Positions 1 to 64,000 of a DNA stretch of 64,000 nt are shown here, one piece after another. Position numbers and translations under genes: made by a program. The first letter of the stretch is position 1; every line of letters begins with the position of its first letter. The notes beneath the pieces were generated by a model. The model saw only the letters and a program-made list of their open reading frames with translations. It did not search any database and had not been told where the DNA came from. The DNA is from Chiloscyllium plagiosum (taxonomy: Eukaryota): positions 67,955,872 to 68,019,871 of the forward strand of contig NC_057718.1 in the NCBI RefSeq assembly GCF_004010195.1. The letters run 5' to 3'.

Positions 1-40
1 AGTATCTGGTTTCCAGCATCTGCAGTCATTGTTTTTACCT
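1..40 (+). repeat. Terminal segment of a Penelope-like (hammerhead-family) repeat cut by the window edge
   Basis: tccagcatctgcagtc is shared with the terminus at 19143-19158 and, approximately, on the minus strand at about 22125-22140. Confidence 0.55.
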
Positions 41-558
41 AGAGCTTCTGGAGTCTTGTTAGTGCAATACTTCTTGAGGCAAATGGAAAATATTGCATTG
101 CATTCCTGATTTGTGTCTTGTAAGTGACATACAGGCTTTGGGGAGTCAGGTATGAGGAACTTGTTTCAGAACTTCCAGTCTCTGATCTAGCAGTCATAGT
201 ATATGTATGGCTGTTCTAGTTTAGTTTCTGGTCAAGCATATGCCCCTGGATGTTGACGGAAGGGGTCTTAATGAAATACTTGCATTTTGGTTTAAATTTC
301 CACTTCCAGTGTAAATTATCTCAACCATGTGCTCTTGTTTGCAGATGAGTACTTTCCATTGAAGCTATGAAAAAGTTGGCTTTAAGTTAAAGATATGGAA
401 TGTTTTGTATCATACAGTACAAAAGAGGCCCTTTGGTCCATCTAGTCCGTACTGCTAAAAATATGCTAACTTGACACCACTCTCACTTTCCAACGTAAGG
501 CTCATAGCCTATTCTCCTCTAGGAAATTTTAATTTCTTTCTGCTTCCATGCCTTTATT

Positions 559-1366
559 TAGAACATAGAACAGTACAGCACAGAACAGGCCCTTCAGCCC
601 ACAATGTTGTGCCGACCATTGATCCTTATGTATGCACCCTCAAATTTCTGTGACCATATGCATGTCCAGCAGTTTCTTAAATGTCCCCAATGACCTTGCT
701 TCCACAACTGCTGCAGGCAGCGCATTCCATGCTCTCTCAACTCTCTGTGTAAAGAACCCGCCTCTGACATCCCCTCTATACTTTCCTCCAACCAGCTTAA
801 AACTATGAACCCTCGTGTTATCCATTTCTGCCCTGGGAAATAGTCTCTGGCTATTGACTCTATCTATGCCTCTCATTATCTTGCATATCTCAATTAGGTC
901 CCCCCCTCCTCCTTTTCTCCAGTGAAAAAAGTCGGAGCTCAGTCAACCTCTCTTCATAAGATATGCCCTCCTGTCCAGGCAGCATCCTGGTAAACCTCCT
1001 CTGAACCCTCTCCAAAGCATCCACATCTTTGCTATCAGAGGGTGACCAGAACTGGACGCAGTATTCTAAGTGAGGTCTAACCAAAGTTTTATAGAGCTGC
1101 AACAAGATCTCACGGCTCTTAAACTCAATCCCCCTGTTAATGAAAGCCAAAACACCATATGCTTTCTTAACAACCCTGTCCACTTGGGTGGCCATCTTAA
1201 GGGATCTATGTACCTGCACACCAAGATCCCTCTGTTCCTCCACACTGCCAAGAATCCTATCCTTAATCCTGTACTCAGCTTTCAAATTCGACCTTCCAAA
1301 ATGCATCACCTCGCATTTATCCACGTTGAACTCCATCTGCCACCTCTCAGCCCATCTCTGCACCCT
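559..1366 (-). mobile_element. CR1/HER1-type LINE 3' fragment (RT C-terminus and tail)
   Basis: Minus ORF WAERWQMEFNVDKC...LYKTLVRPHLEYCVQFWSP; FFTQRV...WNALP; ctatgtt-type tail at 559-570. Confidence 0.9.
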
Positions 1367-1593
1367 NNNNNNNNNNNNNNNNNNNNNNNNNNNNNNNNNN
1401 NNNNNNNNNNNNNNNNNNNNNNNNNNNNNNNNNNNNNNNNNNNNNNNNNNNNNNNNNNNNNNNNNNNNNNNNNNNNNNNNNNNNNNNNNNNNNNNNNNNN
1501 NNNNNNNNNNNNNNNNNNNNNNNNNNNNNNNNNNNNNNNNNNNNNNNNNNNNNNNNNNNNNNNNNNNNNNNNNNNNNNNNNNNNNNNNNNNNN
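1367..1593. other. Assembly gap (227 N)
   Basis: Run of n between a CR1 fragment and a SINE. Confidence 0.99.
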
Positions 1594-1742
1594 GAGGAAA
1601 CCGGAGCACCCGGAGGAAACCCACGCAGACACGGGGAGAACGTGCAAACTCCACACAGTCAGTCGCCTGAGGCGGGAATTGAACCCGGGTCTCAGGCGCT
1701 GTGAGGCAGCAGTGCTAACCACTATGCCACCGTGCCGCCCAC
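1594..1742 (-). mobile_element. HE1/V-SINE-type SINE, 5' part (remainder in the gap)
   Basis: Near-identical to 12733-12881; tRNA-like A and B boxes on the minus strand. Confidence 0.9.
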
Positions 1743-1949
1743 ATATGATCAAACCTTCCAGAGCAGCCTACCGTGTGGAATCTTAACAAAGGCCTCACCG
1801 AACTCCCCCCTACAAAGTTTGTTTCTTTTGTAAAGACAGAAGCAAAAAACTTATTTAGGGCTTCCCCTACCTCCTCAGTTTCAGCACATCAGCTTCCTCT
1901 ATCTCTATCCATTCCAGCATGCACACCTGCTCTTCGTTTACTACAAAGT

Positions 1950-2250
1950 TTATTTCTTTTGTAAAGACAGAAGCAACCTCCTCAGACTCCACACACAAGG
2001 TCCCTATGCTATCCCTGATCGGCCGTACTCTTTCTTTGACCATTCTCTTATTCCTCACATTAGTGTAAAATGCCTATGTGTTCTCCCTAATCTGTTCTGC
2101 CAAGCCTTTCTCGTGCCCCCTCCTGGCTCTCCTCAGACCATTCTTGAGCTCCTTCCTCGCCTGCCTGTAATCCTCTAGAGCTGAGCTTGAGCCTAGTTAC
2201 CTCCACCTTATGTAAGCTACCTTCTTCCTTTGGACGAGACGCTCCACCGC
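1950..2250 (-). mobile_element. CR1-type LINE internal fragment
   Basis: Minus ORF MRNKRMVKERVRPIRDSIGTLCVESEEV, typical of the CR1 ORF2 linker. Confidence 0.75.
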
Positions 2251-2645
2251 ATTTGTGACATCTTTATCACTGTTCGCATTCTTTTGAAGCAGAAAAGGTT
2301 ATGGAATTACATTATGAAAATCAATATTCTGTGTGATCCCACAATAAGTATTTCACTGACAGTAAACACTATGAAGGTTCTTAATGGGAAATTTACAACT
2401 AATTTTCTCTGCACTGAACCATGAATAGGAGTTAACTTTTTAACCAGCCCTTGAGAAAATGTATAAGACTGAAAGTCGGTGCATGCTATATTTTTGAGTG
2501 CTTGCATCACATTTCATCAGCTGCCTACCGTGGAGGTGGGCATAGGTAACATGCTGCCACCTTATTTACATGATCAGTATCTCCTGCACTGCTGGCTGTC
2601 TCTAAGCTCAGCATGGAGATTAGCTATGTTGTAGCTTAGCTCCTA

Positions 2646-2975
2646 CAGTCATAGAGATGTACAGCACAGAAACAGATCTTTTGGTCCAACTCGTCCATGC
2701 TGACTAGATATCCTAACCTAATCTAGTCCCATTTGCCAGCACTTGGCCCATATCCTGTAAACCTTTCCTACTATAATTTTAAATGTTGTAATTGTACACT
2801 TCCTCTGGCAGCTCACTCCATACATGCTCCACCCTCTGCATGAAAAAGCTGCCCCTTTGGTCCCTTTTTGTATTTTTCCCCCTCTCGCCCTAAACCTATG
2901 CCCTCGAGTTCTGGACTCCCCCACCCTTGGGAAAAGACCTTGTCTATTTAGCCTATTCTTGCCCCTCATGATGCA
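2646..2975 (-). mobile_element. CR1-type LINE 3' fragment
   Basis: LFPRVGESRTRGHRF motif and 3' UTR/tail shared with 20352-20700. Confidence 0.85.
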
Positions 2976-3192
2976 GCCAGTTGTACCATTTAGGGATGCT
3001 GCATTGAATTACAACAGGCTGTTGTTGAATACTGCCAACACCATATCCTTTGATTCCTTAAAGTACGAAAAATATCCATCAAACTTTCTCCACACCTGCA
3101 ACTGTACAACAGGTTGCACAACCTGCATCCAAAGATTTTATGCAAAAACAGAAATCACTGGTAAAACACAGATCTGGCAGCATCTGTTGAGA

Positions 3193-3318
3193 TGCTCTCT
3201 CCACGCTTCAGGCTCTCTGCCTGTATTCCTGATGAAGGGCTTTTGCCCGAAACGTCGATTTTACTGCTCCTCGGATGCTGCCTGAACTGCTGTGCTCTTC
3301 CAGCACCACTAATCCAGA
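3193..3318 (+). mobile_element. Penelope-like short element with hammerhead core, 11-bp TSD, nested in an older fold-back element (3143-3430)
   Basis: Direct repeat atctgttgaga at 3182-3192 and 3319-3329; sequence shared with the copies at 5757-5885, 8473-8593, 19008-19172 and 22113-22285. Confidence 0.75.
3229..3256 (+). ncRNA. Minimal type I hammerhead ribozyme core (family 1)
   Basis: CTGATGA-A-GGGC-TTTT-GCCC-GAAAC-GTC; all core nucleotides present; palindromic stem III (ACGT); stem I weak. Confidence 0.7.
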
Positions 3319-3708
3319 ATCTGTTGAGAGAAAGCAGAGTTAACTTTTCAGGTCAGTGGATCTGCTGAGTTTCTCCAGCAATTTCTGTTTGTACTTCAGA
3401 TTTCACGCATCTGCAGTTTTGGTTTTGTTTCTCTTCAGAATAAAGAAATGTCTCATCTCAGTCCCATGTTATAGCTATCATAGCAAGGGAAAATAATTTT
3501 TCAGTACCTAATGTCAGACCCTTTAAACTTTTTTTTGTTTCAATCATCTCACACTTCACTCATCTAAACTAGAGCAAATATAGACTTGATTTACTTAGCC
3601 ATCTCATTTCTGGCAACCAATCAAATTAATCTTCAGCGTACCATCTCCAATACAAATATATCTTTTCTGTGTGGACACCAAACCTGCACAGAGTATATCA
3701 CCGTATTC

Positions 3709-3736
3709 CTGATGAATGGTTACCACCTGAAACATT
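3709..3736 (+). ncRNA. Degenerate hammerhead core
   Basis: gtattcCTGATGA-ATGGT-TACC-ACCT-GAAAC-ATT; same upstream context as 3223-3256, with CpG-type decay. Confidence 0.45.
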
Positions 3737-5610
3737 GGGGCAGATTTCCAGCTAGCCAGTCATAGCTGGGGGTATGCCTCAGAATCCTGAGAAATCACCA
3801 TCATAGCAGACTCTGAAAGGAAATTTCTGCTGGAAAATTCCTGTAGGCCTGGAATCATCTACATTTCTCCATTAAAATCATAGTTTTCAGATAGTCCCAA
3901 TGTAATACATTAGAATCTTTATTAAATGTATATATATATATAAAATATATATTCTGAGTAAGTATTAAATAGATCTCATGCTCATCTCACCCAACAAGCC
4001 TTTATGCTCACCAGACTCTGACCTGACATGCCATGGACTTGATATGGCATGCCCAAGAACTTGCAGCCACACTCTGGAACCCGGCACTTCGACAGCACCA
4101 CCAGAATCTCCCCAAATTTCACGCACAAGTGATCTCCCCTGCCCCTCTCCCAACCTCTTGTTGCCAGACCCAGAATCCCAAGACCTGATGCACACTGCAC
4201 ACAAGATCTCTGGTCAACCTACCCTAAATGCTACCTGGTACTCAAACCAGCTGGTAACCTATGTAGAAAGCATTGTCCACCTATTCCAGGAAGCACACTG
4301 CCCCCAACCAAGTTGGTACCCTGCTGACTTGGCACCCCACACCCACCCACCTGTCTGATGTTCTACTATCTGGCACACTTCGTCCTAGTTACCTGCCACC
4401 CTACCATGTCAGTATCCTAACATCACTCCTCATATACTTAGCCGTTTTAATCGCTGCTATCAAACTATGTTACAGCCTTTAAATTTCAGAATACAGCACT
4501 TGACTACTGTAAAGAGGGCACTGTTTGTCTTGCTCTGATAATTTTATGATTTGAAAGAACTGTCAGAATGAAAGGATGGCTCTGCATTTCTGAGAGATCC
4601 GAAAGTAATCTGCTCTTAGAAATGTGGAGCTCCCTTCTGTTTGCTTTCAGATTTGCTGAATATTTTCAGCATTTTCTACTTTTATCACGGTATCCAGGTA
4701 TTAGGCTCACCAAAGACCTGTACAGTTGTAGCAAGATTTTACTCTTGAATATCAGTCCTCTTGCATTTGACTTTGAATTGCTTGCTAACTTTCTGTTCTT
4801 GAGGTTACACTCAAATATCTCCTCACACCAAAATTTACAAGTTGCATGCCTTTTAAACTCTGTTGCTTTTCTATTTTGATCAACATTATACTGCACCTAC
4901 CACTTTATAGCCTATTAATATAACTTGTCTATATCTCTTTGCAACGTCTGACCACCTCTGAGCTTGCATTCCAATCCAACTACTTGTCATTTCAACAAAC
5001 TTTCTCTTTGTCTGAGCCCTTGATGTGAATTGTGAGGTCCCAGCACTAAATCTTGTACAACTCTTACTGGTAATATAGCAATTTGAAATGTCTATTTGTT
5101 CTAGATTACATTACATTACATTAGATTCTGTTTTGTTTCCTTTCTGCTAAGCAATATCTCTCAGTCCTAATATATTAACACCAATTCTGTGAGCCCTAAT
5201 CTTATGTCACTTCTTGTTTGGAACCTAATCACAATGTATTTTAGAAATTGAAATATGCAGATCGGGCAGCTTCATCCTTGTATCCAAAAACCAAAAAGAC
5301 CTTAAAAAAACAAAATCTGGAAAGAGACATATGGAGACAGAGTTTGGGTACTTTTTGGAAGGGAGAAAGCTTTGCTTGGCCTGAATGGGTTTAAAAGTGC
5401 ATTTTTTTTTCCAAAGGCTCAAACTTGACAAGTCTACATGTCTGTTCAAGACCATTCAGGCCCTTTGGGAGAAACTTCACTTTTCAGTCCATTCAGGCCA
5501 AGTGAAGTTTTTTTTCCAGAGGGCTTGAACAGACCTGAATGCACCTGTAAGTATATCCAAAAACTGAAAATATCACTACTTCTTGGATAAATGATTTCCG
5601 AACAGTACTG

Positions 5611-5735
5611 ATGGGCTGTTGTGATGCATTGGTAGTGTCCCCACCTCTGAGCCAGAAGGCCTATGTTCAAGTCCCACCTGCCCCAGTGGTGTGTAATAAC
5701 CCCTCTGGACAGGTTGATTAGAAAATATCTATCTT
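5611..5735 (+). mobile_element. Short tRNA-derived SINE
   Basis: A-box-like gtgatgcattggt and B-box-like gttcaagtccc followed by a short tail. Confidence 0.55.
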
Positions 5736-5756
5736 ACCTAATCGTCACCCTCTGGG

Positions 5757-5885
5757 GTCTAGATTAGAGTGGTGCTGGAAAAGCACAGCAGGTCAGGCAA
5801 CATCTGAGGAGCAGGAAAATCAACGTTTCGAGCAAAAGCCCTTCATCAGGAATAGAGGCAGGGTGCCTGCAGAGTGGAGAGATAA
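5757..5885 (-). mobile_element. Penelope-like short element with hammerhead core at 5822-5849
   Basis: Reverse complement reads CTGATGA-A-GGGC-TTTT-GCTC-GAAAC-GTT; body shared with 3193-3318. Confidence 0.75.
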
Positions 5886-6935
5886 TAGATTCTAATGCTG
5901 TCCCAGTGACAAATGTGAGGTAACTGACCTGCAGTTCCACTCCGTTCTTGAATAGTAATGTAACATTAACTTTCAATGCTGAGACTGACCAGTGTTTTCT
6001 GTCCCCTTCTATTCCTATTCTACTTGCTGCTCTTCTCACCCAAGATGCTTTCTCCCTTTTGTCTTTATGATCTTCTGTTATGAAGCTATCCCTCTCCTTT
6101 ACCATTCTGTCTATACTTTTGAAATGTTATGCACCCCAGGAATATTTGTTTTCTATCCATGACAAACTTGAAGCCGTATCTTTATAATGATTAGATCAAA
6201 AGTACATCTGTGTTTGTACCGTTAGTGGATCTGTCTGATTGTGGATCCTTCATGCATTGGGATAAATTAGTCTTTAATTTTGTATATTTTTGCATGTGCC
6301 ACCTTTGTTGTGCTAATATCCTTCACTTTATTCCGTTCCTGTTACACACTGCTCATCTTCCTGCATCACTATACTATTCTATTGTTTTAACATTTCCCTA
6401 ACACTCAGACCTTTCATTCTCTTGCTTGTCTGTCCAAATTATATAATTTTCTGAGGGACTGGTCCTAGCCAGTCTGAGTAGAGATCTCCAGACAGATCCA
6501 AACAGCTTCCCTTTCCTGGCTAAAGGTGGTTACTCATGTTTCAGCTTATCCTTTATGACCTATGGACTCCCCTCTATTTGAGGATAGAGGTGTTTTTTAA
6601 ACATCTCCTCCACCTACATTGTTGCTTAATTGTCCACCATCATTCTGAACTGGATGTGGCAGGCTCTGAATTGATCTGTTGGTCATGGGATCACTTTATT
6701 CTATTAGCTTACTCTTTAGTGTACATGTATTTTGAAACTTCAGGTTAGCAGCTCAGTTTTGGTCTCTGCTGCAGCTCCTGTCATGCTGTTCTAAATCCCT
6801 CATTGATTAGGGTTAATTCCTTGGCTTGAAGGTATGGCAGAGTAAGCAATCTACCAGACTGAGATTACAGATTGTGAGTTAACAAAATTCTGCTGCTTCA
6901 TGGGGCTTCTAGCTTTGTTATAAAATTCTCGCATA

Positions 6936-7114
6936 TAGAATCATAGAATTCCTACAATGTAGAAAGTCCATTCAGCCCATTGAGTCTGCACTGACCATCC
7001 AAAGAGCATTCCACACAGACCCAGCCTATCCCCGTAATTCTGTATTTACCACACGGGCGGAAGGGTGGAATCAAACCTTGGTCCCTGGTGCTGTGCTAAC
7101 CACTGTGCCACCAT
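6936..7114 (-). mobile_element. Internally deleted HE1-type SINE
   Basis: Tail catagaatcatagaat at one end and head gctaaccactgtgccaccatg at the other. Confidence 0.7.
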
Positions 7115-7149
7115 GTGCCTGCTGTATTTAGCAAAGAGGTAAGTACCAC

Positions 7150-7436
7150 GCATAACGGCGGAGGACATTCTCAGAATGAAGATGAAACATTGTTTCCACA
7201 AGGGTTGTTTGGTGCTCAGTGCTACCAATATCCTCATGGATACATGCATGAGCTTTGCTGTACAATAGTACTTACACGTATGCAGATAAAGAAACTGATT
7301 AAGCAAAGAGCGAGTGAGGGAATTAAGAAGAGTTTACTTACAATACTGACTTTAATTCAAAATTGCTTAATCGGATGTGAAGCACTTCGAGACATCCTGA
7401 GATCATGAAAGATTCTACATTTATGCAAGTTTCTTT
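7150..7436 (+). mobile_element. Old SINE fragment with L2-type tail (DeuSINE/SacSINE-like)
   Basis: 3' end gtgaagcacttcgagacatcctgagatcatgaaagattctacatttatgcaag; related inverted copy at 19240-19740. Confidence 0.5.
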
Positions 7437-8472
7437 AATACTTATAATCTTATCCACAATATTCTGATTTATAATAGTTTTTGCATGAGAATATTTTAAT
7501 TTTTTAAATGATTCTTTCATTTGGAAAACCCCTTTTCCAACTGTTAAGCTTAAAGCTCCATGATATGTATTCCAGAAATGTGAAAGGTTAAGCTTTGAAG
7601 TTGCTTTGTCAACAGAAACAAAATATGATTATAATAGTGCATGGATTACAAATAGTTTTAAAAATAACCTTCAAGACTAGGGTGGTTATACAAAAGACAT
7701 TTTCTTCACTGAAAAACTCATTATAATGTTGACCTTACCCACCCATTTCCTAAACAATGTGCATGTTCCAAAAATCTATCACTGTTTTCCTCATCAAATG
7801 TCAAGACATAAAATGGGTTGTTCTTAACTTGGTTATAATCTAATACTTTTTTAAGATGCGAGCTGCAGATTATTCTCTGTTGGGTTTGAAATCTGCTATA
7901 CCATAATGTTCAATACTGTAGATTTTTTTTCATAATATAGTGCATAATCTTCCCTCCAGAATCCAGCTAGTTAATGTTTGGAAATTGAGACATGAACATA
8001 ATACATAAGGAATTACGTGGTTTCCATAGCAGCCAGTAAGGTAAACAATCAAACTTCTTGCAGTCTCAGCGACTGCTCTGCTGCTAGCTTTTATGTATAG
8101 ATAAGATTAAACTGAGGATCAGTTCCCAAAAATTGCTGAAGGTGTAATGTTTAAGGTTTTTGAACTAGATGAATAGGAAATATTCTCGTGGTCCACCTTT
8201 TTTAAATGAGCACAGCAGTGGGTTGATCAGAGAAGCTTCAAAGGTTGAGACTCTCATCTCATTTCCTATTATTTGATAGCTGGTGGTGTCCTGTCAGAAC
8301 TGACAGAGTGGAGGGTTGAATGGATATGTTGCTTGTTCCCTTTTAGTACATTAGCAACTGAACAGAGGATGATTTAGAAAATAATATGGCACACCTCAAG
8401 CTGCCAAATCCAACTGAGTTGAGATACAGGATGAGCAGTGCACCTCTTTAAAATCATGACTGATAAAATAGT

Positions 8473-8593
8473 GTCTAGATTAGAGTGGTGCTGGAAAAGC
8501 ACGGCAGGTCAGGCAGCATCCAAGGAGCAGGAAAATCGACATTTCGGGCAAAAGACTTTCATCAGGGATAGAGGGAGGGTGCCTGCAGACTGG
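8473..8593 (-). mobile_element. Penelope-like short element, degenerate hammerhead core 8538-8565, 11-bp TSD
   Basis: TSD gataaaatagt at 8462-8472 and 8594-8604; reverse complement CTGATGA-AAGTC-TTTT-GCCC-GAAAT-GTC. Confidence 0.75.
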
Positions 8594-9237
8594 GATAAAA
8601 TAGTAGTCATGTTACTGGACTAATAATCCAGAATCGTGTTCCTCATTCATTTTCATTCAATTATTTAAATATATTTTGGATTAAAAGACTGCCACCAGTT
8701 GTGATAATCATCTTCCAGGAAGGAAGGGCAATCTGCTGCCCACACCAAAATTCTCAGAACTGCCCTCTGAAATAACAAGGTGAATCAATACCATTGTCTC
8801 AAGGGGGTTTAAGGATGGCCAATAAATCCTAATCTTGCCAATGTTTCTCTCAACCAGTGAATGACTTTGAAAAAATCTTCTGGCAAATTCCTTACTTTAT
8901 TAATAGAACATGCATGGGCCTGGTGTGTCTCAGTCACTTTCTGTGACAATCTCTCTTGCCTGCCTAATGGCTGTCAAAACTATTGCTTGTGGTACTTCAT
9001 AAAAGTTGTTTTTATCCTTTTTAGATACCTGGTCTCACATTTATATTATCCACGCCTGCACTGATAGTAAAATTCAGTGTGTTGCTCCTACTCTTTTTTT
9101 TTTAAACCTTAAACACCAGGAGCTTTTCTATTTCCCTCCTGCCTTTTTTTTTTAATTTAACATTGCTCAGGCTGTTAAAATTGAAGCTATTTTCTTTCTT
9201 GGTCTATTTGCTATTATAGCTCTTGGACATTTTCTTG

Positions 9238-9441
9238 TGTCGCCATAGTCTTAGCAGACCCAGAGGGGTTACTCTCTCATTAGGTGATTTAACCTGAGGG
9301 CCACCAGATCTCAGGTGAGGGAAGAGGTTGAGGAAGGAGAATCCTTCATGGTAACCTCAAACCGGTGATGGGAATTGAATCCATGCTGTTGGCATCACAC
9401 TGCTCTGTAAACCAACAATCCAGCCAACTGAGCTAAACTGA
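9238..9441 (-). mobile_element. tRNA-derived SINE (family distinct from HE1)
   Basis: Minus strand begins gtttagctcagttggctgga (A box) with ggattcaattccc (B box). Confidence 0.65.
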
Positions 9442-9599
9442 TTCTTGGATATTTACTAGTGATGAATTTCTCCCCTGTTGTTTTCTATAATAGGTTTTCT
9501 CTACATAAGGTAAAGAATTAGAACTTAAGTCATGTTTTGATTTTATGTTTTGGATATATTCTGATTAAGCTTTGGTTAATTGTCCAGTCTGGTTTCCCA

Positions 9600-12550
9600 C
9601 ATTCACCATCAGCAATCATTAGCTAATGAGTATGATTGTCCACTAAGAAAGTGTCACATATCACTGTTTATGGGTTCTGTGAATCCTTGTGTGTCTGATG
9701 AACCTGATTGTAGAGCCACTTCTGCGACCACACATTTATCAGATGTTTCTGGAGGGTTCATGGCATTCCTTTCTCCAGTTTTTTTTCTTGGCAGTGGGTT
9801 TTGCCAAAAACTGATGCCCCTTCATAGGGGAGTTTCCCCCAAATCAGTTTCTTCTAAATGAGGATCTCACGTATGTTGACATCTATGTTGTATTTCTTAA
9901 GGGAAGTCTTCAGTGAGTCTTTGCAGCACTCTTGTTCTCCTCTCATTCAAATGTTTGCTTCAGGTGGGCAAAGAAGATTTGCTTTGACATCCTAACTTGG
10001 TCATCCTGAGCACGTGGCCCACTCAATGGAATTGGTTTCAGTTGATCATGGCCTCAGTGTTGGTCCTATTGGCTATTTCAAGGACACTGATGTTCGTGTA
10101 CCTGACCTCTGGCTGATGGGGAGTTTTGATCGCAAATAAAAATGTTCGATGTTTGGGAGGATTTCTCAATTATCTTAATGGAGAGATGAACTGGGACTTG
10201 AGTCTTTAGGTTGAGACTGAGACCGGTTCTTCAGTTTGCTTTTGCAAAGGCATTAATCGAAGTTTGAAGACTCTTTTCCAAGAGAGTAGAGATGATGTTG
10301 TTAAGCACGTACTGAAGTTTCTTGAGAAAGGTTGGTGTCTTTCTTTTTGGATTTCAACCAGTTTATATGAAAAGTTTTCTGTCCATCCTGTAGACAGTGT
10401 CCATACCACTGTAAGCCTTGTTCTTGCTGATGAAAAATGGTGACAGTGACACATGCCTGCTTCATCCTGTCTTGATCTCAAAGGTTCCATCATTTTACAG
10501 TGAGTGCAGGCTGTCTTCGACATTTTGTCATGGAAGAGACAGAGCATTTTGATGATTTTTCTCTGAACAGCTGACCTTTGACCGGATCTTCCATAGATAG
10601 CACTTCCCAGTTGACCTGGTAAAATTGACAAAGGCCATGTAGAGCAGTTGTTTTGTTTCTAGCATTGCTCTTGGAGTTGCTGAGCAGTGAAAATCATATC
10701 CATAGTTCCATGGCTTGGTTGGAAGCTGCACTGGCTTTCGGGAAAGATTTCCTCAGAGACTAAGAGAAGGCGCCTAGCGAGGACTCGGGTGATGATCTTC
10801 GCAGCGATGGAGAATAAGGATTTTCCTTGATAGTTCCCACAATCCATTTTATCTCCTTTGTTGAAGAGAGTGGTGATGACAGCATCCCAGAGATATGCAG
10901 GGATTTCTTCTTTGTTTTGGATTTTCAAGCACAGTTAAAGGAGATGACGGTAAACTCTACTCTTCCAAGTTTGAAATTCCCCACTGGAATCCCATTTATA
11001 ACTGTCCCTTTTCCCGTCTTCATTTGTCTAAGAACAACTTCAACTTCTACCACATTAGGTGGGAGTCCAAAATCATCTTTAATGAGGAGTTGGGGGATTT
11101 CCTCAAACATGTAGACCAGATGTTTGCAAACTTGGATCAATATTCAACATGAGTGAAAAGCATGAAAGAAAGCTATCTACAAAATAAAAGACAAAAGACA
11201 TAGATAAAACACCATAAACAAAAAAACTGGGGTGGAGGGGGAAAAGCGAAAATATGAATTAAGGACCATAAGGCATAGGAGCATTCAGCCTATTGAGTCC
11301 ACTGTACCATTCAATAAGTTTGTGGCTGATTGGATAACATTCAACTCCATTCTCCTACCAATTCCCATAATCCTAATTCCCTTAGTAATAGAAATCTGTC
11401 TACTGAGCTTTGAATATACTTAACAACCATGTCCTGATGGCTCTCTGCTATAAAGAATTCGATGACATCACCAAACCTTGAGAGAAGAAATTCTTCCTCA
11501 TTTCCATCTTAAAGGAGCAACTCCTTTCTCTGAGTTATAACCGTCTCCCACAAGGAGAATCTTACATGTTCACGCAGAGGGTGGTACGGGTATGGAATGA
11601 GCTGCTGGAGGAAGTTGTGGAGGCTAGTACAATTGCAACATTTAAAAGACATCTGGATGGGTATATGAATGGAAAGGGTTTGGAGGGATATGGGCCGGGT
11701 GCTGGCAGGTGGAATTAGATTGGGTTGGGATAGCTGGTCAGCATGGACGAGTTGGACCGAAGGGTCTGTTTCCGTACTATACATTTGTATGACTCGATGA
11801 CTCCATGTCCTTGTCGATGGTTTAGAAATTCTTTGAAGTGTTGTTGCCATTGGAGGCTAATGTTTTCTCTCAAAATTGTTACCTCTTTACTCTGCACATG
11901 TTTGAAGACAAGGGTGTTGAGGCTGTACATTGCATTGAAGAAACAGTGATGTTGTGCTTGTCAGCAAGGAGTTGCAGCTCCTTAGCTTTCTCAGTCCACC
12001 TTGGTTCATGATTTCCCTAGAATTTGTTTGTAACTCCACCTGTGCTATTTGGTCAGTTCCCTGTGCCATGCTGTTCATGTTGTTTTGCCAGGTGTGGAGA
12101 GGTTTCCTCTTGTCAGTGAGGTCTTGGATGATGCATGCATTCTCAGTGAGCCAGCCTTACTGTTTCCTGGTCTTGTAGCCAATCGTTTCTTTACAGCATG
12201 AGATGATGGCTGTCCTCAGCTCTCTTCAGAGTTCCTCCAACCCATTAAAATGAACTCTTAAGATTTTGGTGAAGACATTCTTGGAAGTTTGCAAGTATGC
12301 TTAGTTCTTGAAGCCTTTTTTCTGAACAGTTTCTTCATCTTCAGTTGCATCTGGTAGCATTTGATAAACTTTGAGGAGCAGATGGCCTTATCGTCTGTTG
12401 AGCAGTCATCTCCACTGATTATTGCATTGGTAATGAGGACGTTGTTTTGGTCTCTGGATCAAATGAAATTGATTGTGGATGTCTCCACAACTTGAACTTA
12501 TCTTTTTGGTATAAAGGTGTGTTGGTGATCATCAGCTGGTGTTTTGTGCA
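9600..12550 (-). mobile_element. Decayed RTE-clade LINE (EN-RT), interrupted by CR1 fragments at about 11260-11805
   Basis: Minus ORF KGDKMDCGNYQGKSLFSIAAKI...PESQCSFQPSHGTMDMIFTAQQLQEQC is a characteristic RTE RT N-terminus; many stops and frameshifts. Confidence 0.8.
11560..11805 (+). mobile_element. CR1-type 3' fragment nested in the RTE element
   Basis: ttcacgcagagggtggtacgggtatggaatgagctg...tgtatgactcgatgactc tail. Confidence 0.85.
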
Positions 12551-12556
12551 TTTTTT

Positions 12557-12881
12557 TTAGATTACATTAGATTAGATTACATTACAATGTGGAAACAGGC
12601 CCTTCGGCCCAACAAGTCCACACCGACCCGCCGAAGCGTAACCCACCCATACCCCTACATTTACCCCTTATCTAACACTACGGGCAATTTAGCATGGCCA
12701 ATTCACCTAACCTGCACATCTTTGGACTGTGGGAGGAAACCGGAGCACCCGGAGGAAACCCACGCAAACACGGGGAGAACGTGCAAACTCCACACAGTCA
12801 GTCGCCTGAGGCGGGAATTGAACCCGGGTCTCTGGCGCTGTGAGGCAGCAGTGCTAACCACTGTGCCACCGTGCCGCCCAC
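12557..12881 (-). mobile_element. Full-length, low-divergence HE1/V-SINE-type SINE
   Basis: tRNA-like head, V-domain (tgtgtggagtttgcacgttctccccgtgt...cctccgggtgctccgg), CR1-like tail and (taatc/taatg)n end; CpGs retained. Confidence 0.92.
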
Positions 12882-15115
12882 AGTTCAGAGGCACTATTTT
12901 CCTGTTAGAGTGAAGGGTAAGGCTGGTAAGATTAAGGACCAATGGATGAATAAAGATATTGAGGTTCTAGTCAAGAATAAAAGAGAATTTTATTTTAGAA
13001 ATAGACAACTTGATTCAGTTGAATCTCTTAACCAATATCAAGTGTGTCGGGGCATTCTTAAGAACAAAACCAGGAAGGCAAAGAGGGGATATGAGATAGC
13101 TGTGGCAGATAAGATTAAGGGTAATCCAAAGAGATTCGACAAATACATTAGGAGCAAGAGGTTAATTAGAGAGAGGGTAGGGCCTCTTAATGATCTGTTG
13201 AACCACAGGAGATGGGAGAGATACCAAATTAATATTTTGTCAGTTTTTACTGTGGAGAAAGAAATTGAATCTAGAGAATACAGAGAAATAAACTTTGATA
13301 TCTTAAAAACAGTTCACATTACAGAAAAGGAAGTTTGGGAGGTTTAAGGGAACATAAAGGTGGATAAATCTCTGGGACTTGATCTAATGTAGCCCAGAAT
13401 GTTATGGGAAGTAAGGGAGGAAATTGCGAGACCCCTTGCAGAAATTTTAGCATTATTGATAACTATGGTTGAGGCGTCTGATGACTAGAGGGTGACTAAT
13501 ATTCTACCTTTGTTTTGGAAAGATGTAAGGAGAAACTGGAAAACTATAGACTTGAGTCTGACTTTGGTTGTGAGCAAATTGTTGGAGATAATTATAAAAG
13601 ATAGGATTTATTAACATATATTGATTAAGGATAGTCAGCATGGTTTTGTCTGAGGAAAACAGTTTCACAAATTTGATTGAGTTTTTAGAGCAAGTAACCC
13701 AAAATAGTGATGATGGCAGAGCAGTAGACATTGTTAATTTGGATTTAGTAAAGCCTTTGATAAGGTTCCGCATGGTAGACTAATTAGTAAAGTTAGTTCA
13801 CATGGAATTCAGTTAAGCTTGCCAATTGGAAACAAAATTGGCTTAACGTCCGGAGACAGAGGGTAGTGGTGGTGGTTGGGGGGGGGGGGGGGTAGAGAGT
13901 TGCTTTTCAGACTGAAGACCTGTCACCAGTGGTGTCCCAGACAGATCAGTTCTGGGTTCTCTTTTTGTTTATCATTTATATGAATGACTTGGATGGGAAT
14001 ATAAAAGGCATAGTTAGAAAGTTTGCAAATGACACCAAAATTGGCATAGCAGAAAGTGAAGTAGGTTCTCGAAGATTGCAAAGGGATCTTAATCAAATGG
14101 GCTGAAAAATGGCTGATTGAGTTCATTCTGGATAAATGTGAGGTATTGTGGGACAGGAGCAGGCAGGTGGCACTTGTTTAATTTGGGATTATGTTTGGCA
14201 TGGACTAGTTGGACCAAAGGGTCTGTTTCCATGCTGTATGACTTTAAGAGTAACAAAAAGATGGGGTACTGGGCTAATGGTCGGATACTTGGTAGTGTTG
14301 ATGAGCAGAGGTATCTTGGTGTCCATGTACACAGATCTCTGAAAGTTGCCACCCAGGTAAATAGTACGGTGAAGAAGGCATATGGCGTACTGGCTTTTAT
14401 TGGTAGAGGAATTGAGTTCCGGAGCCCTGAGGTCATGTTGCAGTTGTATAAGACTCTGGTTCGGCCGCGGTAGGTATAGGACAGATGTTAGGGGTAGATT
14501 CTTTACTCAGCGAGTTGTGAGTTCATGGAATGCCCTGCCAGTAGCAGTGGTGGACTCTCCCTCTTTATGGGCATTTAAACGGGCATTGGATAGGCATATG
14601 GAGGATAGTGGGCTAGTGTAGGTTAGGTGGGCTTGGATCGGCGCAACATCGAGGGCCAAAGGGCCTGTATTGCGCTGTATTTTTCTATGTATTCTATGTA
14701 AATAGGAAGCTAGATAAAAGTGGAGGGGTAGCACTCTTAATCAAGAATGGCATTTGTGCACTAGGTCCTAATTACTTTAGTTCAGGAATTTGGGATAAAG
14801 AAATGGTTTGGGTGGAGATGAAAAATAGTAAAGGAAAATAATTCATGAACGAGAGATGTCTAAAGGCCCCAAATAGTAACACTATTGGAGGACGAAGTAA
14901 ACAAAAGAAATAATTTACGTAAGAGACAGCAATAACCATGGGTGATTTTGATTTATATATAAATTTAAAAGACTAGATTGACAAAGGTAACTTGGATGAA
15001 GAGTTCATACAATGCTTTTGAGAGTGTTTTTTTGAGCAGCATGTTCTGGAACTAATCCAAAAACAGGCTACACTCGACTTGGTGTTGTGTAAGGTAACAG
15101 GGTTAATGAATTAAC
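12882..15115 (+). mobile_element. Cluster of decayed CR1-type LINE fragments (linker/RT, tails, endonuclease piece)
   Basis: ORFs PVRVKGKAG...KAKRGYEIAVADKIKGNPKRF and YLGVHVHRSLKVATQV; tails at about 14240 and 14695. Confidence 0.85.
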
Positions 15116-16260
15116 TGATGCCAGTATTTTAGCTATTCTTTTCTTGATATTACATGAGCTGAATTGAATGGACTCATAATTGCTGGGGATCTCGAAAGGA
15201 CGCCAAGATGTTTCATCCATTCAGCACTGCTAGCTGAAAATTGTTGCACATGCTTCAGTCTTATCTTTTGCATTGATGATGTGTTGGGTTCCTGCATTAT
15301 TGAGGATCAATTTGTTTGTGGCACCTCTCCCTTTACTTGTCCATCTCCCTTGTCTGCTAGAAGTGATAGGACTATAGACCTTGGATCTGATTCGTTGGTT
15401 GTGGAATTGCTTAGCACTCTCTATCACTTGCTACATATTCTGTATGACATCCAAGCCCTTATTTATAGCTTCACCAGGTTTATACCTCATTTTATGTAAG
15501 TCTTGTGCTGCAACTGACAAACCCTCCTTCACTCTTCTTTGAAATGATTTTGATTTATGTGTGTTATGAGGTGGTTGATTGATTGTGTTGGTGTACAATT
15601 TAGCTGTTGCCTATGGCTTAGTCTTGAGTTGTTTGATCTGTTCAAAGTCTGTCACATATTGCATAGTGATAGTGTCCTACAACAAAGTGGAGGGTGTCTC
15701 CACAAGGATTGCATGTTGGTCACCCTTACTAATACTGTCATGGACAGATGCGTCTATGGTAGATTAGTGAGGAAGAGCTCAGGTATGTTTTTATCTCTCA
15801 AGGTTCCCTCCTCACCTGCTGCAGACCCGTTTAACAAATGTTCAGTGGTGGTTCTGCCGACCCGTTCTTAGTGGTGCACATGGAAATTCCCCCACCCAGT
15901 GTACATTGTGCGCATTTGTTCCCACTGTTCTTGCTCCAAGTGTTGTTCAACAATGGAGGAATATTGATTCAGGAGGAAGGGAGGGGCAGTACATGGTTAA
16001 CAGGTTTCCTTGTCCATGTCTGACTTAGTGACATGAGACTTTGTGCGGTCCAAAATGAATGTGAAGAATTCCTAGGGCAACTCCTAGCTGCATACTGCTG
16101 TGTCACCATCTCTGTGTGTGATTATGTCCAGTTTTTGGTTGTCTAGTCTGAGAGCTCGCCCAGTTTAGTAAGTGAGAAGAACTTTGCAGGGTAGAAAGAC
16201 CTGTGTTTGCCATTGTCATTTCCAGTGCCTTGGCTGATACAGATGGTTTCAGTTTCATTC
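15115..16260 (-). mobile_element. Old non-LTR (CR1-like) retrotransposon fragment of a second family
   Basis: Shares sequence with 6600-6900; heavily decayed with no long ORF. Confidence 0.5.
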
Positions 16261-16704
16261 CTCTTTTCCTTTCTAGCATAGCAGTTAATATGCAGAAGCT
16301 GATGAAAATGGAACTACCTAGACCTAACACAGTGTTTTGTTAATGAATGATAATTGCTTGTGTGATCATTCAATTTGTGTAATTTATAATTACAAATGGT
16401 AGCTCATACAGTGTTTTGGGTTTTATTCATGGAAAGGGAGTGTTTTTTTGAGAGAAATGCAGTTATATTTGCAGTTCCAGCTGTTCTTCTATAGCCATTA
16501 TGACCTCAACCTCTGCTATAAGTCCCATCATGTGCAATTTGTGATAGCCATTTGAAACAAAGACCATATGAACTTTGTACTATTCCAATATGCTTCTTAA
16601 AAAATCTAGCAAACCAAGTAAAGTGTAGGATAAAAACTTTATTCTTCCAGCATTTGAGACGGGTCTTGGGCTTTATTGGTTGGTTGGTGTAATGGAATGA
16701 AATG

Positions 16705-16813
16705 TTAGATTAGATTAGATTCCTTACAGTGTGGAAACAGGCCCTTCAGCCCAACAAGTCCGAAGAGCAACCCACCCAGACCCATTCCCCTACATTTACC
16801 TCTGACAAATGCA
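16705..16813 (-). mobile_element. HE1-type SINE 3' fragment
   Basis: (ttaga)n followed by acagtgtggaaacaggcccttcagcccaacaagtcc. Confidence 0.8.
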
Positions 16814-17818
16814 AAATATTATTATATTGCCCACAGAAAGCAGCAGTTGTGTGGTAAACATAAATAGGAACTGGAGTAGGTCAAGTATCTCCTTGAACTT
16901 GCTCTACCAATGAATTACATCAGAGCTGGTCTGTATCTTAATTTGATCTGCCTTAGTTCCATACTCCTTAATACAATTGCCTAACTAAAATGCATCAGCC
17001 ACATTTATTAAATTTTCAAATGACTAGTCTCAACAATTTTTCTGGAAGCGTATTTTCCATTTTCATTAACCCTTTTTGTTTAAAAAGTTCTTTTTGACAT
17101 CAACCCAAAGTAGCCTGGTTCTAATTTTAAGGCTGTGTCCTTTTACTTTGGTTCTCATCACTGAATATAGCATTCTCCTGGCTTCCCTATCAAATCATTC
17201 AGCCCTCTTAAACACCTCAATTTGATCATGCCTACATTTTCGCTATGCAGGGACTGCAACTAGTCCATATAATTTGACTCTTTTAGCCCAAAATATATTA
17301 GGCAGATCTGCTTTGATGCCATTATATACCTCCAGGGGTGCACTGCTCAGAATTGAATGCATTTCTTTCAATGGGAACTAAGCATAGGCCTTCACAGCCA
17401 AAATTGCTTCCTCACCCATCACATTCCACCACATACCTTGAAGTAAATGTCAACAATTCACAAACCTTTTGAACTGTTTTGAACCTGTCCACTAGCTTCT
17501 TCAAATTTCTGTAGTTTAATTCTGTTCTTCCACAGTTTCTAGTTGTTCACCATTTAGAAAATATTGAAATATCCTTGATGCAAGACTTCAGCTTTACCTA
17601 TTTCTCCTAATGTATCAATTTTGCACTGTGATTTTATGCTTTAATTTAACTTATTCATTGTGCTATGTATTTAGTATCATCAGCAAATTGGATATTTGGC
17701 TCTGTTGCTTTGTCATTTATAAACAGTGAAAAGTTGAAGATCCAGCTGCAGTATTCTGTGGAAACCCCCCAATTAATCTGAGTACATACCAATTAATCTC
17801 ACTGTCTTCTCCCTACTG

Positions 17819-18138
17819 AAGGAAGTGTCTGTGGATATATAAAATAAATGCATTGCACAGGAGACTACCTACAAAAGTTAGCTGCATAGAACTGGAATTA
17901 ACAGCAGTGTTTACTTAGAACATGGAACTGTTCAGCACAGGAATGGGCCCTTAGCCCACAATGTTGCGCCTAATACGATTTGGCATCATGTTTGGCACAA
18001 CATCATTGGTCTAAGGGTCCGTTCCTATGCTGCACAGTTTTACGTTCAAAGTAAACACTGCAGTTAATTCCAATTCTATGCAACTAACTTTGCTTAGTAG
18101 CCTCTTGTACAATGTTATATTGCCATAGACACTTCCTT
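17819..18138. repeat. Fold-back inverted duplication with arms of about 150 bp, including CR1 tails
   Basis: 17819-17975 is the reverse complement of about 17990-18138 with scattered transitions and indels. Confidence 0.85.
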
Positions 18139-19007
18139 TATCTCTCCCATTACCTCTGCAAAAAAAAACGTTTGTATGAACGCAAGTAATGTTTGCTAAA
18201 TTCCTGCTGGTGCTTTCAGCATTTCATATCTGTTCTGATGCTCAGTCACTCTACACTGAGTTATGGATTTTAGTAACTTCATGGTAATAAACTCGAGACT
18301 GACAAGCCTAGAATTTCCAAAAGACAGACCGTCTTGATTTGCTGCTCTAGGAAAAGAAGATACAATATGGTGACAGGTAATGGTAGCAAATGTTACCTAT
18401 AAAAAGCCAATTATTTTATGTTTCATTGCATGTTTTTTACAGTTATAATGTGTTGTACATGGAGCTTCCCAGAATCCAATTGTTTTAGCAGCTTCTGGCA
18501 ACAAGTACCTTTGAGTGCACCCTTGAGAATGAACTACTTTTTAAACAGAAATTGAAGACCTAGTAATATGTTAGTTTACCAGATATACACCAAACAACAA
18601 CATTTTAGCATTTCTATTTTATAGTAATTTTCATCATTATTTAAAGAAAACAAGTATGAACTAAGATGGTGCACTCACCATCTAGTTTACTCATTAAAAA
18701 ATTGTTCCTTTTAATGCTATCCAGTAAAAAGAGCTAAAATCAATGACATCCCCTCACCAACCCACTGCCAGTCTTGACTTTTTACATCTTGAACCAGCAA
18801 CTTTCCTGTTGCACTGCTCATTGTGAGTTGCAGGATATAGCCTAAATTTAGTGTATAAAGTAAGAGGAAAAGCAAAATTATGCATAATTTGTGATTTAGA
18901 GAAGGGTGAAATATGGTCCGTGACAAAGATGTACATACTTTTGGATTGACCGAATAGGAGTTAATTACAGAACGTAGTATTTTTGTTGTAGGCATTATTT
19001 AAAATGT

Positions 19008-19172
19008 CGAGAGTGTGGTGCTGGAAAAGCACAGCAGGTCAGGAAGTATACGAGGAGGAGGAGAATCGATGTTTCGGGCATAAGCCCTTCATCAGAAATT
19101 CCTGATCTGTGCTTTTCCAGCACCACACTCTTGATTCTGATCTCCAGCATCTGCAGTCCTCCCTTTCTTCAT
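19008..19172. mobile_element. Fold-back Penelope-like element, 13-bp TSD, hammerhead core on minus strand 19068-19095
   Basis: TSD ttatttaaaatgt at 18995-19007 and 19173-19185; inverted arms 19010-19034 and 19107-19131; reverse complement CTGATGA-A-GGGC-TTAT-GCCC-GAAAC-ATC. Confidence 0.8.
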
Positions 19173-19239
19173 TTATTTAAAATGTGGTCTACGAAAAACT
19201 TTTAAAATATAGAGATCATAGATGGTGCTTACTTAACAT

Positions 19240-19740
19240 GCATTATAGAAAGAACTTGCTTTTTTATACTACCATAAGATCCTAAAGATTTCCCAAACCT
19301 TTTACAACAAATAGATTTTTTTTGAAGTGTACTCACTGTTACATTCATAAAAATAATAATTTGTCTTGGCCGTAGCAAATTGATCTAGTTAACTTATTAA
19401 TCTGATTTTAGCATGTTGGTTTGAAGGTGAAGAATAAATGCTTTGCTCAACTTCAAATTGTTCCAAGCAATACTCCCTCCTCATGTTTGTTCCTTTATGG
19501 GAATCCTCCAACTTAAGTACATGGGGTTTCTCAATGGCCATGCACCTCACAGGGAACATTGGTACAAAGTGGTCCTTTATGTCCATGTGAATAGTTCAGT
19601 GCCTTATCCAAAAAGGCAGCTGTCAAAAGTACTGTACTTCTCTGCATAACACTGAAATATTATCTTAGATTTCATTATGACTTTGAACTTATAACCCTGT
19701 GATTCAATACCAGGTGCCCAAAAATGAACCAAAGTGATAC
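19240..19740 (-). mobile_element. Old DeuSINE/SacSINE-like SINE
   Basis: L2-like tail at about 19250-19310 and decayed tRNA-like head at about 19680-19735 on the minus strand. Confidence 0.5.
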
Positions 19741-20351
19741 TTATTATATTTCTGATATTGGGTGTACGCAGGCGTAAAGTTTGTAAGGTTTCTTCTCCAG
19801 TAATTATTTGATTCTGAGAAGTTTGGATTTTCTGTGCAATTTCTTTTTAAGATATGAGAAGTATGGCCGGTAAGGCAGAGAAACTTAGACGTTGGATTAA
19901 TATATACAATTATGACGTTGTAGCTCTTGCGGAGATTGGATCAAGAGAGGGACGAGACTGGCAGCTTAAGGTTCTGGGTTTTAGATGTTACAGTGTGATA
20001 GAGAGGGACGTAAAAGAAGTTGGGAAGTTACGTTAGTGAATAGAGAGATTATCACTCCTTTAGTGAGGGAGGGCACCTCCAGCAAGGCCATATTGGTAAA
20101 GGTCAGGAATAGAAAGGATGCAGTCATGTTGAGATTGTACTACAGGCTACCCAACAGCCAAAAAGGTGATAGAGAAACAGATAAGTGGACAGATTATGGG
20201 AAAGTGTGAAAACAATGGGGTTGTTTTAGTGGGCGATTTTAACTTACCCTTTTTTACGTCCCTTAGTGCCAGGAGCTTGGAATGTAGACTAGGAAATTTT
20301 GTTTGAGGGTAAATCCACATCTGGAATGTGGGAATCTATTATAGGCCAGTT

Positions 20352-22022
20352 ATAGAGTCTTAGAGATGTACAGCATGGAAACAGACACTTCGGTCCAACC
20401 CATCCAGGCCGACCAGATATCCCAATCCAATCCAGTACCACCTGCCAGCACTCAGCCCATATCCTTCCAAACTCTTCCTATTCTTATAACCATCCAAATA
20501 CCTTTTAAATGTTGCAATTGTACCTGCCTCCACCACTTCCTCTGGCAGATCATTCCATACATGTATCACCCTCTGTATGAAAAAGTTGCCCCTTAGGTCT
20601 CTTTTGTATATCTTTCCTCTCTTATCCTAAACCTATGCCCTCTAGTTCTGGACTCTTTCCACCCCAGGGAAAAGACTGTCTATATATCCTATCCATGCCC
20701 CTCATAATTTTGTAAACCTCTATAAGGTCACCCCTCAACCTCCGACACTCCAGCCTGTCAGCCTCACCCTGTAGCTCAAATCCTCAAACTCTGGCAACAT
20801 CCTTGTAAATCTTTTCTGAACCCTTTCAAGTTTCACAACATCTTTCCGATAGGAAGGAGACCAGAATTAAGTGCAATATTCCAACAGTGGCTTAACCAAT
20901 GTCCTGTACAGCCGCAACATGACCTCCCAACTCCTGTGCTCAATACTTTGACCAATAAAGGAAAGCATACCAAACGCCTTCTTCACTATCCTATCTACCT
21001 GCGACTCCACTTTCAAGGAGCTATGAACCTGCACTCCAAGGTCTCTTTGTTAAGCAACACTCCCTAAAACCTTACCATTAAGTGTATAAGTCCTGCTAAG
21101 ATTTACTTTTGCAAAATGCAGCATCTCGCATTTATCTGAATTAAACTCCATCTGCCATTTCTCAGCCCATTGGCCCATCTGGTCCAGATCCTGTTGTAAT
21201 CTGAGATAACCTTCTTCGCTGTCCACTACACCTCCAATTTTGGTGTTATCTGCAAACTTACTAACTATATCTCTTAGGCTCGCATCCAAATCATTTATGT
21301 AAATTATGAAAAGTAGAGGACCCAGCACCGATCCTTGTGGCACTCCACTGGTCACAGGCCTCCATTCTGAAAAACAACCCTCCACCACCACCCTCTGTCT
21401 TCTATCTTTGAGCCAGTTCTGTATCCAAATAGCTAGTTCTCCCTCTATTCTGTGAGATCTAACCTTGCTAATCATACTCCCATGGGGAACCTTGTCAAAC
21501 ACCTTACTGAAGTCCATATAGATCACATCTACCGCTCTGCCCTCATCACTCCTCTTTGTTACTTCTTCAAAAAACTCAATCAAGTTTGTGAGACATGATT
21601 TCCCACACACAAAGCCATGTTGAGTCCTCGCCTTTCCAAATACATGTACATCCTGTCCGTCAGAATTCCCTCCAACAACTTGCCCACCACTGATGTCAGG
21701 CTCACTGGTCTATAGTTCCCTGCCTTGTCTTTACCACCCTTCATAAACAGTGGCACCACGTTAGCCAACCTCCAGTTTTCTGGCATCTCACCTGTAGCCA
21801 TCCATGATACAAGTGTCTCAGCAGGAGGCTCAGCAATCACTTCCCTAGCTTCCCACAGTTCTACAGTACACCTGATCAGGTCCTGGGGGTTTAGCCACCT
21901 TTATGCATTTCAAGATATCCAGCACTTCCTCCTCTGTAATATGGACATTTTTCAAGATGTCACCATCTGTTTCCCTACATTCTATATCTTCCATGTCCTT
22001 TTCCACAGTAAATACTGATGTC
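20352..22022 (-). mobile_element. Younger 5'-truncated CR1-type LINE nested in the + strand CR1
   Basis: 186-aa ORF GKSCLTNLIEFFE...[13 protein letters not shown]...KFADNTK (RT core); complete 3' tail at 20352-20380. Confidence 0.92.
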
Positions 22023-22112
22023 AGTTGATTTAGAGTTCGGGACTCACGTTTTCCCATGAAAATGAAAGAGAAGGATGGCAAGATTCGGGAAGCTTGGATA
22101 ATAAGAGAAATT

Positions 22113-22285
22113 AGGAGAAAGTAAGGACTGCAGATGTTGGAGATCAGAGTCTGGAGTGTGGTGCTGAAAAAGCACAGCAGGTCAGGCAACATCCAAAGCA
22201 GGAGAATCAACGTTTTGGGTATAAGCCCTTCAGGAAAGTGCTCATTCCTTATGAAGGGCTGTTCTTGACTCTCAACTTCTCTTCT
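22113..22285 (-). mobile_element. Penelope-like element with broken hammerhead cores, inserted in CR1
   Basis: Same body as 19008-19172; core damaged (cctgaagggcttatacccaaaacgtt on the minus strand); partial inverted second arm at 22244-22260. Confidence 0.7.
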
Positions 22286-25200
22286 CAGAGTTGAGAGAGT
22301 GAGTGCTTTGTCAAAAGAAAAAGGCATACAGAGGGTTGAGGAAGTGGAAGACAGACAGACTGCTCGAAAAATACAACGATAGCAGAAAAGAACTCGAGGA
22401 ATTAGGGCTAAAAGAGACAATGGCAAATAGGATTAAGGGTAATCCCATGGCATTTTATACATATATAAGGACAACAGGGGAGCTAGGGAAAGGGTAGGTC
22501 CACTCAAGGACAAAAGAAGGAATTTTGTGCGTGGAGCCAGAGGAAATGTGTGAGGTCCTTAATGAATACTTTGCATCAGTATTCACAAAGGAGAAGAACA
22601 TGATGAATAGAGTGTCTTGGGAGGGGTATGTTGGTGTTCTGGAGCATGGCAATGTGAAATAGGAAGAGGTGTTAGGTATTTCAAAACGCATTAAGGTAGA
22701 CAAGTCACCAGAATCAGATGGGATCTATCCTAGAATGCTGAGGGAGTCTGGTGATGACATTTCTGTGGCCTCGTATGAAATCTCTGATTCCTCTTTAGTC
22801 ACAGAAGTCCCAGAGGACTGGAGAATAGCCAACAATGTTCATTTGTTTAAGGGCAACAGGGAAATTACAGGCCATTGATCCGTACATCAGTGGTAGGGAA
22901 ATTATTGAAGATACTTTGGGACAGGATTTACTCACATTTGGCCTTATTAGCTATAGGCAGTATGGCATTGTGCAGGAAAGATCATGTCTCACAAACTTAA
23001 TTAAATTTTTTGACAAAGTGGCAAAGATGATTGAGGGTAGCGCAGTAGATGTGTTATTGCTATGTATTTTCACAAGACCTTTGACAAGGTTCCCCCATGG
23101 CAGGCAGATATAAAATGTGAAGTCACATGGGATACGCGGTGAGCTGATTAAATGAATACAGAACTGGATTAGTCTTTAAAAGACAGAGTAGCAGTGGAAG
23201 GGTATTCTTCTGACTGGAGATCTGTGACCATTGGTGTTCTGCAGTGATTCGTGCTGGGACCCCTGTTGTTTGTAATATATGTAAATGCTTTGGAGGAGAA
23301 AATAGGTGGTCTGATTAGTAAGTTTGCAGATGTCACAATGATTGGGGGAGCTGTGGATAGTGAGGAGGATTGTTGGTGGTTACAGCAGGATATAAGATGG
23401 TGACTTGGGTGGAATAATGGCAGGTGGTGTTTAATTGGACAAATGCAAGGTGATGTACTTTGGAAAGTCTAATGTAGGAGAGAAGTATACAGTAAATGGC
23501 AGAACCCTTAGTTCCATCAACATAAAGAGAGATCTATGTGTACAGATCCACAGTTCCCTGAAATTGGCAAAACAAGTGGATAAAATGGCCAAGAAGGCAT
23601 ACTTGCCTTCATTGGTCAGGCATAAAGTATAAAAATTGGCAAATCATGTTGCAGCTGTATTGAACATTAATTATGCCATATTTGTGCACAGTTCTGTGAC
23701 ACACAGTTCTTATGTCATGTTTACATGAAGGATGTGGATGCTTTGCAGAGGGTGCAGAAATTTTTTAACATGTTTTCTGGTTTGGATGGCATTGGCTATG
23801 TGCAACGTTTAGACAAACTTGATTTGCTTTCACTTGAACAGCAAAGGATACGTGGTGATGTGATAGAACAAAATTATGAGGCATGGCTAGAATGGAAAAT
23901 CAGAGGCTTTTTCCCAGGATAGAAATGTCAGTTACTAGCAGATATAGGTTTAAGGTAAATGGAAATACGTTTAAAAGGAGATATGAGAGGCAAGTTTTTT
24001 TTATACAACAGGAGGTGGTGAAAGTAGATACATTTAAGAGGTATCTTTGATATATGAATAGGCAGGGAATAGTGGATACAGACCACGTAGAGGCAAAAGA
24101 TTTTTAGTTGAGAAAGGCATGGTGTAGGTGCAGCATTGGTGGAGCAAAGGGCCTGTTCCGTGTGCTATATAATTCTGTGTTATTGTATCTTTGTATTTCT
24201 GTGTTTTACTACTGCTAAATCTCAATAATACTAATAACAGATTTGCCATGAATTACAAAACTTACGTAATCATTCACTCAGTAATTAGAACCAGTGCAAC
24301 AAAACACTCTTCTGAAATCTTGGTTTCATACAAGACAGATTTAACTTGAAGCCAGCATTCAATCTCCAATAGAAACTGGCAGTAGATTGTGTTGGTTCAG
24401 TGTGCAATTTGCTAATTTGAAACAATGCGTTGGGGCATTCTACAAGATGTAGTTGCTGAGCTGGAACTTGAAGTTTCTGCTTAAATATGTTGTATGCGTG
24501 TTTGGGGAGCTGTAGTATTTTGAGGGAAAAAGATTCTGTTCAGACAGAAACATCTCACACTCAGAAATGCTGTACTTTTATAAGTGACCTATGAATTTCT
24601 ATTGGCAGAAATCCAATCAGACCTACAAATATGAAGCAAATGCCAGGAAAAAGATAAACCTATGGAGGTGGGCAGTACTAATAATAGATTCTTGATTACC
24701 CACAATGCAAATTGGTAGAGCCATGTGCGTCGTGCAAATTATGTTTTTAAAAGCTAACAAAGGCCAATAATCATAGAAAACAAGTTGAAACTTTTTGTTT
24801 GTTTTAGTTGTATTCATTTAATTCAATGTAATACAGTTCATAGGTGGAGAACATAAAGGAAGAGAGAACTTATCTGAATGAGTTGCATCAGATTTCTGTA
24901 GAAATTCACGAAGAATATGTACTGTCTCCTGTCATTCTAACATTCCTGCAGGGGTTAGTAAAATAATAGCTGCTGATATGACTCAGAAAATAGCAGGAAT
25001 CTGCTTTATAGACACTTCACAAGCTGCACTCATCATTGTAACACTCCCTATGATACTCAATAGATCCTATTCCATCTCGAGTCAGAAATATTACTACACT
25101 GCTTAATATACTAGTTACAAAGTCATTTATAGGACAAAGAATCTTGAAATGCTTTGCATTAAGCATTAGAATGTTTGGTACTGTTACTTGGCAAGTGTAA

Positions 25201-26083
25201 TGAAAGCACAAGGAATAATCATGAAAGTTGTCTGTTAACATTTATAGTTTAAATGAATTGTCCAGCTTATCTGATACCTTGCTGGACTGGGACCTGACTT
25301 GAGCCCAGGACATTGAACTCCATACCATTTATTTTGCAAACCTTTGTGGAAACTTAACATATGGCCAATTGGTAAATAAAATTGAGAATTGTAACTTGAA
25401 TTGTGTTTGTTCAGCGAGTGTGGCCTTTTCCAACACCCGTTGCAGTTGAGTTCTTCCATTGTACTAACATGCAATGACTGCATTCCAGTACAGATTAGAA
25501 TGTTCTGTCACATTTCATTGGATACATTATTTGGATACATAAACATTAACATCTTTACAGGTCAGTCCTTGGATTTATGACTTTTAAGTGGTAATGTTCA
25601 TTCTAAATAATATCAAGTTTGAGAATCAGTTAAGTAGTCATGGAATGAAAAATGATTCTACAATATAAACACTACCGAAGATAGCTTCCATGTTATGTAT
25701 GATTTAAGGGTTATGATTAGGCCCAAGACTAGACAGAGGTTCAAATCTATCAGGCAGTTTAAAACAAATCTGTGCTGATGCTTTAACTCTGCCTTTACTA
25801 TGATTATGTTTGAACTGCAAAGTCACAGGTATAATAACCAGAAACAAGATTGTTTTCATTTTAAAAAACCACAAATAGTTTAGTCTGTTATTGAATGGAA
25901 ATAAATTCAAAAACTCAATATTTTGTAAAGGACCTAGCACTTTCATATGGTGATGTAAAAGGTCACAAGTGTCATAAAATATTAACTGACCATGTCATTT
26001 CATACTTTCTGTTAGATTATTGGCATTCTTACATTGTGTTGTTGTCTAAATATGCACCTAATTGTGACTTTTTGTTTTGCTAG

Positions 26084-26324
26084 GATTTATCTGGATCCAT
26101 CGACGATTTACCAACAGGGACAGAAGGTACACTAAGTTCTGGAGTGAGTGCTTCAGGATCCTCAAGTGGCCAAGGAGAACCAAGTAATCCTGCACAATCT
26201 CCCTTCTCCCCTCATGCTTCTCCTCACCTGTCTGGTATCCGGGGCCCCTCCCCCTCTCCAGTTGGTTCTCCTGTTGGAAGCAATCAGTCCAGGTCTGGAC
26301 CCCTGTCCCCAGCAGGTGTACCAG
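26084..26324 (+). CDS. arid1b: ARID1B internal coding exon (241 nt, phase 0 to 1), [15 protein letters not shown]...[10 protein letters not shown](G)
   Basis: Acceptor ttttgttttgctAG with CTAAT branch-like motif at about 26058; donor CAG|GTAATT. Translation [76 protein letters not shown] matches the conserved ARID1 N-terminal block. [14 protein letters not shown] and [10 protein letters not shown] are ARID1B-type, as recalled from the human proteins. Confidence 0.93.
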
Positions 26325-26654
26325 GTAATTGTATATTTTGTTTTGGGTAGATGTTCTAGAATAATAGAATGGTCTTTTTGTACAGTAACATTTGGCCTTT
26401 GAAGTTTGTGTATTGTTCTTTTTCATATGCTCCACCTCGTCTAATCTCTAACTCCTACTTGCTTTTGTTATTTCTGTTCTTCATACATCTGCTTAAATTC
26501 TTTTCAAAAGAATATCTGGCTGTTTTATCAAAAGTTTCATTCAGAAAAATTATACAATGTTATTCTGTGTAAGCATATTTTTATACTTCTCAAGTTTTTA
26601 TTCTGAATATCTTAATTTTATACCAATTATTCTCCAGTTTACCAATTGGGATAT

Positions 26655-26778
26655 AAGCAGAAAGTGCTGGAGAAAGTTTAAGGCTGGAGTCATCCATGGT
26701 TAACGGATTCGAAAGAAGAGTCAAATTGGTCTTGTAATAGTAACTCTTTTTTTTGAGTATTTCCAGCACTTTCTGTTT
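26655..26778. repeat. Old fold-back Penelope-like remnant
   Basis: aagcagaaagtgctggagaaa is inverted to atttccagcactttctgtt; similar to the termini of 3143-3430. Confidence 0.55.
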
Positions 26779-27890
26779 TAATACCAATCATTGGAAATAT
26801 TCTATCACTCTTAATTTTAATTATCCCTTGTAATCTTTAAGAAATCTATTGGGCTACTTCTTAACCTGTTCAGCTGTTGTAAAAAAATTTCTCAACTATC
26901 TCCTCTTAACTCAATCATTCAGGTAACATTCGTGTTACTGAACTTTTTCTGTTGCTTTTGCATCCTTCTTATAGTGGATAAAGAGCATACGGGCTCTGGT
27001 TGCGAACGGGTTCATAAGTACAGAAAATGTTTGTATGTTGGGCCTTTAAAATTACATCCTTGTATGAGATTGTGTTTATAAATATGAGCATTTGTTAAGT
27101 TGGACATTCATAAATCAGAGACTCCCTGTACAATACTTCAGCTGTCACATGAGAGATTTAAGTTCAGTACTGACTCTTCCCTTTTGTATTATGTGCCCTT
27201 GAATATAAAACAAAGGATTTTATTTGTTTCCCTCGTACCTGTTTATCCTGCCAACTTTAATGATCTACACACCAACGATCAGCTCTTGCATTGTTTTTCT
27301 TTCCTTAGTCTTACTCCCATGATGTATTATTATGACACAGACAGCAGGCCAAATCAAATCATCCTCCCTATCTGTGGATTTGCAACATATTAAAATTAAA
27401 ATTTTAATAAATGTTCAATTTCCCTCAGTTGTGCAATTGTTCCTCACCAAACTTTACAAATTTAAATTGGCAATTTAGCATTAATAATGTCACTTTAGCA
27501 GACCATGGATAAGCAACAAGGCAATCTACTCAATATCAATGAACCCAACCCCCTCTGCACTCTTGTAGACAGACAGACACAGTTAAGGGACCACTTTAAA
27601 AAAAAATTGTAATTGTCTTGTTCAATGTTTTCGTAATAGGTACCAAACCTTCATAAATCTTGGTTAATGGAGATGTTCACAGGCAAGTAAACTGTAAGTC
27701 TTGCTTGAATTCCAAAGTCACTGATTCACGCAAACAGCTTCCACAGATCACTGGATGCTTCTACATATGTCTCATAGTTTGTGGATCTTTTCCCAAACCT
27801 TTCATAAACTCGATAACTGGATATAAACTAGAAAGCAACCAAAACTCCGTTCAGCACCTTTACAACCACACTCTCTTCTGACCAAAACAA

Positions 27891-28250
27891 AGGGAGGTGA
27901 TGGCCTAATGGTATCATCTCTAGACTGTTGATCAGGAGAGCTAGGTAATGTTCTGAGGATTTCAAGTTTGAATCCTGCCGTGGCAGATGGTGGAATTTGA
28001 ATTCAATAATCATCTGGAATTAGAGTCTAATGATAACTGTGAAAATATTGTAGATTGTAAGAAAAACCCCATTTAGTTTACTAATGTCCTTTAGGGAAGA
28101 GAACTATTATCCTCACTTGAACTGGCCTAAATATGACTGCAGGTCCACAGTAACATGGTTGACTCTTGACATGTGTCTTGGGCAGTTAGGGATGGACAAT
28201 AAATGCTGGCCCAGCAAGCCATGTCCATGTCCTGTGAATGAATATAAAAG
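27891..28250 (+). mobile_element. tRNA-derived SINE with CR1-like tail (family B)
   Basis: Head gggaggtgatggcctaatggt, B-box-like gtttgaatcc, tail gggcagttagggatggacaataaatgctggc; other copies at 34826-35160 and 61410-61690 (minus). Confidence 0.75.
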
Positions 28251-29929
28251 AAACCGAGACCAAACCAGTTCAAACTGTCTTTTTCGAACATTCTTTGTGA
28301 CTGGCAAATCAGCACAGTTCCGCCCTTAATCCATTCCGTGTCTAACAGGCTGCCAATCCCTGAGCGTATTGATACTGAAAAGTCTGTTGTGTTCTGAGAG
28401 TAGCAGTCAACCCATAATTATCTTTTCAGGCCAGTTCCTGTAAACACACATCCGTTTTTTTTTTGTTCTATCTTCCTTTCCAAAACATTTTGGTGGTGAA
28501 AGCTCAAAGTTTAACTTCAACTTTCAGTTCCAAACCAAACATGAAAAAAATAAAATAATGAAGGTCTCAATTTTTAATGTCTTTTTATAACTATTGGTTT
28601 TTCTGCTATAATGCTTTTAAAGTAGGCCTGAAGCTTTGCCAGAAATATAAGTGATCTAATTATTGCCCAATAAAACAGCATATAGCTCCTTTAAAGGCAT
28701 AAATCATTTCCAGAACCTACAGTGAATTTATGGTAAAATGTTAAAAATATATGCCTCACCTGTTGTACAATATATACAAAATTATGTCATTTCTAAAATG
28801 GTTACTTTCTTAACAAAAATATTAACACAGATGCTACTTTTTACATTATTTAATATTTATTGCAGCATTTTCAAATATACAGATTAGACTAGAAACTCCT
28901 GAGGATCTTAATACGTGTGTATTTTCTAGATGACATTTGATTCAAAGCCCAAGACCTAAGTCCAAATCCATAAAACATTCTTGTTTTTTGGTTTGTTTTA
29001 ACTTTGATATGCTTTGGCTAACTTTTCTTTTCAAAGGAACATGCATTGTTTTGTACCTAATTATCTCTTCCCTGGTTACCTTCCATTAATCTCTTAATAC
29101 TTGTCAAGCCTTTTCTAAGCTATCTGTACCTGGTCTCTTCTTAAATCACTGCAATTAGTTTTCCTGCCTTGAGCATTTGTATTCAGTTTTTCTGGACTCT
29201 TCCCATAATTATTCGAAATCAAGTAATGTTATGGCCACTGTTCACTAAATGATCTTGTGGTGTAACACACTCCATCAGACCTGCAGTATTTCCCAGGACC
29301 AGGTTCAAAACTATTTCCTTTCTTGTTTGATGAAAAACGTATTTGATGAGAGTTTTCCTGTAGTCATTGGAGATTTCTTTCCTCTACCTTTAATAGTATG
29401 ATGTTTTCCAGTCACTATTAGGATGATTAAAATCTTCTGATGCCGTATTCTATTTGCACACTTTTGTCAACTATCTGGTCAACTATCTCCTTTTCACTGT
29501 AACAACCTGGCAGCATAATAACAACTTCCTCTGTGCTCTCAAGCCAAATACATTCAGTCCTGGAACCATCCAGGATATCCTTTTCTATTGCAAACTGTAA
29601 CATCATATTTAATTAATGTAGACTTGACTTTCTGCTTTTTTCCTTCTCTGTTGGTCCTGAGTGTTTGATAGCTAAGAATTCCCTATTTACTAGCATTGAA
29701 ACTTCGAAATTGAGCTTTGATGCTACTGCTACAAACATGGCCACCCAGGAGGTATTAAGTGTACTGGAGATTCTGCAAAGAACAGAATCAGCATGCAACA
29801 AGTTCCAACTAGCCTACTATTGCAGTCAATCTGCTAACTCTAAATCACTCAGACCCCAATCACTAAAACCTTTATTAAAGCTTATAAGAAGGCAGCACAT
29901 TTAAAACAATCCAGTCAGTCCAGTTTTCC

Positions 29930-30880
29930 CAGTCGATCTCCATAGCACTGCAAGATTAGTCTGCACTCACGCCCATCCAATTTTATTTTGAAATCATTCA
30001 ATGTCTCTGTTTCCACCACCCTAATTGTGAGTTTCAGATCATTATCACTCTCACGATGTAAAAATGTTCTTCATTACATCCTCTTGCATCGCTTGTGCTA
30101 AACCTTGAATCTGTATCCCCTTAGTTCTTGTACCATCAACCAATCAAACTTCATTGAAACCTGTTCAGCCTCTCCCTAAAGTTCAAACCCATGAACACTG
30201 GCAACATCCTTGTAAATCTTTTCTGGACCCTTTCAAGTTTCACAACATCCTTCCTATAGCAAGGAGACCAGAATTAAATGCATTATTCCAAACGTGGCCT
30301 AACCAATGTCTTGGACAGCACTATATGAACTCCCAACTCCTATCCCCAATGCACTGACCAATAAAGATCCTGAACGTCTTAGATTTTATTCAAGGCATAT
30401 TGATTAATTCAAGTGGGGAATATTCCATCATATGTCTTTAAGGTGGTGGACAGGTTTTGAGAAGCAGGAGATGAGTCATTCACCACAAAATCACCACAAC
30501 TGAGTTTCTGATGAGTGGTGAATCCCAGGAGCTTAGAAGGATGATCAAAACTTGCGGAATATTAAGAGATGTGTGTAAAGTGGATGTGGAGATGATGTTT
30601 CCACTAGTAGGAGAGATTAGGATCTGAGGACACAGCCTCAGAGTGAAGAACTGAGATGAGGAATTTCTTCAGAGGCTGGTAAATCTGTGGAACTCATTGT
30701 CGCAGAAGAATGTGGAGGCTGAGTCATTGAGTGTATTTAAGACTGAGATAGGTTCTTTATTAGTATGGGGATCAGAGTTAAGGGGAGAAGGCAAGAGAAT
30801 GGAGTTGTGGAACATACCAACCATGATCAAATGGCGGAGCAGATTTGATGGGCCAAATTGCTTAATTCTGATGGTCTACG
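29930..30880. mobile_element. Mixed CR1-type fragments in both orientations
   Basis: 30200-30365 matches 20790-20960; 30530-30880 is a + strand 3' end. Confidence 0.7.
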
Positions 30881-33800
30881 ATGAGCAACTCAGGACTGGT
30901 AATGACTTTGAGGAGAAGTGTTTGGATATTCCTTTATTGAAGATGGTTATTGCCTGCTACTTTTGTGTGACACGGATTCAAGTAATCAAGTTCAAAACTG
31001 TAACTTAGGTTCCAGTCAGCTGAAGGTTTGAACTCATAGGTACAACCCAGATAAAATTAAAATTCATAGATCATGTACTATTTTAAATGTTAATGTACAT
31101 AATCCTATTTATGTGCTACCATAAACTTGGATATTAATTTCAATTTTAAACCCAGTTGTTTCAAACCAATGCATACCTTTGTTCATTAGCAATGTAAAAT
31201 ATGTTAATGATAGAATTAATGATTTATTGTTTAAAGGAAGGCTTTCGTTCTGTTCAAGTTATTCATAATGACATTTTTAAAAAAACATCTATTTGACAGG
31301 TTTGAGGTGTTATATTTTTCTCCCAGTTGTTTTTAGAAATGTACAACTCTCAAGTAGTCTTAATCAACCCTCTTTGCATTTGATCAAGAATTAAGCTTAT
31401 ATTTTATGTTAATCTGAAAGAAATTCAAGATTATTACTGAGCAGAAAAGCATGAGCTCAGTAACTTTAGATTTTTTTTTAACATTGGGAATATTGATTTG
31501 TGTGCTTGTGATGGATTGTGGATAGGATTTTCTGACAGTGTATTTATGTAGCAGCCAATACACACTATTAACAATGAGACTACCCCAACTAGATTGACTT
31601 GCCATTGATGTAAAAGTCAGAACTAAAAAGTCTGCATCCTGACACTATATATTTGCATTGCTATTTTGTGAAAATCAAATTCCAGCAAGCCCAAATAATT
31701 AGTGTACTAATGTTAGCTTTCGTCCATTTAACTTTATGCCTTTGCTTGGTAATTTTAAAAATCTAATTAACAGTCTTGTGCAAATAAAAATAAAACACAA
31801 TTAATTTGCCTGAAAAAGAAATTAACTGTTGGAGTTGCAGTAACGTATATGCTTTTGTTTCTCTATACAAAGGCATTGTTTCTTTTTTTTTTGGTTTTAT
31901 TTTAGACAGCATTACAGTCAAGTTTGTTTTGTTTTGGAAGGAATCTATGCTCAAGAAACTGTTCATTGTCTTAAATATCTCAACTTGATTCACTTTATTT
32001 GATGCTGGTAAAGTTGTACAGACTCAGTGATTAGTAACAAAATAAACTCAAATACCCTGAAACAGACCCAGAGAGGTGAACTTTCAGGCATTAGCCTAAT
32101 CATCGCAGTTCAGCAATGTTGTATAGACACTACCTTAGAATCCTCTGCATGTAGAACAGACTCTCCATAAGATATATTGGAGTAGAATTAGGCCATCTGG
32201 CTGATCAAGTCTGCTCCACCATTTGATCATAGGCTGATAATGTTTCTCAACCCCATTTTCCTGTCTTCTCCCCAGAACTCCTGATTCCCTTACAGTCAAG
32301 ACCCTATATTTAATACACTTAATTATCTTAGTGTCAAAAGCCTTCTGTGACAATGAATTCCACAGATTAATTATTCTCTGGCAGAAGAAATTCTTTCTCA
32401 TCTCTTCACTGAAGTCATCGCTTCACTGAGGCTGTACCCATGGGTCCTAGTGTCTCGTACTAATGGAAACATCCTTCTCCACGGCCATTCTATGCAGGAC
32501 TCTTAGTATTTTGTAAGTTTCAATGAGATTCACCCCTCATTCTTTTAAATTCCATTGAGTACATACCCAGATTCTTCAACTGCTCCCCATATGACAAGTC
32601 CTTCATTCCTCAGATCATTCACATAAATCTCCTCTGGATCCCCTCCAAAGCCAGCGCATCCATCCTTAAATACAAGGCCCAAAGCTGCTCACAATATTCC
32701 GTATGGCGTTTGACCAGAGCCTTATACAGCCTCAGCAAGTACATTTCTACTCTTATATTCTAACCCTCCCGAAATAAGTGCAAACATTGCATTTATCTTC
32801 CTACCAACTGAACCTCCAAGGGAATCCTGTATTAGGACTCCCAAGTCCCTTTGTGCTTCAGGTTTCTGAAGCTTTAACCAATTCAGAAAATAGACTACGC
32901 CTCTATTTTTCCTATTTTAGTGCATCTCACTTTCTCAAATTATATTCCATCTGCCAATTCCATCCTAACTTTCCAAGCCTTTCTGCAGCCTCCCCACCAC
33001 CTCAACATTACCTATCCCAACAACAACCTTTGTCATCTGCAAACTTAGCACCAATGCCTTCAGTTCCTTTATCCAGATCATTAATGTATAACATGAATAG
33101 TTGAGGTCCCAACACAGACGCTGCAGAATTTTACTAGCATCCAGCTGCCATCCCAAAAAAGACAATTTTTTGCCTTCTGCCAGTCAGCAGATACTCTCTG
33201 TGCCAGTATCTTGCCCCTAACATCATAGGCTCTCATCTTGTCCAGCAGCCTCCCATGAGGCACCTTGTCAAAGGCCTCCTGAAAATGCAAATAGATCACA
33301 CTTACTGGCTCTCCTTTGCCTAATGTGCTTGTTACTTCCTCAAAAGATTCTAACATATCTCAGTCTTGACCTCCCCTCGATGAAGCTGTGCTGACTCAGC
33401 CCTATTTTCCCATGCACTTCTAAGTACTCCACAATCTCAACCTTACTAATGGACTTTAGAGTTATTCGTAAGATTTTAAAGTCAGGCTAACCTATAGTTT
33501 TCTATTGTCTGCCTCCCTTAAACAGGTGATTTTCCAGTCCTCTGAGACTTTCCCTGACTCCAGTGATTCTTGAAAGGCTATCACCAATACCACCACAGTC
33601 TCCTCAGCTATCTCCTTCAGAACTCTGGAGTATAGTTGATCTGGCCTGGGTAATTTATCCACCTTCACACCTTTCAGCTTACCTAGAACCTTCTCCTTAG
33701 TCATGGGCATTACACTCACCACTGCTCCCTGTTCTTGAGGTTCTGGTATGCTGCTGGTGTCTTCCACTGTGAAAACTAATGCAAAGTACCTAATCAATTC

Positions 33801-34172
33801 CTTTGCCATTTCCTTGTTCTTCATTACTACTTCTCCAGCTCATTTTCAAGCAATCTAATGTCCTCTTTTATCTTTTATATATCTCAAAAAAGTTGTCATC
33901 TTCTTTTATCTTAGCTTACTATCATAATTCATGTTCTCCCCATGTATTTTTTAGTTACCCCTTTCTGGTTTTTGAAGGCTTTCCAATCCTCTAGCTTCCC
34001 ACTAACCTTCACATTGTATGCTTTTTCTTTTATGCTGTCCTGGACTTGCCTTGTCAGCCAAGGTTCCCTCGTCCTCCCCTTAGCATGTTGTTTCTTCCTT
34101 GAAATGATGTGCTTTCTGAATTATCACAGAAACTCCTACTATATTGTTCCACTTTCTTCCTATTTGGCTCCC

Positions 34173-34382
34173 AAAGCAACTTCACAGAGACTGGTATCTC
34201 ATTACCAAGTCACTCTTTATTTACAGGTGCACAGTACGTGGGCTCTGATCAGCCAGCTCAGAGTCATTCCCAGAATGAATAGTCTCTGTCAGCCAGGGTT
34301 CCCTGGTTGGCCCAGGTTAACAACCCCAATCAAGGATCTTCTAGTCAATGAGATCCACCTGGCAGTCATTCCAGTCACTACA
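34173..34382 (-). mobile_element. Unclassified insertion of about 210 bp in CR1, possibly a solo-LTR fragment
   Basis: Interrupts CR1 sequence (ggctccc|...|cccttccaatc); minus strand starts TGTAGT and contains AATAAA; the other terminus is unclear. Confidence 0.35.
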
Positions 34383-34825
34383 CTGCCCTTCCAATCATTT
34401 CTAGCCAGCCCCTCCTTGATGTCTTTGTAGTACCTTTACTCAATTGTAACTGTTACATCTGATTCCAGCTTCTCCTTCTCCAACTGCAGGGTGAATTCTA
34501 TCATATTATGGTCACTGAACCCTAGGAAGTCCTTCGTCTTGGGCTCCCTAATCAAGTCTGTTTCATTATATATCATCAAGTCCAGAATTATCTGTTCCCT
34601 AGTAGGTTGTAATACAAGCTGCTCCAAAAAAAATTACGTTGGCATTACATGAATTCCTTTTCTTGAGGTTCACAGTCAACTTGATTTTCCCAGTCATACC
34701 GACATATTGGAAACCCCCCTTGCTTATTGTAATTGTGCCTTTTTCACATGCTACTTCTATCTCCTGATTTATTTTCTTTCCAAAACCTTAGGAGGCCTGT
34801 ACACCAGTCCCATCAGGGTCTTTGG

Positions 34826-35160
34826 TTTTTATTCATTCACGGGATGAGGGCGTTGCTATGTAGGCTAGCATTTATTGCCCATCCCTAATTGCCTGGGGGT
34901 AATTATTAGTCAACCACATTGCTGTGGGTCTGGAGTCACGTGTAGCCCAGACCAGGTAAGGCTGGCAGTTTCCTTTCCTAAAGGGCATTAGTGAACCAGA
35001 TGCGTTTTCCCTGAACTGACAATGGTTTCATGGTCATCTTTAGACTCTTAATCTCGGATTTTTTTCTTACTAAATTCAAATTCCACCACCTGCCATGATG
35101 GGTTTCAAACCCAGGTCCCCTGAACATTATCTGGATCTCTGGATTAACAGTCCCATCGTT
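34826..35160 (-). mobile_element. Family B SINE nested in CR1
   Basis: Reverse complement of 27891-28250. Confidence 0.78.
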
Positions 35161-37329
35161 TTGCAGTTCCTCAATTCCTACCCGCACAGATTTCATGTCT
35201 TCCAATTCTATATAACGTTGCTATTAATTTAATTTCATTTCTTAGTAACAAAGCAACCCCACCCCTCTGCCCATCTGCCTGTCCTTTCGATAGGACTCTT
35301 ATCCTTCAATATTTAGTTCCCCGACCTTGATTCCCTTGCAGCCACATCTCTATGATAACTGCAACATTGTACCTGCCAATTTCAATCTGCACTACAAGAT
35401 CATTTACCTTGTTTTGCATGTTGTGTGCATTTAAGTCCAACGCCCTTACTCCTGTGTTGATTGCCATCCTTCTCACATCTGCTGTACCTAAAGTTATGTT
35501 CCTGACCCTTTTCCATATTTCATCCCCCATTACTTGTTCTGGAAACTTTAATGACCTCTGCACCCACCATTTCTGTAATTTTCCATGCCACTGAACCCAT
35601 CCCCCTATATTTTGTTTAAAGCCCTATACACAGCCTTCATCATGCAATTCCCATATGATGCAGAAGGAATAGCGCCCTCTTTCTGCAGTACTGTTGTCAG
35701 TGTCCCAAGAATTCAAACCTATATTTCCCACACCAGTCTCTGAACCACATGTTAATCTTGTTGACCTGTGCCAGTTTGCTCATAGCTCAAGTAGCAATCC
35801 AGAAATTATTACCTTTTTGGTTCTGCGTTTTAATTTAATCCCTAGCTACTGATATTTGTTCAGCAGAACCTCTTTCCACTTTCTACCTATATTACTGGTA
35901 CCTGCATGGACCATGACAACTGGTTCCCCTCCCACTCCAAGTTCTTCAGCAGCCCAGATAAGATATCCTGAAGCCAGCCAGGCAATACCTCCTTTTGGGT
36001 TTCTTGATCCTGGCCACGAAGAACAGTATTTATTCCCCTGACTATATTATCACCGATTGCAACTATATTATACATTTCTCTCCCCTCTTGAGTGGCTTCT
36101 TCTACATGGTTCTATGATCTAGGTAACCGTCTCCCCTCCCTGATGTGTCACAGTATTCAAAGCTCAGATTCCAACTCATCAACTCTGAGTCAGCTTTCCT
36201 GAAATAACCAACACTTCTACAGATGTCAATATGAACCGCAATGAGGTCCACCAGCTCCCACAGGTGCATGTACAACAAATTGCCAGCCTTGCATCTTTAT
36301 TTTATTACTAAATTTATTTTTTCAAATGTTCTTACTGGTTTTTTATTTTGTAATTGATGAATATTTTCCCCATTTGACTTTGATGTGAAAGTAACCTCTA
36401 ATAGTTAGCTACTTATTTGATTATCACCAACTAATTAACTTATGGTTTCTCTGTGATGTCACTCTTTTGTGCTGGGTCCCTGATTCTGGACTTAAATTTA
36501 TCCTGTTTTAAAAGAACTTTACAAACTGTGGGCCAAAAAGAAAATCAAACAACAAGCACCTGTTCCCTCTGCACCAAATGCCCATGCTGCCTCCAAATTC
36601 CCTAAACTATGGACTTACATGGTTTGTGTTTCACTCCAGATGGATCTCTCTCTCTCCTGACCGGGTAAAGCTTATTGATCCATTTCATTTCTGATCTCAT
36701 TTCTTTAATCTGTGTTGAAAAGTAGGTTGAACCACTGTGCCACCTTACGGGTTAAAATTTGCATTCGCAAAATCTGTATTTTGTGCCTTTCATGGGCTTT
36801 TAAACTTCCAAATGGGTTCCGTGGTGTGTGCGCACACATCTAGTTCAAATCATACAGAACAAATGTGGAGAGCATTCACTTGAAGTTTGCAGAGTAGGCA
36901 GATTGTGAAGTTAATTACCTTGCAACACATCTTTCATACTAGAACTGCTGTTCTGGAGCTCAGTGCTTCAGTTGATACTCACGTAATGCCTCGGGACTGA
37001 GCACAAATTCAGCAACAACAAGGATCCCTCATCTCTGCATCCTCCCACCATCTTTGCCAGTTCAATTTGATGAGGTCAACTAGCTGCTAATTTAATTCTA
37101 CTCACTGCTGTGTTTACTGTACAAGAACTTTGAACTTTCTAGGGTTTTAAGTTGCTGAAGTTAACAGAAAGTGATCTGGCAAGTACTGAAGAAGTTATCC
37201 TGACTTTAAAGCTTTAGCAGAAGGTATCAATGCAATAGTCAACAGTCTTCTTGGAATGTAATGTACGATCATTGACCATGCTGGAGAGAAGTGGGAAAGG
37301 GGTTATAAGCAAGATGCCTTAACATTCAA

Positions 37330-38440
37330 GGATGTTCAAAGAGGAGCAGTGTTGGGGTTGTCAGAATTTCAATCAGGGCAGTGTAATTAAATTGCTACCT
37401 GCCAGAACAATAACTGCAACCGTGGAGTGGGGTGAGGACTGTATTTCCAATGGTAACCTTAGCCATCAATTTTTGTGTGTCAGACTGATGCTGGACCTAT
37501 TACCCTGCAGTATATTGTCCACTTAAGTAGGGGAGCAAATGAAGGCTGTATTCGAACAAGACTGACTATATTTCATTTTTTCCCCCGAGAACCACAGACT
37601 TCATAATGTAGCACATCACTGATTATGCACGTCATGTTGCATGCATTGTACGTTAACTCTAAGATCTACTGCAACTGAAAAAGATTTTTCCTTCAAATCC
37701 AGTTAGTGTGTGACACAACACCGTTAATCATTCATGCCAATATTGGGTATGCTTGCAACAGTCGTATGCCATCCCTCTTCTGCAATCTACTATGCTAGCT
37801 GCATTTCTGCTGTGCAACAGACCAAAATATGCAACTGGGGCAACAAAAGCTCTCCACAGGCGACATAGTGGTTTACAGGTGGCATGGTAGCTCAGTGGTT
37901 AGCATTGCTGCCTCAGAACATCCGGGACCCGTATTCAGTTTCAGCCATAGGTGACTACCTGTGCGGAATTTGCACATTCTCCCCATGTCTGCATGGATTT
38001 CTGCCATGTACTCCAGTTTTTTGCCACAGTCCAGAGATGTGCAGGTTAGGTGGATTGGCCTTGCTAAATTGTATCGTAGTGTCCAGGGATGTGCAGTCTA
38101 GGTGGATTAAGTACAATAAATACGGAAATGGAGTGGGGTGTGCTGGATTTGGGTGTGATGCTCTTCAGAGGGTCAGTGCAGACGTGATGGGCCAAATGTC
38201 CTCTTTATGCACTATAGGGATTCTATGATTCATTAACCACATGACTGATGATTTTGGTGCACAACATACATACAGATGGGCAGTTTGCAAACAGTGAAAA
38301 GCCACTAGGATGTGATAAAGCATACCATTGACAGGCCGGAATAATGTTTCCACTACTTGGAACCTCTCTGAAGGAGTACAGCAGTACTTGGTAGTGAGGG
38401 TGTCAAGATTCATGGTGCAGAACCTCATCACCATGAGTGT
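37330..38440 (+). pseudogene. Fossil PIF/Harbinger (HARBI1/DDE_Tnp_4-like) transposase, split by a SINE at 37878-38231
   Basis: Frameshifted colinear peptides EEQC, VTLAINF, TDYISF, IYCN*KRF, QIQLVCD...IIHANIGY, VIKHTI, CFHYL, EGVQQY and RVSRFMV resemble Harbinger transposase motifs recalled from the family. Confidence 0.65.
37878..38231 (+). mobile_element. Older HE1/V-SINE-type SINE
   Basis: Head ggcatggtagctcagtggttagc, diverged V-domain, tail ctatagggattctatgatt. Confidence 0.85.
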
Positions 38441-40287
38441 GTAACTGTTGCCATTGGCTTTATAAGAAGTAGGTCTGAGGCAATCTAGATGGGAGGCAGC
38501 ACTTAGACTTCCATCCTGACAGCATTGTGTGTGTGCGCCTTGAACTGGAGCAATTCAAGAAGACAGCTCACTACCACTTTCCCCAGGGCTATTAGAAATT
38601 CGCAATAAATGCTCAACTAGCCAGTGATGCCTGTCTCCCACAAATGAATTCTGAAAAAAAGGCAGACCCTTTCTGATTAAGACTTGTCCCTGAGCAACTT
38701 ACCTGACTGCATACAAGCAGATGCAACTTCCAGTCCCCCATTTGTCAAACTACCTTCCAACTGTAATTGACTATTACACTGTTGGCTTTGCCATAAAGCA
38801 AAAAAAAATTAAAACCAACAGAAACTAAATGTTTCAAACTTTATAAATGTAGTCTGTTATTGTACATATAAATGAAAACTAATCAACCTACTGACTGGCT
38901 ACTCTATGCTTTTGCTTATCTTCGTGCTTCTGCACAGCATTTGTCTTCTCAATTCTGCCAGTCTGTTGCCCATCAGTGACCCGCTGTGCTGCTTTCCTTG
39001 CTCAGATGGTGCAGTTTGTAGCCATGTTTTCTAGGCTCCAGCTACTTAGGTCATACACAAGATTTCAGCATAGTTGATGCAAGGCTGCTGATTTTTAGTG
39101 GGGAAGACTTGAGATGGCCTTAAAGAATAGCCTGAAGTAGCACTGTCCCTATAAGACCTGGCTTCAGACTGCAGCATCTGGAGATCGAGAGCAGCAGTCT
39201 GGTCTGGCTCACTGTTGGTAACAAAAACCACACTTGAGTTTCATATTCTTACCAATCTCAGGGTGAAGAAGTTTTATTTCTGAATTCCCTAGTTGATTTC
39301 TTTATGTCTATCTTTAATTAATGGATTCTGGGTTTTGTTCTTCCCAATGTGGAAATATTCTGAGTCCAGTCTCTGAAAAGCTTCCATAATTTTAAGACTT
39401 CTTTTCAAGTTGTCCCTTACATTTCAGAAAGAAGAGATCCACCACCTGATTGATTCTTTCATAATAGGTACACTGCAGTCTGGGATCCTCCTGTATTATT
39501 TTTTGAAAACTTTCCAATGTCTCTACACCTTTTTAAACTGCATTTATCATAATTATATACAAGATGTAGTCCAACAATTGTTCAGTACAACTCCACTTCT
39601 TTACTTTTCAATTCTGTCCATCTAGATATAAACCCTCGTGCTTTGTTTGCTTTTTATGGTCTTGTCAAACTGCGTTGCTACATAAATTAAGTAATTTCAC
39701 TCCCAGAACCCTTTGCTCTTCTACCCCACTTTGACTCTTCATATGCAACTTCCTTATTTTTCTTGCTTCGCATGTATCTGTGTTGAAATTCATTTGCCAG
39801 TTGTAAATGTCCATTCTACAAGTTTGTTAACATTTCCTAGTTTCTACTTTCCCACTCTTTCCAAATTTATTGTTAACTGAAAATTTTAAAATTTGTTTTT
39901 TTTTATTCCAAAGTAATATTGTCCCCTGCTGTCTGTGTGTGTATTGTGTGTTTCATCCTTTACTCTCAATCTTCATTCATCTATGGTGATTTAGTAGTGT
40001 GTTAATTTTCTGCCGTGGAAGACGACGTGGATCACTTTTAGCAATGCAAAGTTGCAATTGAATGGTGATTTCCAAGAAATGTTTATTTCTTAAACTGTGG
40101 CTTCATAAAATGAATTTTCCACCGTAGTCAACAAAAGAGAGAGACTGCAGTATACTTGCTTTTAAATGATGGATATTTTCGGTTTCCTCAAGTTTGAATC
40201 AGTAAATTATAGATTGTCTCTTTTCTTTTATTCTATGTTTAATAAATTAAAATGCTGTTGCATTGTCTGTATCTCTTCACAATGCAG

Positions 40288-40377
40288 GAGCTCCAATGCC
40301 AGCTCAACCTCCCAATAGCCAATCAGATGCTAGTTCTCATCCTATCATGAGTCAGTCACCTATGTCACAGGATCGAG
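40288..40377 (+). CDS. arid1b: ARID1B internal coding exon (90 nt, phase 1 to 1), (G)[29 protein letters not shown](G)
   Basis: Acceptor tctcttcacaatgcAG, donor GAG|GTTGGT; keeps the frame from the previous exon; resembles ARID1B [30 protein letters not shown]. Too short for the ORF track. Confidence 0.9.
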
Positions 40378-41117
40378 GTTGGTTGTTTTAATATGATTTC
40401 TGACTTTAAACGGATGCTGCTACTTTTGATCAAATTAAACAAAGACAATATTTTTAATTTTAAATATTTCACTAATAACCATACCATTAACAATTTGCTG
40501 CTTTTTTTGTTAATTTGAAAATAAGCACAGTCAATACCTCATGGTCAAAGCTTAAAACTTAGCAGCTTCATGTTTTACAGAGCATGCACGTTTTACAAAT
40601 TAGCGCTTTTGTAATAGAATGTTTCACTAATTGAGTTTTTTTCAGTGTGATCACAGATTTTAGTTGATTTTAAAATTAATTTGCAGATTAACCTTAATTA
40701 TCCTGCAATTCGAACATGTATGAAATTATGAAATAAATTAAAAGTTTGTGTACCCATTACAAACTAACCATTTTTTGTTAGAATTGCAGCAGCTACTATA
40801 TCTTAATGTATTTACATCTGGAATGCAATATGGTGTGATTATAAATATATTTTGTCAAAATTGAACTACTTGCTTTCTAAGCCTTTGATCCGAAGTAATG
40901 TATTTTAAAGTTAAGCTATTTTTCACTGCATTTGTAAGATTAAGTATAACAATACAAACACAAATTTTCTAGTAAATTTCTCCAGTAATGGTATTGTTCA
41001 TAATCCAAAAGGTTTGCATGCTTGTCTATGTGTAAATATGCACACATGTATAGTATTAAGAGAAAATTCCGATTTTCTGTGCCATTTTATGCCACAGAAA
41101 TATATGTCTGACTAACT

Positions 41118-41682
41118 TAGAATCATAGAGATGTACAGCATGGAAACAGACCCTTCAGTCCAACTCATCCATGCCAACCAAATATCTTAAGTTAATCTAG
41201 TCCCACTTGCCCATGCGTGGTCCATATACCTGTAAGGAGAAAGTGAGGTCTGCAGATGCTGGAGACATATACCTGTAAGCCCTTTCTATTCATATGCCCA
41301 TCCAGATGCCTTTTAAATGTTGTAATTGTACCAGCTGCCACCACTTCCTCTGGCAGCTCATTCCATACATGCACGACCCTATGCGTGTAAAAGTTGCCCC
41401 TCTGGTCACTTTTAAATCTTTCCTCTCTCACCCTAAACCTATACCGTCTAGTTTTGGACTTACCCACTCCATGGGAAACACCTTGTCTATTTACCCTATC
41501 CATGCTCCTCATGACCTTATACATCTCTATGATGTCCAGGGAAAACAGCCCCTCCCTGTAGCTCAAACCCTCCAAACCTGGCAACACCCTTGCAAATCTT
41601 CTCTGAACTCTTTCAAGTTTCACAACATCCTTTCTGTAGGATGGAGATCAGAATTGCACACAATGTTCCAAAAGTGGCCTAA
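41118..41682 (-). mobile_element. CR1-type 3' fragment
   Basis: Minus ORF KLERVQRRFARVLPGLEGLSYRE...VWNELP. Confidence 0.88.
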
Positions 41683-41849
41683 CAGCAATTGTACAATCTT
41701 TAAGTATAGAAGGAGCATATTGTGTACATTGTGCCCAGCTTGCTTTTTGTAAAAGCTGTTGATTTAGTCCCATAGCCTTAATCATTCCCCACTCTCTGGG
41801 CTTGGGCTGAAAGGTGGCAGGTGGCATTCGCATCACACAGTTGCAGGGC

Positions 41850-42570
41850 TGTGACTGTTACTGGTGGGAAACAGCCTGGCTGCCCCTCCTTGGCATTCAG
41901 TAGTTTTGCAATTGCTGAATGCTCCACTGTCGGCATACTGGGGGTAGTGGTTGACCGGGGACTCAATACATGGGCACAGTGGCTGTGGTGAGCAGGTCAG
42001 ACACTAGGAATGCTCAGCGAGTAACACATCACCTGGCTCCCTGGGCCTGTCCACCATCTGCAGTGCACAGGTCAGGGTGTGATGGAATATCCCCCACTTG
42101 CGCAGACAAGTGCAGCCCCAACAACACTCAAGAAGCTTGACACCATTCAGGGCGAAGCAGCCTGCTTGATTGGTACTACATCCATCAAAATCCGTTCCCT
42201 CCACCACCTCAGGAGCAACAGTGTTACTACCTACAAGATGCACTACAGAAATTCACCATAGATCCTGAGATAATGCCTTTCAAACACACACCAGCTTTCA
42301 TCTGGAAAGGTAACGGCAGTAGATATGTGGGAACATCACCACTTTCAAGTTCATCTCCAAATCACTAACCATTCTGACTTGGAAATATATCCCCATTACT
42401 TTACTGTTGTTGGGTGAAAAGCCTGGAATTCACAACCCACAGCAGGTGGGCTGCTGCCGTTCAAGATGGCAGCCTGCCACCGCCTTCTCAAGAGCAACTA
42501 GCAATGGGTAATAAATACTGGCCAGGTAGCGACACTCACATTTCACAAAATGAATGAATAAATAAATAAA
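41850..42570 (+). mobile_element. CR1-like LINE 3' fragment with the tail shared by SINE family B
   Basis: ORF MEYPPLA...AAPTTLKKLDTIQGEAACLIG; tail gcaatgggtaataaatactggcc...tgaatgaataaataaa. Confidence 0.7.
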
Positions 42571-42699
42571 TCCATGGGCATCCACTCTGTCCACCGCCTG
42601 CGCTCAGTAGCGGCAGTATGCGTTATCAGTGGGATGCACTGCAGGAATTCAGCAAAGATCCTCAGGAAACATCTTTCAAGCCCACAACCTCTACTGTTT

Positions 42700-43372
42700 A
42701 GAAGAGCTAAAACGTGGCAGATGGAGTTCGATCTGGTTGGATGCTAAGTGTTGCATTTTGATGCAGCTAACCAGGGCAGGGCTTGTATATTTGGTGGTGT
42801 TCTGGAATGGGGGGACCTGGGGATTTCGTTTGCCTACATTGGTGAGGCCTTTTCTGGAATACTGTGTCCAGTTCTGGTTGTACAGTTATAGGAAGGATAT
42901 TATTAAGCTGAAAAGGGTTCAGAAGAAATTTATCAGAATCTTGCCAGGTACAGAACGTTTGAGTTATAAAGAAAGGCTGGGTCTTTTTTCACTGGGGTGT
43001 AGGAGGTTGAGGGGCAACGTTACAGAAGTATGAAATATAAAGAAAGGTATAGATAAGCACTTTCCATAGGAGGGGGATTTCATGACTAGCGGGCACATTT
43101 TTAAGATGAGAGGAAGGAGATTTTAAAAAAGACATGAGGGTCTGATGTTTTACACAGCAGGTGATTTGTATATGGAGTGGGCTTCTGAGGACGTGGTGGA
43201 TGTGGGTACAGTTACGACATTTAAAAGATATTTGGATAAGTATGTGAATAGGAAAGGTTTGGAAGGATATGGACCAGGAGCAGGCAGGTGGGACAAGTTT
43301 ATTTTGGGATTATGTTTGGCGTGGACTGGTTGGACCAAAAGATCTGATTCTGTGCTGTATGACTCTGTGACG
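42700..43372 (+). mobile_element. CR1-type 3' fragment
   Basis: LVRPFLEYCVQFW...KLKRVQKKF; tail gctgtatgactctgtgac. Confidence 0.85.
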
Positions 43373-44719
43373 TTCCTGCCTTGAAATATTTACCCAATGT
43401 CCTTTTACAAGTTATTATCAAATCTGTTTCCACCACCAGTATTTGCAATGCATAAGGGTAAGGGTTGAACTTGTTTCCAGAAGCCCCAATGTGCCTGACA
43501 AAATTGCAGGTGGTCAGTCTGAGGAATGTCACCCCTGCATGTGGAAATAACTGAATCAGTGGGGCATTCCTTTTCCAATCACAGGCTGTTGCAGTTCTGT
43601 TCTCATTGCTGATAGGTTCACTTGTGAGATTAAGGGATCGTGTTCAATAACAACCAAGATCGGCGAGTGGAGAAAGTAGCCTCTTTATTGAGCATCCTAG
43701 TACACAGTTTGAGATGGCGAGGGAATCCAAAGTACAGTTTTACAGTGGCCTCTTTTGTACATAGTTGTTACAGACATTTAAATTTTAGCACTACGGTGTT
43801 ACATAGTTGTATCTATTGTCCACACATTTGCGTGATATCTGTCCTGGGAAAGCAGGAGATAGTTAAGCACTTGCTAAATGCTGGCTGTTACTCCTGATGG
43901 GATTAGAATGTCTGTCTGGTCTGAGTTTGCATAAGTAAAAGATGTTAGTCCTTTTATCTTCAAAGTTAGTAATGTTAGTAAAAATACTACACCTTTATGT
44001 TCTAAATAATGAGAAATTATACATGTACTAAAGAAAGGTATGGAGGATATTAATCTGATCTGCCGCTGGGTTGTGAGATTTCATTTACTATTGTCGGTTT
44101 TGACAGTTCTTAGCCTTACATTCATGCAGTTTCATGGAAATGCTGTTTTGATACTTTTTAATATGTGTTTTAAAAGTACATACTAGTGGAGGAAACTGTT
44201 TAATGTTCTGCGATCCAGGTCCCGAGAGACGGTTAATCTTTTCATAGTTTGGAGTGAGATATGGAGACATGATGATGTGTGCTGGCATTGTTCTGAGTAG
44301 GTTACAGTATTAACATTTATTCAGGGGTAGCCTTTGATACAGAAACAGGTCTAAACTGTTTCCAGCATGGGGTATAAAGAAACAGTAATGGGTTGGAAGG
44401 CATATTTAATTTAGTTTATCTTAGAAGAGTAAAATGTACTACAAAAAATGCAGTTTTATGAATGAGTGAATGGAAACGCATTATAGTAACTGTAGAGTGC
44501 TTGTGAGTGATTTAGTAATATTTCATAGAGATGCAGTTGTCCTGATCAGAAAAAAAGCAAGGGAAAACAGCAGCCTGTGATTGAGGGGGTAGCAACCTAT
44601 GGGAAGACAAGTGGCAGTGATCACTATATCTGCTAGGCCTATGGAGATCTAGGCTAAGGGATAACAGAGGAGGGGGATGAATTTGGGGAGGAAGTGAGTG
44701 GTGAGTGAGTGCCAGGCCA

Positions 44720-45345
44720 GAGGATTTATTGGTCAATATATTGAGTACAGGAGTTGGGAGGTCATGTTGTGGCCGTACAGGACATTGATTAGGGAACTTT
44801 TGGAATACTGCATTCAGTTCTGGTCTCCCTCCTGGAGGAAGGATGTTGTGAAACTTGAAAGGGTTCAGAAAAGATTTACAAGAGTGTTGTTCGGGTTGGA
44901 GGGTTTGAACTATGGAGAGAGGCTAAATAGGCTGGGGATATTTTCCCCTGAGCATCGGATGCTGAGGGGTGATCTTACAAAGGTTTATAAAATCATAAGG
45001 GGTGTGGATAGGGTAAATAACCAAACTCTCTTCCTGGGGGTGGGGACATCTAAAACTAGAGGGCATAGGTTTAAGGTGAGAGGGGAAAGATTTAAAAGGG
45101 ACCTGAAGGGCGCCTTTTTCATGCAGAGGTTGGTATGTATATGGAATAAGCTGCCATAGAAAGTGGTGGAGGCTAGTACAATTACAACATTTAAAAGGTG
45201 TCAGGATGGATATATGAATAGAAAGGGTTTAGAGTGATGTGGGCTGGGAGCTGGCGAATGGGATGAGATATAATTTAGGATATCTGGTCAGCATGGGCAA
45301 GTTGGACCGAAGGGTTGTTTCCGTGCTGGACAGCTCCATGACTCG
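44720..45345 (+). mobile_element. CR1-type 3' fragment
   Basis: 153-aa ORF LLEYCIQFWSP...LERVQKRFTR...TRGHRFKV. Confidence 0.9.
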
Positions 45346-46814
45346 AAGCGAGGCCAATTAAAGTATGGGTGTGGTGCGGTGGACAGAAACTGTGAAAGTG
45401 TACAGAACAACTTTAAGTCTGTCCATAAGGAATTCTCAGCTAACTGGCATCCTGGAAATTTTGAAGCCGTCAAGATAATGGATTTCTTGTAAATGCATAC
45501 GGAGTTTCTAGTCTAAGGCTGCTTAAGTTCAGGAGATACCTTTTGGAAAAAGTGGGTAATGGCTGCTATTGTAACGAACACAAGGTAAATTGGATAATTT
45601 AAGACTAAACTGATTTATTTCAAATGGTTTACACTTATGTGTTATCACATTTCAATGTTTCCCATTCTGTGAATTACTTAAGATGCATAATTTGTTTTCG
45701 AGTTAAACATGGCAACCATTTTGCACATACTAATATCCCACACAGTAATAAGCAGCATGCATATCCAAAATTCTTTCTATGGCCATAGTATATTCCAAAG
45801 TTCTTTATACTCAGTTAAATACTTGGCAAGTGTAGCCATTGTTATAATGAAAAAAGCATAATTCAATAATTAATGCTGGGAAGTCTCAGTTTAGGGAAGA
45901 TGATCTTAACAGTGGTACCAGATCTTTCAGCAGTGAAATCAAGAAACACTTGTAAGTAAAAGGCAGTCAAGCTTTTAATGCAAATGCAATTGATGCTAGA
46001 TAAATTGCTAAATTTAGATCTGAAATTTCAATTAGAAATGCAGTGAAAACAGCTCGAATAACTGGGAAGGAAAAAACTGTGACCTGGTTAAAATCCTCCA
46101 GAGTTTAGCACGTACAGTGAAATTACAGTAGCTGTGACCTCACCAGTCCTCAAAGTGTATTTACGATAGTGGCTTTCTGATTCGAGAAGTGTGTGTCAGT
46201 TATTTTGAGGAGAAAAAAGCTTTTGCGAACTTATGCCTGTCGTCTTGTGCCAGTTCATATATTGTGTTGTGAGTTTAAGTTTAATGGATGGGTGATGAAT
46301 ATTTAGGATATTGATAATGTCTGAGTCTGGAGACTGCATATGTGAACACAAATACAGATGGTAACATTACTCAATGTCTGCATCATGTAATAAAGAAATT
46401 GATGAAAATTAGTAAAATGTCTCTGAAAATCTAAAAATATCTTCAACAAAAAATGTATTGACCTGGTCCACTCTTTTTCATAAAATGTAATTCTATGTTC
46501 CCCCTTCAGTCTGTTCCCCATTTCATAAATTGTATGCTTATATGGAAAATGTTGGGGGCATCAAGTGTCCAAACTATTTATCAGAAATTATGATCTTAAA
46601 TTTCATTAAATCTAGACTTTTCTGCTTCCACTCACTACACTGCTACAAATGGATTAACTTATTCTATTTAATGTTAATGGTTTAAGCATTTAATTTAAAG
46701 TATAATTCGTTTTGCCATTTTGGAGATGCAACAGATGCTTCTGTCAATTGTTTATGCTTAAAGTAAGCACACTCAGTATGGAGAGTTTGAAATGAAAATT
46801 AAAAATAAATAAAT

Positions 46815-47295
46815 TCAAGACGTACTAGAAAGGGTACAGAGTAGATTTACCTGATTGTTGCCTGGGCTGGAGAGTTTCAGTCACAAAGAGAGATTCAACA
46901 GACTGGAGTTGTTTCTCTTAGAGCAGAGAAGATTGAGCAGAGGCATGATTGGGATGTGTAAAATTGCAGGGCACATGTAGGGTAGACAAAAGAACTTTTC
47001 CCCTTGACCATTGGCACAGATTTAAGACAAAGGGTGGAAGGTTCAGAAAGGATGTAATGAAAAACACTTTCCCCCAGAAGGTAGTGGGAACCTGGAACTC
47101 ACTGCCTGTAAGTGTGGTACAGACCAGATACCCATATAACATTTAAGTAGTATTCAGATGTGCAAGTGCACTGTCAAGGCAAACCTGTTTATGGGCCAAA
47201 TGCTAGAAAATGGGATTAGAATAGTTAGGTGTTCATTTTTGAATGGTGCAGACATGATGGGCCGAAGGGTCTTTACTGTAAATTTCTATGACTTT
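46815..47295 (+). mobile_element. Older CR1-type 3' fragment
   Basis: FPQKVVGTWNSLP motif and CR1 tail. Confidence 0.8.
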
Positions 47296-49367
47296 GACAA
47301 GATTAAATAAATGAATGCCCAAAATTTGGCTTCTAAGTAAATATCTTTGAGAATTTGTCAGATCTTGGAAGGATAACGTGCAGGAACTGAATTATACTGA
47401 CCTTTACTGTTTCTTAGTTGTTATTGCTTACCAAAAAGAGCTATTTACTTGGCTAATGATCCAATGTTCTTTTCTTTCCTACTATCCCTTAAGAGGTAAA
47501 AACTGGTTCAAAGCAGAAAAAAGTGAAGATCATTCATGAATTCCCTAACATTTAGAAAAAAGTGAAATTCCATCAACACTTATCCATTTCAGGGGGTTGA
47601 GATTCCTGTCCAAAGTCTTAATTTATTAAACCATAACCTACTGCTTTCTTCTACCATTATATTTTCATTAATTCAGTTTTATGTGTTTCTTTTGTCCCTG
47701 TTCAAATTACAATAAAGTAGAAATGCTAAAGGCGAGTTGAAATTGCATAACCGTGCATATGTGAAGGCAGGCTGGAGGACCACCACCTCATCTGAATTAA
47801 AATTTCATTTGATCATTTTACTCATTCACAAAATTGAAAATTGACCTATATCCATCTGACCAAGGTCAGTGTGTATAATTGACTTGAGTGACTAGAATGC
47901 AATGATGCCAATTTAAAGGATCTTCAGCACAGTATAAATGCTGCAAGTTTTGCTGATGGTCAGCCAGATAAAGCAGAGTAGCAGTTTAAACAAGCAATCC
48001 AACCCTCCAACTGATGTTGATATTAAATAGTCAAAAACTGATAACTTTCATTAATATCCCACTGGCATTTTATCAGACCAATGTTGACACCGAGCTGTAT
48101 ATCAGAACAAGTAACCAAAATTTTGGTCAAAGTGTTATGCTTCATGGAGTCCTTTAAAGGAGAAGAAACAGACAATGAGGAGGGTAGGGAGACATTTCAA
48201 GAGCACAGGACCTAGGCAGCTAAAGGCTACTGGCTATAATAAAGAATGGTCATCAGGCTAAAATTGGAGACAATAGGACTAGGGAAGGTTACAGAGACAT
48301 ATTAATAAGAATTTTCAAACAAGGTGTTGCTAGAGCAATGCAGGTCACCAGACATGGAATAATGGATTATTTGGACTTGATGCATTGGAATGTAGACGCT
48401 GGTTTGTGTTTGGTTTATAGAGGATAAAGAACATGATGTAATGCAGGGATGAGGACTTCAGCGTTGGTTGGTTTGAGACAGTTGTGGAAGTGCACTATAT
48501 TAGAGTTGGAAGTAGGTATACATGTTGGAGAGGACAATGCAGTCTTAACTTTAGTTAATTCCAAAACTGAAGCAAACAAGGGAGACTATCCCAAAACGCT
48601 GCTGGCAGTATCATGTTTTTTGCAGTGTTTAGTAAATTAATTTCAAAGTTGCATCCATAAAAATAGTGCTGCCATCACCTTACCGTACAGTAAAATTAAA
48701 TAAAAGAATAAAACTCTGTAATACTCAAGTTTGGGATGTCAGTTTCAGTAGTACAATATAAATATAGAGCTTTTTCCCTATAACTGTTCTGATGCCAGCG
48801 ACTACAAAGGTCTGTGTACCATTGAAGCAAACTTTACCACGTTTTCAGAAAATTCCTAAGCACTTTATATTCAAATATATGTTTTTGAAGAGAAGTGACT
48901 GTTACTATATGAGGAAATAATTGTTTGCCTTGGCTTTGCTCTGTTATAATCAAAACAAATAGGTAGTTGTAAATTTCCCCTCAAGGAATTTTCAGCTAAA
49001 TAGTGCCAAGTTGGGTAATGGGGAGTTCGGGGAAGGTAGTAGAACAGTGAAAGGCAATTGAAAAGTTTGAAATATATGATGAAGAGATTTTTTTCCAAAC
49101 TAAATTCTACTTTGTTATATCTTGAATGTACAGAGATCTATAACCTTATTGTACAGCTAACACCACTATCCTGGGTCTCTTCAGAATTGGGCTTTGTTTA
49201 AAGTAGGGTCAGGGATAGGATATCTCATTTCACATCAGTGGGGAGATGATTATCTAACAAGGTTATCATGAATATGATTTTTCTTTAACCAGATCCATCT
49301 TTCGAATGAAGTGCTGCTGAAATTGGTCACAGTGACTGAAATTAACAAAAATGACATTGACATTGTT

Positions 49368-49681
49368 GGAGCAGCACAGTGGCTCAGTGATTAGCACTGT
49401 TGCCTCATAGCACCAGGGACCCGGGTTTGATTCCTGTCACGGGCGACTGTCTGTGTGGAGTTTGCACATTCTCCCTGTGTCTGCATGGACTTACTCCAGC
49501 TGCTCCAGTTTCCTCCCATATTCCAAAGATGTGCAGGTCAGGTGAATTGGTCATGCTAAATTGCCCATTGTGTTAGGTGCATTAGCCAGAGGGAAATGAA
49601 TCTGGGTGGGTTACTCTTCGGAGGGTTGGTGTGGACTTGCTGGGCCAAAGGACCTGTTTTCACACTGTAGAGAATCTAATC
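49368..49681 (+). mobile_element. HE1/V-SINE-type SINE
   Basis: Head gcagcacagtggctcagtgattagc, V-domain, tail acactgtagagaatctaatc. Confidence 0.88.
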
Positions 49682-49889
49682 AAAAGTCAAATGACACCGG
49701 GTTATAGTCCAACAGGTTTGTTTGAAATCACAAGCTTTCTAAGCACTACCCCTTCATCAGGTGAAGTGCCTAACAAAGGGGCAGCGCTCTAAATGCTTGT
49801 GATTTCAAACAAACGTGTTGGACGACAACCTGGTGTCGTGTGACTTTTGACTTTGTCCTCCGCAGTCTAACACTGGCACCTCCCACATC
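49682..49889. mobile_element. Fold-back Penelope-like element (family 2); hammerhead core on minus strand 49732-49760
   Basis: Arms 49681-49735 and 49795-49850 are inverted; reverse complement tcacCTGATGA-AGGGGT-AGT-GCTTA-GAAAG-CTT-gtga. Confidence 0.75.
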
Positions 49890-49994
49890 ATGACATTGAT
49901 ATTGACATTGATCTAACTCACAGTTCATTGAAATTGAAAATTACCATTATTATTCTTAGTAGAGTTAATCATTGAAGAAATTGTTTCACCATCT

Positions 49995-52530
49995 TATTTG
50001 ACTCTGTGTCTCGATGCGAAGAGCATTTGTAGTAAGGTGGATGAATTAACTGCATGAACAGTTATTAATGGATATGATGTAATTGGGATCGCAGAGACCT
50101 GGCTCCAGGGTGACCACGGATGGGAGCTCAACGTCCAAGGTTATTAAATTTTCAGGAAAGACAGACAAAAAGGAAAGGGAGGTGCAGGTAGGATTGCTGG
50201 TTAAGGAGGAGATTAAGACAATAGTAAGTGAGGTCATTAGCCTGGACAATGTGGAATCAATATGGGTGGGGCTGCGGAGCACCAAAGGGAAAAAGACATT
50301 GGGAGTTTTATACAGACCACCAAACAGGAGTTGTGATGTTGGGGACTGTATCACCCTGGAAATTAGAGGTGCATGCAGTAAGTGTACAGCAGTTAGTATA
50401 GGTGACTTCAATCTACATGTTGATTGGACTAACCAAACTGGTAGCAATGCAATGGAGGAGGATTTCTTGGAATGTATGAGGGTTGGTTTCCTCAACCAAA
50501 ATGCCGAAGAACCAACGAGAGAGCAAGCCAACCTAGTATTGGCTTGTGTGTGAGAGCCTTTGAGGAACAGTGACCACATTATGGTAGAATTCTTCATTAA
50601 GATGGAGAGTGACACAATTAAATCTGAAACTAGGGCCCTGAACTTAAATCTAACTTTGGTATAAGGCATAGATTGGCTTGGATAAATTGGGCAAGGGTAG
50701 TTAAGGGGTTGATGGTGGATAGGCAATGGCAGACATTTAAAAAAACACATGGATGAATTTCAGCAATTGTACATCTCTGACTGGCATAAGAGTAAAACAG
50801 GGATGGTGACTCAACCATGGGTAACAAGGGAAATCAGGAATAGTATTAAAACCAAAGGGAATGCATATAAATTGGCTAGAGAAAGCAGTAAACCTGAGGA
50901 CAGGGAGAAATTTAAAATTCAGCAGAGGACAGTAAAATGTTTAATTTGGAAAGAGAAAACAGAATATGAAAGTAAGCTTGTGGAAAACATAAAAACTGAC
51001 TGCAAAAGCTTCTACAGATATTGAGGTGCCGGTGTTGAACTGGGGTGGACAAAGTTTTTTAAAAATCACACAACACCAGGTTATAGTCCAAAGGTTTATT
51101 TGGTGGGACAGGTGATTGAAGCTTTTGATGAAAAGCAGCACTTTGAAAGCTAGTGCCTCCAAATATACCTGTTGGTGTTGTGTGATTTGTAACTTTGTCT
51201 ACAGGTATATGAAGAGAAGAAGACTGGTGAAGACAAATGTAGGTCCCTTGCAGTTAGGATCAGGTGAATTCATAATGAATAAAGAAAAGATAGCAGCCCA
51301 GCTAAACAAACACTTTGGACTTCTCTCCACTCATAATCTTCAGGAAATGCCAGAGGACAGAGGGTAAAGCACAAAGGAGTAACTGAAGGAAATCCTTATT
51401 AGTCAGTAAATGGTATTGGGAATATTGATAGGATTAAAATCGATAAATTCCAAGGGCCTAATGCTCTGCATCCCAGAGTACTTAAGGAAGTGGCCCTAAA
51501 AATAGCAGATGCAATGTTGATCATTTTCCAGCATTTTGTAGACTCTGGAAGAGTTCCAATGGACTGGAGGGTGGCTAATATAACCCCACTTTTTTTTAAA
51601 AAAGGGGAGAGAGAAAAAATGAGGAATTATAGGCCGGTTAACCTGACATTGACGGTGGGGAAAATGCTGAACTCAATCATTAAGGATGTAATAACTGAGC
51701 ATTTGGAAAGCAGCAACAGAATTGGTCCTAGTCAGCTTGGGATTCACTAAAGGGAAATCATGTTTGACAAATCCTCTGGAAACTTTTTGAGCATGTGACC
51801 AGTAGAGGAAACAATGGTGAATCAATAGTTATGTATCTGGACTTTCGAAAGGTTTTTGATAAAGTTCCACACAAGAGATTAGTAAGGAAAATTAAAGCTC
51901 ATGGTATCAGAGGTAATGTATTGACATGGATAAAGAACTGGTTTGCAGACAGGAAACAGCATGGAATAAACAGGTCCTTTTCAGAGTGGCAGGCAGTGAT
52001 GAGTGGGGTGCTAAAGGGTTCCGTGCTGGGACCTCAGCTGTTCATAATATACATTAACGATTTGGATAAAGGAATTAAATACCGTATCTCCAAATTTGCA
52101 GATGACACTCAGCTGGGTGGCAGTATGTGCTGTGAGGAGAATTTTAAGAGGCTGCAGGGTGACTTGGACAGACTGGCTAATTGACCAAATACTTGGCGAA
52201 TGCAATTAAATGTGGATAAACAACAAGGGGTCACAGTCTAAGAGCAAGGGGCAAGCCATTCAGGACTGAGATGAGGAAGAACTTCTTCACTGAGAGTTGT
52301 GAACCTGTGGAATTCTTTCCCGCAGGAAGCTATTGGGCCTGTCCTTTAGATGTATTCAAGAGAGAGCTGGACATGGCCTTTTGCGGCTAAAGGAATCAAG
52401 GGGTGTGGGGAGAAGGCAGGAATAGGATATTGAGATTGAATGATGAGCCATGATCATATTGAATGGTGTACAGCCTTGAAGCCCCAAATGACCTACTCCT
52501 GCACCTATTTTCTATGATTCTATGTTTCTA
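49995..52530 (+). mobile_element. Decayed CR1-type LINE (EN-RT-tail, internal deletions)
   Basis: ORFs GVLYRPPN...IGDFNL, DWRVANITPLF, YLDFRKVFDKVPH...KFADDT; (ctatgtt)n tail. Confidence 0.9.
51022..51197. mobile_element. Family 2 Penelope-like fold-back element nested in CR1
   Basis: TSD tctacagatat (51011-51021) and tctacaggtat (51198-51208); decayed core TTGATGA-AAAGC-AGC-ACTTT-GAAAG-CTA on +. Confidence 0.72.
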
Positions 52531-52878
52531 TGCTACCCCTTTATCAAAGCACGATTTGAGTATTTATAAAGCCATCTCTTGACAGTTGGGAAAGTAGTGT
52601 CTTGTTATTTCAAGTTGGTTGCTGAAGGACTATCTACATTGACAAGCCTTAACTCCAACATTGGCAATTTCAACATGGCCACAAAATATAAGTCAATGGT
52701 TTGGAAATACATAGGTCACTATTCTGTATTACATGAATGCAGCGTCTCGTCACTGTCAAAGTGTGAAAATTGTCACTTAATTTTCAGGAGGTTTAGTTTG
52801 GGTTGGTTTCTTAGGCCCACATAATTTGGTTGTCCTGTCTCCGAATAGAGGTTCAGTATGGCTGCCATTCCCCATCAG

Positions 52879-53086
52879 AGTTAAAAATCACACAACACCA
52901 GATTATACTCCAACAGTTTAATTGGAAGCACTAGCTTTCGGAGCACTGCTCCTTTATCAGGAGGTTGTGTTGAAGGAGCGGCGCTCCAAAAGCTAGTGTG
53001 CTTCCAATTAAACCTGTTGGACTATAACCTGGTGTTGTGCGATTTTTAACTTTGTGCACCCCAGTCCAACACCGGCAACTCCAAAT
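52879..53086. mobile_element. Family 2 Penelope-like fold-back element, perfect 13-bp TSD, two mutated hammerhead cores
   Basis: TSD cattccccatcag at 52866-52878 and 53087-53099; long inverted arms; minus core 52932-52960 CTGATAA-A-GGAGC-AGT-GCTCC-GAAAG-CTA. Confidence 0.82.
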
Positions 53087-53239
53087 CATTCCCCATCAGG
53101 AAATTGAGTCTCTCAAGTTGAAGGAGGCATTTTACAACATAACTATTTTGGAAAGTCCCAAAATTGTAATGTTTTTAGAATTCATGTTCTGCTGGTTTCT
53201 AAAATGTTTTCGACCTTAAGTCTTATCATAATGTTAGCA

Positions 53240-55080
53240 TGCCTTATCTTTCAAATTGATAGGATACTCAACTTCCTCAGGAAGAGATTATAGAATTGTT
53301 CAAAGACATAATTTTGTTGCGAGCTACACAATGTTTTCCTCTGCTTATTACTTCCTCAGTCCAACTCTGTCTTCATACCTTTGTAATTGCATTTAATTAG
53401 GATGCTTGTTTGAGTTCCATGTTTCTCACTCTCAAACTGAATTTGAAATCCCTTCATGTTGTGATCATTTTTGCCTTGAGAGTCCTTTGCTATGAACATG
53501 TTAATTAACCTTGCTCCATTACAAATTAGCAGATATATAATAGCCCATTTTCTGATTGGTTCTATGAATTTTAGTAAGAAACTGCCCTGAAATATTCTAT
53601 ATGCTCATTCTCAAGGTTACCATTATGAATTTGATTTGTTTAATCTACAGGAAACTAAAAAATCCAAGAACTGTTGTCCATCTTTCTTATAAGCCCCCAT
53701 TATTTCTTGATTTATGCTTTGTCCAAGAATGTACTGACAGAGTGCCACCATTAACTTTATTCTCTTGCTATTTTTCTTGTCTTCAGCCAAACTGATTTAT
53801 ATCTTGACGTAGGCCAAAATCATTCTTCAGAATTATATTTATATTATTCTTTACGAACAAAGCTACCCATTTCCTCCATCTTTTTGCTTTTCCTTCTGAA
53901 ATTTCAAATACTCCTGAATATTCAGTTCCAAGCTTTGGTCAGCATCAAACCACGTCTCTGTCAGAATATCGTAGAATCCCTACAGTGTGGAAACACGCCA
54001 TTTGGCCCAGCAAGTCCACACCGACCCTCCGAAGAGTATCCTACCCAGACCCATTCCCCTCCCCTATTACTCTACATTTCCCCTGACTAATGCACCTAGT
54101 CTACACATCCCTGAACATAATAGGCAATTTACCATGGCCAATTCACCTAAGCTGCACATTCTTTGGAGTGTGGGAGGAAACTGGAGCAGCCCAAGGCTAG
54201 AATCGAACCATAGTCCCTGGCGCTGAGAGGCAGCAGTACTACCCACTGAGCCACCATGCTACCCATTATGCCTGTTTGTTTCTATTTGTGCCATCAATTA
54301 ATCTATTTTGTTTCAAATGCTGCTCAGACAGAGAGCATTTAAATGTGGTTTGACTATTTTTCCCAACTAGTACCCTATTTACAGGTATCGCTGTTATTAT
54401 GTTTGCATGCTCTGTCCTTTCCTGTTACCTTCTGGTTATCATTACCCATATTAGTACCTCCACTACAATTTTTAATGCACTTTACTTCCCATACCCACAA
54501 TTTCATTCAAAGTTCTTTGTATAGCCCTCGTTATTTCATAAGCATAACTTTAATCCCAATATTGTTCAGGTGAAGGTGGTCTCATTGCAACCATCTTTTT
54601 CTTTCCACAGTACTGATGTCAGTGTCCCATGAGTTGAAATTCATTTCTTTCACCCAGTCTTTAAGCCAAACATTCAACTTTCAGATTGTATTTACCCTAT
54701 GCCACTTTGCTGATGGTTCAAGTAATAACCTCAACTTTTAATACCTTTCTTTGCTTTTTACTGAAGTCCCTGGGTGCTCAAGCTCCTCAAACAAAGTTAC
54801 ATCCTGAGTCCTACCTTTGTCATTGATGCCCACATTTACCACAAGATCTGGATCTTTTAATTTCCATTCCAAGGTTCTTGCTACCCCTGAGGAGCTGTCC
54901 TCAACCATGGCACTAAGCAGGCAACACAATACTGCTTGATAGACATATACTTTTAGCTGCAGAGAGCAGTATCATTTTTTGTTCCCAGTAGTGACTACAG
55001 TCCTTCTGTTTCCTATGCTAGAATGATCTCTTGAATCATAATGCTGTGGTAAGATTGCTCATCCACCCTTTTGTTCCTAA
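53240..55080 (-). mobile_element. Old CR1-type 5' region (ORF1 esterase-like and EN), split by a deleted HE1 SINE at 53963-54264
   Basis: Minus ORF DPDLVVNVGINDKGR (GxND block); sequence parallels 34440-36050. Confidence 0.65.
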
Positions 55081-55207
55081 TCTTGTCTACATGGGATGCA
55101 AGGAGATAAGTGTAGGGGCTGAGGTACCTCCAACATTGATTTCCTGTCAGCATCATTTGAACTCATAGAAAGCGGGCTATACCACCAGTGCTTTATCTGG
55201 AGGCTCA

Positions 55208-55241
55208 CTGATGATGTTACCTAGAATGGTGACGAAACGTC
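55208..55241 (+). ncRNA. Minimal hammerhead core (family 3) within Penelope-like repeat of about 55165-55322
   Basis: CTGATGA-T-GTTACC-TAGAAT-GGTGAC-GAAAC-GTC; 6-bp stem II; flanks homologous to 63155-63260 on the opposite strand. Confidence 0.72.
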
Positions 55242-55329
55242 AGAAAACAAACCTTCCACCTCAGCAAGCAATCTATATCCAGAACCTCAACCTGAGCTGC
55301 AAATCTTCTCAAAATGCACTAAGGGATAG

Positions 55330-58300
55330 GTATTTACCACAGGGCAAGAGTTCTAACTGGGGAAAGGGCAATTATGATGCAATTAGGCAAAATTTAGGGA
55401 GAAGAAAAACTGCAGGGGATGGGCACAATGAAAATGTGGAGATTATTCAAGGAATAGCTACTGCGTATCCCTGATAAGTATACACCCGTCAGACAGGGAA
55501 GAAGTGGTCGAGCAAGGGAGCCATGGTTAACTAAAGAAGTTGAATCTCTTGTCAAAAGGAAGAAGAAAACAACTTATGTTAGGATGATATGTGAAGGCTC
55601 AGTTAGGACACTTCAGAGTTACGTGTTAGCTAGGAAAGGCCGAAAGAGAGAGCTAAGAGTAGCCAAGTCGGGACATGAGAAGTCGTTGGCAGATAGAATC
55701 AAGGAAAACCCTAGAGCTTTCAAGAATAAAAGAATGACTAGAGTGAGATTAGGCCCAATCAAGGATAGTAGTGGGAAGTTGTGCGTGAGTCAGAGGGGAC
55801 GGGAAGTGCTAAATGAATATTTTTTGCTTAATGTTCCAGGATACAAATGCTACAGGAAGCACAGAAAGGGAGGCAAGAGAGATGGGGGAGTGGTGTTTTT
55901 GATAAGGGATAACATTACAGCTGTACTGAGGGAGGGTATTCCCAGAAATATATGCAGGGAGGTTATTTGGGTGGAACTGAGAAATAAGAAAGGGATGATC
56001 ACCTTATTTGGATTGTATTATAGACCCCCCTAATAGCCTTAGGGAAATTGAGAAACAAATTTGTAAGGAGATCTCAGTTATCTGTAAGAATAATAGGGTG
56101 GTTATGGGAGGGGATTTTAACTTTCCAAACATAGACTGGGACTGCTATAGTGTTAAGGGTTTAGATGGAGAGGAACTTAAGTGTGTACAAGAAACTTTTC
56201 TGAATCAGTATGTGGATGTACCTACTAGAGAAGGTGCACAACATGACCTACTCTTGGGAAATAAGGCAGAACAGGTGACTGAGGTGTCAGTGGGGGAGCA
56301 CTTTGCGGCCAGCGACCATAATTCCATTAGTTTTAAAATAGTGATGGAAAAGGATAGACCAGATCTAAAAGTTGAAGTTCTAAAATGGGAAGCCTTCAGA
56401 AATGAGATAACGAGAGTGCAGAAACAGTATGTTCCTGTTAGAGTGAAAGGAAAAGCTGGTAGGTACAGGGAATGCTGGATGACTGAAGAAACTGAGGGTT
56501 TGTTTATGAAAAAGAAGGAAGCATATGTCAAGTATAGACAGGATAGATCAAGTGAATCCTTCGAAGAGTATAAAGGCAATAGGAGTATACTTAAGAGAGA
56601 AATTAGGAGGGCAAAAAGGGGACATGAGATAGCTTTGGCAAATAGAGTTAAGGAGAACCCAAAGGATTTTACAAATACATTAAGGACAAAAGGGTAACTA
56701 GGTACACGAGTATCTTGCATCAGTATTTACTGTGGAAAAGGACATGGGAGAGAGAGAATGTAGGGTAATAGATGGTGACATCTTAATAAATGTCCATATT
56801 ACAGAGAGGAAGTGCTGGATGTCATGAAATGCATAAAAGTGGGTTAAATCCCCAGGACCTGATCAGGTGTACCCTAGAACTCTATGGGAAGCTAGAGAAG
56901 TGATTGCGGGGCATCTGGCTGAGATATTTGTATCATCGATAGTCACAGGTGAGGTGCCGGAAGACTGGAGATTGGCTAACATGGTGCCACTGTTTAAGAA
57001 AAGTGGTAAGGACAAGCCAGGGAACTATAGACTGGTGGGCAAGTTGTTGGAGGGAATCCTGAGGGACAGGATGTATTTGGAAAGGCAAGGACTGATCAGG
57101 GATTGCCAACATGGCTTTGTGCGTGGGAAATTATGTCTCACAAACTTGATTGAGTTTTTTTTGAAGAAGTAACAAAGAGAATTGATGAGGGTAGAGCGGT
57201 AGATGTGATCTATATGGAGTTCAGTAAGGTGTTTGACAAGGTTCCCCATGGGAGTGTGATTAGCAAGGTTAGATCTCATGGAATACAGGGAGAACTAGCC
57301 ATTTGGATACAGAACTGGCTCAAAACTGGAAGTGGTGGAGGGTTGTTTTTCAGACTGGAGGCCTGTGACCAGTGGAGTTCCACAAGGATCAGTGCTGGAT
57401 CCACTACTTTTTATCATTTATATAAATGATTTGGATGTGAGCATAAGAGGTATAGTTAGTAAATTGCAGATGACACCAAAATTGGAGGTGTATTGAGTAC
57501 AGGAGTTGAGGGGTCATGTTGCGGCTGTACAGGACATTGGTTAGGCCACTGTTGGAATATTGCACTTAATTCTGGTCTCCTTCCTATCGGAAAGTTGTTG
57601 TGAAACTTGAAAGGGTTCAGAAAAGATTTACAAGGATGTTGCCAGGGTTGGAGGATTTGAGCTATAGGGAGAAGTTGAATAGGCTGGGGCTGTTTTCCCT
57701 GGAGGAACAGAGGCTGAGGGGTGACCTTATGATTTTATAAACCTCTATGAGGGGCATGGGTTGGATAAATAGATGAGGTCTTTTCCCTGGAATGTGGGAG
57801 TCCAGGACTACAGGGCATAGGTTTAGGGTGAGAGGGGAAAGATATAAAAGAGACCTAAGGGGCAACGTTTTCACACTCAAGTTGGTATGTGTATGGAATG
57901 AGCTGCCAGAGGATGTGGTGGAGGCTAAATAGTTACAACATTTGAAAGGCATCTGGATGGGTATATGAATAAGAAGGATTTGTAGGAACTTGTAGGTCTG
58001 GCAGGTGGGACTAGATGAGATATCTGGTCTGCATGGACGAGTTGAACCGAAGGGTCTGTTTCCTTGCTGTACATCTCTGACTGTTTGACTGTATGACTTG
58101 AGGCTGTTTTCATTAGAAAAGAAGGTTGAGAGGTGACTTAATTGAGACATATAAGATAATCAGAGGGTTAGATAGGGTGGACAGTGAGAGCCTTTTTCCT
58201 TGGATAATGATGGCGAGCACGAGGAGACATAGCTTTAAATTGAGGGGTGATAGATATAGGACCAATGTCAGAGGTAGTTTCTCTCAGAGAGTAGTAAGGA

Positions 58301-58490
58301 TGTGGAACGCCCTGCCTGCAACAGTAGTAGACTCGCCAGCTTTAAGGGCATTTAAATTGTCATTGGATTAACATTTGGATGAAAATGAAATAATGTAGGG
58401 TAGATAGGCTTCAGATTGGTTTCACAGGTCAGAGCAACATTGAGGGCCGAGGAGCCTGTACTCCATTGTAATGTTCTATCTTTCTATGAA
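55330..58490 (+). mobile_element. Stacked CR1-type LINEs (55330-55825, 55826-58095 EN-RT-tail, 58096-58490 3' end)
   Basis: ORFs GLYYRPP, MGGDFNFPNIDW...SDHNSISF, EDWRLANMVPLFKK, VFDKVPHG and LRGDLIETYKI; two 3' tails. Confidence 0.9.
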
Positions 58491-58619
58491 TCCGACAATG
58501 CTCTTAAATTTTCCACTTCCTCGATATTGATCATTGCACTTCTCACAGCCCATTTAAGCCAACTTTTCCGAATGTTCCCCACTGGCCTTACTCTGACTTT
58601 GCATGTTCTCTAGATTATA

Positions 58620-60245
58620 TTCCTGCTGCAATCTGTCTCCAATTTTGCCTTGTTCATGAGACCCATGCCCTTCCTGCTCACTTCTATTCTGAAAATACTG
58701 TGAACCACTTATCTTTGTTCTTGAACCACATGATAGCTGAATATGTTAACAGTTCATTCTCCCAGGTACTGACCACTAACCGTGCCCACCCGTCAAAGTC
58801 CTTGTATGTGTGCCCATCTTTTCTATAATCCTGTGACTGAATCCTTCCAATCAATGTTCTAGCCTGGCAGCAGTTTAAATGAGCCCTTGTCAAAGGTGCA
58901 AATGCCATTCCTTGCAACTGCAACCATGATAGACTATTTTCTCACACCCTTCATGTCCAATTGGCAACCTTTGAGACAGCTGACTGCAAAATTCACCTCC
59001 ATCATCCAGAAGAGTGGAGCTGTTTTAGCTTGGTTCCATTCTTACTCATTAAAGCATACCCAGGGAATCAAGTTGCTGTGACTTCTTTACCTGTTCCCAC
59101 TTCATTACGTGGAGTCTCATAAGGACCTAACCCCTAGCTCTTTTCTATTCCATATCTCCATGCTACTGCTCAACAATACCATCAAAAAACAAACATGTTC
59201 CACATGTAGGCCGATGCCACTCAGCTCATGGGAGTCTCAAAGTATGGGACTTTGAAACAAGGGGGCACTTATTTATACTGAGATGTGAAGGAATGTCTCC
59301 TGAGGATAGTGAATGTCTGGAAATCTCTCAAAGTTTTCAAAGAGGCGGCAGATAAATTTTTAAAATATCAGGGGGTTTCAGGTTATGAAAAGCTGGCGTG
59401 AAAGAGTTGATGTCAGTGGCAGATCAGCCATGATCTTAGAGAGGTTGAAAGGCCGGCTCCTTTTTTTTATGTTCTTCCTCAGCTCGACCTCACCGCAGCG
59501 TCCTTGAGTCCCTCCATTTTCTCTGTCACGCTGCCTGATATCAGATATTCAATGAGCAGAAACCTCCAAGTATAATTTAGGAAAACTGAAGCTACTTTGT
59601 GTGATTCCTACCATAAATTATGTTCCTTAACCATCCCTGGCAAGACTCGAATTATCCTTCAAGTTATTCAACCTGAAATGCATTTGCAACCTCACATTCA
59701 CACCAATGCCAAGTCTGCCAAATTTCACGTTCATAACATAAGTTGACTGATCTTGCCCACATTTATCTGTGTTGAACCCCTTAATCATATCTTTCTTTCC
59801 TCTAGACGTGATTCAGTCAGTGCTCTCCAGGCCAATCTTCCTTCTTCACCCGTACTTAAACTAGTCCTTATCCAAAAGCACCCTACTAGTAACTCACTCC
59901 AAATCCCATTCATCCCTATATTTGATTACCTTAATCCTTGCTTTCAAATTTCTCTGACCTTGTTCCTCCCCTCTCTGTATTCCCCAATAGCCTCAGGATC
60001 TTTGAGCAAGTCTGATTTTAATTGCTTCACCTTTGGATGTGCTTTTAAATGTATTGATTACAAACTTCTCCCTCAGTCTTTCCAACATCTAAGATGGTCC
60101 TGAAACCCTCCCCCTTTGATCAAACTTTTGGTCATCTGACCTCTCATTTCCTTTCCTGGCTTGGTGTCAAAAATATTTTTATTGATACCACTCTTTCTAG
60201 TTACCATAGGATATTTTACAACATAAAATTCTCTGTGTAAAGGTT
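58620..60245 (+). mobile_element. Ancient L2-type LINE fragment (CR1-type tail inserted at about 59230-59475)
   Basis: GAVLAWFHSY; gttccacatgtaggccgatgccactcagctc is a decayed FHMYADDTQL; L2-like 3' end near 60200-60245. Confidence 0.6.
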
Positions 60246-60764
60246 TGATGTTTGTTGCAACTTGAATTAGACACGTTTCCCTGGAACAAGCAACAGTGGC
60301 AAAGATTTGAACCTCTTTAAATTTAATTCCTTGGTTTTGAATTCTCTAACTTGAAACAAAGTATTTGTAGCTAATTTTTGGGGTTTGGTAGAAGATACTT
60401 GAGTCTGTGTGAGTAATAGCTGGATGGGAACAAACAAGTTAGAAATGCAATCTAAGTATTTCGTCATCATCCTCCATGATCTAATCTTCATTCAGCCACT
60501 ACTCTTGGATGTGAAAGAGGAGAAACAAAACATTGAGTCACAAACCTTTTTTTAACACCATTTTTAAACAGTTTAACATAACAAGCAGGATTCCATTTTC
60601 CACCATTCCAGTTATTGATCCATAACAATATTTCAGAAATGACTAGACCTAGCCAGATGTGGAAACAATGATTTTAACAGATTTTATCATCTAGCTCATA
60701 CATTTTCCCTGAAGGGTATGTGTTATTTGGTTTTATCAAATTAAAAATTGTGCACATACCGTCC

Positions 60765-61827
60765 TGAAGGAAAATCAGGATGGTAAGAAAACTTTGCACA
60801 TAATGACATTTAAAGTAACCTGGAGGTCGTTTGTCTTAAGCGGACTTGCTACATGCATTCTTTGTAAGAAGGTGGCGAATTCATTACATGGGCTGGATGT
60901 TTTCAGAGCCCTGCCATTTGAAAAGGCAGTGAGGAACACAGTACTATTGATTATGGCAGCTCAGTAGCCATTTAACGTGCCAATACAAGTTATTTGGCTG
61001 TAGATGAATAAATAGGGTGTTTCGTTTATTTGTGTGCACGTGTGTGTTATGGTTGGAGGAGAAACCCATGAAAGGAAAATAGACCCTCAACAGAGGTTCT
61101 TTTCTTCCCTTCCTCTACGGATTACCTTCCAAACTTTCTACATCACTCGAACATCCTTCAATCAGCCTTCTAGTTGGCCAATGACTGAGAACCTCAGCTG
61201 GGGTAAGATTGGGCAGGCTGGTCTCACCTTCAATTACCCCTGTCACATGAAGAATTGACAAGAAGGTTATCCTGAGAGTTTACAGTCCTCCACCGATAGC
61301 CATTGAGAAAATTCTTCCCATGCAGTATTGACCTCAATATCTTGACTGCGTAACTGTAAATTTGTCTTAAAGTTGAATTTTTACATATGGTCTTCAGAGT
61401 TATGGTCTTTTTTTTAACACATTGGCTAGGCCAGTGTTATTTAACCACATTGCTGTGGGTCTGGAATTACATATAGATGAGACTGAGTAAGGACGGTAGT
61501 TTCTTTCCCTAATGGACATTGGTGAACCAGATGAGCTTTTCCCAATGATCAACAGCTGTTTCACAGTCATCATTAGATTCTTAATTCCAGGATTTTATTG
61601 AATTCAAATTCTACCATCTGCCATAGCGGGATTCAGACCTGACTCTCTAGATTAACATTCGAGCTATAATACCAGTAGGCCATTGTTTTTCCAGTGAAGA
61701 TAATTAACTCAGGGTAGGTATTGTTGGGGATTTTTTTCAGTTCTAACTCCGCTTAAGACAAACGACCTTCAGGTTACTTTAAATGTCATTACGTGCAAAG
61801 TTTTCTTACCGTCCTGATTTTCCTTCA
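60765..61827. repeat. 80-bp inverted repeat pair (60765-60844 and 61748-61827), 77/80 identical, 903-bp spacer
   Basis: Direct base-by-base comparison of the two arms. Confidence 0.92.
61410..61690 (-). mobile_element. Family B SINE, decayed
   Basis: Matches 34826-35160. Confidence 0.7.
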
Positions 61828-61834
61828 CACTAAA

Positions 61835-62152
61835 GTGGGCGGCACGGTGGCACAGTGGTTAGCACTGCTGCCTCGCAGCGCCAGAGACCTGGGTTCAATT
61901 CCCGACTCAGGCGACTGACTGTGTGGAGTTTGCACGTTCTCCCTGTGTCTGCGTGGGTTTCCTCCGGGTGCTCCGGTTTCCTCCCACAGTCCAAAGATGT
62001 GCAGGGTCAGGTGAATTGGCCATGCTAAATTGCCCGTAGTGTTAGGAAATGGGTAAATGTAGGGGTATGGGTGGGTTTCGCTTCGGCGGGTTGGTGTGGA
62101 CTTGTTGGGCCGAAGGGCCTGTTTCCACACTGTAATCTAATCTAATCTAATC
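61835..62152 (+). mobile_element. Full-length, low-divergence HE1/V-SINE-type SINE
   Basis: gtgggcggcacggtggcacagtggttagc head, ggttcaattccc B box, V-domain, (taatc)n tail. Confidence 0.92.
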
Positions 62153-63154
62153 ATAGATAATGGAAGGCCAATAGAAGGAAATGATTCAACATTATGCAAA
62201 CCAACAAATGTGTTTATTTCTGTATTGTACATGGCTAATCAAGCAAATAAAATCATAACTTGCTCCTTTAATCATTTCGTCTCTTCATCCAAGTTGTTTA
62301 ATGTATAAAAGAAGTAATTCTTATTACAAGGATTTATAATTACTTTTTGATGCTGCATCTGGTTTCACTTTCTTCCTAGCTTATTTAGGGTAGTTAATAG
62401 AATAAGTTAATAACTCTCCATTGCTCGAGGATGCGCTGGAATAGTCTGGGGCTGCAAATTTTCTATGACCACTGTGTGCTAAACACTATTATCCAATTGG
62501 AAGATACCTTTTACTGTGGAAACTTAATCTTGTGGATGAGCAATGTCAATACTTAGCTTCCTCGGGATATGTTATGTTGAGTGTTGAACATGATTCACCT
62601 GCCACTTATAACTTTCAGGTTCCAGTTGATTTTATCTTTATGAAAAAGTATTTTTCCAAGGTGTACACACTGTGTGGTCATGATAAAATTGTAATGTACA
62701 GTATGATTTAACTATATTTTTCTATAGAGTATATCAAAATAGCTAAAATTTAAACTAACAAGCATATATTTACACAGATATATTGATAAGGGAAGAAGTG
62801 TTACAGTAGGTCAGACATCTTATAAATAACTGCAGGAATGTAAAAGTAACTCATGATGTTAGCAGTATCAGTATTTTCGTATAATCTTTCTTTGAGTGCA
62901 ATGGCAGTGCAGGTTGACCACGAATTAATTTGAATAAACCAGTTTGTGTATTATTTGATTGGCTTCACCGTTGTAACTTAGTTAAACTTGCCTACTATGG
63001 TAATGCAGATAATTAATAGAAAGGAGGGATGATAAGAGCTCTCTTCTGTGATACCTGGCTATGGCAGACCTCTACATTAATTTTAAAAAATGATATTGTG
63101 AACTATTGTTTGGTTTCAAGTGCTATATTTTGCTGCTATCATTAGCTTTCTCTT

Positions 63155-63340
63155 AGCGAGTTTTGAGAAGGTTGAGGTTTTGGATGTAGGTTTGCTCACT
63201 GAGCTGAAAGGTTTATTTCCAGACATTTCGTTACCTTACTAGGTAACATCTTCAGTGGACCTCATACGAATAGAAAGCAGGAATTTTCAGCATTGCTTCG
63301 CATGAGGTAATGAAATGTCTGGAAATGAACCTTTAAGCTC
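63155..63340. mobile_element. Family 3 Penelope-like fold-back element with perfect 11-bp TSD
   Basis: TSD agctttctctt at 63144-63154 and 63341-63351; arms 63199-63236 and 63305-63342 are inverted. Confidence 0.8.
63222..63255 (-). ncRNA. Minimal type I hammerhead ribozyme core (family 3), best-paired copy
   Basis: Reverse complement tcca-CTGAAGA-T-GTTACCT-AGTA-AGGTAAC-GAAAT-GTC-tgga: 7-bp stem II, 4-bp stem I, GUC triplet. Confidence 0.75.
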
Positions 63341-63422
63341 AGCTTTCTCTTTTTCTTTCTTCTATATGTTTGTGTCCCTTCTCTCACTTATTTTCTGTCT
63401 CACTATCTTTCCCTCTATATAG

Positions 63423-63602
63423 GTTTTATACCAGGTATGCAAAGAAACTCTCAAATATCTCAGTACGGTTCTCAGCATTCTGGTCCTCCGATTTCTCCGC
63501 ATCCATCACCTGGAGGGCAAGTGCAACCTGGTACAGTCCCTTACCAGCAAAGCAATTCCAGCAGCACTTATGGTCCTCAAAGCGGGCAATATGGACCACA
63601 AG
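63423..63602 (+). CDS. arid1b: ARID1B internal coding exon (180 nt, phase 1 to 1), (G)[15 protein letters not shown]...[11 protein letters not shown](G)
   Basis: Long polypyrimidine tract 63345-63420 ending tatAG; donor [18 protein letters not shown] and [12 protein letters not shown] match ARID1B; overlaps ORF 63437..63673. Confidence 0.92.
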
Positions 63603-64000
63603 GTAATGTAAATAAATTTGAATTAAAAATAGTCAAAATCAACAGAAGCTGCTATAAAAATGTCTATGAATAATGACAAAATAAACATTTTAAGGTAACT
63701 CTTCAACTATTGAGAATTTCAGTCGAAAGCATCTTGCCAGATGTGGTATTTTGTACGCATACCAAAGTAGTTGTGCTCTAGGAAATCAATCTGCTTCAAC
63801 TTTGGGTATTCCTTAAAGATATTTTATGCTGACACATAACTGACTGACTGAAACTGAGAAGCACACATATTATTGTGACTGATCATCATCGCAGCATGGC
63901 ATTTTAAATATTCACTTTATTTTTATACTCATTAAATATAATCCTTCCATCTATAAGATATCAAACTTGGAAGGTAATGTGACCTTTTTATAGCATTCAA

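Follow-up and report, generated by a model that had tools for sequence, protein, structure and literature searches.

Short hammerhead-bearing insertions in ARID1B introns of a carpet shark as probable truncated ends of Penelope-like elements

Introns of ARID1B in Chiloscyllium plagiosum contain short insertions of 30-210 bases which, as judged from sequence, are best explained as 5'-truncated 3' ends (pLTR plus an optional tail) of at least three families of autonomous Penelope-like elements (PLEs), probably as inert by-products (probability about 0.8). The three families are new shark members of a kind that is already in print from other animals. The window, i.e. the whole stretch that was analysed, comprises 64,000 nt of the forward strand (GCF_004010195.1, NC_057718.1, 67,955,872-68,019,871). 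A preliminary description of this DNA had placed the insertions in ARID1B introns, which is borne out by three AG/GT-bounded exons matching ARID1B. An expansion of PLEs in introns has been reported for the whale shark. The exons of the host gene are:

26084-26324, plus strand: ARID1B exon, AG/GT-bounded
40288-40377, plus strand: ARID1B exon, AG/GT-bounded
63423-63602, plus strand: ARID1B exon, AG/GT-bounded, 97% identical to a whale shark ARID1B-like protein

About ten short hammerhead-bearing insertions had been described, and motifs or motif remains were found at all ten sites, on both strands. All of these sites exist; minus-strand copies had been listed by their low coordinate and not by the first C of the core, which is given here:

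3193-3318, plus strand: family 1 single-arm stub; minimal hammerhead with its core intact (3229-3256, first C 3229), predicted cut 3256/3257; 11 bp TSD 3182-3192 / 3319-3329; nested in an older fold-back
5758-5888, minus strand: family 1 single-arm stub with an intact core (first C 5849) and a GUU triplet; helix II contains one wobble
8473-8593, minus strand: family 1 single-arm stub; helix II broken (first C 8565); 11 bp TSD 8462-8472 / 8594-8604
19008-19172, both strands: family 1 head-to-head fold-back; core on the minus arm (first C 19095), with a mutation at 16.2; plus arm missing most of the ribozyme and bearing a tail of about 36 nt; 13 bp TSD 18995-19007 / 19173-19185
22112-22290, both strands: family 1 rearranged fold-back within a CR1-type LINE fragment; core broken (near 22232, minus); tail on minus arm
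41237-41265, minus strand: family 1 tail-only insertion of 29 nt, without ribozyme; 14 bp TSD 41223-41236 / 41266-41279
5-41, plus strand: family 1 tail at the window edge, remainder of the copy outside
49680-49892, both strands: family 2 head-to-head fold-back; both ribozyme arms damaged (first C 49760, minus); tail of about 42 nt on plus arm
51022-51197, both strands: family 2 fold-back within a CR1-type LINE; one arm with damaged core (first C 51125, plus), the other with ribozyme deleted and a tail of about 38 nt; TSD matching at 10/11 positions, 51011-51021 / 51198-51208
52879-53086, both strands: family 2 fold-back; minus arm (first C 52960) with an A in place of G8; plus arm beginning inside the core, G12 changed, tail of about 36 nt; 13 bp TSD 52866-52878 / 53087-53099
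55165-55324, plus strand: family 3 single-arm stub with an intact core (first C 55208) and an intact helix II of 6 bp; upstream family sequence of about 43 nt, weakly supported
63155-63340, both strands: family 3 fold-back; ribozyme of the minus arm near-intact (first C 63255), with a helix I of 4 bp, a helix II of 7 bp and a wobble at 15.2; tail of about 50 nt containing a deletion on the same arm; plus arm lacking the 5' half of the ribozyme through a deletion; 11 bp TSD 63144-63154 / 63341-63351

In the descriptor search that had been suggested for these sites, matches exceeded the Markov expectation. A strict descriptor, combining the core, a helix II of at least 4 bp, a paired 15.2-16.2, NUH and a helix I of at least 2 bp, gave two matches without core mismatch in the window, compared with a mean of 0.05 in 20 order-2 Markov sequences; with up to one core mismatch, there were four matches against a mean of 0.25 and a maximum of 2. 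CTGANGA..GAAA candidates at 13478, 43519, 59300 and 12344 failed the full descriptor and were rejected. The likewise suggested Rfam search did not recover the motifs, as no hammerhead family is among the nine Rfam matches in the window, even at E<=10. Rfam hammerhead models expect a closed helix III. A match to mir-3179 at 49723-49807 corresponds to the family-2 hairpin and is far under the gathering score. Thus, minimal hammerheads missed by Rfam can occupy about 3% of a shark intron region, which is the share of the window covered by the inserts with the boundaries drawn here.

The type I order with CUGANGA and GAAA boxes and NUH is intact in three of the 16 arms and has one mismatch in several others; core, helix II and palindrome are all retained in only three arms (3229, 5849 and 55208). 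Each family's best arm has the extra nucleotide after A9 and the G10.1-C11.1 pair. In family 1, helix I consists of 2 bp, a mismatch and 1 bp, compared with about 3-5 bp in PLE-type minimal hammerheads; at 63255 and at 49760 it measures 4 bp; arm 55208 lacks the first helix I pair, and one compensatory helix I pair is found between both family-3 copies. Three mutually unrelated, family-specific helix II sequences occupy the same place in the core. The description of a stem II that differs between families and stays paired holds, although it reflects three independent states and not measured covariation. The MAFFT alignment left the longer helix II of family 3 out of register. The pattern given for family 2 (GGAGC/GCTCC with GAAAG-CTA) proved to be a composite, since GGAGC/GCTCC is found only in the insert at 52879-53086, and no family-2 arm, out of six, combines an intact core with an intact helix II.

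All three families fit the consensus NNN CUGANGAH G..C GAAAN-palindrome-NUH of the minimal hammerheads of metazoan PLEs in the compared part of the published work (PMC4209133, Cervera and De la Pena 2014). The loopless palindromic helix III (ACGT in families 1 and 3, AGCT in family 2) had been recognized correctly, and both types, ACGU and AGCU, occur in that part of the published alignment. With 4-5 bp, families 1 and 2 have a shorter helix II than most motifs there, and neither the compared alignment part nor the searchable supplement contains a cartilaginous fish. Family 1 was found in more than 50,000 contigs per sequencing run; although these are not copy numbers, they suggest that family 1 is far more abundant than the 4,000-9,000 motifs given for coelacanth and frog in the same source.

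The arrangement of the inserts points to truncated copies. Exact direct repeats of at least 11 bp (11-13 bp) flank five of the ten insertions (3229, 8538, 19068, 52932 and 63222), which upholds the reported 11-13 bp TSDs of several fold-backs; the chance level is 3/600 random intervals (0.5%). The TSD search gave no convincing repeat at 5822, 22210, 49732 and 55208 (four of the ten inserts), and for 55208 an 11/12 repeat lying 500 bp upstream, which came from a wide search, was discarded as a chance match. Six of the ten inserts are fold-backs with the ribozyme ends facing inward, and in all five clear ones an additional tail of 36-50 nt is confined to one arm. None of the ten inserts reaches more than about 45 nt upstream of the core. 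Counting against truncated PLE ends are the four inserts lacking a TSD, the lack of a long copy among the ten and the inner ends of fold-backs, which cluster within about 14 nt of the core and thus more tightly than random truncation would suggest. No tandem arrangement is found among the ten, all of which are dispersed singles or inverted pairs, and no window insert begins or ends at the predicted cut. The preliminary description had offered two readings. That of a heavily truncated PLE derivative is favoured by the motif consensus, the head-to-head arms, the one-sided tail, the TSDs and the absence of a PLE ORF from the window. That of a non-autonomous mini-element is disfavoured because ends vary from copy to copy and family-1 sequence continues upstream in other copies; the tail-only insert with its 14 bp TSD and the variable 5' ends likewise argue for truncation instead of a fixed mini-element.

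The absence of a PLE ORF had also been described, and a Pfam scan agrees with it. Among 117 scanned ORFs, out of 184 with at least 70 aa (mostly the longer ones, with N-containing ORFs left out), none matched GIY-YIG; the matches obtained were pieces of LINE RT and AP-endonuclease and three weak unrelated families. An open frame across family 1 matched only one host gene model and none of 1.84 billion protein representatives, and the family-3 frame from the core ATG, with stops read as X, gave no candidate in a protein search. Family patterns had no match in metagenome, viral or prokaryotic genome contigs, among which shark DNA would not be expected, so that this result carries no weight. Absence of an ORF with telomerase-like RT and GIY-YIG is expected for truncated copies. 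As no family is linked to a PLE ORF, the assignment to PLEs is based on architecture.

This architecture is shared with the endonuclease-bearing PLEs Penelope/Poseidon and Neptune, whose insertion units, in the parts of the two papers compared, show strong 5' truncation, a head-to-head inverted copy, an optional one-end tail of 30-40 bp, TSDs, solo pLTRs and insertion into other retroelements (PMC3846280, Arkhipova et al. 2013; PMC8557442, Craig et al. 2021). According to the same parts, the shark units differ from these in being reduced to 30-210 bp without an ORF, in TSDs of 11-14 bp instead of the 8-10 bp of rotifer PLEs, and, for family 3, in a tail of about 50 nt, which exceeds the published length. 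In Poseidon of Anolis carolinensis (PAc; PMC11167929, Frangieh et al. 2024), the tail goes back to two internal start sites, uncut RNA serves as the template, no RNA-seq reads end at the cut site, and ribozyme cleavage is dispensable for insertion in vitro. In family 3, an ATG stands where helix II starts, and the family ends some 110 nt further on, compared with start sites at 111-118 nt in PAc. As the search with the family-3 frame yielded no protein relative, this parallel is a putative one; families 1 and 2 are without such an open frame.

By analogy, insertion would be initiated by the GIY-YIG endonuclease of the element, making staggered cuts 11-14 bases apart, a mechanism borrowed from other PLEs for the TSDs observed here. 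Within the pLTR RNA, reverse transcriptase may then start at either of two positions separated by about 40 bases, which would lead to the observed ends with and without tail, and copying would halt no farther than about 45 bases upstream of the core, where the ends lie. The head-to-head arm would often arise anew at each insertion, from a second short copy for which the opposite cut end serves as primer. The ribozyme in the template was uncut, as the inserts contain sequence from either side of the predicted cut. Going by the literature, the ribozyme of the parent element would act only as a dimer or with the help of protein. The genomic stubs would then decay without selection, for which family 1 provides support (see below).

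Family 1 was also analysed in 54,660 and 62,441 contigs (about 117,000) from two sequencing runs of other organisms. Upstream of 3196, 208 and 203 contigs continue with partly shared sequence (agreement 0.52-0.56), and the tail at 5-41 is identical in its letters to the loose end behind 3323. Contig depth climbs steeply at 3224-3235 and loose ends pile up at 3225-3227. Tens of thousands of short copies with TSDs form a record of how PLE reverse transcription starts, stops and inverts, and could be used to test whether the PLE hammerhead marks the end of the RNA or primes inversion. Eleven opposite-strand joints were listed (seven more exist), connecting 3220-3234 to 3237-3280; all of those listed are different, so that fold-backs are not copied as units.

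The position of these ends would also agree with a doubtful but possible reading, in which the inserts are short run-off cDNAs and not random truncations. The main output of the autonomous element would then be a product of 100-170 nt, copied from the tail site of the upstream pLTR to the RNA 5' end just upstream of the uncut ribozyme. The ends of the ten inserts (up to about 45 nt upstream of the core, and up to about 14 nt for inner ends of fold-backs), the family-1 depth rise and loose-end pile, and the internal initiation on uncut RNA demonstrated for the anole element (PMC11167929) speak for it. However, the pile at 3225 is confounded by subfamily divergence, which could explain the break by itself because the loose-end consensus ends in upstream letters of another subfamily; furthermore, three copies of one subfamily begin at three places (28, 33-36 and 39 nt upstream of the core). 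A further reading is rather unlikely, namely that short run-off cDNA, copied from the pLTR tail to an RNA start just upstream of the uncut ribozyme, is the main product of carpet-shark PLEs and that, in addition, helix I, mirrored in this cDNA, folds it back and primes the inverted arm. The hammerhead would then shape insertions by its fold rather than by cutting. Nine of the 11 listed joints lie at or past the cut site, where the 3' strand of helix I begins, which is a hint for such priming, but none of the six fold-backs in the window has an arm starting at the cut site, which counts against it.

Dedicated SINE-like or retrozyme-like elements with their own transcription, dimeric hammerhead cleavage and PLE proteins supplied in trans are improbable. 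Non-LTR animal retrozymes, reported in one chondrichthyan genome, share with the inserts the lack of an ORF, the type I hammerhead and the relation to PLE pLTRs, and form tandem repeats with a ribozyme in consecutive units and a chondrichthyan mean of 363 bp (bioRxiv 10.64898/2026.07.22.740005), unlike the dispersed singles or head-to-head pairs of 30-210 bp in the window. The very high abundance without a nearby ORF, the ability of pLTRs to mobilise other sequence in trans, as given in the compared literature, and the occurrence of family-1 sequence in RNA reads of both strands (2,152 of 12.96 million records) would suit such elements, yet these reads also fit passive transcription within host RNAs. 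Tandem units are absent from the ten sites, copies vary at both ends and none is bounded by the predicted cut, the majority of cores carry damage, CpGs within the ribozyme decay as others do and fold-back joints differ. That the hammerhead likeness arose by chance or is a relic in other repeats, such as LINE tails or MITEs, is very unlikely: the marginal helix I of family 1 and the lack of an Rfam hammerhead match would allow it, and hairpin shape and TSDs superficially fit MITEs too, but the excess over Markov expectation and the three unrelated helix II sequences at one core position contradict it, and in contrast to the terminal inverted repeats of MITEs, the arms are unequal in length and tail. 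Self-cleavage of the intact copies 3229 and 55208 in ARID1B pre-mRNA, and thereby regulation of ARID1B, is extremely unlikely. Both retain the core in the sense direction of the gene, but they lie 52 kb apart and belong to different families, minimal motifs did not cleave as monomers in vitro according to the literature, and the active fold is far from the energy minimum. With tertiary contacts ignored, folding the dimer into the hammerhead shape costs 7.6-26 kcal/mol relative to its minimum in each of the five best arms, and fold-backs fold as single long hairpins (-49 to -126 kcal/mol); these energies also speak for the preferred reading.

For the preferred reading as inert truncated ends, decay was assessed in the family-1 contigs. 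Changes at ribozyme CpGs amount to 6.7-16.9% of depth, compared with 3.5-19.2% at one CpG outside, and the CpG of the catalytic G12 is changed at 9.6% and 12.6% of depth. Within this depth-weighted comparison, which covers family 1 in runs from other organisms and a single control CpG, ribozyme CpG sites decay as fast as the CpG outside, supporting decay of family-1 stubs without selection. One polyA single-cell RNA run, a weak test with an unsuited library, contained no pile of read ends at the cut site; a second run yielded no reads. No run recorded as RNA contained the family-2 stretch, and neither result bears on expression. Nothing points to a role of the copies for ARID1B.

Beyond the ten inserts, extra scraps that the preliminary description had missed comprise the two family-1 tail-only pieces and several older related remnants, among them:

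3146-3432, both strands: older decayed fold-back of a related fourth family, into which the 3193-3318 copy inserted; plus arm with a tail-like extension
26655-26785, both strands: older decayed fold-back with ends resembling the fourth family

All ten hammerhead-like sites proposed in the preliminary description are real. Their first core C lies at 3229(+), 5849(-), 8565(-), 19095(-) and, in a broken copy, about 22232(-) in family 1, at 49760(-), 51125(+) and 52960(-) in family 2, and at 55208(+) and 63255(-) in family 3. Helix II has 4 bp in family 1, 5 bp in family 2 and 6-7 bp in family 3, the respective palindromes are ACGT, AGCT and ACGT, and the additional nucleotide that follows A9 is retained in all three families, as is the G10.1-C11.1 pair. 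The intactness of the motifs was overstated: counting both arms of fold-backs (inserts with two inverted arms), core, helix II and palindrome are all kept in only three of 16 arms (3229, 5849 and 55208) and in no family-2 arm. Family 1 has a weak helix I (2 bp, a mismatch, 1 bp), and the copy at 63255 has one of 4 bp; a single compensatory pair in this helix distinguishes the two copies of family 3. The apparent between-family helix II covariation amounts to three states.

Exact target duplications of 11-13 bp surround five of the ten inserts, compared with 3 of 600 random intervals, and one further insert has a 10/11 duplication. Four of the ten have no duplication. Six inserts are fold-backs, a form already noted in the preliminary description. 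Ribozyme ends face inward in the fold-backs, and the tail, an extra 3' stretch of 36-50 nt, is found on one arm only in all five clear cases. One arm carries an internal deletion spanning the ribozyme in four of the six; at 19099-19110, 51100-51118, 63270-63310 and 22241-22270 what the deleted arm retains is a few bases that reach the core or extend into it, after which most of the ribozyme is skipped. The distance from the start of single-arm copies to the core downstream is 28, 33-36, 39 or about 43 nt, the last value resting on a weak match that 0.8% of 2,000 random places equal in score. A 29 nt family-1 tail stands alone at 41237-41265 inside a LINE fragment with its own 14 bp duplication (41223-41279 overall) and is about the smallest product conceivable for this insertion machinery. 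None of the ten inserts has a boundary at the predicted ribozyme cut (3256/3257 in the copy at 3229).

The inserts combine the motif with duplications, two alternative 3' ends, short and variable 5' ends, head-to-head arms and decay, and the copied template contained an uncut ribozyme. They are best explained, with a probability of roughly 0.8, as truncated ends of Penelope-like elements (PLEs) left by PLE-type insertion. By analogy with other PLEs, an endonuclease would make staggered cuts, reverse transcription would start internally at two sites and stop early, and the second arm would arise from the other cut end. For the anole element, PMC11167929 describes a tail delimited by the two start sites, insertion that persists in ribozyme mutants, and a ribozyme whose cleavage depends on protein. 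Priming of the inverted arm by helix I, mirrored in the cDNA, is rather doubtful. Run-off at the RNA 5' end is a tentative origin of the stubs; it would refine the PLE reading and is compatible with it.

Other explanations are weaker. A dedicated non-autonomous or retrozyme-like family is unlikely; retrozymes are reported from one chondrichthyan in a 2026 preprint (10.64898/2026.07.22.740005), but these are tandem, whereas the window inserts are not. Chance hammerhead likeness is highly improbable: a strict minimal-hammerhead descriptor, a check the preliminary description had called for, yields 2 perfect-core matches in the window and 4 with at most one mismatch, against means of 0.05 and 0.25 in 20 Markov sequences. 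The Rfam check proposed alongside it gave no hammerhead match in the window at E up to 10. Least probable of all is a regulatory role of the copies in ARID1B. Folding prediction gives long hairpins, in which the core would be buried, for fold-back transcripts, and places the hammerhead-shaped dimer 7.6-26 kcal/mol above the minimum for the five best arms.

The motifs match the consensus published by Cervera and De la Pena in 2014 (PMC4209133), who report many families per genome, mostly single motifs from truncated PLEs, with palindromes of both kinds and cleavage that is low and confined to dimers. The insert layout agrees with the PLE layout described in PMC3846280 and PMC8557442, and the occurrence of PLEs in whale shark introns is mentioned in 10.1101/443036 and PMC8455134. 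There is good support for the inserts working in the manner of a PLE end; that they belong to a PLE, defined by an RT plus GIY-YIG ORF on the same element, is only likely. The longer ORFs of the window are LINE reverse transcriptase and AP endonuclease fragments, and none of 117 scanned ORFs (out of 184 of at least 70 aa in the 64-kb window) matches a GIY-YIG family, in agreement with the earlier statement that no PLE ORF is present. The families are additional members of an already known class. No description of shark PLE hammerhead families was found in the literature searched, although the supplements of 10.64898/2026.07.22.740005 may list related ones; in the sole text combining all three search terms, sharks enter only through the ribozyme's name.

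Using the family-1 copy 3176-3335 as reference at 80% likeness, 54,660 and 62,441 contigs, which are not copy numbers, were placed in two runs from two other organisms. About 200 contigs per run extend upstream of 3196 with partly shared sequence, so family 1 includes longer members. Loose ends accumulate at 3225-3227, a signal confounded by a consensus that ends in another subfamily's upstream letters. No two of the 11 opposite-strand joints listed, with 7 further joints outside the listing, are alike, which fits fold-backs formed afresh at each insertion. CpG changes reach 6.7-16.9% of depth at six ribozyme positions (9.6% and 12.6% at catalytic G12) and 3.5-19.2% at one CpG outside the ribozyme, a single control; the 40 variants listed, of 51, include no compensatory helix II change. 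One RNA run placed 2,152 of 12.96 million records, on both strands, and a second placed none; no site with many read ends emerged, a weak test in a polyA single-cell library.

Near the tail border, families 1 (3282-3304) and 2 (53045-53065) carry what resembles a splice acceptor: a motif like a branch point, a run of pyrimidines and an AG. The family-2 tail terminates at or near an ATG (49890-49892). Judged from sequence, these could be the 5' intron acceptor of a PLE and the start of its ORF, and also a route to exonisation. Residues 1-38 of a brownbanded bamboo shark CEP57-like gene model are translated family-1 sequence plus tail, so family 1 is present in that shark's genus; the model start is either exonisation or a gene-model artefact. 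Family 3 (55214-55324, 63249-63155) has an ATG at the helix II start and ends about 110 nt downstream, in which it resembles the start sites of anole Poseidon; a search with its reading frame gave no related protein.

Three exons of the host gene lie in the window:

26084-26324, plus strand, ARID1B exon with AG/GT borders and ARID1B match
40288-40377, plus strand, ARID1B exon with AG/GT borders and ARID1B match
63423-63602, plus strand, ARID1B exon with AG/GT borders and 97% identity to a whale shark ARID1B-like protein

The whale shark identity suggests that the DNA is from a carpet shark. The five family-1 sites upstream of 26084 are taken as intronic because the first exon of the window corresponds to an internal one in the mammalian relative used for comparison. 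From the fold-back 63155-63340 to the exon acceptor downstream of it at 63422 there are only about 80 nt.

The pieces, including older remnants, total about 1,970 bp or 3% of the window, with boundaries set in this analysis. An older related-family fold-back (3146-3432) holds the intact family-1 copy at its centre; the first five letters of the insertion site are identical to those with which the family-1 tail starts, possibly microhomology at the 3' junction. More decayed remnants, including ends resembling the older family, occur at 3700-3740, 3815-3862, 4640-4690 and 26655-26785, with a hammerhead-like core at 3709 (profile E 0.011); the true density exceeds the ten listed sites. Much of the remaining intron sequence consists of many CR1-type LINE fragments and an abundant SINE-like family, whose young copies are 96-98% alike (1594-1743, 12672-12882, 37878-38216, 49371-49679, 53981-54265, 61835-62151). 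A run of 227 N (1367-1593) falls within a LINE/SINE stretch, and two hammerhead stubs sit within LINE copies.
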